Shown one piece after another: positions 1-59,610 of a DNA stretch of 59,610 bases. The translations under genes and the position numbers were made by a program. Within the stretch, counting starts at the first letter, position 1; the number at the start of each line of letters is the position of its first letter. The notes beneath the pieces were generated by a model, which was not told the DNA's origin, made no database searches, and worked only from the letters and a program-made list of their open reading frames with translations. Location: the NCBI RefSeq assembly GCF_001194135.2, contig NC_068986.1:72913859-72973468 (forward strand), written 5' to 3'. The stretch comes from Octopus bimaculoides (lineage: Eukaryota).

Positions 1-525
1 GATGATGATGATGATGATGATGATGATGATATATATATATATATATATATATATACTATAATAATACTTGTGTGTTATTCTCCATCACAACAAATGAATG
101 AGAAAAGAAGGGGTGATGGCAAACTTGGTAGTGGGATGACAGAAATTCTATGGTGAAAAAAAAATTAAACACCATTTCAACTGTGTGAGTATATGTGTGT
201 ATATGTAAAAGGGAGGTATGTGAGTGTGTGTGTGTGTGTGCAATGGAAGTGGGATGAAAGACATTCAATGTTGAAAAGAAAAATCAAACAGCGTTTCAAC
301 TTGGTGTGAGTATATGTATGTCCATGTACAAGGGAAGCATTTGAACGTTTGTATGTGTGAACCAGCGTTCTTTCAGTAACAAATGATGATCGATGTCACA
401 TCTCAAAAGACAACCACTAGATAACATTGACAAGTGTATTAATTTGATTTACCATTCATATTCTATCTGTTTTGTTAAAAAAAATTATTACAATCACACA
501 CATCTACACAAATATACATATACAG

Positions 526-868
526 ACTCAGTTGCCAGTACCGCCTGACTGGCCTTCGTAGGATTTTCGAGCAAGATCGTTGCCAGTGCCCCTGGACTGG
601 CTCTTGTGCGGGTGGCACATAAAAGACACCATTTCGAGTGTGGCCGTTGCCAGTACCGCCTGACTGGCCTTCGTGCGGGTGACACGTAAAAGCACCCACT
701 ACACTCTCTGAGTGGTTGGCGTTAGGAAGGGCATCCAGCTGTAGAAACTCTGCCAAATTAGATTGGAGCCTGGTGTTGCCATCCGGTTTCACCAGTCCTC
801 AGTCAAACTGTCCAACCCATGCTAGCATGGAAAGCGGACGTTAAACGATGATGATGATGATGATGATG
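526..868 (+). mobile_element. Retroposon/SINE family with (GAT)n tail and internal ~70-bp tandem units
   Basis: Ends CCCATGCTAGCATGGAAAGCGGACGTTAAACGATGATGAT. Related copies at ~3890-4025, 23220-23420, 30780-31020, 32575-33537, 42990-43255, 48620-48780 and 56015-56280. Confidence 0.85.
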
Positions 869-1312
869 TATCAAGAATATAAAATGACTGCAGTTGAAAG
901 GTATATTATAAATTTGGTAATAAAAGAATCAAACTAAAAACTTTTATACTAGCAATGCATCCCAGCGTTGCCCAAATGTTATGACCTACAAGCACATTAT
1001 ATTATTTGTTCCTTTCTAATGGGTAGAATCAGCACAGCTGATGTATAGTTAATGGAATAATGGAAGTTATTGTTTGTTTTACAGTGAAGGGCGAGGGTAC
1101 AGTTTGCATGAAAGTACTTTCTGTTCTTAAGAAGGATCAGAAACTATGTATTGTTTCATCGTATAATAGGGGGTTAATACAATTTTTGTCCAGAAATCAC
1201 GTTTTCAATATTTAAATTTCGCACTACCCCCACCACAATTTCTTAATTTGTAACTTTTTTCGAATTTTTTTGTTATCTTTGTAGAAAAATACAGAGATTA
1301 CGAATCTGGGAA

Positions 1313-1343
<31 letters not shown>

Positions 1344-2584
1344 AACATTTTTTATAGTTTAATTTTTCTTAAAGAAACACTCAATGCCCCTTCCTCCACC
1401 TCGCCTACCCATCACCTACCAGTTTTCAAAAAGCTAAAATCTCCCAATCTTTCACATTTGGCTGATGTTTTCTGCATGTGTAAAATCCTAGTGAAATAGT
1501 AGACTTAAAAAATACCAGACCACCACCAGAAAACCCAACATGCTAGAAACTACAGGTAGATGACATTATTTCAGAAGAAACTTACCAGTTTTCCAAAAAG
1601 CTAAACGTGAAACATTGGGAGTGTGTAACTTTTTGAAAGAGGTGAGGTGATGGGTAAAATTCTTAAAAATTCATACTCTCTGTTTTTTCTCCATGTATTA
1701 CCAAGAATAAGAATTTGAAAAAAGTAAAAAATTAATTTGGTGTGGAGAGGGAGAAAATTATAATATTGAGAACGTATTTTGTGGGTGAAATCCTAATCTC
1801 CTGTATCGCAAACATAGGAATTGGAAGAAATTTAGGAAAAAAAATAAGGTGGGGGGGGGGGAGAAAATGTCACCTTGGACACACTAGAAAGAAGAGATAA
1901 AGGACAGGACTTCTGGGAAAACTTCTTTTTAAGTTTATATCGAAGATCAGATTTTTAAATACACTCATCATAAACACAAATTACACAATAGAAAAAGATC
2001 ATTTCAATTGGATTTGAGCTGTAAATTTGCGCATGCACACTGCAAGAAATAACATAATTCACACAGAAGTTTTACCTAGAGTGTGTGTATGTGTGTCAAA
2101 GGAAGTTATTTCATGGCATTCTTTTGCTTGAAGAAGCAAAGCTATCAACTCGACATATATGGGATAATATGATTGTTCATTAATTTCTGTAAAATTGCTT
2201 TAATTTCTGTATGCTTTGAAGAGAGTAGAAATTGAAAAAGAGGATAAAGTGAAAAGGCAACATTTGCTTTGAAGTGAGAGGAGAAAGTGTAAGATATACA
2301 TGTATATGAAATGGACATATGTGAGAGAGAAAGAGAGTGAGTGGAGGTGTGTTGTGATGTATGAATTTTTTTGCATGTATGTGTAAGTGGCACTCGCTCT
2401 CTCTCTCTCTCTCTCTCACAAACATTATCTTTCATACACATGTACATAGAAGAGGTAAAGAATACGCAAACCACCTGTTTTCGGTGTAACCCTAACCATA
2501 AACACCAGGAGTGCATATCCTTTACCTTCGCCCATAAATACATATGCATACATATTTTTTGTGCATGAGAGAGAGAGAGAGAGA

Positions 2585-3663
2585 GGCACCGCTCCCACAC
2601 AACCTGAAGCCATTCCTCAATGAGTGCCTGGCCCAGCCAACCTTTCGCTTGGGCTCGAACAATGACCCCTTCCGGGATCTTCTTGGCCTTGATTCGAAAG
2701 GAGAATGCTGACACTGTGAGTCCTGCCATTCTCTTCTTCATCCATCCGAGAAGCCTCTCCTCCAATTCTGGCTACTGCGCCATCTTGCCTCAAAACAATA
2801 GGATGTAGCTTGAAAGCTTCCTTTGATCATTACCATTTTCTTTACGTAGATATATTACAAAAAACAAACAAACCAGCGCACTTACCAGTACTTTAAAGTA
2901 CAGTAATGAATTGAAATTTCGGTTTACTTGATTTGTATTCTTTCGTAGAATTGGTGATGGTGATGAAACTTACCTTTCCTGGTTCAAGATGATTCTAATA
3001 AATGCACTTATCTCCCCTTACATGAATTAATTTTTCAAATTCCATTTTAATTTAATTGTTACCTAGTAAATACATTTCATCAATCATATTCAAGAATAAA
3101 TCACAGCTCTCCCTCTCTCTTGTTTCCCTATGCAGCGAGATATGTCATACACCTGGGTCACTGAATAACAGTTGTTTATATCATAGACCTGGAGATTACC
3201 AAACTCATAGGTAATTCGCAGTAAATCAGAGGGCGAGTGGAAATTGCAATCAGCTGTCTATAGTGCATTTGTCAGATAAAAGGTAAGTCTTTACAGAAAT
3301 TCTTGCTACTTTTCAACCAGCACACGTCCCTCTTCTACAGGACTGCAGCACCATTGAAACGGAGGCTGTGACTGAGACGACACTGGCACAAGTTGGCTTG
3401 AAATGTGTAATGTTATAAGAGCGTATGACAGACAAAATGGACAGAGACACTGAAATAAAAACATTTAAAGTTTTTTTTTTAAATAGTTTTAATGGCAGGA
3501 ATTGTAAGGGAAGCTGGTACCACATGAATCTTGGATAATTACATGAAATAATGTTCAAGTTTTAGACCAACTTTTCCTAGTACCCGTGTATAAACCACAC
3601 CCCACCTTTCCTGGATTTCCCCATTGGAAAAAAAGTGCGGTTAATACACCGGCAAATGCAGTA
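2585..3663 (-). mobile_element. Degenerate, internally deleted pogo/Tigger-like DNA transposon
   Basis: Minus frame reads EERLLGWMKKRMAGLTVSAFSFRIKAK (CENP-B-like HTH) then IVRAQAKGWLGQALIEEWLQVVW (DDE_1-like). TIR-like TACTGCATTTGCCGGTGTATT at ~3643-3663. Confidence 0.7.
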
Positions 3664-4445
3664 ACTCAAATCAATGTGAATAAATAGGCATTACATCTGA
3701 CTGAGAAACCTGAATGCTAAATGGTTAATGTCTGCTTTTCATGCTGGCATGGGCTAGATAGTTTTATAGGATCCAGCAAGCTTCAATACCATGTCAAGCT
3801 CTGATGTCAGCTTTGACATGGTTTCTGCATCTGGATGCCTTTCTTAATGCCAATAACCTAACAAGGGTTGGCATCATCATCATCATAATCATTTAATGGC
3901 TGCTTTCCATGCTGGTATAGGTTCGACAGTTTAACAAGATCCAGGAAACCTCAGGACAATGCCAGCCACTAGTGTCAGCTTTGGCATGGTTTCTGCAGCC
4001 GGATACCCTTCCCAATGCCAACCGCTGGTGCGGGGGAGGGGGGATCCATGCCACCAGCACTACAAGTGAGGTTGCCAAATAACTTGCAAACTGAGAAAAG
4101 AAGAGAAGAAAAGAAAGAGCCTCCTTCAACTAAATCACGGGGAGAATTTTTGAAACACAAGCAGTGGTTTCACACCAAGTGTTGGGAAGCTAAAGTATGA
4201 TGAAGGGAGGAGGGAGAAGCACATTTATTTTTCTATAGGGGCAATACAAGGGCAATAATATCCTGCATTATATAAAGGTGGGTGGAAATAGCTGGAAAGA
4301 AGACAGAGAAGGCAGTGATTACATGCTAGACCTTTAGATTCACTATTTCACATATGACCATGGTTAATAGTCAATCAGCTATTCAAGGCATTAAGTTTAG
4401 TCCCAAACCTAAAACATCATATCACTGTTTACAGTAGAAATTTAC

Positions 4446-4540
4446 CTTGTATATTCTGTGTGCAGCTTTAGATATTCCCCACAAAAGGATCCCAGCAACA
4501 ATGGTCTCTCTAATTCTGTTCCATGCAGTCACATGAGGTA
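4446..4540 (-). CDS. PEX14: PEX14 coding exon 6 (V-PHVTAWNRIRETIVAGILLWGISKAAHRIYK), 95 nt, hydrophobic segment
   Basis: GCCATAG acceptor, AAG|GTAAAT donor; aligns with human [25 protein letters not shown]. Confidence 0.92.
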
Positions 4541-5746
4541 CTATGGCAAATAAACAGAGAACAATATTCAATTCAATATTAATAATAATAATAAACATCA
4601 ACAATTCTTACAGGAATTTTGAGGGGAGGGGGAGTTAATTAAACTGATTACACTGCTCAAATGGTACTTATTTAATCAAGCCTGAAATAATGAAAGGCAC
4701 AGTCGACCTCAGCAGAATTTAAACAAGAACATAAGGCTGGAAGAAATGGTGCTAACATTCTGCCCAGCATGCTAACAATAATGGTTTCAAATTTTGGCAC
4801 AAGGCCAGCAATTTCGGTGGAGTGGGTACATCAATTACAATTAACTCCAGTGTGTTCAACTGATACTTATTTTATCAACCCCGAAAGAATGAAAGCAAAA
4901 TCAACCTCAACAGAATGTGAAATCAGAACATAAAGACAGATGAAATACTGCTAAGCATTTCGCCCAGCATGCTAACAATTCTGCCAATTCCTCAATAATA
5001 ATAATAATCCTTTCTACTATAGGGACAAGGCCTGAAATTTTGTGGGAGGTGAGTAGTTTATTATATCAACTCCAGTATTTGACTGGTACTTACTTATTCT
5101 CGTTTGTTGAAACACTAAATTATGGAGCTTCTTTCACTTTCTATCTACCAAATCTACTCGCAAGGCTTTGGTCAACATGGAACTGTTGTAGGAGACAATT
5201 GCTCAAGGAGCCATGCACTGGGACTGAACTCAAAACCATGCTGTTGGGAAGCAAGCTTCATACTGCACAGTTATGCCTACACTAAATATTTAACTTTATG
5301 AGTGTTTTAGTACATGAATGGATTGGTAACAGTTTTAACAACATATTGGGTAAACAAAATTAAAGCAATTAAAAGGATGCTTAAAAATATTACCTTGAAT
5401 TGTTGATGGATGCTGTTGATAATAGGGTTGTAGACTTTGAGGTGCCAAAAATGCTGTATCATCTTCAGGTGTTCCTGATCTTTTAAAAGCTTCTAGAATT
5501 TCTTCATCAGTTAAACCTGTGAAAATGAAATTAGTTATATATCATCATCAATATATTTTTTAATGTTCATTATTCCATGCTTGCCTGAGATGGACGGAGT
5601 TTACTGAGGTAGATTTTCTACAGCCTGATGCCCTTCCTGTAGCCAACCTTTACATGTTTCCAGCAAAGCAATATTTCTCCATGGTCAAATATGTTTTTAT
5701 AGAATATTGAAAATGCAATGTCAAGATAAGGAGACACACATACACA

Positions 5747-5794
<48 letters not shown>

Positions 5795-8700
5795 ATGGCT
5801 GTCCACTCATGACCAAGGAAGACCATTGCTGACCATCAGGAACATTGTGCGCTCTATGACTAACTTATATTTTGCATTTGCGGCTCTGCTGGTGGCTAAT
5901 GAGCCCTGCACTTGACAAGCATGTGACTGCAAACATTGCAGACCAAGCTTTTCCCATTCACAATCCGAGCCATGCGCTTTCGTGCAGCTCGCTTAAGTTC
6001 TTCATGCTGGATACGTGCTCTCTCAAAACTGTCAATCCCCTCCTTAACCATAAATATATATATATACACACACATTTATATACACATTAGTGATTCACTA
6101 AATCGTCCATAGATTTTTATGGTGAATACATATGTACTAACAGAGAATTAAGTTCAGAATCAGCCAAACTGAGTAGTCCCTACTGATGAGGCTACAGAAT
6201 TAGTTGAAAGTGATTGATCAGAATAGGGAATTTCTCAACTGGTGTTTTCAGGCAATTACAGACCATATCAGTACATATGTATACAATTATGTGCTTTAGC
6301 TACAGCATTAGAGCTTTTTAGCTCTTATTTCTAGCAATGTAGGTGTTCTAACATCCTAGTGACATTTAGTGACGATTATAGTTTTCCTTTTTAGTAACAC
6401 ATTGCACACAGCTGTCTATATTAATTTTTATATATAAAGGTGCGTGCGTGCGTGCATGTAATTTTCAGTAAAAAAATTTTTTTTAATTGTTTGTATTTTC
6501 AGAGGGGAAAGTGAGTGATTTAAGGGCAATTTGGCTGTTGTTTCTAGCACATCCACAGACAACCCTCCTCGTTTCTTTATCACTCTCACATGTATTGATG
6601 TTTTACAATATTTTTCCCCCAATAAATACATTTTTATGCTATAAAAAAGAAAATTTGAGAAATTACAAATTTTTTGCAACCCCACTTCCTGCCCCCGATT
6701 GTTTCTGTTTAGAAATTAAAATATTGGAGAGCTTGAGAAGGTCACTGAGAAGGCCATTTACCCACAGTGATTAAAAAAATTATGGAGATGTACTTGCATA
6801 ACAAGTGACTTGGTCTAAGATCGTGTGCTGAAACAAAAACAATTGCAGCATAGAAGATGTCTGTAAGCCATTCAAGAACACACAAAAATTGTTAGCTTCA
6901 CAGCACTACTTAAATACAGAGGTCCCGATACATCTACGTAACGATATGAAGGGGAGGGTTAGTTTTTAGGGTTAGTTTTAGGGTTGGTTAGGGTTAGAGC
7001 TAGGGTGTCATTACACGTTCTCACAGCATACATTTAAAATGTTTTGTACATAACACCTGTATTTAGGTAGTACCTCTGTATTTAAGTAGAATCATTAAGG
7101 GACCTCTGTATTTAAGTAGTACCAGTTTCACTTCAACATTAAAATTTCATTTGTGTCAAAATATTTTTGTCACTTTGAAACTGCGACCTGTTCACTAACA
7201 AAACTTCACAAAAGTGATGCAGCATGAAGTTTTGCCAGTGAGCAAGCACACACATTCATTGTCTTTCATTCGTGTGTATGTGTATCTATATGTGTGCACG
7301 AGTGTGTATTGATGTGTGTGTGTCACTGTTGAAGTTGCTCATATAACTTGTTTGTGTATATATTGGCTTAGTGGTATAGAAGGTTTGGAAACTGTGAATA
7401 AGATGCAAGTTTCGAGTACTTGTCAGTAACTTTTTTCTTCTCCTTATCTTCTAACAGTAATTACCCAACCTTCTAGGCTCTTCTAACAGCGATCTCGCAT
7501 TCAAAAATTATATGGGTATTTTAAAAAATTTTTATTCACTAAATAATGTTTTTACATTACGTATACATTAATAGAATAAACTATCAGCTTTTCAAATAGC
7601 AAATTAAAACTTTAAAGAGAAAGTGAGAGACTTTGCAAATGAAAATGGAATACTCCGCAGTGAATGCAATGAATATTTAAGTCTGTGAAGAATTAGACAC
7701 AGTGAATGCAATGAATATTTAAATTTGCAAGAAACTGGAGTTTAAAAATTTCAATAAACTTGAGAAATCGAAATTACAGGAAATTTCTTACAAAAATGAA
7801 TTTATAAAAATATTTCCAGATGGTCAACACTTTAATTGCTTTCTTTTAGTACTTTTAGTAATTGTTACATACCTAATTAATAAGCAGCTTTCTCCATTAT
7901 ATAGTACAGAAGTACAATTTTAATAAACTCTTATGATTTTCACTAGCTTTTTTTTTTTTTTTTTGCTTGCTGAATCTGGTGGAAGAGGCAGTGTTTATGG
8001 CCTTTACAGGATTTTCAAGGCCAGTGATGCCATTAATGTACATTGGAAGTTATGTAAGTCAACACTCGCAAGAAAGACATGNNNNNNNNNNNNNNNNNNN
8101 NNNNNNNNNNNNNNNNNNNNNNNNNNNNNNNNNNNNNNNNNNNNNNNNNNNNNNNNNNNNNNNNNNNNNNNNNNNNNNNNNNNNNNNNNNNNNNNNNNNN
8201 NNNNNNNNNNNNNNNNNNNNNNNNNNNNNNNNNNNNNNNNNNNNNNNNNNNNNNNNNNNNNNNNNNNNNNNNNNNNNNNNNNNNNNNNNNNNNNNNNNNN
8301 NNNNNNNNNNNNNNNNNNNNNNNNNNNNNNNNNNNNNNNNNNNNNNNNNNNNNNNNNNNNNNNNNNNNNNNNNNNNNNNNNNNNNNNNNNNNNNNNNNNN
8401 NNNNNNNNNNNNNNNNNNNNNNNNNNNNNNNNNNNNNNNNNNNNNNNNNNNNNNNNNNNNNNNNNNNNNNNNNNNNNNNNNNNNNNNNNNNNNNNNNNNN
8501 NNNNNNNNNNNNNNNNNNNNNNNNNNNNNNNNNNNNNNNNNNNNNNNNNNNNNNNNNNNNNNNNNNNNNNNNNNNNNNNNNNNNNNNNNNNNNNNNNNNN
8601 NNNNNNNNNNNNNNNNNNNNNNNNNNNNNNNNNNNNNNNNNNNNNNNNNNNNNNNNNNNNNNNNNNNNNNNNNNNNNNNNNNAATTTTATTAGTTTTTTC

Positions 8701-11700
8701 AATCAGATAAACACTTTAATAATGTAAAAAAAAAACAAAGGAAAGAAAGAAAATAAAGCTGGTATTTACCTTTCCGTTTTAAAAATGACTTTTTATGTGC
8801 TATGGAAGTGTTCCGTACTTTATTATGATTCAGAAATGATACAGCAGTGTAGATCTGGAATTAATAACAGAATTATAACAATATTAATAATTTTTAAAAA
8901 AATTATTTAAGTATCCTCAATTAAAATGTTTCTCTTGCTACAATTTTCATTTAACCCTTTAGCATTTAAACTGGCCATATCTGGTCAAAATATTCTACCT
9001 CATTTTTATCTTCAAACTGGTCATAGCTGGCCTTTCACACCTACCCTACAGAGTCATTTTAAAAATAAACTACCTCATCAAAATCTCAAAGCTATGAAAT
9101 AATGCATGACTAATTTAAGAAAATGTGAATGCATAAGCATTATGTTTAAAACAGTAATCTGAATACTAAAGGGTTAAATATTTTTCTCCTTATGTTTTTT
9201 TATCTTTCAAAAAATCCCATTTTACAAGAAGAAATATCCAAGTTGACAATGTGGTGTCATTTGATGACAATCATTGAGACTGTCTCAGTGTCTCTCAATC
9301 TATCGTATAATTATTTATAAAAGGAAGAATGCATACAACCACAAAATGTAAACTACACAAATATTTAATTTTCACAATATATTGATTTTCACCCTCATCC
9401 ACCTTATAACTTCATATAAAAAAATCAAAACAAATAAAGAAGAAAGTTTTATTTGTATGCAAAACAATATTGAAAGACCATGCAATTCTACCAAAACGAT
9501 GAACCTCTTTCAGTTTCCATCTACCAAATCCACTCACAAGGCTTTTGTCTGCCCAAGGCTATAGTAGAAGATACGTGCCTAAAGTGTCACGCAGTGGGAC
9601 TGAACCCAGAACCATATGGTTGAGAAACAAGCTTCTTATCTTTTTTTTCTATTGCTCACAAGTGGCTAAACATAGAGGGGACAAAGAAAGACAGACAAAG
9701 GGATTAAGTCGATTACATTGACCCCAGTGCATAACTGGTACTTAATTTATCAACCCCGAAAGGATGAAAGGCAAAGTTGACCTTGGCGGAATTTGAACTC
9801 AGAATGTAACGGCAGACAAAATACCGCTAAGCATTTCGCCCAGCGTGCTAACGTTTCTGCCAAGCTTCTTACCACACAGCCACACCTAAAGATTTTTCAG
9901 TATGAGTTTCCAGTTTTGAAGATGTCAGAAGATCAGAATGTGTCAGATGTACAGGAGTAGTTAATAAGAAAAGAACTCATGAAATTAAACCTGCAGACAC
10001 CTCAGATGACTTGTTAGAAGTAGTAAATAGTTAGTGATATGCAGGTGACCTTATTTATTCACATTGGTTAGACATGCATTATCATGTAGCTTCAAAATTT
10101 CAATGATAAGCTCATTCATTGTTAAAATGACATTGTAGGGTAGTGTAAGAGGCCAGATCAGGCTTGTTTGAACATAAAACAGATAAAATATTTTAGCTGG
10201 ATATGGGCAGATTAAGTGTTAAAGGGTTAAAGCTGAAAGATGATGCAGTGAAATTATAATATTAGCAAAGTTAAGAATAAGTTTAGCAAAGTTCAGAAAA
10301 GGATGGAAAAAGAATGAGTTGTTGAATTTTGAATTTCTCCAGAAAAAGAGAAAAATATTTGAGAATGTCTGTTGGACGTGAAACAGTAAAAGAAATAAAA
10401 TGGAATTCAACTGTGCTGAAAAAGCTCCAATGAGTGTTGAGAAACACTTAAATTGGTGTGGACATTTAACAAATATGAAAACCACTGATGGATCAAATAT
10501 GGGTATTTTTGGTGGTGAGTACCTGTTGAAGAGATACCTCATGGAGGTATGATGTGAAGAGAGAGGTTGCATCTCATAAATATTATCAAGAAAAATTGTA
10601 ATACATCAACCAATGCCAACTGCAAAGGTTAAGACATCAGTGATGATAATAATGATGATGGCCCTCATAGGCTAATGACTGGAAGAATGCATCAACCCAT
10701 TTTTACTTTGAAGAAGTTAATTAAACTTTTATTTTTGCCAGATATAGAGACAAAGAATACTGAAAGTGGAAGATTATGTTAATACTAACATACTAATTTT
10801 TCTTTTAGCATATATTTACAAGACTTTTCAGAAAACTTACTAAATTTTCTCGTGGTACTGATGATGAATTTACCAAATTCCCAGAAACCTTTAAACAAAA
10901 ATGAAAAAAAAAAGAATTAAATTTATATAACTGTAATCAATGACATCACTTCTAATATAAATATACAGACATAATATATGTTTAATGGAAAACAGGATGA
11001 TAATGGTTGTGTATGTAAGGCATCAGTCTTTCACCTCCTTTTAAGTAACAGTGTAACATGATTTTTGTCTTTTGGTAGCAACTGTTATTTCCTATTTGCT
11101 TACCACTGAAAAGTATGAAAAATGGCTAGTATTTCCTTCAAACTTTATCTATGTTACATTTATTCAAGCCCCAAAGAATCCCTCTCAACATATGGCTATG
11201 ATGCTCCCCCACTACTCCTGCTCATGATCAGAGATGTACATATTGTCAGCCACTAAGGGACATGCTCTAGTGATTAAGGTCAAGCAACTGATAAGTAAAT
11301 CTGTGGTATTGAGCAGAATATTTGCTATAATAATATTTCTGCTTCAACAACTCAGTGCTGAATCTCTCTGAAATGTAATAGAAAATAGGTCAGTTTCAAA
11401 ACATTGATGACTAGGTCACAAAAGCAAAGCCTGAAGAGATTAGAAGTCATTTTCATTGATTTCTAGATGGAAGCAAATAGAAAATAACACTTACTGACCA
11501 AAGACAAAAAAAAAATTTCAATTTTGTTACACAGTATAATTAGTCTGCTCGTATCTCTTAACGACCCTCTTAGGCACAAAAGATTAATACAATTGATATT
11601 TAACAGATAAATGTTGTGGAAGGGAGGTTAAATATGGATACAAAAGGTTCTAGGTTTGAGAATTGATTGGATAAGGTAAGTAATCTAAGGTTAGACATAG

Positions 11701-12630
11701 TCATTTACATACACATACATATCTAACTGTTGGGATAGATATTTGACTTTAGAATGGAAAGTCTCCCAAAAAATATTAGGCCTACAAAGAGACTAAATCA
11801 GTCAGACACAGAGATAAATTAACTGTAGGACAATGTTGGCTGAAACAAAAGTTATAGTGAAATAATGAAATACATGTGATTATCAAAATGAAACTAAAAT
11901 TCATTTATTGCTATTGGGTTACCAGATAAATTTGTCTTTTTCTACTTGGTAGTCATCATCATATTTGTGGAAAGAGGTAAAATTTCTTCAGATTTCAAAA
12001 ACAATAAACAAAAGTCATAGAGAAAGAAAAAAGCTACATAATCCGTAAAATAGTATGATAAAAATATTTTTCATGTTAATTCAAATAACATTGGAAAGGA
12101 TTATAATAAAAGAAAACAAAAAAACGAATTCATCTGACAAGCCAATGCAAACATAAAACAAACAATATTTACCAGTTTTTCTGCTGAATCTTCTTCTGCA
12201 AGTTGAGGTTGGCCATCAGAAGTCACTCCAACAGTCTAGAAATCAAATAATACACAACATAAAGTGAAGTTATTATAATGGTTCGTCTATTCGATTTTCT
12301 TTTGTGTTATAATTTAATTAAAATATTTCCTGTTTTTACAGGTGCTATATGTCCACATATCTTTAGGTTAAGATTGAACTCATAATCCTTTATAGAAATC
12401 TTTCTCAAGAGAGTGGCAGGGCTGTGAGGATTGAAAGAGGGGAGGAGAGGATTACTATCTTTTATCATCTTTTACTTGTTTCAGTCATTAGACTGTGACC
12501 ATGCTGAATCCTAACTGAATGACAAAAGTCCACCACCATATGGATGCATATATGTATGTACATACATTTGTACATGTGTATATATGTATGCGTGTGTACA
12601 TGTGTGTGTGTGTGCATGTGTGTGTGTGCA

Positions 12631-12687
<57 letters not shown>

Positions 12688-13806
12688 TTTATGGTGAAAT
12701 TTTCATTCCCAGAAACATCTACCTAGTTGATAACTTGTACTACTCTAATATCTCTAAAGTTAACAAAATACAGTCATTGAAACTCTGAAGCCAAGCAAAA
12801 TACAAATAGTTTTATTTATATAGAAAAAGAAACCTAAATGTGGATTAAAATTCCAATATTCAGTCCAAGACAAGTGATAACAAAAATAAAGTAAGAATAG
12901 CATAACCTCTTTAAACACTTGACTTAAAAGTAAAAGTAAGGAAAAAAAAACCTAGTTTTAACTTGAGACTAGGTAATGCTAACCGTTTAAGAATAAGAGG
13001 TGAAGTGATATAAACTTTTCATACAAATCCAAGCATTAGGAGTACTAACACAGTACCTTTCTATGTGTAGGATTTCCTATGTCCAATAGCAATAATAATG
13101 ATAGAAAAAGAGTTATAGAGATAATACTAACGACACTAATATTAATCGTTTAGCATTTAGATAACTCAGTCAAGTGTAATGTGTATTTAATCACACTGCT
13201 TTGAATTAATCATGCATTATTTCATAGCTTCACAATTTCGATGATGTGATTGTTTATTTTCAGAATAATATTATAGGGTAAGTGTGAGAAGTTGGCTCTA
13301 GTCAGTTTGAACATAAAACAGGAAGGATATTTGGGTTAGATATAGCTGGTTTAAATGCTAAAGGGTTAAAAGTAAATACAATAGCATTAATACTAAAAAC
13401 ATAAACAATGTGGAAGAAAACAGCCTGAAGAGCAGCAATAAAAGTAAAGGTATACTAGACTCTCCAAGACTCCATGTGAGTAACTCACCCACCTGTAACA
13501 GAAGAGCAACCACACAATGACCCCTTAATGGTAAGTGCTCTATAAGTAACAATCTACAAATGCAATAAATATATTGGTGTCAAATCAAATCCTTTTAAGG
13601 ATTTGTATGTACAAACGTACATTTGTACATGTATGTACAAACATATGTATGTACAAACATATGTATGTACAAACATATGTATGTACAAACATACATTTGC
13701 TCACAAAACATTAAGCACTACAAGATTAGTTACACAGTACATATAGAATTTAAAGTTTAAGGGTACAGACTCCAAACAGCAAAGTAATATTATAGCCACA
13801 GTTCCA

Positions 13807-13849
<43 letters not shown>

Positions 13850-14701
13850 ACAAAAATGGAAAGTAGGCTTTGCACAATTGAAGCTCTTAAAATACTTCTA
13901 GAAGTAATAAATTTCTAAATTGAAAGAACAAAAGGCACACAGAATTTTTAGAATTTATAAATTCTATAAAAATATCTATTAATGAAAACTAATGGTAATA
14001 AAGTACAATTAACAAACTACAGAACAGTATCTTGTCATACACACACACCACATAATATATGTGTGTGTGTATGTCTATATATANNNNNNNNNNNNNNNNN
14101 NNNNNNNNNNNNNNNNNNNNNNNNNNNNNNNNNNNNNNNNNNNNNNNNNNNNNNNNNNNNNNNNNNNNNNNNNNNNNNNNNNNNNNNNNNNNNNNNNNNN
14201 NNNNNNNNNNNNNNNNNNNNNNNNNNNNNNNNNNNNNNNNNNNNNNNNNNNNNNNNNNNNNNNNNNNNNNNNNNNNNNNNNNNNNNNNNNNNNNNNNNNN
14301 NNNNNNNNNNNNNNNNNNNNNNNNNNNNNNNNNNNNNNNNNNNNNNNNNNNNNNNNNNNNNNNNNNNNNNNNNNNNNNNNNNNNNNNNNNNNNNNNNNNN
14401 NNNNNNNNNNNNNNNNNNNNNNNNNNNNNNNNNNNNNNNNNNNNNNNNNNNNNNNNNNNNNNNGAGAGAGCACGTATCCAGCATGAAGAACTTAAGCGAG
14501 CTGAGCAAACGCGCACGGCTCGTAAAGTGAATGGGGAAAGCTTGGTCTGCAATGTTTGCAGTCGTGTATGCTTGTCAAGAGCAGGGCTCATTAGCCACCA
14601 ATGGAGCCGCAAATGCAAAATATAAGTTAGTCCTAGAGCACACAATGTTCCTGAAGGTCGGCAATGGTCTTCCTCGGTCACGAGTGGATGGCCATCATCA
14701 T

Positions 14702-14732
<31 letters not shown>

Positions 14733-17700
14733 ATCATCATCACAACAAGCTGCATCTCAGTTTGTGTTGAATCATTCCATTGAAAAGGCATTTGTTAGCT
14801 CAAGGTTATATAGTAGAAGACACTTCCCCAAGTTGCCATCCAATAGGACTAAACCTGAAAACACATGGTTGTGAATCAAACTTTATAACCATACAGTCAT
14901 GCTTAGTTGCTTGACGTCTGTCTCTGTGGACAGTCTTTTCTGCTATTTAGAAAGACAAGTGTATCATGCACGACTCTAAATTTTTTTCAGAACTTCTAAG
15001 ACTTGTGAAAAGAAGGAAGAGAGAGAGGAAGTTATTCTTAAACTGTAGACCTAACCAGGATGCTTGAAATAGAATAAACTCTACTAAAGGCACCTCATGA
15101 CCAGATTAATTCTACAAACCGAAAATTCAGAATAGAAAGAACTAAAATGCTGCAAGGCAGTTTGAGGTTCAACCAAATCAGCCAATTAACATTTCTGAAG
15201 ACCTGATCTTCTGTGATGGCAAGACTGCTAATAATGATACTAATAATAATTTTATAATTATAAGTACAAGACTTGAAATTTTGGGGGAATTATGCTAGTT
15301 CATATCATTGACCACAGTACTTGAGCAGTACTTTGTTTTATCAAACCTGAATGGTTGAAAGGACCTTACTGAAGTTTGAACTCAGAATAATAGAGAGCCA
15401 GAAGACATACTGCAAGGCATTTCATCCAACACTTTAATAATTGTGCTAATCAACACCGTCATCAGCAGCAACAACATCAACGCTGATGATAACGTCTATC
15501 TACTATAGATAGTGTGTGGATTTACAATGGGAACTGTTGAGATTTGGATTAGCAAACAAAAATGTGTCAGGGCAACACTGAAGATGAGGGATACTAAGAA
15601 CACTATTATCATATAGGATTTAAAAAAAAAAAACTGAGATAAGAAAACTTTAACCAAATAAAGATATACAAATATTTAGTAATCAATGATCCTAACAAGG
15701 TAGCACACACACACACACAAATGAAAGAAAAGATTAAGATGGAATGTTATAGATACATTGAATTAATACTTAAATGTGAGCTAAATGAAAAATTAGGTAA
15801 TTAGGTAAAACTCCAGACATTACAGTTATAGCTATAATATTCTAAATTGAATGTTAAATGAACAAGATTAGACTACACAGAAAAACAAGAAAAATGAATA
15901 CATTTAGAATACAACATCGAATATCTGATATCAGTTTCAATTCTGGCACATGGCCAGCGATTTTAGGGGAGGGGTAAGTCGACTACATTGACCCCAGTGA
16001 TTAACTGGCACTTATTTTATCAACCTCAAAAGGATGAAAGGCAAAGTCGACCTCGGTGGAATCTGAACTCATAACATAAAGACAGACGAAATGTTACTAA
16101 GCACTTTGCCCAGCATGTTAAAGATTCTACCAGCTCACCGCCTTCATCCAATATCCGGTATTAAAACTATATTTACCATGAAAAGAAGACAATAGAAACC
16201 TAATGCAACTAAAAAGCTATTATAAAGTATCCACTGTAGAGCTCTGAAAATATCTAGTAAAGAATGGAAAATAATTGCAAAGAACTATAAAACATAAACA
16301 AAACAAAACTGTTTTGTCTTCAAGGAAACTAAAAAATACAAAATGGGCTGAAATGACAGGTAGGCATAAAAAAAAGGAGAAAAATCAAATGAAATTGCAA
16401 AAAGATTAAAATCTAATGTAACAATAGTGATACAGAATGCTATGATTAATCAAAGGCAAGAAAAGTCCTCGACACAGCCAACAGATGAAAATGCTGAATA
16501 GGATTGAAGTAGACAAGAAAATTTGCAACACTGGCTGAATAGCACAAAACTCAAAGCTGAAACTAAAGGTTCTTAATTGCAGTACAGAAATGAAGCCACT
16601 TCACCAGAAACCACCAAATGCACATAATGAAGTACTTGATTCAGTAAGTAACAGCAAAATATGTAGAGATGGAGAAGAAACAATTAATCATGTAATTTCT
16701 GACTGCAAGTCTTTGTGAAGAAAGAATACATCCACAAAGACATGAAAGGATTTACATACACTGAAAATTATACCAACACTGTGAAATACCAACACAGAAA
16801 CAAAATGGTATAGGCATACACCAGAAAGATCACAGATAATAACATGTGACTATATTCTGGAATATACCAATACATACAGACACGGAGATTAAGGTTAATC
16901 AACCAGATATTGCTATCAAGGACAAACAAGAAATGGAGGTTTCAATCAAAACAGAAGATAATGTAGCTCTCAAAGAAATGAAGAAATCGTCCAAATAAAA
17001 AGATCTGGAAATACAAAAAAAAAACAAAAAAACTGAATGCAGCACCTGGAAACTGAAACAATCCCTATGATAAAGGCTATCTTGAGAATGGCAAAAAAGG
17101 AAACATCTAACAAACACATAATCAAATCCCCAGTGCTTACAAATATGTGCAGCATAAATAAAATAGCTTTAGCAGACACTGCACACAGGAGAAAGCAATG
17201 CACATACTCAAGGTGCACACAGCAGTGATTAAGAGTGCAGTGAAAGCACCAATAAAAAATAGAAACTCCCATAATACAAAAATCTGGAAATAGAGGTAAC
17301 CCAAATGTGGAGCCCAAAAACAGAAACGATCCCTATAATAATAGGTGCATTAGGTATGATTAAAAAACATACAGACAAATACATAACCAAAACACCATGA
17401 CTTACTAAAATATATAACATACAGAAAATGGCACCATTAGGTACCGCACAAATCCTGTGTAAAGCACTTTCAATTTAATGAAAATAACAACACCAAAACA
17501 AACTACAGCACATACCCAAGGCACACAGAGCTGCACTCAGTAGTGCAGTGAAAGCATGCGATAAAAATAAGACTACTGAATAATAATAGTAATAATAATC
17601 CTTTCTACTGGAAGTACAAGGCCTCAAATTTGGGGGAAGGGATTAAATCGATTACATCAACCCTAGTGCGTAACCGGTACTTAATTTATCGATCCTGGAA

Positions 17701-17827
17701 GGATGAAAGGTAAAGTCAACCTCGGTGGAATTTAAACTCAGAGCGTAGCGACAGGTGAAATACTGCTAAGCATTCCATCCAGCGTGCTAACAATTCTGCC
17801 AGCTTGCCACCTTATATAATAATAATC

Positions 17828-17922
<95 letters not shown>

Positions 17923-20900
17923 TCATTCTAATTTTGGAACAAGGCCAACAATTACAAGGGAGGATAAGTGATAAGTTGATTATATTGAACCTAGTGCTCA
18001 ACTGGTACTTATTTTTCGACCCCGAAAGGATGAAAGGCAAAGTCAACCTCAGTGGAATTTGAACTCAGAACATAAAGCCAGAGGAAATGCTGCTAAGCAT
18101 TTTTCCAACATGCAAATCCCAATACAATCTGTAATTAATGTATTTGACTATTGCATGAAAAATAAAATTGCTCAACGCTTATGTTAATTTTGTTTTGTTA
18201 TCTTGTAGTGATAACAATATAAAACAGGCTTTAAGAGAGAAAATTGGGAACAAGATACTAATACACCATATAATACCTAATGACATTGACAGAACAGATG
18301 TTATAATACAGAGTGCCAAAATATATATGGTCATATGGTGATGTTTATAAAGTATAGTTCTTGTAGTCTAAAGTAGCAGTGATAATACAAAGTATATACA
18401 CTGTAACATTTGATAGCCTAGCACAAAAACTGGTGACACCAAGTGATATTAGATATGGCAAGTGGGTGTAGCCAATGTAATGTTAGTAATTAAGATACTT
18501 TGGATAGTAAAATTAAAAGGCTGTGTTTAGTACAGCATATCAAAGTTGGTAGGATTTAAAATAGATGTTATGAACAGAAACAAACCTATAAAATGATTTT
18601 ATAATTTCCCAAAACATTTGTTTCAATCACTGGACCATAACCATGCTGGAGGATTGCCTTGAAGGATTTAATTGAACAACCTCACCACACCCTCATACTT
18701 ACTTATCAAGTCTGGTATTTTATTGGTGTCTTTTGCAATAATGCACAAAGGCATCAAGCCAGATTATGAAAGTTACAGAAGTGTATGGAAAATAGCAGAA
18801 GAATTTATATTCTGTTGAGCCACTTAAAGATAGAAAAAACTTTAAAATTTTTTACTGCTTCTAACAATAAACTGGTGGAAACAATAACAAACTTGTACAA
18901 ATGAAATATACAGTAAAAATAAAGTTTGTGATTAAAAGAAAAATTTTGAGAAATCATGAATTATCTATGGATGGTTTAACGGTGGATGAAAATAATAGGT
19001 GTCTGAAATAGCAATCAGTGTAATAGTCTTTTCCATAGGCACAAGGCCTAAAATTTTTTAGAGGAGGGCACTAGTTGACCTTGATGGAATTTGAAATCAG
19101 AATGTAAAGATAGATGAAATACTACAGACATTTTGCCCAGCATGCTAATGATTCTGTCAGCTCACCTTCTTAGTAATCAGTGTAAAGATAATAAGTAAAC
19201 AGTGTAAAAATGAGAGCAAAGGCTATAAAAACAAGTTGATCAATAAATAGAACTTTTACTTTGAGATAAAGAAATATGTCAACAACAAAAGAAAAAGTTA
19301 CAAATTTGCTTATTGAAATCTGGTTAGTAGAGTTGTCACATAGTGTACAGATGCCTCTTGGTTTTGAATAACAAAATCTGCATAATATACAGGCAGAAAA
19401 AAGGGAAAATAGGAAAGCTTCTAACAATGCGGAAAGTTTAAGAAAACTTTTATATTTCAGGCACAAAGACTCATCCTCAGAAGAAAAACAATCTGGGAAA
19501 TGTCTAGTTATACAGGTTCTGTTAAACTTCCCACATTGTCAGAAGCTTTCCTATTTTCCCTTCTTCAATATTACAATGTTTCAAGCAAACTACAACACTT
19601 GTATAATATACATTTAAAATGCATATAATATATTGAGGTCTACCACAGCTACAAAGCCACTTTTTTCTTATTGTTGTGAAAGGGACATAAAGTTAACCTC
19701 AGCAGAATTTGAACATAGAATGTAATAGGCCCCTTATCTATATATTACAAGGTATTTTGCATGTCACTCTCACAGTTCTCACATTTCCATGACTCCAAAC
19801 ATGTGCATAACAGGTTAATAAATAGAAAATCCCAAAACGAAATCCTGTGAATCATTTCACCAACCCTCAGAGATATTTTATGAGACATTCTAAAATTAAG
19901 AAAATGATCAAACATTGAAGCTTTCTCGAAATCAACATTCTACTGAAACATAGTCTGAACTGAAGGAAACTTTAGTCATTTCTCTGCAATGAAGCATGAG
20001 ATTTGGAAATCAATTAGACAGATCATGGTTATTTCTAATATAAGCAAGTTGAAAGGCAGTGAGCTGGCAGAATTTTTACAATGCCAGACAAAATGCTTAG
20101 CAACATTTCATTTGTCTAATTATGCTAAATTCAAATTTTGCTGAAATCAATAAAATAAGTACTAGTTGAGCATTGGGGTCGATGTAATCAACTTCCCCTT
20201 CCCATAAAATTGCTGGCCTTGTGCCAAAATTAGAAAAGGAATATAAGTAAGTTGAAGCAGACAAAAAAAAAGGTAAAACAAAGTAGAAAATACTTTTAAA
20301 GGAAAAGTAAACTGTAATTAGCTTTTGTTTGGGGAAGGAAGGGCAGTTCCTATGACATCTTTCAGAGTCTCTGAAAGTGGACAGAGGAAGGAAAGAAAGC
20401 AGTTGCTTTGACATCTTTCAGGGTCTGGGGGTGGGCAGGGTGTACTATGTAGTATGTGCCTGTGTGTTGGACATTTCTGATAAGGCAGTGGTTGGATAAC
20501 CTGATAAGTACAGAGACGATTACAGATCAAAAGAGTTGATCCCCTTGATCTCTTTCTTACGTAATGTGAAAGAGATCAAGGGTATCTGGAATGTCTGTAC
20601 ATCAATCTGGAATGTGAAAAGGAGATAAAACAAGGTGTGAAGAGCTGAGAAAAGCAAATGATCTGGTTTCTGCAACCAGAAGCATCAGTGCAGGATTAAT
20701 GTAAGAATAGTTGGTAGTTGTGAGCATTGAAGTCATTGAAGACTAGGGCTGTGGAGTCAGAGTTGGAATCGTGGAGTCGGAAACAGTTAAGGGGTAGTCT
20801 GAGTCAGTAAAACTATACCAACTCCAATTCACAATATCTTTATTCTTTAATATTTTGTTGGCACTCCATCGCTTACGACGTTGAGGGTTCCAGTTGATCC

Positions 20901-23900
20901 GATCAACGGAACAGCCTGCTCATGAAATTAACGTGCAAGTGGCTGAGCACTCCACAGACACGTGTACCCTTAACGTAGTTCTCTGTGATATTCAGCGTGA
21001 CACAGTGTGACAAGGCTGACCCTTTGAATTACAGGTACAACAGAAACAGGAAGAAAGAGTGAGAGAAAGTTGTGGTGAAAGAGTACAGCAGGGTTCGCCA
21101 CCATCCCCTGCCGGAGCCTCATGGATCTTTAGGTGTTTTCGCTCAATAAACACTCACAACACCTGGTCTGGGAATCAAAACCGCGATCCTATGACCACGA
21201 GTCTGCTGCCCTAACCACTGGGCCATTGCGCCTCCACATTCTTTGATATAAACCAGTTATAACATAAAGGCCTACTCAAAGTACAAGCGTATGCATATGC
21301 TTTGTGAGATATGTAGACCAACATCACATAAAGACGAATTGGAGGTACCAACAGTAGAGGAGTTGGAGTCAGAGTCAAAGTTTTTTTGTTTTGACTCCAC
21401 AGCCTTGCTGAAGACAATGACTTTGGAATGAGGAGAGTAAAGACAGATATTGACAATGCAGAAGATATGGTCAAAGAATTGCTTGTGATTTGAGGAATTT
21501 AGATAGCAATAGAGGGAGTAGATGTATTTAGGAGAATGAAGGAAGGAAACCCTGAGCCACAGAAGCTGAAAGTTATTATTAACAAAATCTAGGTGAGAGA
21601 TAAGAAAAGTTGGGGTCTACATATTCACAAACATAATCCTTGGGAGTGAAATTTGAATGAGTAAGTATCCTGGGCAATAGAGATGGGTTCAAGACAGGGA
21701 AGGAGAAATTTGCATTACTGAGAAAAACAGGATTGTAGTTTACATAAGAGGGACATGGCAGAAAGAAGCCCTTTGATGTTTAAAATTAGCTGATATTTAG
21801 ATCTACTTTTTTCAGGACTGATAGAACTTTAGGTGATGGTGCCTGGCAAGGTCACATACTGGAAGTAATTGATATGTCCTCTTACTTAGGTGAACAAATT
21901 AGCAGTAGAGGAAAGTGTTCCACAAACATAATGACCAGAATAAAAATAGGATGGGAAAAGTCTAGGGAGCTATTACTTCCACTGGTAACAAAGGGATTCT
22001 CTCTTCAAATGAAATATGAATTAAATGATGTTTGTACACGAAATGTGATTATTTACAATGGACGGATAGGTGTCCTCACCTTGTTTGTTGTTATCACGTT
22101 TTGGCTGATGTACTCTTCAACCTTCATCTAGTGTTTTGGTGGAATTTCGAACCCAACCCTTTATTTGACTAACGGGGTACACTGTTGGTATGTTATTTTT
22201 CTGTTGATATTATTTTTCAAGTCCCTGTCTGTGGGCATATAGTGCAATGGATAAGAGCACTGGCTACTAACCCTCGGATTCTAAGTTCAATCCCAGGCAG
22301 GGACATGAAAAATAACATCAAAAGGAAAATAACATCAGCAACATACCTTAAGAATGAGAACAGTGTACCCCATTAATCAAGTAAAGGATTGGGTTTGAAA
22401 TTCCATCAGAACACCTGATGAGGGCTGGAGAGTACATCAGCTGAAACGTTGTGATAACAACAAACAAAGTGAGGACAACTCTCCAGCCATTGTAAATAAT
22501 GTATATAATTCCTCATCTCCAAAATATAGAAAAAGTATTACGAAATGTGATGTTGCATTTTAACACAGGAAGAACACATGGACAATCTCCCAGATATACA
22601 AAAAGATGGAATGGCCATGGTATAAATGCTTTTAACGATAAGTCTACTCAATCAACACCTGCTCCAATAATTAATATGTAAGCTAAGGCAGTGAGCTGGC
22701 AGAATCATTACCACACCAGGCAAAATGCTTTGTGTCGTTTTGTCCGTCTGTACGTTCTAAATTCAAATTCTGCAGAGGTCGCTTTGTCATTCATCCTTTT
22801 GAAGTCGATAAAATAAGTACCAGTTGAGCATTGGATTGATGTAATTGAGTTACTCCCTCCTTCGAATTTGCTGGCCTTGTACCAAAATTTGAAACCAATA
22901 ATTAATATGAAAGTTTTCAAATGCCATCACATCTTTTAGTAAAATGAAAAAAATTTATTTTTTAATCAATCAAATTATGCCATACATTAACAGATATGAT
23001 GTTTCCTGTATCAATAATGAAATTAAAGTAAATTAACTTTAAATTGGAATTAAAATGTCCAACATAAAATTTTAAGCAACTCCCTCTTAACTAACATTTA
23101 GTTTTGCTCAATTTGCTGAGAAATTTAAAATTAAGTCCATTCATAATGAAGAATAGTAGTAGGAAGGTGTTTATGAAATATCAATATATAGCAGCACAAT
23201 ATTTTGTATGCCACATCATCGTCATCATTTAGCATCTGCTTTCCATGCTGGTATGGGTTAGATGGTTTGACTGAAACTGGTAAGCTGGAGAGCTGCACCA
23301 GGTTCCAATCTGATTTGGCATAATTTCTATGGCTGGATGCCCTTCCTAATGCCAACAACTCCAAGTGTACAATGGAGTCCTTTTTACCTGTCACTGGCAC
23401 AGGTGCCAGTTACGTGACACCAGCATCAGCCACAACTAACAACAAAAAAGATCTTAATCACTACACATGACAAAAACTCCCAGTTTCAAGTGGCCTTGTC
23501 TAGAAATTTAGTATCTTGAAGATTATAAAAAGCACATCAAGATTTGATTTGTTCTTTGAACAATCGAATCACTTCAGCTCTCAGCAAATGTGTATAATAT
23601 CCCAAATTCCTCAACTGGCACATCTAATATTGTACACACTTCCTCCAATCACTGGTCTTCTAGAGTATATTGTGAAAAACAAACCATCTTCCAATTTACT
23701 TGATTGGAAACCTTTCTTTATTTCATATTTTCAATTATAATCCCATCATTATACAGTTTCAGGAAAAATCAGATATTGTGATTCTGAGTACTCTACATGT
23801 AAGAATTATACAAGTTGGCCAAAGCTGCAATGTAGGGCAGAGTTTTTTTAGCCAAATGTTCTTTTTGATGCCAACCCTCACCTGTCTCCAAGTAAGATAA

Positions 23901-25727
23901 TCTTTCCCTATGAGCAGACATATTTTTACAGTGACACTTGTTTACAACTATCATTTGATGTCAAGACATGGAGACAACACACATGAACACACACATATAC
24001 ACACACATGGGGCTCTTTTAGTTCCTGTCAGCCAAATCCACTCACAAACCATTGGTCAGCCAGGGGCTAAAGCAGAAGACACTTGCCCAAGGTGTTATGC
24101 AGTGGGACTGAACTCAGAACTATGTGGTTGAGAAACAAACTTTTTACCACACAGCCACACTTACAGCAACCAGTGAATTTATTTATTATGTCCACAAATA
24201 TTTAGAAATTCTAAACATGTTTATATAATCAAGTACAGGACATGTTATTTCATCACATTCAGAAAATCAAATAACATAGCATGTTTGTATAGATAAAAAA
24301 AGATTTTGTTTCAAATATTGTCTTCCAGGCTAAATTAACATTAGACAAGATTGCATTACCAATTAGCACATATCACTGGAAGTGGAGTATAATTTTCCTT
24401 GATTAGTTTTTAAAGTTTTTCTGAATCTTCTTATGAGAAAATAATTTGTTACTTAGACACAAGACCTGGGCAAATGAAGATGAATATGGTAAATTATTTG
24501 CTCATATTATTTTTAGCTGTCTAGATAATTATTTGTTGATATCATTTTTAGCTGTCTAGATAAGATAAACAGCAAAATAGACCCAATTGAAGTTTGATAG
24601 AGCATCACAAAGATATATTAAATGAACCTCATTTACACTGTCGGCAAAGTTTTGAGAAAACTAAGATATACAATAGGATGCAGTTAAGAAGTTTACTTTA
24701 GTTTCAATTTCTCTATCCAGCAACTTGGGTAAATGTCTCCTGTAGCTTCAGGTTGACCAATACTTTGTGAGTGAAATTTGATAAGCAGAAACTATGCAGA
24801 AGCTACTTCCCTATGCTACTGTTATCTAGCTCTCTCTTTCTCTCTCTCTTTACATATTCTCATAACCATTCATTATTTTCTCTCTCCCTCTCACACCAGT
24901 CCATTCTCTGCAATCATCCCCTCATATTATCCAAAATAAACAGAGACATCTTAGCACTCCGTCATTTAAACTGGCTGTGTCTAACCCAAATATTCTACCT
25001 GTTCTATGTTCAAACCAGCCATATCCAGTCTCTCACATCTACCCTACAATGTCATCCTGAAAACAAAAAATCACATCATGGAAATCTCGAAGCTAAAAGA
25101 TAATGCATAATTAATTCAAAACAATGTAAATAAATAAGCATTACATTTGTCAGAGTAATCTGAATGCTAATGGATTAGAGCAGTGAGGATCTTGGGACAA
25201 GACAACTTCACAAGCACTGGCATCACAATAAAGTACAACTGGTGTATTTAGTGAAGTGGCAGATGAACAAACTGTGACATCTTGGCAGGAAGCTTGTCAT
25301 GTGTGTGTGCATGTACATGTGTGTAGATGTGTTTATGTCTCCTTGTTTTGACATCATGTGATAGTTGTAAACAAGTATCACCATCATACAAGCAGTGTTA
25401 TTTGTTTCCAATCTTCTTTGAAAACATGTCAATATTACCTTACTTGGAAACAGGTGAGGGTTGGCAATAGGAATGGCATCCAGCCATAGAAAATCTACCT
25501 CAAAGAATTCAATCTGACTCATGAGAGCGAGCATGGAGAAATGGACATTAAAATGATGATGAGTATATTATCATCACTATTTAGATCCATTTTCCTTGTT
25601 GGCACACACATACATACATATGTATATATATAAGTACATAGTATTACTTAACCATGGTGTTATCTAATAGCCAGTGCAAACTAGCTGGTATGATTGGCTT
25701 TGATAGATCTATAACACTGTATATTTG

Positions 25728-25768
<41 letters not shown>

Positions 25769-27894
25769 AAGGTTATAAACCCCATTAAGGGTTAGTAAAA
25801 TCTCATGAAAATACTGGTTAGTTACCAATCCATAGAAAGTTCAACTATAAGGTAACCATATAAACCGTGGTTCACATATTTAAAGATTAAGGAGAAATGG
25901 AGAGGTAATTAATAAAATATTATTTATTCATTATAAAATACTGAATCAAAACAGCTGCCTCTCCATTTTCTCCTTATTCTTTACATATGTATGTGTGTGT
26001 GTGTGTGTGAGTGTATCCTATGTAGTTAAATGCACGCTACAATTCTTTATGTGTTAAACTGAAAATAATTCTTAATCAAATGAAATTATAACTGCAATGA
26101 TAAACGTCTAACGTTGGTGAAGATTAATTTCAAAAGAGTCAAGGGTGATAACTCTCAAACCGTCAAATTATCAGGAACTAAGTGGAGATAATATTCCGAA
26201 AGGAATTAAGTGGAAAATATATACTAGGTAGTGGTAACTATGGTCACAAAGCTCCAGATGTTTTGGTCTTATTAAACCTCCTTAACATAGTCATTGTTGC
26301 CAACTGATTCTATGGATAAAATAATTGCCAAGAGTGCCTTCAGTATGAAAGAGACATAGTTAAAAGCTGGTTATCGTACTTAATTTTGTGAAAAGAAAAT
26401 ATATTTTAATTTTTTTAATTGATTAAAAATGTGGTAAAATTTCTGATTAACACCCGCACGATTTTCACTAGGGTGTTAGGGTTAAGGTTAGGGTTTAGGG
26501 TTACGGTTAGGGAATTCCGTCACTAACCCTAACCCAACCCTGACCCTAACACCATAGTGAAAATCGTGCGGGTGTTAATCTGAAAATTTACCAAAAATGA
26601 AGTCAACCTTAAGTATATGACCTGCATTTAACTACAGCTCTTTCATACACACGCCAAAAATTTTTCCAATGTGTGTGTTCGCGCGCGCATGTTTATGTTT
26701 ACACAGTCTAAAACTCTGGGTTGTTTATGTTGTTCCCAGCCCAACTTAGAAACAGGCATCGATGAAATATGTTTGCAATGAATACTGAGATCGATATGGT
26801 GACTTAACACGAGCGTAGTTCAATGACACAGATCATTCAAAGGCATACTACATTTTTAAAATTATTACAAGGGAACTCCTACTTTTGTATTGCATGAAAT
26901 AAACGATAGTGTTAACTTTCTACAGTTAAGTAGGGTTCTATACTAAATTGGGGCGATCTTTATTTTTTATAAGTGAATGTAAAGCTCGAGAAGTTCACGT
27001 TCAAATAACAAAGAAATGTAATTTATGTAAGATAATAATTTAATTCTAAGATGCATTAATATTTTTTACAATTATAGAAAGCGTATTAGTGGTTGCTGTT
27101 GTTTAGCCCACGGTTCAGCTCTAGTTCTCCTTGTGACCTTCCTATCTTATCGTCAGACAAGGTTTGACACTATTTAATGCCTCCTTTTAATTAAACTGGG
27201 AGGATGTGATTTGAGGGAGATTTGACTGTTTCTCACAGGTTCAGCGAAACATAGAGGTTGTCCAGTAAAACAAGTGTAGATACAAAAACCTAGAACACAT
27301 GAAACAGGTAAATGACGAAGAACAAAGTGAGTTTGTGTCAACTGATTATTATGTAGATTTAAAACAAACGTTGAACGAAGAAATAACATTCTACAGTGTA
27401 TTATTATAAAATTTTATCTAAACTATTCTGTCTCTTAATAATATAATAAAGGTATTTAATACAGTATGCTATATCTAATTAAGAAATAATTTTCTTTTTT
27501 AATGACGTAGAACAATAACACTATTCTCTCTCCTCACATATGTAAGAAGCGAGAGAAAGTGTTATTATACATAAGCACTTCGACTTGAACAACTTCAACG
27601 AATTATATATACATATATATATATATATATATACACACACATCTGCAAACTCATGCATAACATGCGTTTACTAGATCGCCTGTAAGGTGTAGTCTTAAAA
27701 AAATTCAAGTGCGTTAAGATTAAACATTGAATTTCGTAGTGATTTAGAGACACAATATCAATAACTACATGGGTTCTATAGATGATTTTTAAAATATTCT
27801 ATTGACTGACAATTGTTTTAGTAAAACTAGTTCTTCAGTAGATTTAGTATGATACAAACAAACATGCCTGGTTATCGACATCCTCCTCAGCCAT
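4446..27894 (-). CDS. PEX14: Peroxisomal membrane protein PEX14, 5' part; complement(join of 27868..27894, 12173..12235, 10841..10888, 8770..8854, 5394..5516, 4446..4540); 147 codons, continues beyond the left edge
   Basis: Manual splice gives MAEEDVDNQ-TVGVTSDGQPQLAEEDSAEKL-VSGNLVNSSSVPRENL-IYTAVSFLNHNKVRNTSIAHKKSFLKRKG-LTDEEILEAFKRSG...-VPHVTAWNRIRETIVAGILLWGISKAAHRIYK. This matches the Pex14_N motif (human PREPLIATAVKFLQ...RRAFLKKKGLTDEEI) and the following hydrophobic segment. All intron phases are compatible. Confidence 0.93.
5394..5516 (-). CDS. PEX14: PEX14 coding exon 5 (G-LTDEEILEAFKRSGTPEDD...TIQ), 123 nt
   Basis: TTTTCACAG acceptor, AAG|GTAATA donor, GLTDEEI motif, phase 1/1. Confidence 0.96.
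5785..6023 (-). mobile_element. RTE-type LINE 3' end with C2H2-like tail (C..C.R.C.S.AGL.SH)
   Basis: Near-identical, inverted copy of 14464-14705. Confidence 0.8.
6177..6229 (+). ncRNA. Decayed type I hammerhead-ribozyme-like motif (Penelope-type)
   Basis: TCCCTA-CTGATGA-GGCTA/TAGTT-GAAA-G-TGAT/ATCA-GAA-TAGGGA; core positions 15.2 and 16.1 do not fit. Confidence 0.45.
6902..7126. mobile_element. MITE with 21-bp perfect TIRs and internal TTAGGG-like repeats
   Basis: CTACTTAAATACAGAGGTCCC (6906-6926) and its reverse complement (7099-7119); TTCAC direct repeats at 6897-6901 and 7127-7131. Confidence 0.75.
8082..8682. other. Assembly gap (other gaps: 14084-14463, 36135-36144, 42429-42519, 56349-~56796)
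   Basis: Runs of N. Confidence 1.
8770..8854 (-). CDS. PEX14: PEX14 coding exon 4, Pex14_N core (IYTAVSFLNHNKVRNTSIAHKKSFLKRK-G), 85 nt
   Basis: TTCCAG acceptor, AAG|GTAAAT donor, strong similarity to Pex14_N. Confidence 0.96.
8951..9177. mobile_element. piggyBac-like non-autonomous element (TTAA|CCCTTTAG...CTAAAGGG|TTAA)
   Basis: TIRs flanked by TTAA. Further copies at ~10050-10230, 13142-13369, 24940-25180, 35490-35716, 46370-46590 and 47848-48070. Confidence 0.75.
9495..9886 (-). mobile_element. tRNA/CORE-like SINE with a second SINE family nested inside it (9639-9860)
   Basis: Host sequence is interrupted; CAAGCTTCTTA is duplicated at 9628-9638 and 9861-9871. Confidence 0.8.
10841..10888 (-). 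CDS. PEX14: PEX14 coding exon 3 (VSGNLVNSSSVPRENL), 48 nt
   Basis: Polypyrimidine-TTTAAAG acceptor and TTA|GTAAGT donor; ends in PRENL, like human PREPL. Confidence 0.92.
12173..12235 (-). CDS. PEX14: PEX14 coding exon 2 (TVGVTSDGQPQLAEEDSAEKL), 63 nt
   Basis: TTTCTAG acceptor, CTG|GTAAAT donor, open frame, phase 0/0. Confidence 0.8.
13611..13698. repeat. 16-bp minisatellite (ATGTATGTACAAACAT), about 4 copies
   Basis: Direct reading. Confidence 0.9.
14464..14705 (+). mobile_element. RTE-type LINE 3' end (…LVCNVCSRVCLSRAGLISHQWSRKCKI*) with (CAT)n tail
   Basis: ORF 14059..14625 after the gap; zinc-finger-like C-terminus. Confidence 0.8.
16480..17598 (+). mobile_element. Degenerate RLE-type non-LTR retrotransposon 3' end (R4/Dong-like) with a tandemly repeated C-terminal segment
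   Basis: Frameshifted motifs EETINHVISDCKSL, ILWNIPIHTDTEIKVNQPDIAIKDK, TETIPIIIGALGMIKK; ends in (AAT)n. Confidence 0.8.
17599..18112 (-). mobile_element. Two tandem copies of a tRNA-derived SINE separated by a long (AAT)n tract (~17815-17922)
   Basis: Reverse complement of TAAGGCGGCGAGCTGGCAGAA…GAGTTCAAATTCC (A/B boxes). Other copies at ~4650-5100, 15940-16145, 19030-19170, 20050-20240, 22685-22900, 34910-35100 and 39005-39190. Confidence 0.85.
19170..19560 (-). mobile_element. Penelope-like terminal region with a 39-bp inverted repeat
   Basis: 19403-19441 is the near reverse complement of 19522-19560; minus strand carries CTGAGGATGAGTC…CCTGAAAT, a PLE-end-like motif. Confidence 0.5.
20290..20720 (-). 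mobile_element. Degenerate CR1/L2-like LINE 3' fragment, probably continuing at ~21250-21850
   Basis: Decayed C-terminal coding similarity (…TALPSPNKS…) with frameshifts. Confidence 0.5.
20854..21237 (-). mobile_element. tRNA-derived SINE with (CAA)n tail
   Basis: A box TGGCCCAGTGG; flanked by ATTCTTT(A/G)ATAT; same family as 34017-34405. Confidence 0.88.
22048..22500. repeat. ~450-bp foldback: ~190-bp inverted arms of Penelope-like terminal sequence around a tRNA-like head
   Basis: 22048-22231 is the reverse complement of ~22294-22500; the loop holds A-box TAGTGCAATGG and B-box-like AGTTCAATCCC. Confidence 0.8.
26433..26592. mobile_element. 160-bp palindromic MITE containing head-to-head (TTAGGG)-like repeats
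   Basis: ~50-bp arms starting GGTAAAATTTCTGATTAACACCCGCACGATTTTCACTA; flanks AAAAATGT and AAAAATGA look like an 8-bp TSD. Confidence 0.85.
27074..27228 (+). repeat. Left copy of a ~150-bp inverted repeat pair
   Basis: Reverse complement of 28943-29094 with scattered mismatches. Confidence 0.85.
27868..27894 (-). CDS. PEX14: PEX14 coding exon 1 (MAEEDVDNQ)
   Basis: ATG in a good context (ATAATGG) in a CpG-retaining region. It ends in phase 0 at CAG|GCATGT (GC donor), matching the phase-0 acceptor of the next exon. Confidence 0.65.
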
Positions 27895-28030
27895 TATCTT
27901 CCACCGGTTATTGTTTACATATCATGGCAGAAAGAATATAGATATATGAAATATATTAACGAACACGTGTTTCCACAGACAACTAATTACCTCCCTTGGT
28001 CTCATTTCGTGTTTTTATGTTTAAAAGACC
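27895..28030 (-). promoter_or_regulatory. Putative PEX14 5'UTR/core promoter; E-box CACGTG at 27964-27969
   Basis: Directly upstream of the ATG, CpGs retained, no acceptor site seen before the ATG. Confidence 0.4.
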
Positions 28031-28041
28031 AATATTTACCT

Positions 28042-28257
28042 AACATAAGGCGGCGCGCTGGCAGAAACGTTAGCACTCCGGACAAAATGTTAAGCGACCT
28101 TTCGTCCGTCTTATCGCTCTGAATTCAAATTCCGCCGTGGTCGACTTTGCCTTTCATCCCTTCAGGGTTGGTAAAATAGGTACCAGTTGAACATTGAAAT
28201 CAATGTAATTCACTTGTCCCTCCATCGAACTTGCTGGCTCTTTGCCAAAATTTGAAG
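28042..28257 (+). mobile_element. tRNA-derived SINE with a 13-bp TSD, just upstream of PEX14
   Basis: CCAATATTTACCT at 28029-28041 and 28258-28270. Confidence 0.9.
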
Positions 28258-28942
28258 CCAATATTTACCTTTTTGCTGAACTATATTTTGTCGATACCTA
28301 GACTTTTATTTGTATCAGTCGAACGACTGCGGCTAGGGTACCGCCTTGAAGGGTTTTAATCGAACGTATCGACCCCACTACTTCTTTTAAGAACGTAAAC
28401 AAACTAACAGCAGTTGTGAAGAGATAGTGAAGTTGAAGTACAAACGCAAAAGTGCGTGCACCCGACGGGCTTTTTTTAGTTTCCGTCTACCACATCCTTC
28501 ATTAACAAGTCTTTGGTCGGCCCAGGGCTAAAGTAGAAGTCATAAAGTGTCACAGTGGGACTGAACCCGGAACCATATGGCTGGGAAGCAAACTTCTAAT
28601 CAATAATTTCTTCGAATGTTGATGATTATGCATTTCTATAGATGTGAGGCAAAAGACTTTACATTTATGGAGTCAAATTATTGTCTGCTTAATTTACTTT
28701 AGTAAGCAATAGGTACAAAATGAAAAATTGATCCCAGCGATACAGAGAATAATATTAAAACGTCTTCACTTTTAAATATTAAATGTAAACCTGTACATCA
28801 GGAAATATGATATAGACAGATAGAAAGAAGGACGCTTCTGTGTTTCCAAGACCACTATGCAATGTAAGTATCTATGTTATCAAAAGAATTCGTTTTCCAC
28901 GTCAAGAATTAAAATGAGGAACTATTTTAACGTTCAGTATAT

Positions 28943-29094
28943 CAGTCAAATCTCCCTCAAATCAAATCCTACTAGTTTAAATAAAAGAAGACATTAAATA
29001 GTGTCAAACCTTGCCTGACGAAAAAATAGGAAAGTTACAAGAACTGGAGCTGAACTGTGGGCTAAACAACAGCAACCACTAATACGCATTTCTA
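28943..29094 (-). repeat. Right copy of the ~150-bp inverted repeat pair
   Basis: See 27074-27228. Confidence 0.85.
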
Positions 29095-31704
29095 TCAGGG
29101 CACACTGGGAAGTTGCCTAGGAACCTAATTCTGACCCATGTAGGACATGGTTTGCTGTCAATAAAAGTACTATAGGGCCCAGTGCATTGATTTGACCAGG
29201 GGCCTATAATAGTTTTAATGTAGCCCAATAAAAAGTCCCCAATAAAAGATGAGACTGGTGGCTTGCACAAAAGTAGTTTTCTTTGGGGAAACTGCATCTG
29301 TTTATAATGACAAATTCTTGCAACAAACCATAAGTAGCCATCTACAAGATATGGAATTTTGCTGAAAGTTATTTCCTTAGCAGGACCAATTCAAATAGAA
29401 TGAAGGCCATAATTTTGTATAAAAATAACTATGTCTAGTTTATTTGCTTTTGATCATTCTCACTTCTTTTAACATTTGATACACTCAAGAAGTTTATAGT
29501 AATACTTTGCTCAATTTAATTAGAATATTTGGTGAATCCAACTTCACTGTCCACTATTTCCCTTTCATTTGTTTTACTTACAGTTTGTTAGTTTCTGTGC
29601 AAGCCTGAAAACCAACTGATTTTGACAATATTAATACTTTCTCCAAGCTCTACAAAAAAAAATGTAGTTACCTTTGTAGCAGTGATTTGAAACCAAACCA
29701 CTAGGTAAGCAGTCAGACACCAAAAGTGAACTACAATAATGTCACATGACCAGTTTTGTAAGCAACCAATCACTGTCAAGCTGTCATATGATTTAATCCT
29801 CTAGAATCTTCTTGTACCTTATAAAACACTGCTTTTGACACCTACACTCCTTGCAGTGTTGAGAGCAGTTGACTCATTCACACATCTCACTTCTTGCCAG
29901 GTGGAATATTGAGGCAGCTGAGAGATATATGTCTCCATTTTTGCTACATCTGCCAACTCAAATAGATCACCAAGACAATGGCACAATTGTTTACATATAT
30001 GTCCGGAAAGCCACATGTTGCCATACCAATAGCATGCTGTAAATTCAGAGCAGTGTCTCTCTCTCTCCCAGTATGCAATTATTACTGTTGTTAACTGTTA
30101 AAGGTATCTTTATGTGCGATAAGAAATTCTGTTAAATGTTTGTGAGTGTTGTTCATTTACTTCTTCAGGTAGTCCAAGAAACCTTTTCATTCATTAACTC
30201 AACCACCTACCACAGCAGCATTAATGAACTGCTATAATATACTAGTGCCATCCAATGATACTGTCTGCAACAACCACAACACTGGGACTACAATAGCAAC
30301 AACTATGGTACAGCCAAACAGCATTCTGATCATTGGTGACAACTGACATTTTCTGTGCATGTTTTTGTTTACTTTTTAAAAACAGTAAATAAGATTGGCT
30401 TGTCCTGTAAACATCATTCATTCACAAACACATTTATATCCTTGCAGCAGACATGTCCAAAGTTAACAATTTTTTTTGCAGACTTCAATTGTAGTCAATT
30501 CCACACATGCCTGCATATTATATGGTATTCCATATTTCTGAGCAATAAAACATCATCTATGCATCTCTTTTATTCAGTGTTCTCATAACTTTCATTTCTA
30601 AGAAATGTTTTCTCTATTTGCATGTGTTTTGCATCTCAACACAATTTTGCATATACGAACTATGAGCATGGACATTTTATTTGCTTTCACCTTATTACAT
30701 GCCTTTTTGCTTTTGTATTTCAATATTTGACTTATTTACTGTATTGATAGTTCATCCTCCTCCTCCTCATCATCATCATCATTTAATGTCTGCTTTCCAT
30801 GCTGGTATGGGTTGGATAGTTTGACATGGAACTGGCCAGACTCCAATTGTCTGTTGTAGCATGGTTTATATGGCTGGATGCCCTTCCAAATGCCAACCAC
30901 TTAGCAGAGTGTACTGGGTGCTTTTTACATGCCACTGGTATGGGTGTGTTTACACAGCACCAGCATGGGTGCATTAATGCAGCACCAGCATGAATAGTTT
31001 TCATGTGGCACCAGCACCTGAAAGGACAAGCCTGTACATGTGGAAGACAGTGATTTTACAGCAAATCACCACATCTCCCAGTCCCTTGTCATTTCTTCAG
31101 CGAGGCCAACCATCCAAAGATCCTTTCTCATCACTTTGTCCCATGTCTTCCTGGGTCTACCCCTTCCACAGCTACCAAAAAATTTGGACTTTACTCAAGT
31201 CTACATGCACTATTCTCTTTTTAAGTAAATCCTCTTTTTATTGTTTCATTCTCTTACATTTCATGTAAAGAACGGGGAGGAGAATAATTTTAGCAGTTAT
31301 TTGAAACCAAACCATTACGACTGAACCACATGATCAGCATAGTAAGCAACCAATTAGTGTCAAGCTGTTGCATGATCTAATCTTCTAGAATCTTCTTTTT
31401 GTACACTATAAAATGCTGCTTTTGGCACCTTTTTGCAGAGTGTTGAAAGCAGCCAGCTCATTCACACATCTCACCTCTTGCCAGGCAGAATGTTGAGGCT
31501 GCTGGGCAATATTTCTCCATTCTTGTTACATCAGAGAGCTCAGATAGGTGACCAAGTATACTTGTTTTCAAATATGCTGGGAAAGCCACATTTTGCCATA
31601 CCAATAGCTTGTGGTAAAATCAGAGCAGTAATCCTCTCCCAGTGTGTAATAATTATAAACTCACAGAAGCCATGTTTGTCCAGTATAGCAGCAACTTTTC
31701 TGCT

Positions 31705-32310
31705 GTCCCAAATTATTAGGCAGGTGCCCAACTTAAGTCTCATTATGGCTCAGAAATGTGATCTTATTTCGAACGAGCTTGTGTCAGAGCTTCAAAAAGA
31801 AAAACAACTATAAGAATATCAAAAATACTGGAAAGAGATCACCAAACAGTGATGAAATTTGTGCAGTCTCTTATTTCTGTTCAGTCAAGGTTAGATAAGG
31901 GTACGTCAAGGGTTGCTTTGAATTGTACTTTGTCACATGTGAAAAGGGAAGTTGTGTAGAACCATGTCTGACAAGGAGAGAAGTCTTCAAACATTGTGGC
32001 AAGGAAGATGTATCGAAAATTACCAGGTGTCTCCTCTTGAAGCAGGTAGCCAGGAATGTTATACCTCTTACAAGCCCCCCCCCCACCTCTGAAGGCTGTT
32101 CATAAGCAGAAGAGACTGAAATGGGCAGAAGAGTATATTAAGATAGATTTTTCAACAGTTCTGTTCACTGACAAATGCCATGCTACCCTTGATGGCTGGA
32201 GTTAAGGTTGGGTATCAAGTAACGGGAACCGTCCTCATCGTTTGAGACTCCAACAGGGGGAGGTCGGGTTATGTTTTGGACTGGCATCATTGGTGTATTG
32301 GACCAATTTT
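31705..32310 (+). mobile_element. Degenerate Tc1-like transposon (5' part)
   Basis: Frameshifted motifs MAQKCDL, ISKILERDHQTVMKF, SKITRCLLLKQVARNV, GGGRVMFWTGIIG. Confidence 0.8.
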
Positions 32311-32574
32311 GAGCTAAAAGTAAAAGTAAATACTTACTGCTCTCTTTGGTGTCTATGTCTAGTGTGTGGAGATGTTTTCCGATCCCTTCGATATAATTAT
32401 GTATATAAATGAAAATATAGTATATATATATATATATATATATATATTCTAAACAAAACTGTCCGGCGAACAGGAATGTGAAACTCTGAGTAACAGATTT
32501 TGTGATATTTTTGGTGCTTTTTAATAAAGCATATTACTCTTCCTCTGGTATTCAAGTACTATTTTTTCCACCTT

Positions 32575-33537
32575 GTTTCGCATCTATGTGCTTGTTCTCC
32601 TTCCATGCTGGCATGAGTTGGACGATTTGACAGGAGCTGGCCAAGCAGAAGCCTGTGCCATACTTCTGTGTCTGTTTTGGCATGGTTTCAACAGTTGGAC
32701 GCCCTTCCTAACACCAACCACCCCACAGAGTGGGCTGAGTGCTTTTTATGTGGCACCAGCACAGGCAAGGTCTGTTTTGGCATGATTTTTACACTTGGAT
32801 GCTCTTCCAAATGCCAACCATTTTACAATGTTAACTGGATGCTTTTTAAGTGGCACTAGCACTGGCAGGTTTACCAAGTAACTTGCAAGACAAGGAAGGT
32901 GATCACCGCTTGAATCTTGTGTCAGATGATGAAAGGTTAATGTGTGACAGAGAGACAGAAATAGGTGTTTCGCAGTGGAGGAGGTATATGGTTATCCAGC
33001 CAGATAATTGCTGACGTGGCTGATGACAGAACCGCCTGATTGGCACACGTGCCAGTGGAACGTTACAAGCATATCCAAGCGTGATCGTTGCCAGGGCCAT
33101 GGATTGGGTGTCATGCCAGTGACACGTGAAAAGCACCATTCGGGCGTGATCGCTGCTAGCGTTGCCTTACCGGCACATGTGCCAGTGGCATGTGAGAAAC
33201 AACATTCAAGTGTAGTTGTTGCCAGTGCTGCCGGATTGGCTCCTATGCAGGTAGCACGTAAAAACACCTTTTTAGCGTGGTCGTTGCCAGAACCACCTGA
33301 CTGGCCCTGGTGCCGGTGGCACGTAAAAAGCACCCACTACACTCTTAAAGTGGTTGGTATTAGGAAGGGCATCCAGCTGTAAAAACTTTGCCAGATCAGA
33401 ATGAGCCTGGTGCAGCCTCTGGCTCACCAGTCCTCTGTCTCACCAGTCCTGTCTCACCAGTCCTCTGTCAAACTGTCCAACCCATGCCAGTATGGAAAGC
33501 GGATGTTAAATGGTGATGATGATGATGATGATGATGT
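32575..33537. mobile_element. Two (GAT)n-tail retroposon copies back to back; the plus copy has an expanded array of ~70-bp units (~33010-33330)
   Basis: Repeated GTGGCACGT(G/A)AAAAGCACC…TGCCAG units; ends GGATGTTAAATGGTGATGATGAT. Confidence 0.8.
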
Positions 33538-34016
33538 ATGTGTGTGTGTGTATGTCTTTGTGTTTGTCCCCACTACTGCTTGACAACTGGTATGGGTGTG
33601 TTTATATCCCCATAACTTAGCAGGTTGGCAAAAGAGACTGATAGAATAAGTACCAGGCTTAGCAAACAAAAATAAGTGCTGGGGTTGATCTATTCAACTA
33701 AAAGCTCTTCAAGATGATGCCCCAGCATGGCTGCAATCTAATGACTGAAACAAGTAAAAGATAAAAGATATAATCAGTTGACAAAACCCCATTAGTGAGT
33801 GTTTAAAATCTAAAAACAATAAGGAAAGGAAATAGCCTCAATAAAATCAACTAATTGAAACTCAAAAATTTATTCCAGAAATATATTTTATTGAAGTTAT
33901 CTCCCTGACTCATTATTTTTAGATTTTAAACACTCACTAGAAGAAGCTTTTGTGTACTAATTGCATGAATAAACTTAGTAAATTAAAATGTTTTAACTTA
34001 CTGTATTACATATACT

Positions 34017-34405
34017 GGTAGCGCAATAGCCCAGTGGTTAGGGCAGCGGACTCGCGGTCATATGATCATGGTTTCGATTCCCAGACCGGGCGTTGTGAGT
34101 GTTTAGTGAGCGAAAATACCTAAAGCTCCACGAGGCTCCGGCAGGGGATGGTGGTGAACCCTGCTGTACTCTTCCACCACAACTTTCTCTCACTCTTACT
34201 TCCTATTTCTGTTGTGCCTGTAATTCAAAGTGTCAGCCTTGTCACGCTGTGTCACGCTGAATATCCCCGAGAACTACGTTAAAGGTACATGTGTCTGTGG
34301 AGTGCTCAGCTCCTTGCACGTTAATTTCACGAGCAGGCTGTTCCGTTAATCAAATCAACTAGAACCCTCAACGTCGTAAGCGACGGAGTGCCAACAACAA
34401 CAACA
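34017..34405 (+). mobile_element. Full-length tRNA-derived SINE with (CAA)n tail and 12-bp TSD
   Basis: A box TAGCCCAGTGG, B box GGTTTCGATTCC; ATTACATATACT at 34005-34016 and 34406-34417. Confidence 0.92.
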
Positions 34406-37043
34406 ATTACATATACTACATATGCGATACTCTACTGCATGTAAAAAAAAGCACTTTCATGCAGAAGTAACAATATTGGCAATATTGAAGTGCACACCAC
34501 AAGACATAAATGCAATGGAGCAGCAAGAATCTGTTTGAGTCTGCCTTACTGACTCCATTGCAGTTATCAGAACATATAAAGGAATTGTTCAACTTACAAT
34601 TAGCAGCCAAATTCTTTATATCATACTCTACTATTGTATGAAAGGAAGGACACATCAGATAATGTGAGCTTTATACAGTGCTTGAAAAAAAAATGAAGTG
34701 GCTATGTGTGGAATGTCTTTGATCACAGGACAGCTCTGTGGACATTAAATGATGATGATGATGATAGTTGTGACCTACATGAGGAATATTCAGGTACATC
34801 TCATTTCATTGTTTCATTATAAACTGTACTTTAGACTTCAGTGGTGGAAGAAATATTTTTCTTGAAGCTTGTATTTTAAAGTTGTATACATGTACCTCTT
34901 CTTAATATTAGTTTCAAATTCTGGCACAAAGCCAGGAATTTTGTGGGAGGGGATAAGTTGTGACACTTATTTTATTGACCCCCAAAAGGACAAAAAGCAA
35001 AGTTGACTCTGGCAGAATTTGAACTCAGAACCTAAAAGACAGACAAAATGCTGCTAAGCATTTTGCCTGACATGCTAATGATTTACCAGTTTGACACCTT
35101 ACCTCTTCTCAATATAGTTGGAATGGGTTGAATTGACTGCTATGTTTGTTTTGTTTCTATCAGATATAATTCTCTCCATTATATTTATTACAAACCAATG
35201 AAAGAGTTTCTAGATGGTCACTCAGTTTGTTGTAAATTGTAACTAATTCTCTTCAACCACCCAGCCATCTTAAAAAGAGGATAATGAAATCTTGTATATA
35301 CAAAACAATGAGATGCCCACAGTAAAATACCTTTACTCACACCTCTGCTAGATCAGGGCTGACTTGGGATCAAATGACATCTTAAGAATTATATTGTGGT
35401 GGTAATGTTTCTACAGAAACAATCAACCAGGTTACAGTAGCAACCAAGTTTTTATTTTAAAAAGACTCAGTAAGCTCACAAACCACTTTGACCTTTTAGC
35501 ATTCAGATCATTCTGTCAAATGTAATGTTTATTTATTCACATTGTTTTGAATTAATCTGGCATTACCTTGTAGCTTTAAGATTTCAATGATATGATTGAT
35601 TCTTTTTAGGATAACACTGTTCGGTATGTGTGAGGAGCCAAATGTAGCTGGTTTGAACATTTTTATATTAGAATATTTAAGCCAGATATGGCCTCTTTAA
35701 ATTCCAAAGGGTTAAAATAATTACAATGTGTTTTATATTCTAAATATTGGAACAAGATGCTCCTCAATAAAGATAGGAAACTATCGAATGGATATTCTGT
35801 TTAAATTCTAATCTTTTATCACTTATATGTGTCAAGAAGTCAGCTCAAGTAAAAACAACTGTTCCTATCCCCAAGCAATGGTATCTGTGGCTTTTATCAG
35901 TAAGTGCCCTTTCTAGAATATTAAGTCTTGCACTGCATCTTAGATTGAAAAGAGGAAAAATCTTTTATTCTGTTTACTTTTTTTTTATCTCACTGCAAAG
36001 CAAATACCAACTCTGATAAACAATTAAAATGTAACAGTCCTGACGAAATGAAATTAGTTATTTATAATAAATGTTAAAGATAATTTTTGCATTTCATGGT
36101 TCTTATGTTCAAAGATATTCCGTTTCGTTAATCANNNNNNNNNNATATATAAACTTCCAATTGCCTAAAAAAATAAAATTTAAAAAAAAACCATTAATCT
36201 GGCAATTAATGTAGTTTTTATGTCTACAAAAAATTGGCAATCTGGTGCATCTGAAATTAAAGTTACAAGATGCAAAAACTAACACAATATTCTGCAGGAA
36301 AATCAAGAATTTAGGATTAAATATTCCTTGTGTTGCTTATTCTCTTATTCTGATATATTATTACAAAGCTTCCATCGATACGCAACGTTCGTATATTCAA
36401 ACATGTCATCAGATGGGAAATTAACACGACCGAATTATATTAAAAATTACTTATTATTTCATCAGGATTTGATTTTTTTGCATTTTCTAAGCATATTTTG
36501 TAATTTCAATCAAATGTCCCAATTTCTTATTTTAAAAAGTCAGAAAAATGTTAGAAAACGACAGCGACATCCATTCAAAATATTGTTATTCATACTGATA
36601 CTACTGCCGCCTGTTAGTGCAACCACCTCTATGAGACATACTTCTACCACTACCACTCCTTACTGCCGATTGTGAATTTCAAGTAGAAGCGATTCGTTCA
36701 TGCTATCCTAGTCTTCTTACAACGGAATAACTGTTTTTCCCTGCCAGTGTAACAAAAGTAACTGAATAGAAGAATAAAGGAGTTATAACCAAAGCTGTAT
36801 ATTCCTGTCGACCTGATTCCACGGTTCTGGAATTTTGGATTCCACCAAACCGAGATATCTTTTACTTCATTCTGATTATAAAGGTTGGAGCTTCATTCTC
36901 CTCGACTAGTTCGTTTAACTTAATTTTTATCGTAGAAATCTGGCCATTTTTTTGTATCATTTTTTTAAATATCATTTTTTGTATCATTTTTAAAAATCGT
37001 TTTAGTGTTATATATAAAGATATACATACATATATTTACCATA

Positions 37044-37093
<50 letters not shown>

Positions 37094-38069
37094 TACTAGA
37101 ATTATACTTAATATATAGTTATTAATATAAAAGAACGTGTTTTATAGTAATTTTTCTGTGTATTTTTTGTTTTCATGAAAATCTCAATGACAAAAGGCAA
37201 ATAAGATTAATGTTTATTTATTTAAAAAAAATTTTTAGTGTATTTCTTTATGATCATTTCTGTTGCTCTCTTAGCAACTTTTTGCAGTGCAAACTTTTAA
37301 CAAGCTATTGAAAAATGTTCTTTGAACATTTTCAGCAAAATAAACTAAACTCCATAATCCCAAATTTCAAGCCAGTTCGAGAGATAACATTTTACAAAGT
37401 TATGTTCAATTTGTTTTTCGAAGTCAGAGTAAAAAAATCTTTTTTTTAAATAAAACATATGAAGGTCGAATGTAAGTGTGTGTGTGTCTTTCCATTTATA
37501 TGTGTGATTATGTATGTTGCTTTGAGATTTTTTTTTTTTTGACTTACATTACAGAATTCGAGCCGGTCACTAGCAAAGTGGCTCTTTTGTTCAAATCAAG
37601 ACAGCTCTTGGGATTTGTAGTTTATCTGAATTCGTTGGTGTGTACATATATGCGTGTGATTGTCCACGTGTGTGTGTAGAGCATGCAGATAAGCTTACAC
37701 TCATGTTGTGAATGTGCGTGTCATGTACGTACGCAAGTTTGTGAGTGCATGTATATTCCATATGTATATGTGATTAAGGGTATGTATTTAACTAGGAACC
37801 TCAAATGGAAAATCCCTGAAATGTTTTACAAATTTTTGCTGTCTCTCTAATCGATTGTATGTAGAGAATGTAAATCAGTCTGCTTTGTTCTTTTTGGAGA
37901 ACCCATCATTTCCAGGTTTTATGCAGATCTCTTGTTACATAACTCAATGTACTTATGATAATAGTAACAAATGAAAATTTATAGCCTGGATATAAAAGCT
38001 GTAGGTTTCTTATGATTTATTCATAGATGTTCTTTTCTCTAATTTTTAGTGAGAGATTTGCATCTATTG

Positions 38070-39830
38070 GGCAACTGAACTTTACAATGGTGCATGACAG
38101 TTCCTTTTCAACAATATCTGGCCTGTTGAGCTTACACCAAGTTGTTGTTTTAATTGGAATGTTCTATCAGTATTCTTTATTTTTAAAGTTGTGAATACTT
38201 TCTGGTTCTTGTGTGCTTTATAACAGTTGTCAGGACTATCCTTCCTGTGTATAGCATTACAGATGGTCTTAACGACAATCTGACGTCTCATGTGAAGGTA
38301 GTACTTTGCAGACATTTTTGGACAACTGCTGTTGATGTAGGTGATATTCTCCACACTAGTAAGGCATGACCCTTACTATCTCAGTGTGGTGGTGGAGTCT
38401 AGAGGAACATGCTTATCTCTCTTGTTGATCAATTATTTATCTCCTGGTCTTGTATAGGAAAAGCATAGCTTTCTAGGTGAGATGTGATGTACTTGTCACA
38501 GGTCCAGGAGAGGCTACTATTCCTGGTAATCTTGTTGGCATTCTCTAACTTGAATGATATATACCCTCACATAACTTATTGTTGGCATGGTGAGTATTTC
38601 TCCTCCAAGCCTCTGTTTAAGTAGGTCAGCTCAGCCAGCCTTAGTTCATATGGAACAGAGTACCTATTCAAGAGTTTTTCATTTAGAGTGAGGATCGTGG
38701 AGTCTCAAAGCGTGCAGCATTATTGGCCAAGTGCTCTGGTTGTCTCCTTTCTTTACTGCTCAATAATGTTGCCTAAGTGATATGATGCAGCATTCAAAGG
38801 CCTGATCTTATTATGCATCTTCCTCCACCTCCATCCATTTTATATAGATCCTGTCATGGGAGTTTAAGGACTTTTCTGTCCTGTTTATTCATGAGATATT
38901 TTGTAGCTATCTCCTGCTTTTGGCTTGCAAAACCATAGCTTTCAAGATGTAACATGATGTAACAGTCACAACTCCATGAGAGGCTATACTCCACATCAAT
39001 ATTGATTTCAAATTTTGGCACAAGGCCAGCAATTTGCTGGTAGGGGTAAGTCAATTACATCAACCTCTGTACTCAACTGGTTCTTATTTTATCAACCCTG
39101 AAAGGAAGAATGGTAAAGTCAATCTTGGCAGAATTTGAACTCAGCATTTCACCTGGTGTATTAACAATTCTGCCAGCTTGTTGCCTTACTCCATATTAAT
39201 ATTATCGTCCTCTTCTAGGTTACAGGAAACATGTATGTGCATAACCTTTTATGTTGAGTGATTCCCTTCCAGGTCTTCTCTGAGACATGATAGCCTTGCA
39301 CTTTTGGATTTCAATGAGAAGTTATCAGGAAGTATTTCCTGAGGAATTCACTACCACAGGATGTTATTCATTTCATTTTCAAACGCTTGGCTGGTGTATT
39401 TGTTTTTGCTGCTATTGTTTAGCAGATACTGTCTGAGTTATTTCATACAGCACTTGGAGGCAGTCTGTACACTTAAGTTTCTTCTTCCCTCTTTTCTTCT
39501 GTGATAGAATCTGTCCATATCACTGTTTCTATGGAAATTTGCAGTTTATGTCAAGATTTGCATATTTTAATGTCTGTGGGTTAGATTTTCTGTATAGGTC
39601 AATTGCATATTCAAAAGTTGGTATCAGTACAGGCGGAAAGCGACTGCCATATCTTTAGTCTAGTTTATCATTCTTTGGTTACTCTGTCCTTGTTCATAAT
39701 ACTTTTGAATGATATATTGTCATCAATATCTGGGTATCGATTGCACCATTCATGCAAAGATTTTGGTTTAAGGAAATAGTCTTTCCACATTCACTTTTTA
39801 AATTTGAACATTTCTTTTGTTCAAACTACA
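38070..39830 (-). mobile_element. Degenerate RLE-type non-LTR retrotransposon (RT thumb plus zinc knuckle), interrupted by a SINE at ~39005-39190
   Basis: ENITYINSSCPKMSAKYYLHMRRQIVVKTICNAI and DLYKMDGGGR-like motif. Confidence 0.65.
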
Positions 39831-40329
39831 TCTTTGTATCAGTGGAAAGTATTATGAAAGTGTTAAATCTAGCTATGTTTCAGTTTTGTAAATATTTCAA
39901 ATAAAGATCTTTAGATTGTCAACAAACTATTTATGAGTGATACAAGTGTTTTTTTACAGTTATGCAACCTAAGACATAACTATCTTTCATGAAAGAAATA
40001 ACAGTGTGATAGGGACAAAATAAACAGAAGCACTATGAGATTGTCATCTTGTGTATATGTAGATATGCATGCATGCATGGATATGTATGTATATATATAT
40101 ATATATATATATGTACAAGCAGAGATGCCTGGCATCACTTGGGATTAGAAACAGGTGATACAGGAAAGTACAGCATTGATGACAAAACATTTGTGGAGTA
40201 AATGATGGGCTAATTCAACTAAGTGATTTGTCATTCGTCTGTTTGGAGTATTCCAGGCTTTAACCAGTCACGGAAAATTGGTGTGTGTGTGGTGGGGGTA
40301 TGTGATTTTTGAATGCACTGAAAAGCTGT

Positions 40330-41340
40330 CAGTGGATATATTCTCCATTGCAGCAGTTGGCGCTGCGTTTAACATGACCCATCATCTGAAGTTTTGACAC
40401 CTCCTTCGGGTTTGTTGTCCTACATCACTCATAAAGAAAATTTGGAGCAACTGTGGTTGTTCATTTGTGGGTAACAGGGAACCAATGAGGTGATAGACTT
40501 CCCCTAGAACTTTCAATGTTGGCATAAATCCATGCACCAAACGATGTCATTTGAAATGTAGAGTTGTATTGTCTGATATTGTTTACAAAATCCTTTAAGA
40601 CTGGATGGAAGTGCCTTCCAGAAGATCTATAAGAGGTTGAGGAGGAACTGGTAGTGCTGATAATCTTACCTTACTGCCTGAGCAGCGCATGCCATTAGTT
40701 TCATTTGGAAATTTTAAAGCTTTGCACAAATGACAATTTTAGTTTAGCACACCAATTTGGACAAAATTATCATTTTTATAAGAATGGGATGGATCATATC
40801 TGAAAGCAGCTCCAGGAGTTGTGAAGAACAAATTTGTACTTCACAACTGTTTCTGAGAGCTTTTCTATTGGACTGCTCTCTAATCATTAAAACGTCACAT
40901 TAAAACATTGTTTTAATGATTCATCATTAAGTGCTGCAGCATGCGTTTGCTGATCTTGAGAAAGTCTCATCTCCCTTCTGTATTGAGAGTCTATCTGACA
41001 TGCTGCAGCATTCCTTTGCTGATCTTGGTAAAATTTCATCTCCCTTCTCTCTTGAGACTCCAGTTGATGTGCTGCAGCAAGTATTTGCTGATCTTGAGAA
41101 AGTCTCATCTTTCTGTATTGAGACTCTTGCCTTCAGTTTTCTACAGTCCTCCTTGCCTTATTCTTGTTTCCAGAGTGATTACATCTTTTCTTTGGTGGCA
41201 TATTTTTTTCAATATTGTAAACCAAAAATTATGAACATTTTAACAAATGCCTTAAACTAGTCCTGAGTGCACATGTAGAGATAAATCTGTGTCCCCTAGG
41301 ATAGGTAGTTGATATATCCTCCATTCTTTACAAGGCAGTA
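40330..41340 (-). mobile_element. Helitron Rep/helicase N-terminal remnant with 69-bp (23-aa) repeats
   Basis: CHLCKALKFPNETNGMRCSGSKVRLSALPVPPQPLIDLL…NNIRQYNSTFQMTSFGA, preceded by repeats REMRLSQDQQ..AAA. Confidence 0.88.
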
Positions 41341-41650
41341 ATCTCTATTATTGTAAGCAGTTGTATGTATGTAGTATGTCCTTATTTTTGTTTGCAGTAT
41401 AAATTAACCAAATAGAAGCACATATATGAACTGATAATTTGACAGTGAATTTGCAACTGCTGTGATAATTATTAACTGGTAATTGAATGGTAAATGTGTA
41501 TTTCTATATACCTTGGACCTTCCACTTCATTGTTTTTTGTCCAGCTGTTCGTTATGTCAGTCAACACACATACACTGACACATCATTTTGCTGTTGTGGC
41601 TGTAAAGACAGAAAGTTGCTGATGTGTAATGTTGTTCACATTAAGATATA

Positions 41651-41760
41651 ATTAGAATTAAAAGTGAAACAATATTATAGTCTTATCACATTAGAATTAA
41701 AAGTGAAACAATATTATAGTCTTATCACATTAGAATTAAAAGTGAAACAATATTATATCA
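41651..41760. repeat. 39-bp tandem repeat, about 2.8 copies
   Basis: ATTAGAATTAAAAGTGAAACAATATTATAGTCTTATCAC. Confidence 0.95.
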
Positions 41761-42396
41761 TATTACAATACAGATGTTATTCTTTCAGTTTTGACATGTA
41801 ATACTGAACCAGTGCCAATGTTGTATTGTTTTAATCCCAATGAAAAAAAATTACATGTTGACACTTACGGGGTCTGATACTATTACTATGTAAAATTTGA
41901 TTTGATTTGGTTTAGCCATTTGAGAATGCATTGGGAACAGACAGACAGACAAAGAATTTTATCTATATATATTAAATATTTTTTAAAGTCCAAGCTATAC
42001 GAGTTAAAAGAAAATAATTACAGGTCAATGACTGACCTGTACTCTCAGAGAATTCAGCTATAAACAATTTTTCTCTGTAAATTTCCTGAAGAAGGAATCC
42101 GAACCCTGAAATATTGAAATATCAGGTTAGTACTAACCATCAAACTGTAATTTTAACATTTTTGAACTTACATTCATTTGGTTTTAAGAAAAAATTATTT
42201 GAAACCTTTATATGTATATATAAAGATTATAATTATTACAAATAAAAGGGTAAAGGATTATCAATTTGTTAATAAATTAATAATTAATAATTTTTACCAA
42301 GCCCTTCAGTATGTAAACACCATTATCGGTGAAGAACTTATTTAAAAGTTCTTATACATTTATAAACATAATTAAGGGATCAGCAACAAGATTATG

Positions 42397-42428
<32 letters not shown>

Positions 42429-42594
42429 NNNNNNNNNNNNNNNNNNNNNNNNNNNNNNNNNNNNNNNNNNNNNNNNNNNNNNNNNNNNNNNNNNNNNNNN
42501 NNNNNNNNNNNNNNNNNNNATATATATCAGATATTGCTTCATGAAAACTATATCACTCTAACACACACACGTGTGTGTGTGTGTGTGTGTATAC

Positions 42595-43255
42595 ATGGGC
42601 CCTGAATGCAGAGGACGTGCGAAGACTAGAGAGGAATAAAATTGGTGTGCTTTGTTGGATGTGCAATATCAGTGTACACGTGACGGAGCACTAGTGTTTT
42701 GAGAGAAAAGATAGGCATAAGAAGATTATATGCAGTGTGGAAGAGACGAGACTGCACAGGTTTGGTTATGTGATGTGGATGGATGAGGACATTTGCATAA
42801 ACAAGTGCTGATCACTTAAAGTGGAGAGAAGTTGTGAAAGAGGGAGACCCCAGGAGACATGAGATGAAATATTGAAGGCTGATCTCAAAATGCTCACCTT
42901 TATGAAGATGACAGAAGACTGAGATATGTGATGCATTGCTGTACTCAACAAGACCTGCCCTCCACAACAGAATTGATATCCTGAGACCAAGGTGCCCTGT
43001 AAAAAGCATTGGTGTCATAAAATTCACTGGTGCTGGTGCCATGTAAAAAGCATTGGTCATGGTGCCACATAAAAAGCACTGGTGATAGTGCTACATGAAA
43101 AGTACCCAGTACACTCTGAAAAGCAGTTGGTATTAGGAAGAGCATCCAGCTGTAGAAACCAAACCAAAATAGACTCTGGAACCTTATGTAACCCCTATCA
43201 GGCTGCCCAACCCATGCCAGCATGGAAAACGGACATCAAATGATGGTGGTAGTGA
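42595..43255 (+). mobile_element. RTE LINE 3' end running directly into the (GAT)n-tail retroposon sequence
   Basis: RRLERN…LCWMCNISV…RLHRFGYVMWMDED…RGRP…DLK; similar fragment at ~48340-48780. Confidence 0.75.
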
Positions 43256-43954
43256 TGGGCTCTCCTGTCATAATGACAGATGAGGGTTTCGTTCTGCAAC
43301 CAAGAACTCAAGATCATAGTGAGCCACCAGTTTGCTGAACAACCCATACAGATGATTTGTTTATAATGATCAAATATTCGTGCTCACTTCCTCTATCAAA
43401 TCAACATTCTCTGTACAGGTGTACAGTGTTCCACATATCAGATGTCAAAGTTATTGCAAACCAAATTGAGAATATTAGGTTTGTCTACCTTACTGGTCCA
43501 TAGCCAGAATAATATGACATCATTTATGACAGACCAGTCTATGGCTAATTTTTAAATTTAGCTATAGAATCATATGTAAATTAATTATTTGTAAAGGCAG
43601 CCCATGTCTTAAAGCTTTACAGGATAGTGGTTTTGTTGATAAATTCTTTTATAGCCCTCCTCCTTCTCAACCATGTAGATGTAGGAGTAGGTCCTGCAAC
43701 CTTTTTATGGTTCACTCTGCTTTTCTCTCTAAATGTTATGTCAAATATAGGTAGAAAATTCTTACTTTTATTAAAGAAACACTTTCCCCACAACCATAGT
43801 TATAACAAAATATTTAACAGATTCAGTTAACATTACTTATTTCTGTTTCCCTAATGTAAAAGCCTATATCAACATTTTAACAAATGCTTTAAACTAGTCC
43901 TGGGTGCACATGCAGAGATAAATCTATGTGTCCTCTCGGATAGGTAGTTGATAT

Positions 43955-44200
43955 GTCCTCCATTCTTCACAAGGCACAAGTAACAGCAAACAACAACACC
44001 AGCTGGACAGAAACCAAGCACTACAAAGGATCTGTGGAAGGAAAATTTAAATTCAGATACAACCATCTTCCTTTAGGTACTTCAAAAAGAGACATACCAC
44101 AACCATCTCAGCATTTATCTGGAAGATTAAGGACACGGGCATCCTATAGCGTCAACTGGGAGATTCTAGGACCAGATCATGTATTAATGAATCAGAAAGT
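43955..44200 (+). mobile_element. Penelope-like element, GIY-YIG-region fragment
   Basis: KHYKGSVEGKFKFRYNH…SAFIWKIKD…SYSVNWEILG (frameshifted). Confidence 0.7.
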
Positions 44201-45396
44201 TGTTCTGTTGGCTCGCTTATTATACTTTATCATTTGATGAATTTATAAACCTCCTGGGACTGTATAAATACCAGGAATGAAATTTTCTCATCATATCACA
44301 CTTTCCATTGTATATTTTAGTAGGAATTAAATATAAACTAGCAGACAGACCACAACCCATTAATTTGGTTGCAATTCTATGGAGCTCCAATCAGTGAATA
44401 TATTCCACCTGTACCATCATGTTTGCAGTGAGATATCCTGTTTATACACCACAAATGCCTGATAACTCTTGTAACTTCTATCATTCCAACAACCTTTCCA
44501 CTTTTTGTTTTCCTTTCTGCTTGGTTTATGAAATTTTCACCCCATCTAAGAACCTATCTTTATTAAATGTTCATTGAATTATCTACCTTTCATCACTTTC
44601 TGTCTTTTTCAAACTACATGTTCTTATTTAAAGTTCTCTTAAATCATACAGAGTTACTAACCCACCATATTGACATTACTAACATGAAAAATAGTGAAAT
44701 AAATTTCATATTCCTACCAGGAAACTCTGGGTAGCTGAATTTCTGTTTTTGTAATGGATATCCATATAGCAAATTCATATATAAACATCAAAAAATAAAT
44801 CCATGGCAATTTAGAACTCAATTAATAATAGGTTGTTAAACTCAAACCTTATTTCATTGTAGTAAATTATTTCAATTTAAATTAATTATGTATCACAATT
44901 ATATAATTATGCGTTTGTTTGGTGTTTATCTTAATGAAACTAAAGCTGAGCACAATTAATGTATGAATTATATGTGAAATTTATGCTTTTCTGATATGTA
45001 TATATTCATACACACATATGCACACACACACACACACACGTTTGTGTGTGTATGTGTGTCTATTGAATTGCACGTAAGTACTAAATAATAATGTCTGTGT
45101 ATGCATTATAATATTATGAATTCATTATAATCATATAATTATTAATATTAACATTTATGTCCATAAAATGTATTTCTCATGTTGTAATGAAACAATTGTA
45201 ACTACAGAATTAAAAATAATACCATAAATTCCTGTCTTTGTTTCAATATATACATACACTGTGGCTCATATACTGGACAAGGAATTTCAACTTGTATGAA
45301 TAGTTTTCTTCATAAACATAAAATATCTACATATTGTTGACAGCTGAGATTTGCAGACATGCTTCATGATAACAGCTCAGATTGTAATCCCTTTTA

Positions 45397-45441
<45 letters not shown>

Positions 45442-45454
45442 ATGTGTGTGTGTG

Positions 45455-45720
45455 TAGGCATGTTCGTGTGGTTAAGATGCTTACTTTGCAAATGTGGATT
45501 TAAGTTCAATGTTGCTGTTTGGCACCTTGCACTAGTGTCTTTTACTATAGCTTCAGGCTGACCAATGCCTTGTGAAACAATTTGGTAGACAGAAACTGTG
45601 TGGAAGCCTGTCATGTGTGTGTGTGCGTATGCTTGCCTCCCACCGCTACCACAACCTGACAACCAATGTTGCTTTGTAACTTCGCAGTTTAGCAAAAGAG
45701 ATCAATAGAATAGGTACCAA
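45455..45720 (+). mobile_element. tRNA/CORE-like SINE
   Basis: GTGGTTAAGATGCTT…GGCACCTTG…GTGTCTTTTACTATAGC; other copies at ~5130-5280, 14770-14900, 24010-24160, 28460-28597 and 52440-52580. Confidence 0.75.
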
Positions 45721-48700
45721 ACTTAAAATATAAGTATTGATTGTCAGAAGGTATTAGTGGAATAAAATTTCCCATGGAAGCCTGCTGCAAGACAATATGG
45801 TATGGGAGCTTCTCTCTCCACAACAGTGTTACTACTCGTCCCACATTTATTTTACTGAAATCAGTTTGCAACTATCAAAACTAAACCTCAATTATCTTAA
45901 CCCTTTAGTATCTTATAATAATTCTGTTTGTTCCACTGTTACTTAACCCATCCGTAATGCTTCCACATGATTAGTTAAAGGGGGAAGGAGGAAGGGGAGA
46001 GATGGTGGTGCGTGAAATGTGTAATTTCTTTTAACTAAGTTTTTTTTTCTGTTACTTAGCCCATCTTTAATGCTTTCATGTGATTAATTGAAGGGAAAGG
46101 CAAAGAGTGAAAGAAAAAGGGGGTAAGGTGAAGAGAGAGAGAGAAAGGAGAGTGATGTGTATTAAGTCTATAAAATTGTGTATAAAATATATAAAGTGCA
46201 TTAAGTAATCATTGTATTTCAATTTCTTTCACTTTTCAATGATTAGCAGACAAGTGACTATCTTTTGATACAGACACAACACAGGCTACACTTTCAGGTT
46301 TTTTGGATAAATTTTTCAGAAATACCTCAATAAGTTTACTATTAATTCTATGAAATATTCACTGGTCCTGCTAGTTCAGATTATTCTGTCAAATGTAATA
46401 CTTATTAATACACATTGTTTTGAATTAATCAAGCATTATCTTATCACTTCAAGATTTCGATGTTGTGATTGTTTATTTTTAGAATGGCATTATGGGATAG
46501 ATGGGTGTGGCCAGATCTGGCCACTTTGAGCATAAAGCATGTGGAATAATTTGGCCAGATATGGCCAGTTTAAATGATAAAGGGTTAATGTCACATGCCT
46601 TCAGTGTCCTATATAGATCATGGTTGTCGGCCCTCCTCCTCTCACTAATTAGTAACAATGAAGCTACATGGTCATCTGCTAAAAATATTGTGAATTAGGT
46701 AGTTGTCATCTTAGTTTATACAATGCACATCAAATTCAACTCTTTTTATGCTGATTTCCATTGGAAATGGAATATGGTCTAATTGTTATGGTAAACTATA
46801 TTTAAGATTTGTTTGATAACAAAGAAAATATTACCTCAGAAAAGACGTTATAAAACATGTTAACTTAAAGACAATCAACAATTCCCCAAATGAAAGTCTT
46901 CCTAATCAGCTTAAAGCTAACTTACTCTCTGTTCTACCAACTGTAAAAATACTACTCTTTAAAAAGATAGTATTCATAACTTTTTTGTTTTGATTACAAT
47001 GAGAAGAAACTGTGTTTGTTTCTGGTTACTCATTAATAGTGGAGTAACAGAAGGAATAAAGTACCAAGCTAAATACTTTCTTCTGAGATAATCTAGGGGC
47101 CGAACTTAACTTTTATTTAGCTTAAAATAATAACAGTTTTATTCCTCAAAACAAGATTATCATTAGCATTTATATGCATATTTTTAGCGATTAATAATTG
47201 CCTGCATTTTTGTTTTTACCGTTGTTTTTTTAAAATGAAACAAATACTGATTTTACAAATTAGTATTTGAACAAATATTATGACAAATGCCAAAATACTG
47301 TATATACCCAAATAAAAGTTGAGTTTTTCAGACCATTTTTTAAGGCTGAATTTAAAGGGTTGACTATTATGTAGATGTTTCTTTTCCTAGGATTGAATTT
47401 CATGTTAAATTTGCATTGTAATTTTTGTTGGCAAAGGCTTAGTTTGTGTAAATCATTACAAAACAAAAGTATGAAGATTTATGGAAATTCATTTATGGTA
47501 ATACACATCAGCACACATTTTGTGCTATAAAACCCACATTAATAAATCATTACCATGGCCAATATCTTTAAGTAATAACATATGGTGATACATTCCAGAA
47601 GGCTGGTATAACTAAAATTTTCTTTAGTTTTTCCCTCTGTCTCTGGATTTGTTAGACTGACAAATTGTATATGTAATGATACACTGCACCCAGTTGTATA
47701 TTTACTGAGATAGACCTAAAATATTAGGTTGACTTTTTGGCAAGATCAAATATTACTTGAGTATATATTGTACATCAAAATGACAACACTGTTTCTGACA
47801 ATGATCGGCTGTTTGATTGGTTAGAATAAAAGATCTAGTATTTAACCCATTAACATTTAAAGTGGCCATATCCAGCCAAAATATTCTACCTGTTTTATGC
47901 TCAAACTGGCCAGACCTGGCCTGTCTGACCTTACTCTACAATGTCATACTAGAACTAAACAATCATATCATTGAAATCTTGAAGGTATGAAATATTGTAT
48001 GAATAATTCAAAACAACATGAATAAATAAGCATTGCATTTGACAGACTAACCTGAATGCTAAAGGATTAAATAAAGGTTCTAGGGTAGGTCTCTAGCTTA
48101 GCTCAGGAGTGTCACTTAAAGATGACCAAAGAGAATACTGATTGAAATGTGTCAGCATCTCTGATGATGAACATCCAAGATTCCAAAAACAAACACCAGT
48201 AACAACCATCATCATTTATTGATATTCTTTTGTGATTTAAGTAAGAAAAAACTAGTTGTAAACTATAAATTTGGGGTGGAGGACAAAAAATGATAATGTT
48301 TTAACTCTTTTACTTTAAAAATTAAATTTCATAGTTATTCAGATGTTATGTGCAAAAGAGAAGACTGCACTGGTTTGATCATGTGATGCGTTTGGATGAG
48401 GATAGCTGCATAAAGAAGTGCAAGCTCTAATTGTGGAGAGTACCTTTAGAAGGGGTAGATCCAGGAAGATGTGGGATAAAGTGGTGAGAAATGATCTTCA
48501 GACACTGGGCCTCATTGAAGAAATGACAAGAGACTGGGAGATGTGGTGATTTGCTGTCCTTGATAAGATACATCAAGCTAAGTAACATCACTGTCTTCTA
48601 CACATACAGGATTGTCCTTTCAGGTACTGGTGCTGGATGCACACACCCAGCACACTCTGTTAAGTGTTAGGAAGGGCATCCAGTCATAGAAACCATACCA

Positions 48701-49594
48701 GCTGGAGTCTGGATAGCTCCATGTCAAACCGTCCAACCCATGGAAAGCGGATGTTAAATGATGATGATGATGATGATGACTCCAATAATGATGTTAAATA
48801 TCTACCAAAAAATAGAATCAGTATTTTCTGCAAGTTATGTTGCCTCAATAAACTTGACATATTGTCAACAGAAAATAGTTTCAAACATGATATTCCTCAA
48901 CAAAAATAGAGTGGTATATAAAACTGCTTTCTGCAGTTAAGGACAATAAAAGTCCTAATGAATATATGTTTTCCATTGGTGTAGCTAATAAAAGAGCACA
49001 TTTTTTCAAAATTGGTAACTTTTCAACAATTATTTTTACCTCTTCAATTTGCTTGTGTGATAAAAATTGAACCTCTTTTTTTTTTTTTTTTTTTTTTTTT
49101 TGTTAATTTCATGGCCTTCAAAGCACTTTCTAGAGTCATTACTTTATTTGACTGACCTCCTGTGTTTTTGAACTATCTACTCAATATCCTGTGATGTGTT
49201 GGTGGCTACTGACATCTGAAGAACCAAAACAAACCCTGTTGTCATAACTGCTCAACACTGGATAATTCTCTGGAGTTACATCTTTTTCATGTCACACCTA
49301 TATTAGTAGTTGTAAGTTTCATATATAATGCCATTGTTACTGAATCATAAAATTAATGAATGTAGAATACAATTATGTATATTATAACTAATAAAAGATT
49401 TCACATAATATAAGGGAAATGGGTAAAAAAACTATTTGGTATGTTTCTTGACACCTTTTATGTGTTCACTCCACTTAACTTTAGAACTTGGCTTTGAGCG
49501 CCTCTACTAGAAATGTCAATAAAAGGGTTAAATATTAAATTTTTGTTTCCTTTATCTTTCAGAGGTTGCTTGATGTAGGTGTTTTTCTTCAAAC

Positions 49595-49703
49595 ATGAGC
49601 CAAACTCCTAACCAAAATGCCAAGGCCTTTAAAATCTGGAACAGCGAAAGAACTACGAAAAAACCTGTTGTAGCAAGTAATCTGCAAGATTTAGTTTTAA
49701 AGG
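49595..49703 (+). CDS. DFFA: CIDE-N domain, first coding exon (MSQTPNQNAKAFKIWNSERTTKKPVVASNLQDLVLK-G); symbol tentative, from domain plus synteny
   Basis: Matches the CIDE-N start pattern (FKIW..ER..KK.VVAS.L.DL). The acceptor TTTCAG at 49561-49562 implies an upstream non-coding exon. Confidence 0.85.
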
Positions 49704-52700
49704 GTAAAATATTTTTGTAATTGTTTTGTATTCAGTAATTTGTAACAATATAAAATCAATAATTAAACAAGATGTGAGGTGAAAATACATAACTACATAT
49801 TTTTAATTGTTAAAATTGCAAACTTAGAAAACATAAGAGTAGCTGATTTTATTGTATTTATAACACAAACTAAAAAAAAAAAAAAAATCTTAGATTGGCT
49901 CTTATTAATTCCCTTGCTAAATATTTACATAAACTGATACTTCTTCCTCAAAATTAAATTTTTGTCCTTGTTAATTTATTCCTGCAACCACAAACTATGT
50001 GTTGATCAAGAATATCAGTCATGTAAACTTCAACTTCTTGCAAAATTTATGAGGACCATGGACACAGTTCCCTTTCTCCACACCAAACCTTTAAACAAAA
50101 TGGAAGTACAACAAACATTTCTTGAAACAATATTGATATTGTGTGGAGATGGACCAGGGTTTTGCTAAGACCTAGCCTTGGTGATGCTCCATGATAAATA
50201 TAGATATAATCAATTGACTCTGTCATATTGGTTAACAATAAGAAAGATAACCATTAAAGCCAAAGATATTGAAGAAATCTCCAAAATACAATCAATGGTT
50301 ATTGTATCAAAATACATGTAAAGACATTTGTGTGAAGTCATATTTAACATATTACAGTACATTTGGATATGAGAAAATCTGCTGTTGTGGAAATAGACAA
50401 AAGCAGAAATTCTCCTCCTGCACATATGTGAAAATACATGCTGCACTGTGAATGGCATCATTGGATGATAGGACACATGCGTTTATGTTATTCCACTTTC
50501 TCAGCTATGAATGCCAAATCTGTCATTCATAGCTCAATAAGTAAAAAAAATCATTCTTATCAAAACCTTATATGATACATTCGTTGAAGTGTGTAAAGCT
50601 TGGTGAGACTAAAATTAGATAAATAATGTCACACTAAGCAGCATTGGATAAAATATTTTGGGGTAAAATTATATTTAATACATTTGAATGCATTTGGACA
50701 TGGAGAAGACTTTCTCCTAAGGAAATAGTCCTGGCAGAAAATTCTCTTCCAAGACAGTCCAACCTATGCCAGCATAGATCACAATTAAAACATTAGTCAA
50801 TGAAGGAGCCTCTAAGTATTTAGTTCACCTACTAGAAATGGCAACGAAATGCCCCTCTTATCACATGTTATCATTTAAGACCAAAAGTGAAGGACATGTT
50901 GGATAATGTGTACATATATATATAATTTCTGAAAAAAATGAGATGTTAATGATTGGAAAGCTTTTGATCATAAGTCTGCTCAATTCTGTGGTTAAACAAC
51001 AACAACCTGTTGAAGCATCACTAAAGCTCATGACAAAGAATAAGATTTCATTTTGAAATATATCAAATCCCATAAACTAAATGACAATGTTGATACAACA
51101 CAGAATAAAGAAAGTGGCTGCACAAATAATAGAACATGCAGCGTTTACTCTTATTCTTATATTTCTTTTTCATTCTTTCTAAGTTTGACTTTATGGTTGA
51201 GAAATCCCAGTAATATGCTGTACTCCATTTAATTGATACTTCTTGTATTCATTCACAATTTTGGCCTTCTACTTAAGGATAAAATTAATATTATTTATTG
51301 ATCTCTTTTATTGTAGGAAAACTTAAACTTGGGTTAACCACTGGGACAGATATTCGATTAGTTTTGGAAGCTGATGGAACTGATGTAGATGATGAAGATT
51401 ATTTTGCACTTCTTCCTAATGATACAGTATTTGTTCTGTTAGAATCTGATGAACGGTGGCATTCAGCAAATGAAGGAGGTAAGGCATTTACCAATGTAAT
51501 TATATTAATATTTATTCATTTAAAATACTATGTTCAACGTTGTGTTCATATTATTTCGTAACTGATTAATAATTCTCTTAATTTTGAGTAGAGATGTTGA
51601 GATACAACAGCTCTTGTACTACTGACATGTGATTAGAATGTCGTAGGAAGGAATCACAAGAGAGATTCTTTAAATTTTGCCAATTGGCACAAGACGTAAA
51701 AGTGGACCCATCACCCATGAATGAGCTGGTTGGGTAATATCCATAATCTCAGTTGGTCACACTTGGGAATCTAGCCAGAAAATGTAATGATGGTTGTTTC
51801 TGATAGGGTGTGATGGAAGATTGCCTGAAGACTCTACCCCATGGACCTGTCCAGGAAAATTGGGTGGAAAAAGTGGATGGATAGATGTTGGTGTAGTTTA
51901 ATATATATCTTCTCTGGATCTTTGCTGTCCCCTGCTAGCTGGACCACCACCAGTACCTTCTTTGGCCAGATGTTCAGTTTACTGCTGTCACGAGAGAGAA
52001 TCTTGCACCTTCAGGAATCTGAGAGGTCCTTCTTAACCTGTCGACCGCATGGTGTAGAGTTTGGGTAATTTTTTACAAATGTCAGCACTATGTAATTATT
52101 GCTGTGTGCCCTTCTTTTTATATGGTCAACCGTTTCACTCCCTTCCTTCTAATTACTTTGGTTGATGAAGGTGTATGTCATGGGAAGAGATTCTTTTATG
52201 GAAGTAATTCCAGACCTATATTGCTTTTCTGTCTTTAGTGTTGACCATAGATACTACATTTTGAAAACTTTTATTGTACAATGTAAAGCAAAGACACACA
52301 GAACACACCTACACGCACCCACATGCACACATATATGTTTGGGTGTGGGCCCGTATATATGCATGTGTGTTTTTATATATGTATGTATGACTGTACACAT
52401 ATGTGGTTGTGAGATGCAGGTATGACTGTGAGGCATGCAGACACAGCTGTGAAGTGCAGGTATGGTCATGTAATCAAGCAGCTTGCTTGATCTTGGACTG
52501 GTGTCTTCTACTGTAGCCCAAGACAACTAAAGCCTTGTAAGTGGATTTGGTAGATGAAAACAGAAAGAAGTCCAATGCATATATATATTATATCTTGTCT
52601 TGTAATGGCATTCACTCAAAAAATGTGTACCAATAATTTAAACATTTTTGCTTCTCTAAATTCAAACATTATTACTTTAGTACATGGAAAGTTATTATTG

Positions 52701-53976
52701 CTATTTTTACTAGTATCTTGGACAACACCATCTAATGTGTTCTTTATTTGAGCAGCAACATAGCAGCTCCCTTTTGAGCTGCCCCCAGTGCTGTCTTAAG
52801 GCACAGGCACACTTGGTAGTTGCCTGGATGCTTCATAGGTTTAGGAGCTCAAATCTGATCTATGTATGCTCTGTCTTGCTGTCAAATTAATACTATTGGG
52901 TTCAGTGCATTGATTTCCCCAGGGGCCTATGATGCTGCTGGCTACCCCTATGAAGGACCCACTGTTGAGCACCAAAATTTATTGAGAATTGGATAATACA
53001 TTACCAGTTTTTCCAGAAAACAATTAGGGGAAAAAAAATTGTTGGTTTTGGGAATATTTAGAAGTTGTCTAAATTGCCAGACGATTTACAAAATGTTTTC
53101 TATAATTTTTGCATTATTTTGCTGACTTTTTCAGATGGAGGAAAGGATGTCAAAGCAATAAAGAATTCTGTAAAGGATATAAACTCTGTTGTGCCTGTTG
53201 TAACATCTGTTACCCAACCAACTATTTCAGTAGCTTCTGCATCACCAGTAGATGTTGCCTCTCCTGCTTTACCTCTTCCTCCAGTCTGGTCTAATCCACC
53301 TTCTACAGTTAGTATCGGAAGTACAACTAATGGCAGCACCCCAATAGCTTCAGAGTCTGTCCAACTTCCAGAAGAATCTTCTTTCACATCAAAGAATGGC
53401 ATCAATATAGCTGATTTCAAGAAAGATGCATACCAATGGAATGAACAGTCGACAAGGCTCTTCATAGAACTTTATAAGCATTATCATGAACTTTTTTTGC
53501 AACCTAACATTAAAAAAAAGAATCTTTGGGAAGAAATTTCTAAAAAGATGCTTGAGTATGGGTTTGAAATTAGCGCTCGTCAATGTGAAAACAAATGGAA
53601 ATCACTAAAACTGTCTTTCAAAAAAGTTGAAGAATATAATAGAAACTCAGGATTAAAACGAAAGTGTAGCTTCTATGATGAAATCTCAGAGATTCTTGGA
53701 CAATCAAATGTGATTTCAATTAGTTTGGCTAGTACATCATCTAACTCTGCAACTGAAATTCTTGAGAGTTCCACAGAAAAGGTTCGACGCTTTAAGCCAA
53801 AACGACCGCGTTCTTCAGAATGCAGTACCATGGACATTTTGAACTGGCTCAAAGCAAACAAAGAAGAAGAGAAACGCCAGCAAGAAGAAGACCGCCTGGA
53901 AATGCGTAAAATGCATGAGGAAAAAATGAAAGCTTTCTATAGCTTTTTAGATGTACTTAAGAAATGGAAAAGTTGA
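49595..53976 (+). CDS. CIDE-N (DFFA/ICAD-like) plus Myb/SANT-like trihelix fusion protein, 370 aa; join(49595..49703,51317..51478,53135..53976)
   Basis: 109+162+842 = 1113 nt, one open frame. Both introns are phase 1 GT-AG (AAGG|GTAAAA...TTGTAG|GA; GGAG|GTAAGG...TTTCAG|AT). A CTGAC branch-like site lies at ~53122 and AATAAA at 53981. Confidence 0.8.
51317..51478 (+). CDS. DFFA: CIDE-N domain, second coding exon (G-KLKLGLTTGTDIRLVLEADGTDVDDEDYFALLPNDTVFVLLESDERWHSANEG); symbol tentative
   Basis: Signature LVLE.DGT.VDDEDYF..LP..T.FV.L...E.W; canonical splice sites; 162 nt. Confidence 0.92.
51640..52070 (-). mobile_element. Degenerate RTE-like LINE 3' fragment in intron of the CIDE-N gene
   Basis: Decayed …IWPKKVLVVVQLAGDSKDPEK… similarity. 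Confidence 0.45.
53135..53976 (+). CDS. Terminal exon: S/T/P/V-rich linker, Myb/SANT-like trihelix domain (~53431-53700), basic patch KVRRFKPKRPR (~53779-53811), C-terminal coiled coil
   Basis: W..E.T.LFIELY...KK.LWEEIS.KM...GF..S..QC.NKWKSLK..FKK...NR.SG..R.C.FYDEI..ILG is the Myb_DNA-bind_4/GT-1/MSANTD pattern. The reading frame is intact. Confidence 0.9.
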
Positions 53977-54726
53977 GTAAAATAAATAGAAAGCAACGAA
54001 AAAACTATGTTCACACTAATGTTCTCACCAGAACAAAGAATATCTCATGTCATTTTATTTTCATCAGATATATCATACATTTCTGCACCGTAGCAGTGTC
54101 TTGTGTAAAAATCACATCTTGAACAATGATTATAACTATATGAATTGAAAAAAATTAAAATATATTTGTATTTGAATTACTGCATGCATAAAACAGAAAT
54201 ACATTTATATATTTTTATATTTAGTTTTGTTATATATGTAAATTTGATCTTTCAGAAAAACAATAATAGTTTTGGTCAAATTATTTTATATGAAACTCAG
54301 CTATTTTCTATTTATTTTACATCCATTTTCTTGGATGGTAAATTTAATCTCTCACCCAGTTTAACACCACCATCTGGCTCAGAAAGTATCTCTAGTGTTA
54401 TTCATTCTGTTATCATCCAGTTTAAAACCTTCAACTGGTCCTTGGATGCCTTTTGCTGAGTCCACTTTGTTGTCACTGAGTTGTACACTCCCAGCTGGTC
54501 CTGGGATATATGTCTTTAGCAGAGTACACTCTGTTGCAAGTATTCAGATCAGATCCTCAATCTGAGGTTAACTTCTTTTCTTTTCCCTAGCAGTCTCAGT
54601 GACCCTAAAAAGGGTCATGGGAATTGTTTTTCTTTTCCTAATGATTCAGTATCATGAAATTAAATAAATGAAAATCAAATACGCATGGGAAAGGGACAGT
54701 GTTTGTAAATTTGGACATTTGCATTA

Positions 54727-55616
54727 TACAAGATGCATTCCAGAAGTTTTGAGACTTTTTCAGTAGTGAACTGATAGTAGGACCCCCTAACTTCAATGCA
54801 ATTGTAGAATTTTGGCCCCTTTGTAAAGGCCCCATGGAAGTCCTTCTAAGTGAAGATGTCCAGGACCTTTGCCGTAGCCTCCTTCATCTGCTCAATGTCT
54901 CCAAAATGAGTACCCCTGAAATTCTTTTTTAACTTGGAGAATAGCCAAAAGTCTCTGGGGGCAAGGTTTGGTCTCTTGGGTGAGTAAGGGACAGTTTTGA
55001 TGATCATCTCTGTCAAGTAGTTGATTACTAGGATGGAGTTGTGAATTGGTGCATTGTCCTGGTGCAGGTGCCATCAATCGAAGTGAAAGAGCTCTGGTCG
55101 TTTGCAACAAAATCTCTTCCTGCACTCACTCAAGATCTCTGCAAAGTACTTTTAGTTGACCATCTGGCCAGAGAGAATGCAGTGGATATAGACGATGCCC
55201 TCACTGTTGAAAAAGAGGGAGCATTATTAGCTTCCCAGTGGACTTGCTTTACCTGGGCTCTTCTACCTGCAAAAATCAGGCACAACTTGATTAACTTGTA
55301 TAAGCAATCTAGGGCATTTCATAAGAGTCTGTAGCATTTTTGTACAGTTTAACACAAAACTTTACAGCATAATGTGCTTCTAAATTGTGTTCACATACCA
55401 ACAGCATTTTGCAAATTAGTTAGCTGTGACAAGCAGTGTTTGGGTGTGTTCAAAGTGCTATTACAGCCATTTTGTTCAATCTAGAATAACAAAAGTTGAA
55501 AGAACAGCTTATTAGATGTATTGTAATAATATATTAAAATCACACAAATTTAGAACAATTCTAACTGATTTTCCAAAAAAAAAAAAGGCTTCAAAACTTC
55601 TGGAATGCATCTCATA
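54727..55616 (-). mobile_element. Mariner element, internally deleted, with both TIRs and TA flanks
   Basis: TA-CAAGATGCATTCCAGAAGTTTTGA versus TA-TGAGATGCATTCCAGAAGTTTTGA at the other end; decayed QDNAP.H.SI and ..P..PDL.P.DFWLF motifs. Confidence 0.88.
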
Positions 55617-55950
55617 CCTTCTTGGAGCATCAACTTTTACAGCTAGGCATCCTTGTTGTTAAACATTCCTTCATGAAATAGAAGTGATCAGGCTTATTTT
55701 GTAGTTGATGGATAGATGGAAGCAGATATAATCAGTGTTGAAGAACATTTACACAATGAATGCAAAAATACTTGAACTCCTCTTCAAGAGGTCATTAATC
55801 TACCATATTTACACCATAACTATTGTAATGTACTTCAGGTTGACCACTGCCCTAGGATTGAATTTTACTTGACGGAGACTGTATATAAGCCCATTGTATA
55901 TGAGTATGAATATCCATCCATCTATATGACTGTGCATATGCGTGTGTGTA

Positions 55951-56015
<65 letters not shown>

Positions 56016-56313
56016 TGGTCCTGTGCCGGTGGTACATAAAAAGCACCATCCAAGCATGATTGTTGCTAGTGCCGCCTGACTGGCCCTCGTACCGGTGGCA
56101 TGTAAAAAGCACCCACTATACTCTCAGAATAGTTGGTTTTAGGAAGGGCATCCAGCTGTAGAAACCTTGCTAGATCAGACTGGAGCCTGGTTCAGCCTTC
56201 TGGCTTGCCAGTCCTCAGTCAAACCATCCAGCCCATGCTAGTATGGAAAGCAGATGTTAAACGATGATGATGATGATGATGTATATATATTTATATATAT
56301 ATATATATTTATA

Positions 56314-56348
<35 letters not shown>

Positions 56349-56989
56349 NNNNNNNNNNNNNNNNNNNNNNNNNNNNNNNNNNNNNNNNNNNNNNNNNNNN
56401 NNNNNNNNNNNNNNNNNNNNNNNNNNNNNNNNNNNNNNNNNNNNNNNNNNNNNNNNNNNNNNNNNNNNNNNNNNNNNNNNNNNNNNNNNNNNNNNNNNNN
56501 NNNNNNNNNNNNNNNNNNNNNNNNNNNNNNNNNNNNNNNNNNNNNNNNNNNNNNNNNNNNNNNNNNNNNNNNNNNNNNNNNNNNNNNNNNNNNNNNNNNN
56601 NNNNNNNNNNNNNNNNNNNNNNNNNNNNNNNNNNNNNNNNNNNNNNNNNNNNNNNNNNNNNNNNNNNNNNNNNNNNNNNNNNNNNNNNNNNNNNNNNNNN
56701 NNNNNNNNNNNNNNNNNNNNNNNNNNNNNNNNNNNNNNNNNNNNNNNNNNNNNNNNNNNNNNNNNNNNNNNNNNNNNNNNNNNNNNNNNNNNNNNNAGTA
56801 TGACACCATCCCTTCCTTCCTTATTCATCTATCACCCCTTCCTTTCTCATTCATAAACACAAGAGTATTATTATAGTAGATTATCTTGGTAACCATGGGA
56901 GCTATGAAAAAATACAAAGCCCAGCAACACCACCAGATCATTCTACACATCTGTGTAATTTTTCCGCTGACCGCTAAATCCATAATTTT

Positions 56990-57150
56990 TTTTTATTCTC
57001 TCTCTGTTTATTTCCTCGTGTTACTTTCTGTTGAAGAGCACAGGCTTGAAATGTAAAAGACTTTCTCACCTTCCCGAGCATTAAACTAATACACCTGCTT
57101 GTTGTTTATACACATGTCTCCTTTCGTTTTTCTGTAAATTACAACTATAT
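56990..57150 (+). mobile_element. Penelope-like terminal segment
   Basis: TTGAAGAGCACAGGCTTGAAATGT motif. Confidence 0.4.
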
Positions 57151-57629
57151 GTGTGTGTGTGTGTGTATGTATGTAAGTATGCATGTTAGTAAGTATGTAC
57201 ATATATATATATATATTTGTGTGTGTGTGTGTGTGTGTCTCTCTCTCTCTCTACCCTCAGTCACAATTAGTGACAATTGAATTTTTCCTCTTTGGTTTCA
57301 TATTGCATATAGCTGCCTTTTGCTGAATCAGCCATAGATTCATATAGTAATTATATATATACTGACGGTCAGGATTTAGTCAAACTATTCAGTGGTGAAT
57401 TAGTCACTACTGATGAACTTATAATTTTCAAGCAAAAGTAGACTAGTATAGTGATCATGCTTGCTGTGTGGTGGTTATCTCCTGTGTCAGCATATGTGCT
57501 TTCTTGTGGCTCTGAAGGATTTTAGTTTGTATTTCTAGCAATACAACATGGGAGTGTCTGAGTTTCTTTTCAGGCAGCTAGTGCATGAAGACATTCGATA
57601 TTCCTCATATAAGATGAGAAAGGGTCAAT

Positions 57630-57845
57630 TTTTATTCCAAGCCATCAAGGAAGCTTTTGAATAAACTCAAGCATCCCCTCCAACCAAACATGCTTTGGTT
57701 TTTTTTTCAGATGAGAAAAATTTCTGCCAGCATCAGATGGTGAACACACAGAACAACTGTTGGCTTGCTGTATCCCCAAAATATATACTGAGAGTGATAA
57801 AAATCAAACATCCAGTCAACATCATGGTGTTTGGAGTGATCACTA
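57630..57845 (+). mobile_element. Tc1/mariner (maT/DD37D-like) transposase fragment
   Basis: FFSDEKNFCQHQMVNTQNNCWLA…KHPVNIMVFGVITS. Confidence 0.8.
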
Positions 57846-58189
57846 GTTTTCTAGGCTTGCATGGGTTGGATGGAACTGGTTGAGGCAGATTTTCTATAGT
57901 CAGATGACCTTCCTGTCACCAACTCTCATCTCTATATTCAAGCAAAGTAATATTTCCTCACAATTTGACATGTTTTTATGCAAGTTTGGAAACAAACAAC
58001 ACCACTTACATGAGGGTGAGGCTCATTTACAATCATTGCACAATGGTCAAGACAAGGAGACACAAGTGCACACTCACATATGCCAACATGTACATGTACA
58101 TACAGAGACAAATATACACATAGTCATTCATTCATACATACAGATATGTATATATATATGTTAATAAACAAGGATACAAATCAGTACCA

Positions 58190-58720
58190 GCAATTGCTAG
58201 AAATAAGAGTCCACTGAAAAAGATATTAAATCTTGCATTGCTAAGGCTTGGGCAGCTATAGATATTCTTAGACCAATATGGAAGTCAACCCTATCAGATA
58301 AATCGAAGAGACAGTTCTTCAGAGCAGCTGTTGAATCTGTACTTGTATATGGATCTCTGACTTGGACTCTCATCAAGAGACTCAGGTGCATGCCTATACC
58401 AGAATGTTACGTGCAGTGCCCATCATCTCTTGGAGGGAGCACCCAACAAAAAAACAGTTATATGGGAATGTACCAACTTTCTCATCAACTATCCAAGAGT
58501 GGAGATTGAGGTTTTCTGGCCACTGCTGGAGAAGTAAGGAGGAACTTGTGAGTAATGTGTTGCTGTGGACACCAAATCATGGTACCACAGTGGCTGGAAG
58601 ACCACGGAAGACATATGTACAACAGCTAGCAGAAGATGTTGGATGCCAAGTTGAAGACCAATAAAACACTAATGGATGATCGGGAGGGATGGAGAAAAGT
58701 AGCCAGGCTGGCCCAGGCAG
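58190..58720 (+). mobile_element. RTE-type LINE C-terminal fragment
   Basis: IAKAWAA…FFRAAVESVL.YGS; AYTRMLRA…RLRFSGHCWRS…GRPRKTYVQQL. Confidence 0.85.
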
Positions 58721-58903
58721 TCAGTCTGACTGGATGACACCTTGATAGATGATTGAAACATTGGGGAACTCCAAATAATAATGATCTTAAACTGTGGTTC
58801 TCAACCATATTTTGCTTACAAATCCCTTTGATTCCTATTTTACTCAACTGGGCTTCCATAGCTATTTGATGTAAAAAAAATCCTACAGTCTTTTTAGAAT
58901 GAA

Positions 58904-59230
58904 GGAGGCATATGGCTCAGTGGTTAGAGCATCAGGCTCACAATCCCCAGACTGGGCTCTATGTTGTGTTCTTGAGCAAGACACTTTATTTCACATTGCT
59001 CCAGTTCACTCATCTGTAGAAATGAGTTGCGAGATCACTAGTGCCAAGCTGTGTCAACCTTTGCCTTTCCCTTGGTTAGCAGCAGTGATGTGGAGAGGAG
59101 AGGTTGGTATGCATGGGTGACTGCTGGTCTTCCATGAACAATCTTGCCCAGACTTGTGCCTCAGAGGGTAACTTTCTAGGTGCAATCCTATGGTCATTTA
59201 TGACTGAAGGGGTCTTTACCCGTTACCGTT
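58904..59230 (+). mobile_element. tRNA-derived CORE-like SINE
   Basis: TGGCTCAGTGGTTAGAGC A box; GTGTTCTTGAGCAAGACACTT core-like segment. Confidence 0.75.
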
Positions 59231-59334
59231 TTTTTTTAGTTGGAATTGTATTAAAAAAATGATAAAATATTTTGTGTATTGTAGAAGTATAAGCAATTTA
59301 TTGCACATAAATTTTAATGACAAAATTTTATATG

Positions 59335-59610
59335 GACCTGCCAGTCACCTAGTCACCTACTGCTCCGGCAGACACTCTAGCCAAATTGACTACATCCTCG
59401 CCAGAAATAGGGAAAGAGGGCGGCTTATAAATGCCAAGACCTACCCTGGCGAAGAATGTACCCCGCAACATAGATTAGTAGTTAGCGACTTTGGGATCAA
59501 GGCAAAATGGGTGCCCAGAATTAGACCAGCTTGGAGGAGAAGGGTGTGGAAGCTTAAAGACCCTGCAAATAGACAGAGACTTAGAGACAAGTTACTTGAA
59601 GCATTTAACG
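59335..59610 (+). mobile_element. LINE (RTE-like) AP-endonuclease fragment, running off the right edge
   Basis: TYCSGRHSSQIDYILAR…GEECTPQHRLVVSDF. Confidence 0.85.

Follow-up and report, generated by a model that had tools for sequence, protein, structure and literature searches.

The gene that stands head-to-head with PEX14 in Octopus bimaculoides is likely a derivative of DFFA in which the DFF-C part has been replaced by a Myb/SANT-like trihelix domain, in the old slot beside PEX14, with a canonical DFFA located elsewhere; its domain architecture would be new, its syntenic position old. The window analyzed here comprises 59,610 nucleotides of contig NC_068986.1 (positions 72,913,859 to 72,973,468, forward strand). 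In it, a plus-strand CIDE-N gene diverges from PEX14 on the minus strand, with 21,700 bp separating the two ATGs, and in-frame exon models together with Pfam confirmed this arrangement, already recognized in a first-pass annotation of the same DNA.

The CIDE-N gene model consists of three exons joined by exact splicing, with coding segments at 49595-49703 (109 nt), 51317-51478 (162 nt) and 53135-53976 (842 nt with the stop codon at 53974-53976), all on the plus strand. The start-codon exon (49563-49703, ATG at 49595) encodes the N-terminal half of CIDE-N and ends in phase 1 within the Gly codon of ...LVLKG; the 162-nt exon, in phase 1/1, supplies the C-terminal half (EADGTDVDDEDYF...), as seen in the spliced model and by Pfam, and the terminal exon encodes a variable linker, Myb_DNA-bind_4, a basic stretch and a long C-terminal helix. 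The 370-aa product accordingly combines CIDE-N (PF02017, aa 10-85, E = 4.6e-25, 87.9 bits vs. a cut-off of 23.5) with a trihelix domain (PF13837, aa 191-277, E = 2e-19, 70.2 bits vs. 27) and the C-terminal helix. The trihelix domain, for which three helices are predicted (194-211, 218-231 and 238-261), matches the solution structures of the plant GT-1 trihelix in the PDB (E = 4e-11), and the AlphaFold model of the whole protein is of low confidence (pLDDT 43). No DFF-C domain (PF09033) was detected in the window protein by Pfam at E ≤ 0.1, nor by a local DFF-C profile that matches 86 other CIDE-N proteins (cluster representatives and cluster members). The identity of the gene as DFFB/CAD was excluded, the DFF40 nuclease domain having no Pfam match in the product, and an approximate query for the C-terminal part of human DFFB gave no phmmer match either. 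CIDE-A/B/C were likewise rejected, as the product lacks a match to CIDE-C, a domain reported from vertebrates only (PMC2426694), and its CIDE-N scores 75 bits against the CIDE class profile vs. 105 against that of DFFA.

This architecture belongs to a real and expressed gene. An O. vulgaris protein of equal length shares 99% identity with the window product, and CIDE-N/Myb proteins of 350-370 aa were found in O. vulgaris, in Argonauta and on two decapodiform transcript contigs (1.3-1.5 kb); the CIDE-N and Myb domains are near-invariant across octopods and decapodiforms, and the linker is variable. A Myb part accompanied CIDE-N in none of the 148 other best CIDE-N cluster representatives, drawn from 1.84 billion proteins, and among those compared the combination is restricted to cephalopods. 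It could be argued that the gene model is an artefact, the Myb exon being part of another gene, possibly of transposon origin, and the CIDE-N exons a truncated DFFA remnant, given that the Myb part occupies one large intron-free exon, as is often the case for captured or retroposed sequence, and that the deposited cuttlefish model (P0005) misses the Myb exon. Nevertheless, transcript contig P0004 crosses the junction between exons 2 and 3 over a 3.7-kb genomic intron with 100% identity to the cuttlefish genome, contig P0003 (1343 nt) carries a complete ORF of 350 aa, the splice phases are compatible, both domains are strongly conserved, and the three-exon layout of 109/162/842 nt is identical in Octopus and Argonauta, all of which make an artefact very improbable.

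The neighbor of this gene, PEX14, was modeled as four exons that join in frame on the minus strand. Coding exon 1 (27868-27894, MAEEDVDNQ, ATG at 27894) has a GC-type donor (CAG|GCATGT) and splices in frame to exon 2 (8770-8854), which encodes the first half of Pex14_N; this exon and exon 3 (5394-5516, GLTDEEILEAFKRSG...) were identified by tblastn, Pfam and splice sites, and exon 4 (4446-4540), with a hydrophobic segment, by tblastn and splice sites, the gene continuing downstream beyond the window edge. The product of exons 2-3 matches Pex14_N with E = 1e-12 (47.9 bits vs. a cut-off of 23.2). Argonauta shares the ATG, the short acidic peptide and the GCATGTTTGTTTGT donor of exon 1, and the Pex14_N gene called there begins at the corresponding ATG; a tiny first exon also occurs in Lingula, amphioxus and Glandiceps, all of which have the KG|LTDEE boundary of octopus exon 3 as well. 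The head-to-head order of PEX14 and the CIDE-N/Myb gene is the same in Argonauta (9756 bp from ATG to ATG), and PEX14 was not located by tblastn in the cuttlefish loci.

In shark, amphioxus, the hemichordate Glandiceps and the brachiopod Lingula, a plus-strand canonical DFFA (CIDE-N plus DFF-C) and a minus-strand Pex14_N gene stand head-to-head; the PEX14 exons were confirmed by tblastn in the latter three, and the shark Pex14_N was taken from precomputed Pfam annotation. The distance from ATG to ATG is 226 bp in amphioxus and also in Lingula, which has two copies of the pair, 1149 bp in Glandiceps and 1006 bp in shark; CCAAT boxes are present in both 226-bp spacers. In human, the gene order CORT-DFFA-PEX14 (PMC554762) bears out the adjacency of the two genes. 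The pair is therefore found on both sides of the protostome-deuterostome split, as the first-pass annotation had supposed. In the molluscs chiton and Biomphalaria, as in Nematostella, no PEX14 occurs within 10 kb of DFFA; the pair has thus not been universally retained. Our literature search, supplementary tables excepted, found no paper naming PEX14-DFFA as an ancient microsynteny. The arrangement resembles divergent bidirectional-promoter pairs and other metazoan microsyntenies in being maintained from vertebrates to a brachiopod, and differs from them in cephalopods, where 9.8-21.7 kb separate the two start codons and one of the genes has been remodeled.

Intron positions also connect the octopus gene to DFFA. 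Intron 1 interrupts the Gly codon of 'KG|' in phase 1 in the octopus gene and in DFFA of chiton, Lingula, Biomphalaria and shark, its position being shared by amphioxus too, and a second phase-1 intron follows CIDE-N in the octopus gene and in the same four DFFAs; the 842-nt last exon stands where DFFA has its DFF-C exons. The intron phases of vertebrate Dffa are 1-1-0-1-0 (PMC2426694), which agrees with the earlier use of the phase-1/phase-1 exon as a DFFA likeness. The 162-nt exon followed by DGG, advanced as a further match to human DFFA, is indeed present in the window (exon 3 opens with D-G-G), but its size is not diagnostic because exon 2 spans 156-168 nt across species, and DGG is a coincidence since it is replaced by YGG in O. 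vulgaris and EAA in Argonauta and is absent from decapodiforms and other DFFAs.

On these grounds the gene could be regarded as the single, plain octopus orthologue of DFFA (ICAD) retained beside PEX14, as originally proposed. Its place and orientation relative to PEX14 are those of DFFA in shark, amphioxus, Glandiceps and Lingula, its intron positions and phases are those of DFFA, the product has the VDDxxYF motif, a Dffa signature (PMC2426694), and the O. vulgaris protein bears the NCBI name 'DFFA-like'. This reading is, however, contradicted by the architecture, with Myb_DNA-bind_4 in place of DFF-C, and by the presence of a separate canonical DFFA beside the chimeric gene in cephalopods, and the DGG that had been cited in its favor varies even among octopods. 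In cuttlefish, a protein with both CIDE-N and DFF-C (P0155/P0017) is encoded on the same contig as the chimeric gene, 216 kb away; the canonical DFFA of Argonauta (P0084) is homologous to it over its full length, although the Pfam DFF-C model did not reach the E = 0.001 threshold on this protein, and it presumably shares the 48,430,988-bp contig of the chimeric gene. Plain orthology is therefore quite unlikely.

The origin of the CIDE-N domain was also considered in relation to Drosophila Drep2 and Drep3, which lack the nuclease and DFF-C and, like the window gene, join CIDE-N to an unrelated C-terminal part. The chimeric gene could descend from such a lineage, its adjacency to PEX14 being a secondary coincidence or replacement: the best solved-structure match of the chimeric protein is Drosophila Drep2 (8e-17), followed by ICAD (1.7e-8), and equal-sized class profiles give 105 bits for DFFA and 103 for Drep2, so that the CIDE-N sequence alone does not separate the two types. 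A CIDE-N phylogeny had been suggested in the first-pass annotation; in neighbor-joining trees rooted on DFFB, 246 of 300 bootstrap replicates gave the chimeric clade a sister group of DFF-C class alone, against 3 in which that group was purely CIDE and 1 in which it was purely Drep2. The C-terminal part is dissimilar to those of Drep2/Drep3 and a local profile found no Drep2-type C-terminal region in the window protein, the architecture occurs in cephalopods only, both intron positions match mollusc and brachiopod DFFA, and the gene fills the exact DFFA slot, an adjacency that in the right orientation would arise by chance with an estimated probability of about 1e-4, given how few CIDE-N genes a genome has. 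A Drep2/Drep3-like origin consequently appears quite unlikely.

Descent from DFFA may be pictured as follows. The bilaterian ancestor would have possessed PEX14 and DFFA as a divergent, closely spaced pair, probably with a shared promoter, and a local duplication of DFFA would have occurred in the cephalopod stem lineage; this date is tentative, because the chimeric CIDE-N is ~51% identical to that of cephalopod canonical DFFA and no closer to it than to other invertebrate DFFAs. One copy would have kept CIDE-N and DFF-C and likely acts as ICAD, which chaperones and inhibits the CAD nuclease. The second would have stayed in the ancestral slot next to PEX14, retained the first two coding exons of DFFA, with CIDE-N and both phase-1 introns, and lost the DFF-C exons, so as to splice in the same phase to one large exon for the trihelix and C-terminal helix. 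Compared with DFFA (ICAD, DFF45; Drep-1 in Drosophila), a CAD inhibitor and chaperone, the window gene shares the N-terminal CIDE-N, the two introns and the orientation to PEX14, and differs in lacking DFF-C, which defines the chaperone/inhibitor part, and in having the trihelix and C-terminal helix. Its C-terminal domain resembles those of trihelix/Myb_DNA-bind_4 proteins (plant GT-1, animal MSANTD/MADF-like), for which we found no described member with CIDE-N. The chimeric protein may bind DNA via the predicted trihelix, and CIDE-N, in which a basic patch at the N-terminus (KAFKIWNSERTTKK) and an acidic one (EADGTDVDDEDYF) are both retained, could make head-to-tail contacts with itself, DFFA or CAD. 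It is tentatively conceivable that a DFFA-derived, DNA-binding protein of the DNA fragmentation factor family arose in cephalopods, driven from the ancient PEX14-linked promoter region, whose CIDE-N would join CAD/DFFA assemblies and whose trihelix would bind specific DNA, either tethering or gating the apoptotic nuclease or repurposing CIDE-N oligomerization for transcriptional control.

In the first-pass annotation, repeats were all that was recognizable in the spacer between the two start codons. It is indeed repeat-rich, at least 23% of its DNA having further copies within the window, and no protein-coding gene was found in it: no ORF ≥ 50 aa matches Pfam at E ≤ 0.01, there are no Rfam or tRNA matches, and no gene is called in the spacer of the Argonauta locus or within 10 kb upstream in O. 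vulgaris. It nonetheless contains a single-copy conserved non-coding block (36254-36985, plus strand), which probably comprises the promoter and a non-coding exon 1 of the CIDE-N/Myb gene, with a palindromic TTCTGGAATTTTGGATTCC at 36825-36843 and a donor after 36883 (TTATAAAG|GTTGGA). The block is collinear with Argonauta L001 3712-4407 (70% identity over 750 aligned columns, non-triplet indels), and in cuttlefish the core aligns with L004 10253-10373, a stretch that forms exon 1 of the deposited gene model and ends at a homologous AAAG|GTT donor. The window, O. vulgaris and Argonauta all have a polypyrimidine tract and AG acceptor 32 nt ahead of the ATG. Around 12.7 kb of the 21.7-kb spacer (36884-49562, plus strand) is thus probably a repeat-rich 5'UTR intron of the CIDE-N/Myb gene, the remainder being repeat-rich spacer, so that the ~20 kb of transposon inflation invoked earlier would be intergenic only in part. 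Two assembly gaps fall in this region, 10 N at 36135-36144, unbridged and ~110 bp to the left of the conserved block, and 91 N at 42429-42519, inside the putative intron; since neither touches coding sequence, no reading frame depends on them. The flanks of the larger gap are collinear in gap-free O. vulgaris sequence (L009 2923-3374 and 3423-3772 correspond to 41729-42180 and 42572-42919), and the Argonauta locus, which has no N, shows the same order of PEX14 exon 1, conserved block and CIDE-N gene.

The plus-strand CIDE-N gene of the window was resolved by exact splice search into three coding exons, at 49595-49703 (109 nt), 51317-51478 (162 nt, phase 1/1) and 53135-53976 (842 nt including the stop codon), and the first-pass annotation was correct in its coordinates, strands, exon size and phases, and in the D-G-G that opens exon 3. 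Its 370-aa product carries a CIDE-N domain at residues 10-85 (87.9 bits) and a Myb_DNA-bind_4 domain at residues 191-277 (70.2 bits), and Pfam found no DFF-C in it. Among solved structures, the N-terminus matched Drep2 (8e-17), CIDE-A, CIDE-B, ICAD/DFF45 (1.7e-8) and CAD, and the C-terminal domain the plant trihelix factor GT-1 (4e-11). A low-confidence AlphaFold model (shallow alignment of 5 sequences, pLDDT 43) was used for its secondary structure alone, which fits a beta-grasp CIDE-N, a disordered linker and 3-4 trihelix-domain helices, with a long terminal helix at 322-369. Octopus vulgaris encodes a protein 99% identical to this product, at a locus whose non-coding DNA is 85-94% identical to the window, which suggests that the window derives from a related but distinct Octopus species. 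The same architecture and length recur in O. vulgaris, in Argonauta hians (87% identity) and in two decapodiform transcript contigs (1.3-1.5 kb). One of these contigs (P0004) matches the genome of the cuttlefish Acanthosepion at 100% and splices exon 2 (26760-26873 of the cuttlefish locus, L004) straight to the Myb exon (30621-31436), which shows the fusion in spliced mRNA and rules out a prediction artefact as its source. Over more or less the whole coleoid span the CIDE-N domain, the Myb domain and the C-terminal helix are nearly invariant while the linker varies, and the gene is under purifying selection.

An exhaustive HMMER search of 1.84 billion cluster representatives with the octopus CIDE-N region retrieved 582 proteins. 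Among the best 150 of these, the Myb part occurred in no non-cephalopod protein, and many of the closest matches were proteins of about 200 aa with CIDE-N and DFF-C, named DFFA in their sources, from chiton, Biomphalaria, Physella, Lingula, Glandiceps, Limulus, amphioxus, corals and others. The coding exons of the chimeric gene in Octopus and Argonauta (109/162/842 nt, intron phases 1, 1) were compared with those of DFFA in chiton (100/159/131/222 nt, phases 1, 1, 0), Lingula (100/156/158/231 nt, phases 1, 1, 0), Biomphalaria (94/156/140/216 nt, phases 1, 1, 0) and shark (124/168/146/166/143/168 nt, phases 1, 1, 0, 1, 0), the last pattern being that of vertebrate Dffa (PMC2426694). In every one of these genes the Gly codon of '...KG|' is interrupted by intron 1, and tblastn located the same '...KG|' intron position in amphioxus DFFA, whose exon 1 adjoins PEX14. 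In view of these shared intron positions and phases, the octopus gene consists of the first two DFFA exons followed, with the phase unchanged, by a new last exon, which replaces the DFF-C exons. The first-pass annotation had taken the 162-nt size of exon 2 and the following DGG as signs of DFFA, by comparison with human DFFA exon 2 (~162 nt, phase-1 ends, then DGG), and neither sign held: exon 2 measures 156-168 nt depending on the species, with conservation confined to its boundaries and phases, and DGG is YGG in O. vulgaris and EAA in Argonauta, while neither the decapodiforms nor the DFFA genes of chiton, Lingula and shark have it.

The domain sequence alone is less decisive. In neighbour-joining trees of the CIDE-N domain the sister group of the chimeric clade was purely of the DFF-C class in 246 of 300 bootstraps, and CIDE and DFFB were excluded as its class by domain comparison; the domain-only phylogeny does not, however, separate DFFA from Drep2, and equal-sized class profiles scored the chimeric CIDE-N at 105 bits for DFFA, 103 for Drep2 and 75 for CIDE. 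Only the intron positions, the synteny and the fact that a Drep2-type C-terminus is missing exclude a Drep2 origin of the gene.

Canonical DFFA (CIDE-N plus DFF-C; the likely ICAD, inhibitor and chaperone of CAD) is also present in cephalopods. In the cuttlefish (P0017/P0155) it has the four-exon lophotrochozoan structure and lies 216 kb from the chimeric gene, on the opposite strand of the same 3.54-Mb contig (CAHIKZ030005350.1). The Argonauta protein (P0084, 202 aa) can be aligned from end to end with cuttlefish DFFA and matches a local DFF-C profile at 1e-16, although it is missed by Pfam's own DFF-C model; its contig equals that of the chimeric gene in length (48.4 Mb) and is presumably identical with it. 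This makes the window gene a co-orthologue (paralogue) of DFFA, novel in architecture, and not the ICAD orthologue; the plain DFFA orthologue first proposed is very unlikely, given the missing DFF-C and the separate canonical gene in cuttlefish and Argonauta.

On the minus strand, in-frame splicing placed PEX14 coding exons 1-4 at 27868-27894, 8770-8854, 5394-5516 and 4446-4540, with the spliced peptide MAEEDVDNQ|IYTAVSFLNHNKVRNTSIAHKKSFLKRK|GLTDEE..., exons 2-3 encoding the Pex14_N domain (Pfam, E=1e-12). Used as query in a word-indexed search, exons 2-4 retrieved no homologues. Exon 1, of only 27 nt and with a GC donor (CAG|GCATGT, at window 27866-27867), was fixed via the Argonauta locus (L001), and was accepted because the Pex14_N gene called in A. 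hians begins at the homologous ATG, because Argonauta keeps the ATG, the acidic peptide and the GCATGTTTGTTTGT donor, and because a tiny first coding exon is also found in PEX14 of Lingula, amphioxus and Glandiceps. Intron 1 appears to be of the GC-AG type in both Octopus and Argonauta (L001 ~213); the equivalent site carries GT in Lingula, amphioxus and Glandiceps. This intron spans 19 kb in the window and holds a 380-N gap (14084-14463). In another PEX14 intron an ORF at 2148-2771 on the minus strand looks by eye pogo/DDE-like and has a sub-threshold DDE_1 match (Pfam, E=8e-4).

Head-to-head arrangement of Pex14_N genes with canonical DFFA was found in Branchiostoma floridae (amphioxus) and the brachiopod Lingula anatina (226 bp between start codons in both, in two tandem copies in the latter), in the hemichordate Glandiceps talaboti (1149 bp) and in the shark Scyliorhinus canicula (1006 bp, isoform X1), and with the chimeric gene in A. 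hians (9756 bp) and the window (21,700 bp). The PEX14 exons were confirmed by tblastn in amphioxus, Lingula and Glandiceps, and the shark gene comes from precomputed Pfam annotation. We take human DFFA and PEX14 to be divergent as well. Their order in human is ...CORT-DFFA-PEX14 (PMC554762). Within 10 kb of DFFA no PEX14 was present in chiton, where the neighbour is a Kelch/BTB gene, nor in Nematostella, where other genes lie upstream, and nothing was called within 10 kb upstream in Biomphalaria. Given the species in which it occurs, the pair dates back to the common protostome-deuterostome ancestor, as had been proposed, and has been repeatedly lost since. We found no paper naming PEX14-DFFA as an ancient microsynteny (supplementary tables lay outside the search). 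The original observation is borne out, and its interpretation in part; the window holds a new domain architecture in an ancient syntenic slot.

The whole PEX14(-)/DFFA(+) pair occurs twice in tandem in Lingula (L006 4749-16976), with almost identical 226-bp spacers, and DFFA exon 2 has one surplus copy (tblastn matches at 15085-15255 and 15700-15870); the tandem duplication is either of recent date or a product of the assembly. In amphioxus and Lingula the spacers (9775-10000 in both L005 and L006) measure exactly 226 bp from ATG to ATG and are unrelated in sequence; both contain CCAAT/ATTGG boxes, two of them inverted in amphioxus, as expected of bidirectional promoters. At the Argonauta locus, a 104-aa gene call with no Pfam match (L001 12678-12992) lies just downstream of the chimeric gene on the opposite strand, and beyond it a phosphatidylinositol-transfer-protein gene (IP_trans, 17952-22493, plus strand).

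Between the two octopus genes, no ORF of at least 50 aa had a Pfam match, including those resembling Tc1/mariner or Helitron elements by eye, Rfam and tRNA scans were empty, and repeats identifiable from the window alone make up at least 23% of the DNA. Collinear conservation with Argonauta was limited to PEX14 exon 1 with about 70 bp upstream, a strong block at 36254-36985 that is single-copy, and perhaps a weak one at 46640-46859. Non-triplet indels relative to Argonauta (20, 18 and others) and the lack of a Pfam match rule out the strong block as a coding exon of an intervening gene. Its core aligns to the cuttlefish 7 kb upstream of coding exon 1, where it corresponds to the first exon in the deposited gene model, with the homologous donor AAAG|GTT at its end, and a polypyrimidine tract with an AG acceptor lies about 32 nt upstream of the start codon in all three octopod sequences. 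We therefore infer for the chimeric gene a first exon that is non-coding and ends at 36883, followed by a 5'UTR intron of 12,679 bp. The promoters would then lie no more than about 8-9 kb apart in this octopus, and some 3.5-4 kb apart in Argonauta, and the roughly 20 kb of transposon inflation formerly assigned to the intergenic space would be shared between spacer and intron. Five N runs occur in the window, two of them in this region: a 91-N gap inside the putative intron, with flanks collinear in the gap-free O. vulgaris locus, and a 10-N gap about 110 bp left of the strong block, which was not bridged; neither touches a reading frame. Kilobase-scale indels between the window and O. vulgaris (46109-47259; L009 764-1537 and 3773-4328) fall in the putative intron and show that repeat turnover at the locus is recent. 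A near-palindromic motif, TTCTGGAATTTTGGATTCC, at 36825-36843 within the strong block, resembling by eye a heat-shock element or STAT site, is shared by Octopus, Argonauta and cuttlefish and closely precedes the proposed first-exon donor.

CIDE-N domains pair head-to-tail, basic face to acidic face, as in DFF40/DFF45 and the Drep proteins, and octopus CIDE-N retains both faces (KAFKIWNSERTTKK and EADGTDVDDEDYF). Judged from its domains, the chimeric protein, which combines CIDE-N with a DNA-binding trihelix domain and a helix of coiled-coil-like character, would most probably work in the nucleus, bound to DNA and partnering CIDE-N proteins, which may be CAD, DFFA or itself; a role as CAD chaperone is unlikely, since DFF-C is missing. 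Exon shuffling at the conserved phase-1 intron probably put a DNA-binding domain in place of the inhibitor half of DFFA, the result being a strongly conserved, cephalopod-specific CIDE-N protein labelled 'DFFA-like' in databases, so that choosing ICAD by annotation in studies of the cephalopod apoptotic DNA-fragmentation machinery would take the wrong gene. Lineages ranging from vertebrates to a brachiopod have kept the divergent PEX14-DFFA pair, and cephalopods keep an altered version of it despite their heavily rearranged genomes; this retention, together with the 226-bp CCAAT-containing spacers of amphioxus and Lingula, suggests that a peroxisome-import gene and an apoptosis gene are regulated jointly.

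Downstream of the chimeric gene, mariner-like and reverse-transcriptase/endonuclease-like ORFs were recognized by eye at 54849-55073 (minus) and 58207-59609 (plus), neither with a Pfam match. Among other molluscs, CIDE-N is accompanied by a zf-CW chromatin-reader domain in Plakobranchus ocellatus (P0009), occurs as three tandem domains in Argopecten irradians (P0065, with a weak Sushi match) and in P0012, and belongs to a DFFA extended to 492 aa in Bradybaena similaris (P0022); in this phylum the domain seems prone to shuffling.

What the first reader, a model, noticed from the sequence alone, without database searches (positions are those of the whole stretch)
49595..53976. CIDE-N (ICAD-like) domain spliced in frame to a Myb/SANT trihelix DNA-binding domain
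Seen: three exons join through two phase-1 GT-AG introns into an intact 370-aa protein: CIDE-N, S/P-rich linker, Myb/SANT-like domain, basic NLS-like patch, coiled coil. Known: the CIDE-N proteins I know (DFFA/ICAD, DFFB/CAD, CIDEA/B/C, fly Drep1-4) pair CIDE-N with DFF-C, nuclease or CIDE-C regions, and CIDE-N mediates CIDE-CIDE binding and oligomerisation. I do not know this architecture from the literature. Inference: it could tether CAD nuclease, or CIDE-N oligomers, to specific DNA sites, or act as an oligomerising transcription regulator. That would parallel the Myb-like partner that escorts Harbinger transposases.
Basis: partly seen in the sequence, partly recalled or inferred. Interest (0 to 1): 0.9.

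Follow-up and report, generated by a model that had tools for sequence, protein, structure and literature searches.

The report
Octopus DFFA gene with Myb domain swap
This real, expressed cephalopod gene is the counterpart of DFFA/ICAD, the partner of the apoptotic DNase CAD, but its usual regulatory tail has been replaced by a DNA-binding Myb/SANT module, which implies that cephalopods handle the CAD system differently from other animals.

Summary
Exons 49595-49703, 51317-51478 and 53135-53976 join through two phase-1 GT-AG introns into a 370-aa protein. It has a CIDE-N domain (Pfam E 5e-25), a disordered linker, a Myb_DNA-bind_4/trihelix domain (E 2e-19), a basic patch and a long C-terminal helix.

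The same protein is annotated in Octopus vulgaris and Argonauta. Spliced transcripts carry it in a cuttlefish, in another decapodiform, and in Euprymna, where a paper's supplement labels it 'CideC'. Selection is strongly purifying (dN/dS 0.002-0.05 in the folded parts).

New here: the gene is the positional and structural orthologue of DFFA/ICAD.
- It lies head-to-head with Pex14, as canonical CIDE-N+DFF-C genes do in two gastropods and a bivalve. DFFA and PEX14 are also adjacent in human.
- Its two introns match theirs in position and phase.
- Homology to DFFA stops exactly at the exon 2/3 junction.

Exon 3 is instead a full copy of a stand-alone Myb+helix family of marine invertebrates. Cephalopods keep DFFB/CAD, and no canonical DFFA was found.

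Among the 150 best-scoring cluster representatives from about 15 billion proteins, only cephalopods combine the two domains. The function is inferred, not shown: probably a DNA-anchored CIDE-N adaptor. This is a new variant of a known kind.

The parts
36700..36883 (+). Non-coding first exon (5'UTR). The 3' end at 36883 (AAAG|GT donor) is well defined; the 5' end is approximate. It sits inside a block, 36249-36918, that is conserved with Argonauta.
   Evidence: The 5'UTR exon of the Sepia cDNA matches window 36801-36850 and Argonauta L008 4228-4263. In a four-species alignment the squid cDNA diverges exactly after AAAG, where the three genomes read GT.
49563..49703 (+). Coding exon 1. The acceptor is at 49563 and the ATG at 49595. 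It encodes aa 1-36 plus the first base of codon 37, the first half of CIDE-N.
   Evidence: The phase-1 intron falls in '..LVLK|GKLKLGL', the same place as in mollusc DFFA genes.
49704..51316 (+). Intron 1 (GT-AG, phase 1).
   Evidence: It is 94.5% identical to O. vulgaris with indels, against 98-99% and no indels in the exons.
51317..51478 (+). Coding exon 2 (162 nt). It holds the second half of CIDE-N, including the acidic EADGTDVDDEDYF patch.
   Evidence: The same exon is 162 nt in Argonauta and 159 nt in gastropod, chiton and bivalve DFFA.
51479..53134 (+). Intron 2 (GT-AG, phase 1). This is the point where homology to DFFA ends.
   Evidence: hhalign of the cephalopod profile against the invertebrate DFFA profile aligns residues 6-89 only.
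53135..53418 (+). Exon 3, first part: a Ser/Pro/Thr/Val-rich linker (aa 91-185), predicted disordered.
   Evidence: pLDDT is below 50 for 90-186. This is the most divergent part between cephalopods, with dN/dS 0.18.
53434..53694 (+). Exon 3: Myb/SANT-like trihelix DNA-binding domain (aa 191-277), with conserved W192, W222 and W245.
   Evidence: Pfam Myb_DNA-bind_4 E 2e-19. GT-1 trihelix E 4e-11. Helices 194-211, 218-231 and 238-262 have pLDDT above 90. dN/dS 0.002.
53785..53811 (+). Basic patch RRFKPKRPR (aa 308-316), NLS-like.
   Evidence: Read directly from the sequence. A K/R-rich patch sits at the same place in stand-alone family members. Nuclear import was not tested.
53827..53970 (+). 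C-terminal long helix (aa 322-369) carrying the family motif MHxEKM..F..FLDVLKK.
   Evidence: AlphaFold predicts a single helix with pLDDT 92-98. The motif is shared with stand-alone Myb+helix proteins. dN/dS 0.024.
53974..54045 (+). Stop codon (53974-53976), AATAAA signal at 53981-53986, and a short 3'UTR.
   Evidence: Conservation with Argonauta runs to 54045. Squid cDNAs carry only 42-67 nt after the stop.
5440..8854 (-). Neighbouring gene Pex14, N-terminal domain exons at 8854-8768 and 5517-5440, transcribed away from the CIDE-N gene (head-to-head).
   Evidence: A tblastn probe hits both exons. Pfam Pex14_N E 1.2e-12 on the joined exons. The same arrangement is seen in Argonauta, Haliotis, Gigantopelta and Sinanodonta.

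Best explanation
This is the cephalopod orthologue of DFFA/ICAD. The two ancestral exons that encode the CIDE-N domain have been kept. The downstream exons that encode the DFF-C regulatory/chaperone domain and the caspase-cleavage motif have been replaced. In their place is one captured exon, entering in the same phase 1, that encodes a complete Myb/SANT (trihelix) DNA-binding domain, a basic patch and a C-terminal helix.

The product is most likely a nuclear protein that binds DNA through the Myb domain. Its CIDE-N domain has both the basic and the acidic surface, so it could polymerise head-to-tail with itself, or dock onto the CIDE-N of the nuclease CAD/DFFB, which cephalopods retain. It would then act as a DNA-anchored CIDE-N adaptor rather than a caspase-released soluble inhibitor.

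Shown here: the gene model, its expression as one spliced mRNA in relatives, purifying selection, orthology to DFFA, the domain replacement, and the presence of CAD in a cephalopod. Inferred only: DNA binding, nuclear location, CIDE-N polymerisation, and any effect on CAD.
For: Gene and protein.

Expression as a fusion:
- A cuttlefish RNA-seq contig maps at 99-100% identity to the A. pharaonis genome in separate blocks. It joins exon 2 directly to the Myb exon across a 3.7-kb intron.
- Fourteen RNA-seq contigs of another decapodiform, from different sequencing runs among the six listed, each hold the intact 350-aa ORF on ~1.3-kb contigs.
- A Euprymna transcript has a 350-aa ORF with CIDE-N and Myb_DNA-bind_4.
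- After M1 the next Met is M229, inside the Myb domain, so exon 3 cannot encode a stand-alone Myb protein.

Constraint: Octopus-Argonauta dN/dS is 0.049 for CIDE-N, 0.002 for Myb and 0.024 for the C-terminus. Exon sizes 109/162/842 are identical in Argonauta. Exons are 98-99% identical to O. vulgaris, introns 94%.

Orthology to DFFA:
- The gene is head-to-head with Pex14 in the window and in Argonauta.
- Canonical CIDE-N+DFF-C genes have the same arrangement in Haliotis, Gigantopelta and Sinanodonta.
- DFFA and PEX14 are adjacent in human 1p36.22 (PMC554762).
- Mollusc DFFA introns 1 and 2 have the same positions and phase 1-1. Vertebrate Dffa phases are 1-1-0-1-0 (PMC2426694).

Replacement:
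- Profile homology to DFFA covers residues 6-89 only.
- There is no Pfam DFF-C hit and no DFF-C remnant in four cephalopod loci.
- Residues 174-369 match stand-alone Myb+helix proteins of limpet, hemichordate, coral and starfish at E about 1e-22.

Partner: Euprymna has a DFFB with CIDE-N plus DFF40 (E 2.9e-66). That catalogue has no DFFA entry, and no cephalopod-labelled hit appears in the top 120 of a DFFA-profile search.

CIDE-N competence: K13, W15, R19 and the EDGT/acidic run are conserved. DREP2 K13, which aligns with K13 here, is required for DREP2 filament formation (PMC6292858).
Against: No experiment or interaction prediction was run, so DNA binding, oligomerisation and CAD binding are inferences from domain identity.

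In mammals, ICAD's chaperone and inhibitor activity depends on regions C-terminal to CIDE-N (my knowledge of the family). Those regions are gone here, so a CAD-directed role may have been lost.

The DE[VP]D motif found just after the exon 2/3 junction in mollusc DFFA is absent from all cephalopod orthologues.

The absence of a second, canonical DFFA elsewhere in cephalopod genomes is not proven. Several unlabelled transcriptome hits with CIDE-N+DFF-C have unknown taxa. The chiton DFFA is not next to Pex14, so the synteny is not universal in molluscs.

No Octopus transcript was inspected directly. Support for the Octopus junctions is by orthology and the NCBI gene model.
Confidence: 0.5

Rival explanations
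1. The gene is a neofunctionalised, CAD-independent regulator. It has left the DNA-fragmentation pathway and works as a transcription or chromatin factor. CIDE-N serves only as a self-polymerising module that clusters Myb domains on DNA, much as SAM or PB1 head-to-tail polymers do in other transcription regulators.
For: All DFFA-specific parts (DFF-C, DE[VP]D) are lost. The CIDE-N domain has both charged patches, like the self-polymerising DREP2, DREP4 and FSP27 domains. The strongest constraint is on the Myb domain, with dN/dS 0.002. CIDE-N is also found fused to zf-CW and to C2H2 fingers in other invertebrates. [quoted passage not shown]
Against: The gene still sits in the DFFA slot. CAD is still present in cephalopods, and no other DFFA was found. 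The CIDE-N domain is as conserved as in bona fide DFFA (40-48% identity to invertebrate DFFA/Drep CIDE-N).
Confidence: 0.3
2. The protein is still a classical ICAD. It chaperones and inhibits CAD through CIDE-N alone, or through the linker. The Myb/basic/helix part merely supplies nuclear import or retention, replacing the C-terminal NLS of ordinary DFFA.
For: Compact invertebrate DFFAs end in a KKRK-type basic tail. The captured module brings its own basic patch. CAD is present and no other DFFA was detected.
Against: A need for an NLS alone would not explain dN/dS 0.002 across a 95-aa DNA-binding fold, or the invariant C-terminal helix. No caspase motif is left to release CAD. The linker evolves fast (dN/dS 0.18) and is predicted disordered.
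Confidence: 0.1
3. The model is an artefact: a chimera of two neighbouring genes (a CIDE-N-only gene and an independent Myb gene), an assembly error, or a decaying pseudogene.
For: Exon 3 is a single long exon that resembles stand-alone genes. No Octopus transcript was examined here. One cuttlefish contig carries a 44-nt frameshifting cassette. The A. pharaonis genome annotation mis-models the gene.
Against: Spliced cDNA contigs carry the whole ORF in at least three decapodiform data sets. Exon sizes and phases are identical in Octopus and Argonauta. There is no start codon for an independent Myb protein. Purifying selection is strong on all folded parts. The same model is found in three genome assemblies.
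Confidence: 0.02
4. The gene is a CIDE (CIDEA/B/C, FSP27-type) lipid-droplet protein, as its label 'CideC' in the Euprymna apoptosis catalogue suggests.
For: The best SwissProt BLAST hits of the Euprymna transcript are CIDEC_HUMAN and CIDEA_MOUSE, over the CIDE-N part only. CIDE-A is the second-best solved relative.
Against: No CIDE-C region is detected. CIDE-C is reported only from vertebrates (PMC2426694). Synteny and intron positions tie the gene to DFFA.
Confidence: 0.01

Closest known systems
DFFA / ICAD / DFF45, including the compact ~200-aa invertebrate DFFA-like proteins (CIDE-N + DFF-C)
   Same: The N-terminal CIDE-N domain matches the invertebrate DFFA profile (hhalign E 3e-30). The gene occupies the same chromosomal slot, head-to-head with Pex14. 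Both CIDE-N introns have the same positions and phase.
   Different: There is no DFF-C domain, no DE[VP]D caspase motif and no KKRK tail. Instead there is an 842-nt exon encoding linker + Myb/SANT + basic patch + helix. Chaperone or inhibitor activity towards CAD is therefore doubtful, and was not tested.
Drosophila DREP2 (also DREP4 and FSP27): CIDE domains that form head-to-tail filaments
   Same: DREP2 is the best solved relative by sequence (E 8e-17, gap-free over residues 5-84) and by fold (target-normalised TM-score 0.94, rmsd 0.9 A). Both the basic patch (K13, R19, K22/K23, K36) and the acidic patch (E54-D64) are present. K13 aligns with the DREP2 residue whose mutation abolishes oligomers.
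   Different: The C-terminal region is unrelated. Filament formation by the cephalopod domain was not tested.
Stand-alone Myb_DNA-bind_4 ('trihelix', GT-1-like) proteins of marine invertebrates, with a basic patch and a C-terminal MHxEKM..LLD helix (Patella, Ptychodera, Acropora, Patiria)
   Same: Residues about 174-369 align end to end with these 190-350-aa proteins (E 1e-22 to 1e-14). The order is the same: Myb, acidic/Ser stretch, K/R patch, helix. Pfam calls are the same.
   Different: They have no CIDE-N domain and are independent genes, multi-copy in the starfish. Their function is unknown. The Patella gene shows no linked transposase.
TSNARE1 (and NAIF1): vertebrate genes that captured a Harbinger-derived Myb-like trihelix exon
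   Same: They are a precedent for a whole Myb-like trihelix domain, carried on a single exon, being spliced into an unrelated host gene (bioRxiv 10.1101/2021.02.09.430442).
   Different: A Harbinger origin is documented for those genes but has no evidence here. The host gene is a SNARE, not a CIDE-N gene. In TSNARE1 the Myb exon is optional, whereas here it is the only 3' exon found.
Other CIDE-N fusions to nucleic-acid or chromatin modules
   Same: A sea-slug protein has zf-CW + CIDE-N (P0065, Plakobranchus). A 440-aa protein has CIDE-N + C2H2 zinc fingers (P0133, taxon unknown).
   Different: The partner domains and domain order differ, and none has a Myb domain. Their reality as genes was not checked.

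Membership tests
CIDE-N domain family (PF02017) | Sequence match to the family model above the curated threshold | tested here: met
   87.9 bits against a cut-off of 23.5, E 4.6e-25, covering model positions 2-76 of 76.
CIDE-N domain family (PF02017) | Ubiquitin-like alpha/beta roll fold | tested here: met
   The AlphaFold model has pLDDT about 94 for residues 10-86. Foldseek finds DREP2 CIDE with target-normalised TM-score 0.94 and rmsd 0.9 A.
CIDE-N domain family (PF02017) | Charged surfaces that mediate CIDE-CIDE contacts | tested here: met
   K13, R19, K23 and E54/D56/acidic run are conserved. The residues named in PMC6292858 are matched. Actual binding is not testable here.
DFFA / ICAD | Orthologous locus (neighbour of Pex14) | tested here: met
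   for the cephalopods. for canonical DFFA in two gastropods and a bivalve. PMC554762 for human. The chiton is an exception.
DFFA / ICAD | Conserved CIDE-N intron positions and phases (1-1) | tested here: met
   Vertebrate phases are taken from PMC2426694.
DFFA / ICAD | DFF-C domain (PF09033) | tested here: not met
   There is no Pfam hit at E <= 1. The hhalign match to the DFFA profile ends at residue 89. tblastn finds no DFF-C remnant in the window or in three other cephalopod loci.
DFFA / ICAD | Caspase-3 type DxxD site after CIDE-N | tested here: not met
   Mollusc DFFA carries DE[VP]D at aa 88-95. The cephalopod proteins have DxxD only inside the CIDE-N acidic run.
DFFA / ICAD | Binds, chaperones and inhibits CAD/DFFB | not testable with these tools
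   DFFB is present in Euprymna. No interaction test was possible.
Myb_DNA-bind_4 / trihelix (GT-1-like) | Sequence match above the curated threshold | tested here: met
   70.2 bits against 27, E 2e-19. GT-1 DNA-binding domain E 4e-11 over 88 residues.
Myb_DNA-bind_4 / trihelix (GT-1-like) | Three helices with regularly spaced tryptophans | tested here: met
   Helices 194-211, 218-231 and 238-262. W192, W222 and W245 are invariant in five cephalopod sequences.
Myb_DNA-bind_4 / trihelix (GT-1-like) | Sequence-specific DNA binding | not testable with these tools
   Inferred from homology only.
CIDEA/B/C (FSP27) family | CIDE-C domain | tested here: not met
   No such Pfam hit. CIDE-C is reported only in vertebrates.
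PIF/Harbinger Myb-like partner protein (NAIF1-type) | Linked or co-domesticated DDE transposase, or terminal inverted repeats | tested here: inconclusive
   No transposase-sized ORF is present in the window. None lies within 10 kb of the Patella stand-alone homologue, where only a LINE is found. Only one stand-alone locus could be examined.

The most novel reading that the evidence does not exclude
Coleoid cephalopods have rewired the apoptotic DNA-fragmentation module. Their only DFFA is a DNA-bound protein with no caspase-cleavable inhibitor domain. CAD would then be held on, or delivered to, specific chromatin sites through CIDE-CIDE polymerisation. That would allow site-directed or non-apoptotic DNA cleavage, for example in differentiation or in neurons, or a wholly different way of licensing CAD.
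Probability: 0.15. Interest if true: 0.85.

Novelty: new variant of a known kind. Interest (0 to 1): 0.6.

Why it matters
DFFA/ICAD is known as the obligatory chaperone and caspase-released inhibitor of the apoptotic nuclease CAD. Here a whole animal class appears to have kept CAD while exchanging ICAD's regulatory half for a DNA-binding domain.

If that holds, either cephalopod CAD is folded and restrained by another route, or the CIDE-N handshake has been put to use on chromatin. Both options can be tested directly with recombinant proteins.

The case is also a clean, datable example of exon capture. A phase-1 intron accepted a complete stand-alone gene, under strong purifying selection since before octopods and decapodiforms split.

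It also corrects database and literature labels ('DFFA-like', 'DFFA', 'CideC') that hide the unusual architecture.

Tried and rejected
(1) A CIDE-N-only profile search returned only short fragments. It was useless for architecture or context beyond showing no Myb co-occurrence.

(2) Look-ups of the starfish Myb protein P0072 and the gecko DFFA P0358 found nothing on record. A vertebrate DFFA locus and the multi-copy starfish loci therefore could not be inspected.

(3) I searched for DFF-C remnants or alternative DFF-C exons with 18 mollusc DFF-C queries against the window, Argonauta, O. vulgaris and Sepia loci. Nothing scored below E 0.03, and the hits were scattered.

(4) Harbinger or transposon origin of exon 3: no transposase is present in the window or beside the Patella homologue, which has only an unrelated LINE. 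The idea is neither supported nor excluded.

(5) The taxa of the closest stand-alone Myb proteins and of the CIDE-N+C2H2 protein could not be determined, because the sources give no names.

(6) The conserved 5'UTR palindrome was tested as an RNA element. It has no Rfam match and no unusual folding energy (z-score 0.55).

(7) The built-in profile comparison of A6 against A3 failed, so I ran hhalign locally. The A6 against A1 comparison is circular, because A1 contains the query fragment. I rely on the independent phmmer hits instead.

(8) Literature searches for CIDE-N with Myb, for domain-architecture surveys, and for cephalopod DFF found no description of this architecture.

(9) Chance ORF and gene-chimera explanations were rejected.

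Full report
**1.

Joining 49595-49703, 51317-51478 and 53135-53976 through two GT-AG introns gives one uninterrupted 1113-nt reading frame of 370 codons. Both introns are in phase 1.

Pfam places a full-length CIDE-N domain at residues 10-85 (87.9 bits, E 4.6e-25). It places a full-length Myb_DNA-bind_4 domain at 191-277 (70.2 bits, E 2e-19), with weaker MADF and Myb_DNA-bind_3 matches on the same stretch. Against solved structures, the N-terminus matches the DREP2 CIDE domain (E 8e-17, gap-free over residues 5-84). The Myb part matches the Arabidopsis GT-1 trihelix domain (E 4e-11).

An AlphaFold model built on 33 sequences gives three confident modules:
- CIDE-N, residues 10-86;
- a helical Myb domain, residues 190-280;
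- one long helix, residues 322-369.

Each has pLDDT above 90. They are separated by low-confidence stretches at 90-186 and 281-317. The CIDE-N part superposes on DREP2 with rmsd 0.9 A.

Exon 3 lies in the only ORF longer than 264 codons in the 59.6-kb window that does not run through a run of N. At 35% GC, about 1e-6 such ORFs are expected by chance.

**2. It is a real, expressed, conserved gene**

The protein is annotated in Octopus vulgaris (99% identical, 'DNA fragmentation factor subunit alpha-like') and in Argonauta hians (87%, 'uncharacterized'). Transcriptome assemblies of decapodiform cephalopods also carry it (72% and 70% identical).

Genome comparisons:
- In Argonauta the three coding exons have exactly the same sizes (109/162/842 nt) and GT-AG borders, although the introns are much shorter.
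- Against O. vulgaris, the exons are 98-99% identical with no indels. The introns and flanks are 93-94.5% identical with many indels, and all splice sites are kept.

Transcript evidence for the join, all from relatives:
- A cuttlefish RNA-seq contig (L007) maps at 99-100% identity to the Acanthosepion pharaonis genome in separate blocks. These are a 5'UTR exon, coding exon 1, a 44-nt cassette, exon 2 and the Myb exon. Exon 2 is joined directly to the Myb exon across 3.7 kb.
- Fourteen RNA-seq contigs of another decapodiform, from different sequencing runs among the six listed, each hold the intact 350-aa ORF on contigs of about 1.3 kb, far too short to contain the introns.
- The Euprymna scolopes reference transcriptome lists transcript c136069_f1p1_1249 (PMC9389742, Table S1). 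Its 350-aa ORF carries CIDE-N 9-83 and Myb_DNA-bind_4 172-257. These are nearly the same coordinates as I obtain for P0003.

After M1 the next methionine is M229, inside the Myb domain. Exon 3 therefore cannot encode an independent Myb protein.

Nei-Gojobori dN/dS between Octopus and Argonauta:

| Region | dN/dS |
|---|---|
| CIDE-N | 0.049 |
| Linker | 0.18 |
| Myb domain | 0.002 |
| C-terminal region | 0.024 |

dS is about 0.8-1.8, close to saturation, so the ratios are approximate but clearly far below 1.

I did not see an Octopus transcript. For Octopus itself the junctions rest on orthology and on the public gene model.

**3. Fuller gene model**

The 5'UTR exon of the cuttlefish cDNA matches window 36801-36850 and the corresponding Argonauta block. 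In a four-species alignment, the squid cDNA leaves the genomic sequence exactly after AAAG, where all three genomes read GT. The non-coding first exon therefore ends at 36883.

Coding exon 1 begins at an acceptor at 49563, 32 nt before the ATG. An AATAAA signal lies 5 nt after the stop codon, and the 3'UTR is short.

**4. What it is: the DFFA orthologue with its C-terminal half replaced**

Three independent lines agree.

(a) Position. Upstream on the minus strand, the window carries Pex14 N-terminal-domain exons at 8854-8768 and 5517-5440 (Pfam Pex14_N E 1.2e-12). The two genes therefore diverge head-to-head, as they do in Argonauta. Canonical DFFA-like genes (CIDE-N + DFF-C, about 200 aa) lie in the same head-to-head arrangement with Pex14 in:
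- the gastropod Haliotis asinina;
- the gastropod Gigantopelta aegis;
- the bivalve Sinanodonta woodiana.

In human 1p36.22 the gene order is ...CORT-DFFA-PEX14 (PMC554762). That the human pair is also head-to-head is my recollection, not a tool result. A chiton DFFA has other neighbours.

(b) Gene structure. Mollusc DFFA genes have four coding exons of 88-100/159/131/213-222 nt, with intron phases 1-1-0. Intron 1 splits the codon after '...K' in 'K|GK.KLG'. Intron 2 lies five residues after the conserved Trp. The Octopus introns are at these same two places and in the same phase; exon 2 is one codon longer. Vertebrate Dffa has phases 1-1-0-1-0, with the CIDE-N region on exons 1-2 (PMC2426694).

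(c) Homology boundaries. A profile of the cephalopod proteins aligns to a profile of invertebrate DFFA over residues 6-89 only (E 3e-30). That is exactly up to the end of exon 2. No DFF-C match is found by Pfam. tblastn with 18 mollusc DFF-C segments also finds none, against the window or the Argonauta, O. vulgaris and Sepia loci.

Residues about 174-369 instead align end to end with stand-alone proteins of 190-350 aa. These have the same order: Myb domain, Ser/acidic stretch, K/R patch, and a C-terminal helix with the motif MHxEKM...LLD.L.K. E-values reach about 1e-22. Named members come from a limpet, a hemichordate, corals and a starfish, where the family is multi-copy.

The simplest reading is that a complete gene of this family was captured as a 3' terminal exon behind the phase-1 intron 2 of DFFA, and that the DFF-C exons were lost.

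**5. How widespread is it?**

An exhaustive HMMER search covered 1.84 billion cluster representatives. I checked its 150 best hits for both domains with local phmmer. Only the cephalopod cluster has both. The rest are CIDE-N-only proteins or Myb-only proteins, including large multi-Myb proteins.

A protein with moderately similar copies of both domains would score above the list's lower bound of 66 bits. Only very divergent two-domain proteins could have been missed. None of about 240 CIDE-N proteins listed in two profile searches carries a Myb Pfam domain.

CIDE-N is not otherwise restricted to DFF-C, nuclease or CIDE-C partners. I saw zf-CW + CIDE-N in a sea slug, and CIDE-N + C2H2 zinc fingers in a protein of unknown origin.

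**6. The CAD context**

The Euprymna transcriptome table contains a clear DFFB/CAD orthologue, with CIDE-N 12-86 and DFF40 116-324 (E 2.9e-66). It has no DFFA entry. The only 'DFFA' string in the table belongs to the annotation of the fusion transcript.

The DFFA-profile search returned chiton, gastropod and bivalve DFFA-like proteins, but no hit labelled as cephalopod among the 120 listed. Several unlabelled transcriptome hits with CIDE-N + DFF-C remain of unknown taxon. The absence of a second, canonical DFFA in cephalopods is therefore likely but not proven.

Mollusc DFFA proteins carry a nearly invariant DE[VP]D a few residues into exon 3. This is a caspase-type motif, comparable to the cleavage sites of mammalian ICAD (my knowledge of the family). 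The cephalopod proteins have no DxxD outside the CIDE-N acidic run.

**7. Mechanism (inferred)**

The CIDE-N domain keeps both charged faces:
- basic: K13, R19, K22/K23, K36;
- acidic: E54, D56, D59-D64.

According to PMC6292858, two-patch CIDE domains (DREP2, DREP4, DFF40, FSP27) polymerise head-to-tail, whereas mammalian DFF45 has only the acidic patch. DREP2 K13D is monomeric, and DREP2 K13 aligns with K13 here.

The Myb domain has the trihelix signature: W192, W222, W245 and a basic third helix. It is almost invariant over the octopod-decapodiform split.

I therefore propose a DNA-anchored CIDE-N adaptor. The Myb domain, and perhaps the C-terminal helix through self-association, would place the protein on DNA. 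CIDE-N would then either build homopolymers or engage the CIDE-N of CAD.

I cannot tell from sequence whether this restrains CAD, targets it, or has nothing to do with it any more. My estimates are:
- about 0.4 for a role linked to CAD;
- about 0.3 for a CAD-independent oligomerising regulator;
- about 0.1 for a near-classical ICAD with a borrowed nuclear-localisation module.

**8. Comparison with what is known, and novelty**

By orthology the gene belongs to the DFFA lineage, and it is a bona fide CIDE-N and Myb_DNA-bind_4 protein. It fails two defining features of DFFA/ICAD: the DFF-C domain and the caspase site. It should not be called ICAD in the functional sense. It is not a CIDEA/B/C protein, because it has no CIDE-C.

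The closest precedent for the evolutionary event is TSNARE1, in which a single-exon Myb-like trihelix domain was captured by a SNARE gene. In that case the source was a Harbinger transposon. Here I found no transposase near the gene, or near the one stand-alone homologue I could inspect.

The architecture is visible in automatic annotations and in one supplementary table, where it is labelled 'CideC'. I found no paper that notices or discusses it. I rate it a new variant of a known kind. It is of real interest to people working on the evolution of apoptosis and on cephalopod genomics, but it has no demonstrated function.

**9. Verdict**

The architecture, its rarity and the plausibility of the CAD idea hold. 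The 'unknown to databases' claim and the Harbinger parallel do not.
- The main addition is that this is the DFFA orthologue itself, with a domain replacement.
- Interest 0.6.

Noticed in passing
window 36249-36918 (core 36815-36846): The promoter/5'UTR block of the gene is conserved with Argonauta at about 71% identity over 680 nt. Its core, GATTCCAcgGTTCTGGAATTTTGGATTCCACC, is nearly identical in Octopus, Argonauta, Sepia and a squid cDNA. It contains three mutually complementary ATTCCA/TGGAAT units (including a TTCnnGAA palindrome). It has no Rfam match and no unusual RNA folding energy, so it may be a transcription-factor site inside the transcribed 5'UTR.
   Followed up: partly
window 8854-8768 and 5517-5440, minus strand: These are Pex14 N-terminal-domain exons (Pfam E 1.2e-12). 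The rest of the Pex14 gene, including its first coding exon between about 8.9 and 36.7 kb, was not located.
   Followed up: partly
L010 21947-21990 (Acanthosepion pharaonis genome), L007 341-384: A 44-nt cassette exon sits between coding exons 1 and 2 in one cuttlefish RNA-seq contig. It shifts the frame, so the called ORF (P0004) starts inside CIDE-N. It could be a poison exon, a regulated isoform or an unproductive splice. It is not seen in the other decapodiform cDNAs.
   Followed up: no
P0005 / L010 10001-35878: The public Acanthosepion pharaonis model named 'DFFA' is mis-built. It has a spurious N-terminus and leaves the true exon 3 after '...APKSG', losing the whole Myb domain. The cDNA shows the correct structure.
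   Followed up: partly
window 706-871, 23208-23356, 30758-30898, 33464-33537, 48723-48779, 56132-56284; L008 6522-6749 and 8804-8962: A dispersed repeat of about 150 bp is present in several copies in the window and twice in the Argonauta locus, at 70-82% identity. It looks like a SINE-type element shared by octopods.
   Followed up: no
window about 8040-8690, 14080-14470, 56310-56800: Runs of N (1530 in total) mark assembly gaps. The window is about 92-94% identical to O. vulgaris over 8.8 kb, so it comes from a different Octopus species.
   Followed up: no
P0065 (Plakobranchus ocellatus) and P0133 (unknown taxon): These are other unusual CIDE-N architectures: zf-CW + C-terminal CIDE-N, and CIDE-N + C2H2 zinc fingers. 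CIDE-N has apparently been joined to chromatin or DNA-binding modules more than once.
   Followed up: partly
A3 alignment; P0046 aa 92-95, P0312 88-91, P0314 90-93, P0325 90-93: Compact mollusc DFFA proteins carry a nearly invariant DE[VP]D motif just after the exon 2/3 junction and end in a KKRK-type tail. This suggests caspase release and nuclear import are ancestral features that the cephalopod gene lost or replaced.
   Followed up: partly
L014 11830-17043: A full-length non-LTR retrotransposon (an ORF1-like gene plus an endonuclease/reverse-transcriptase/RNase H ORF) lies directly downstream of the Patella stand-alone Myb gene. It is probably an unrelated insertion.
   Followed up: no
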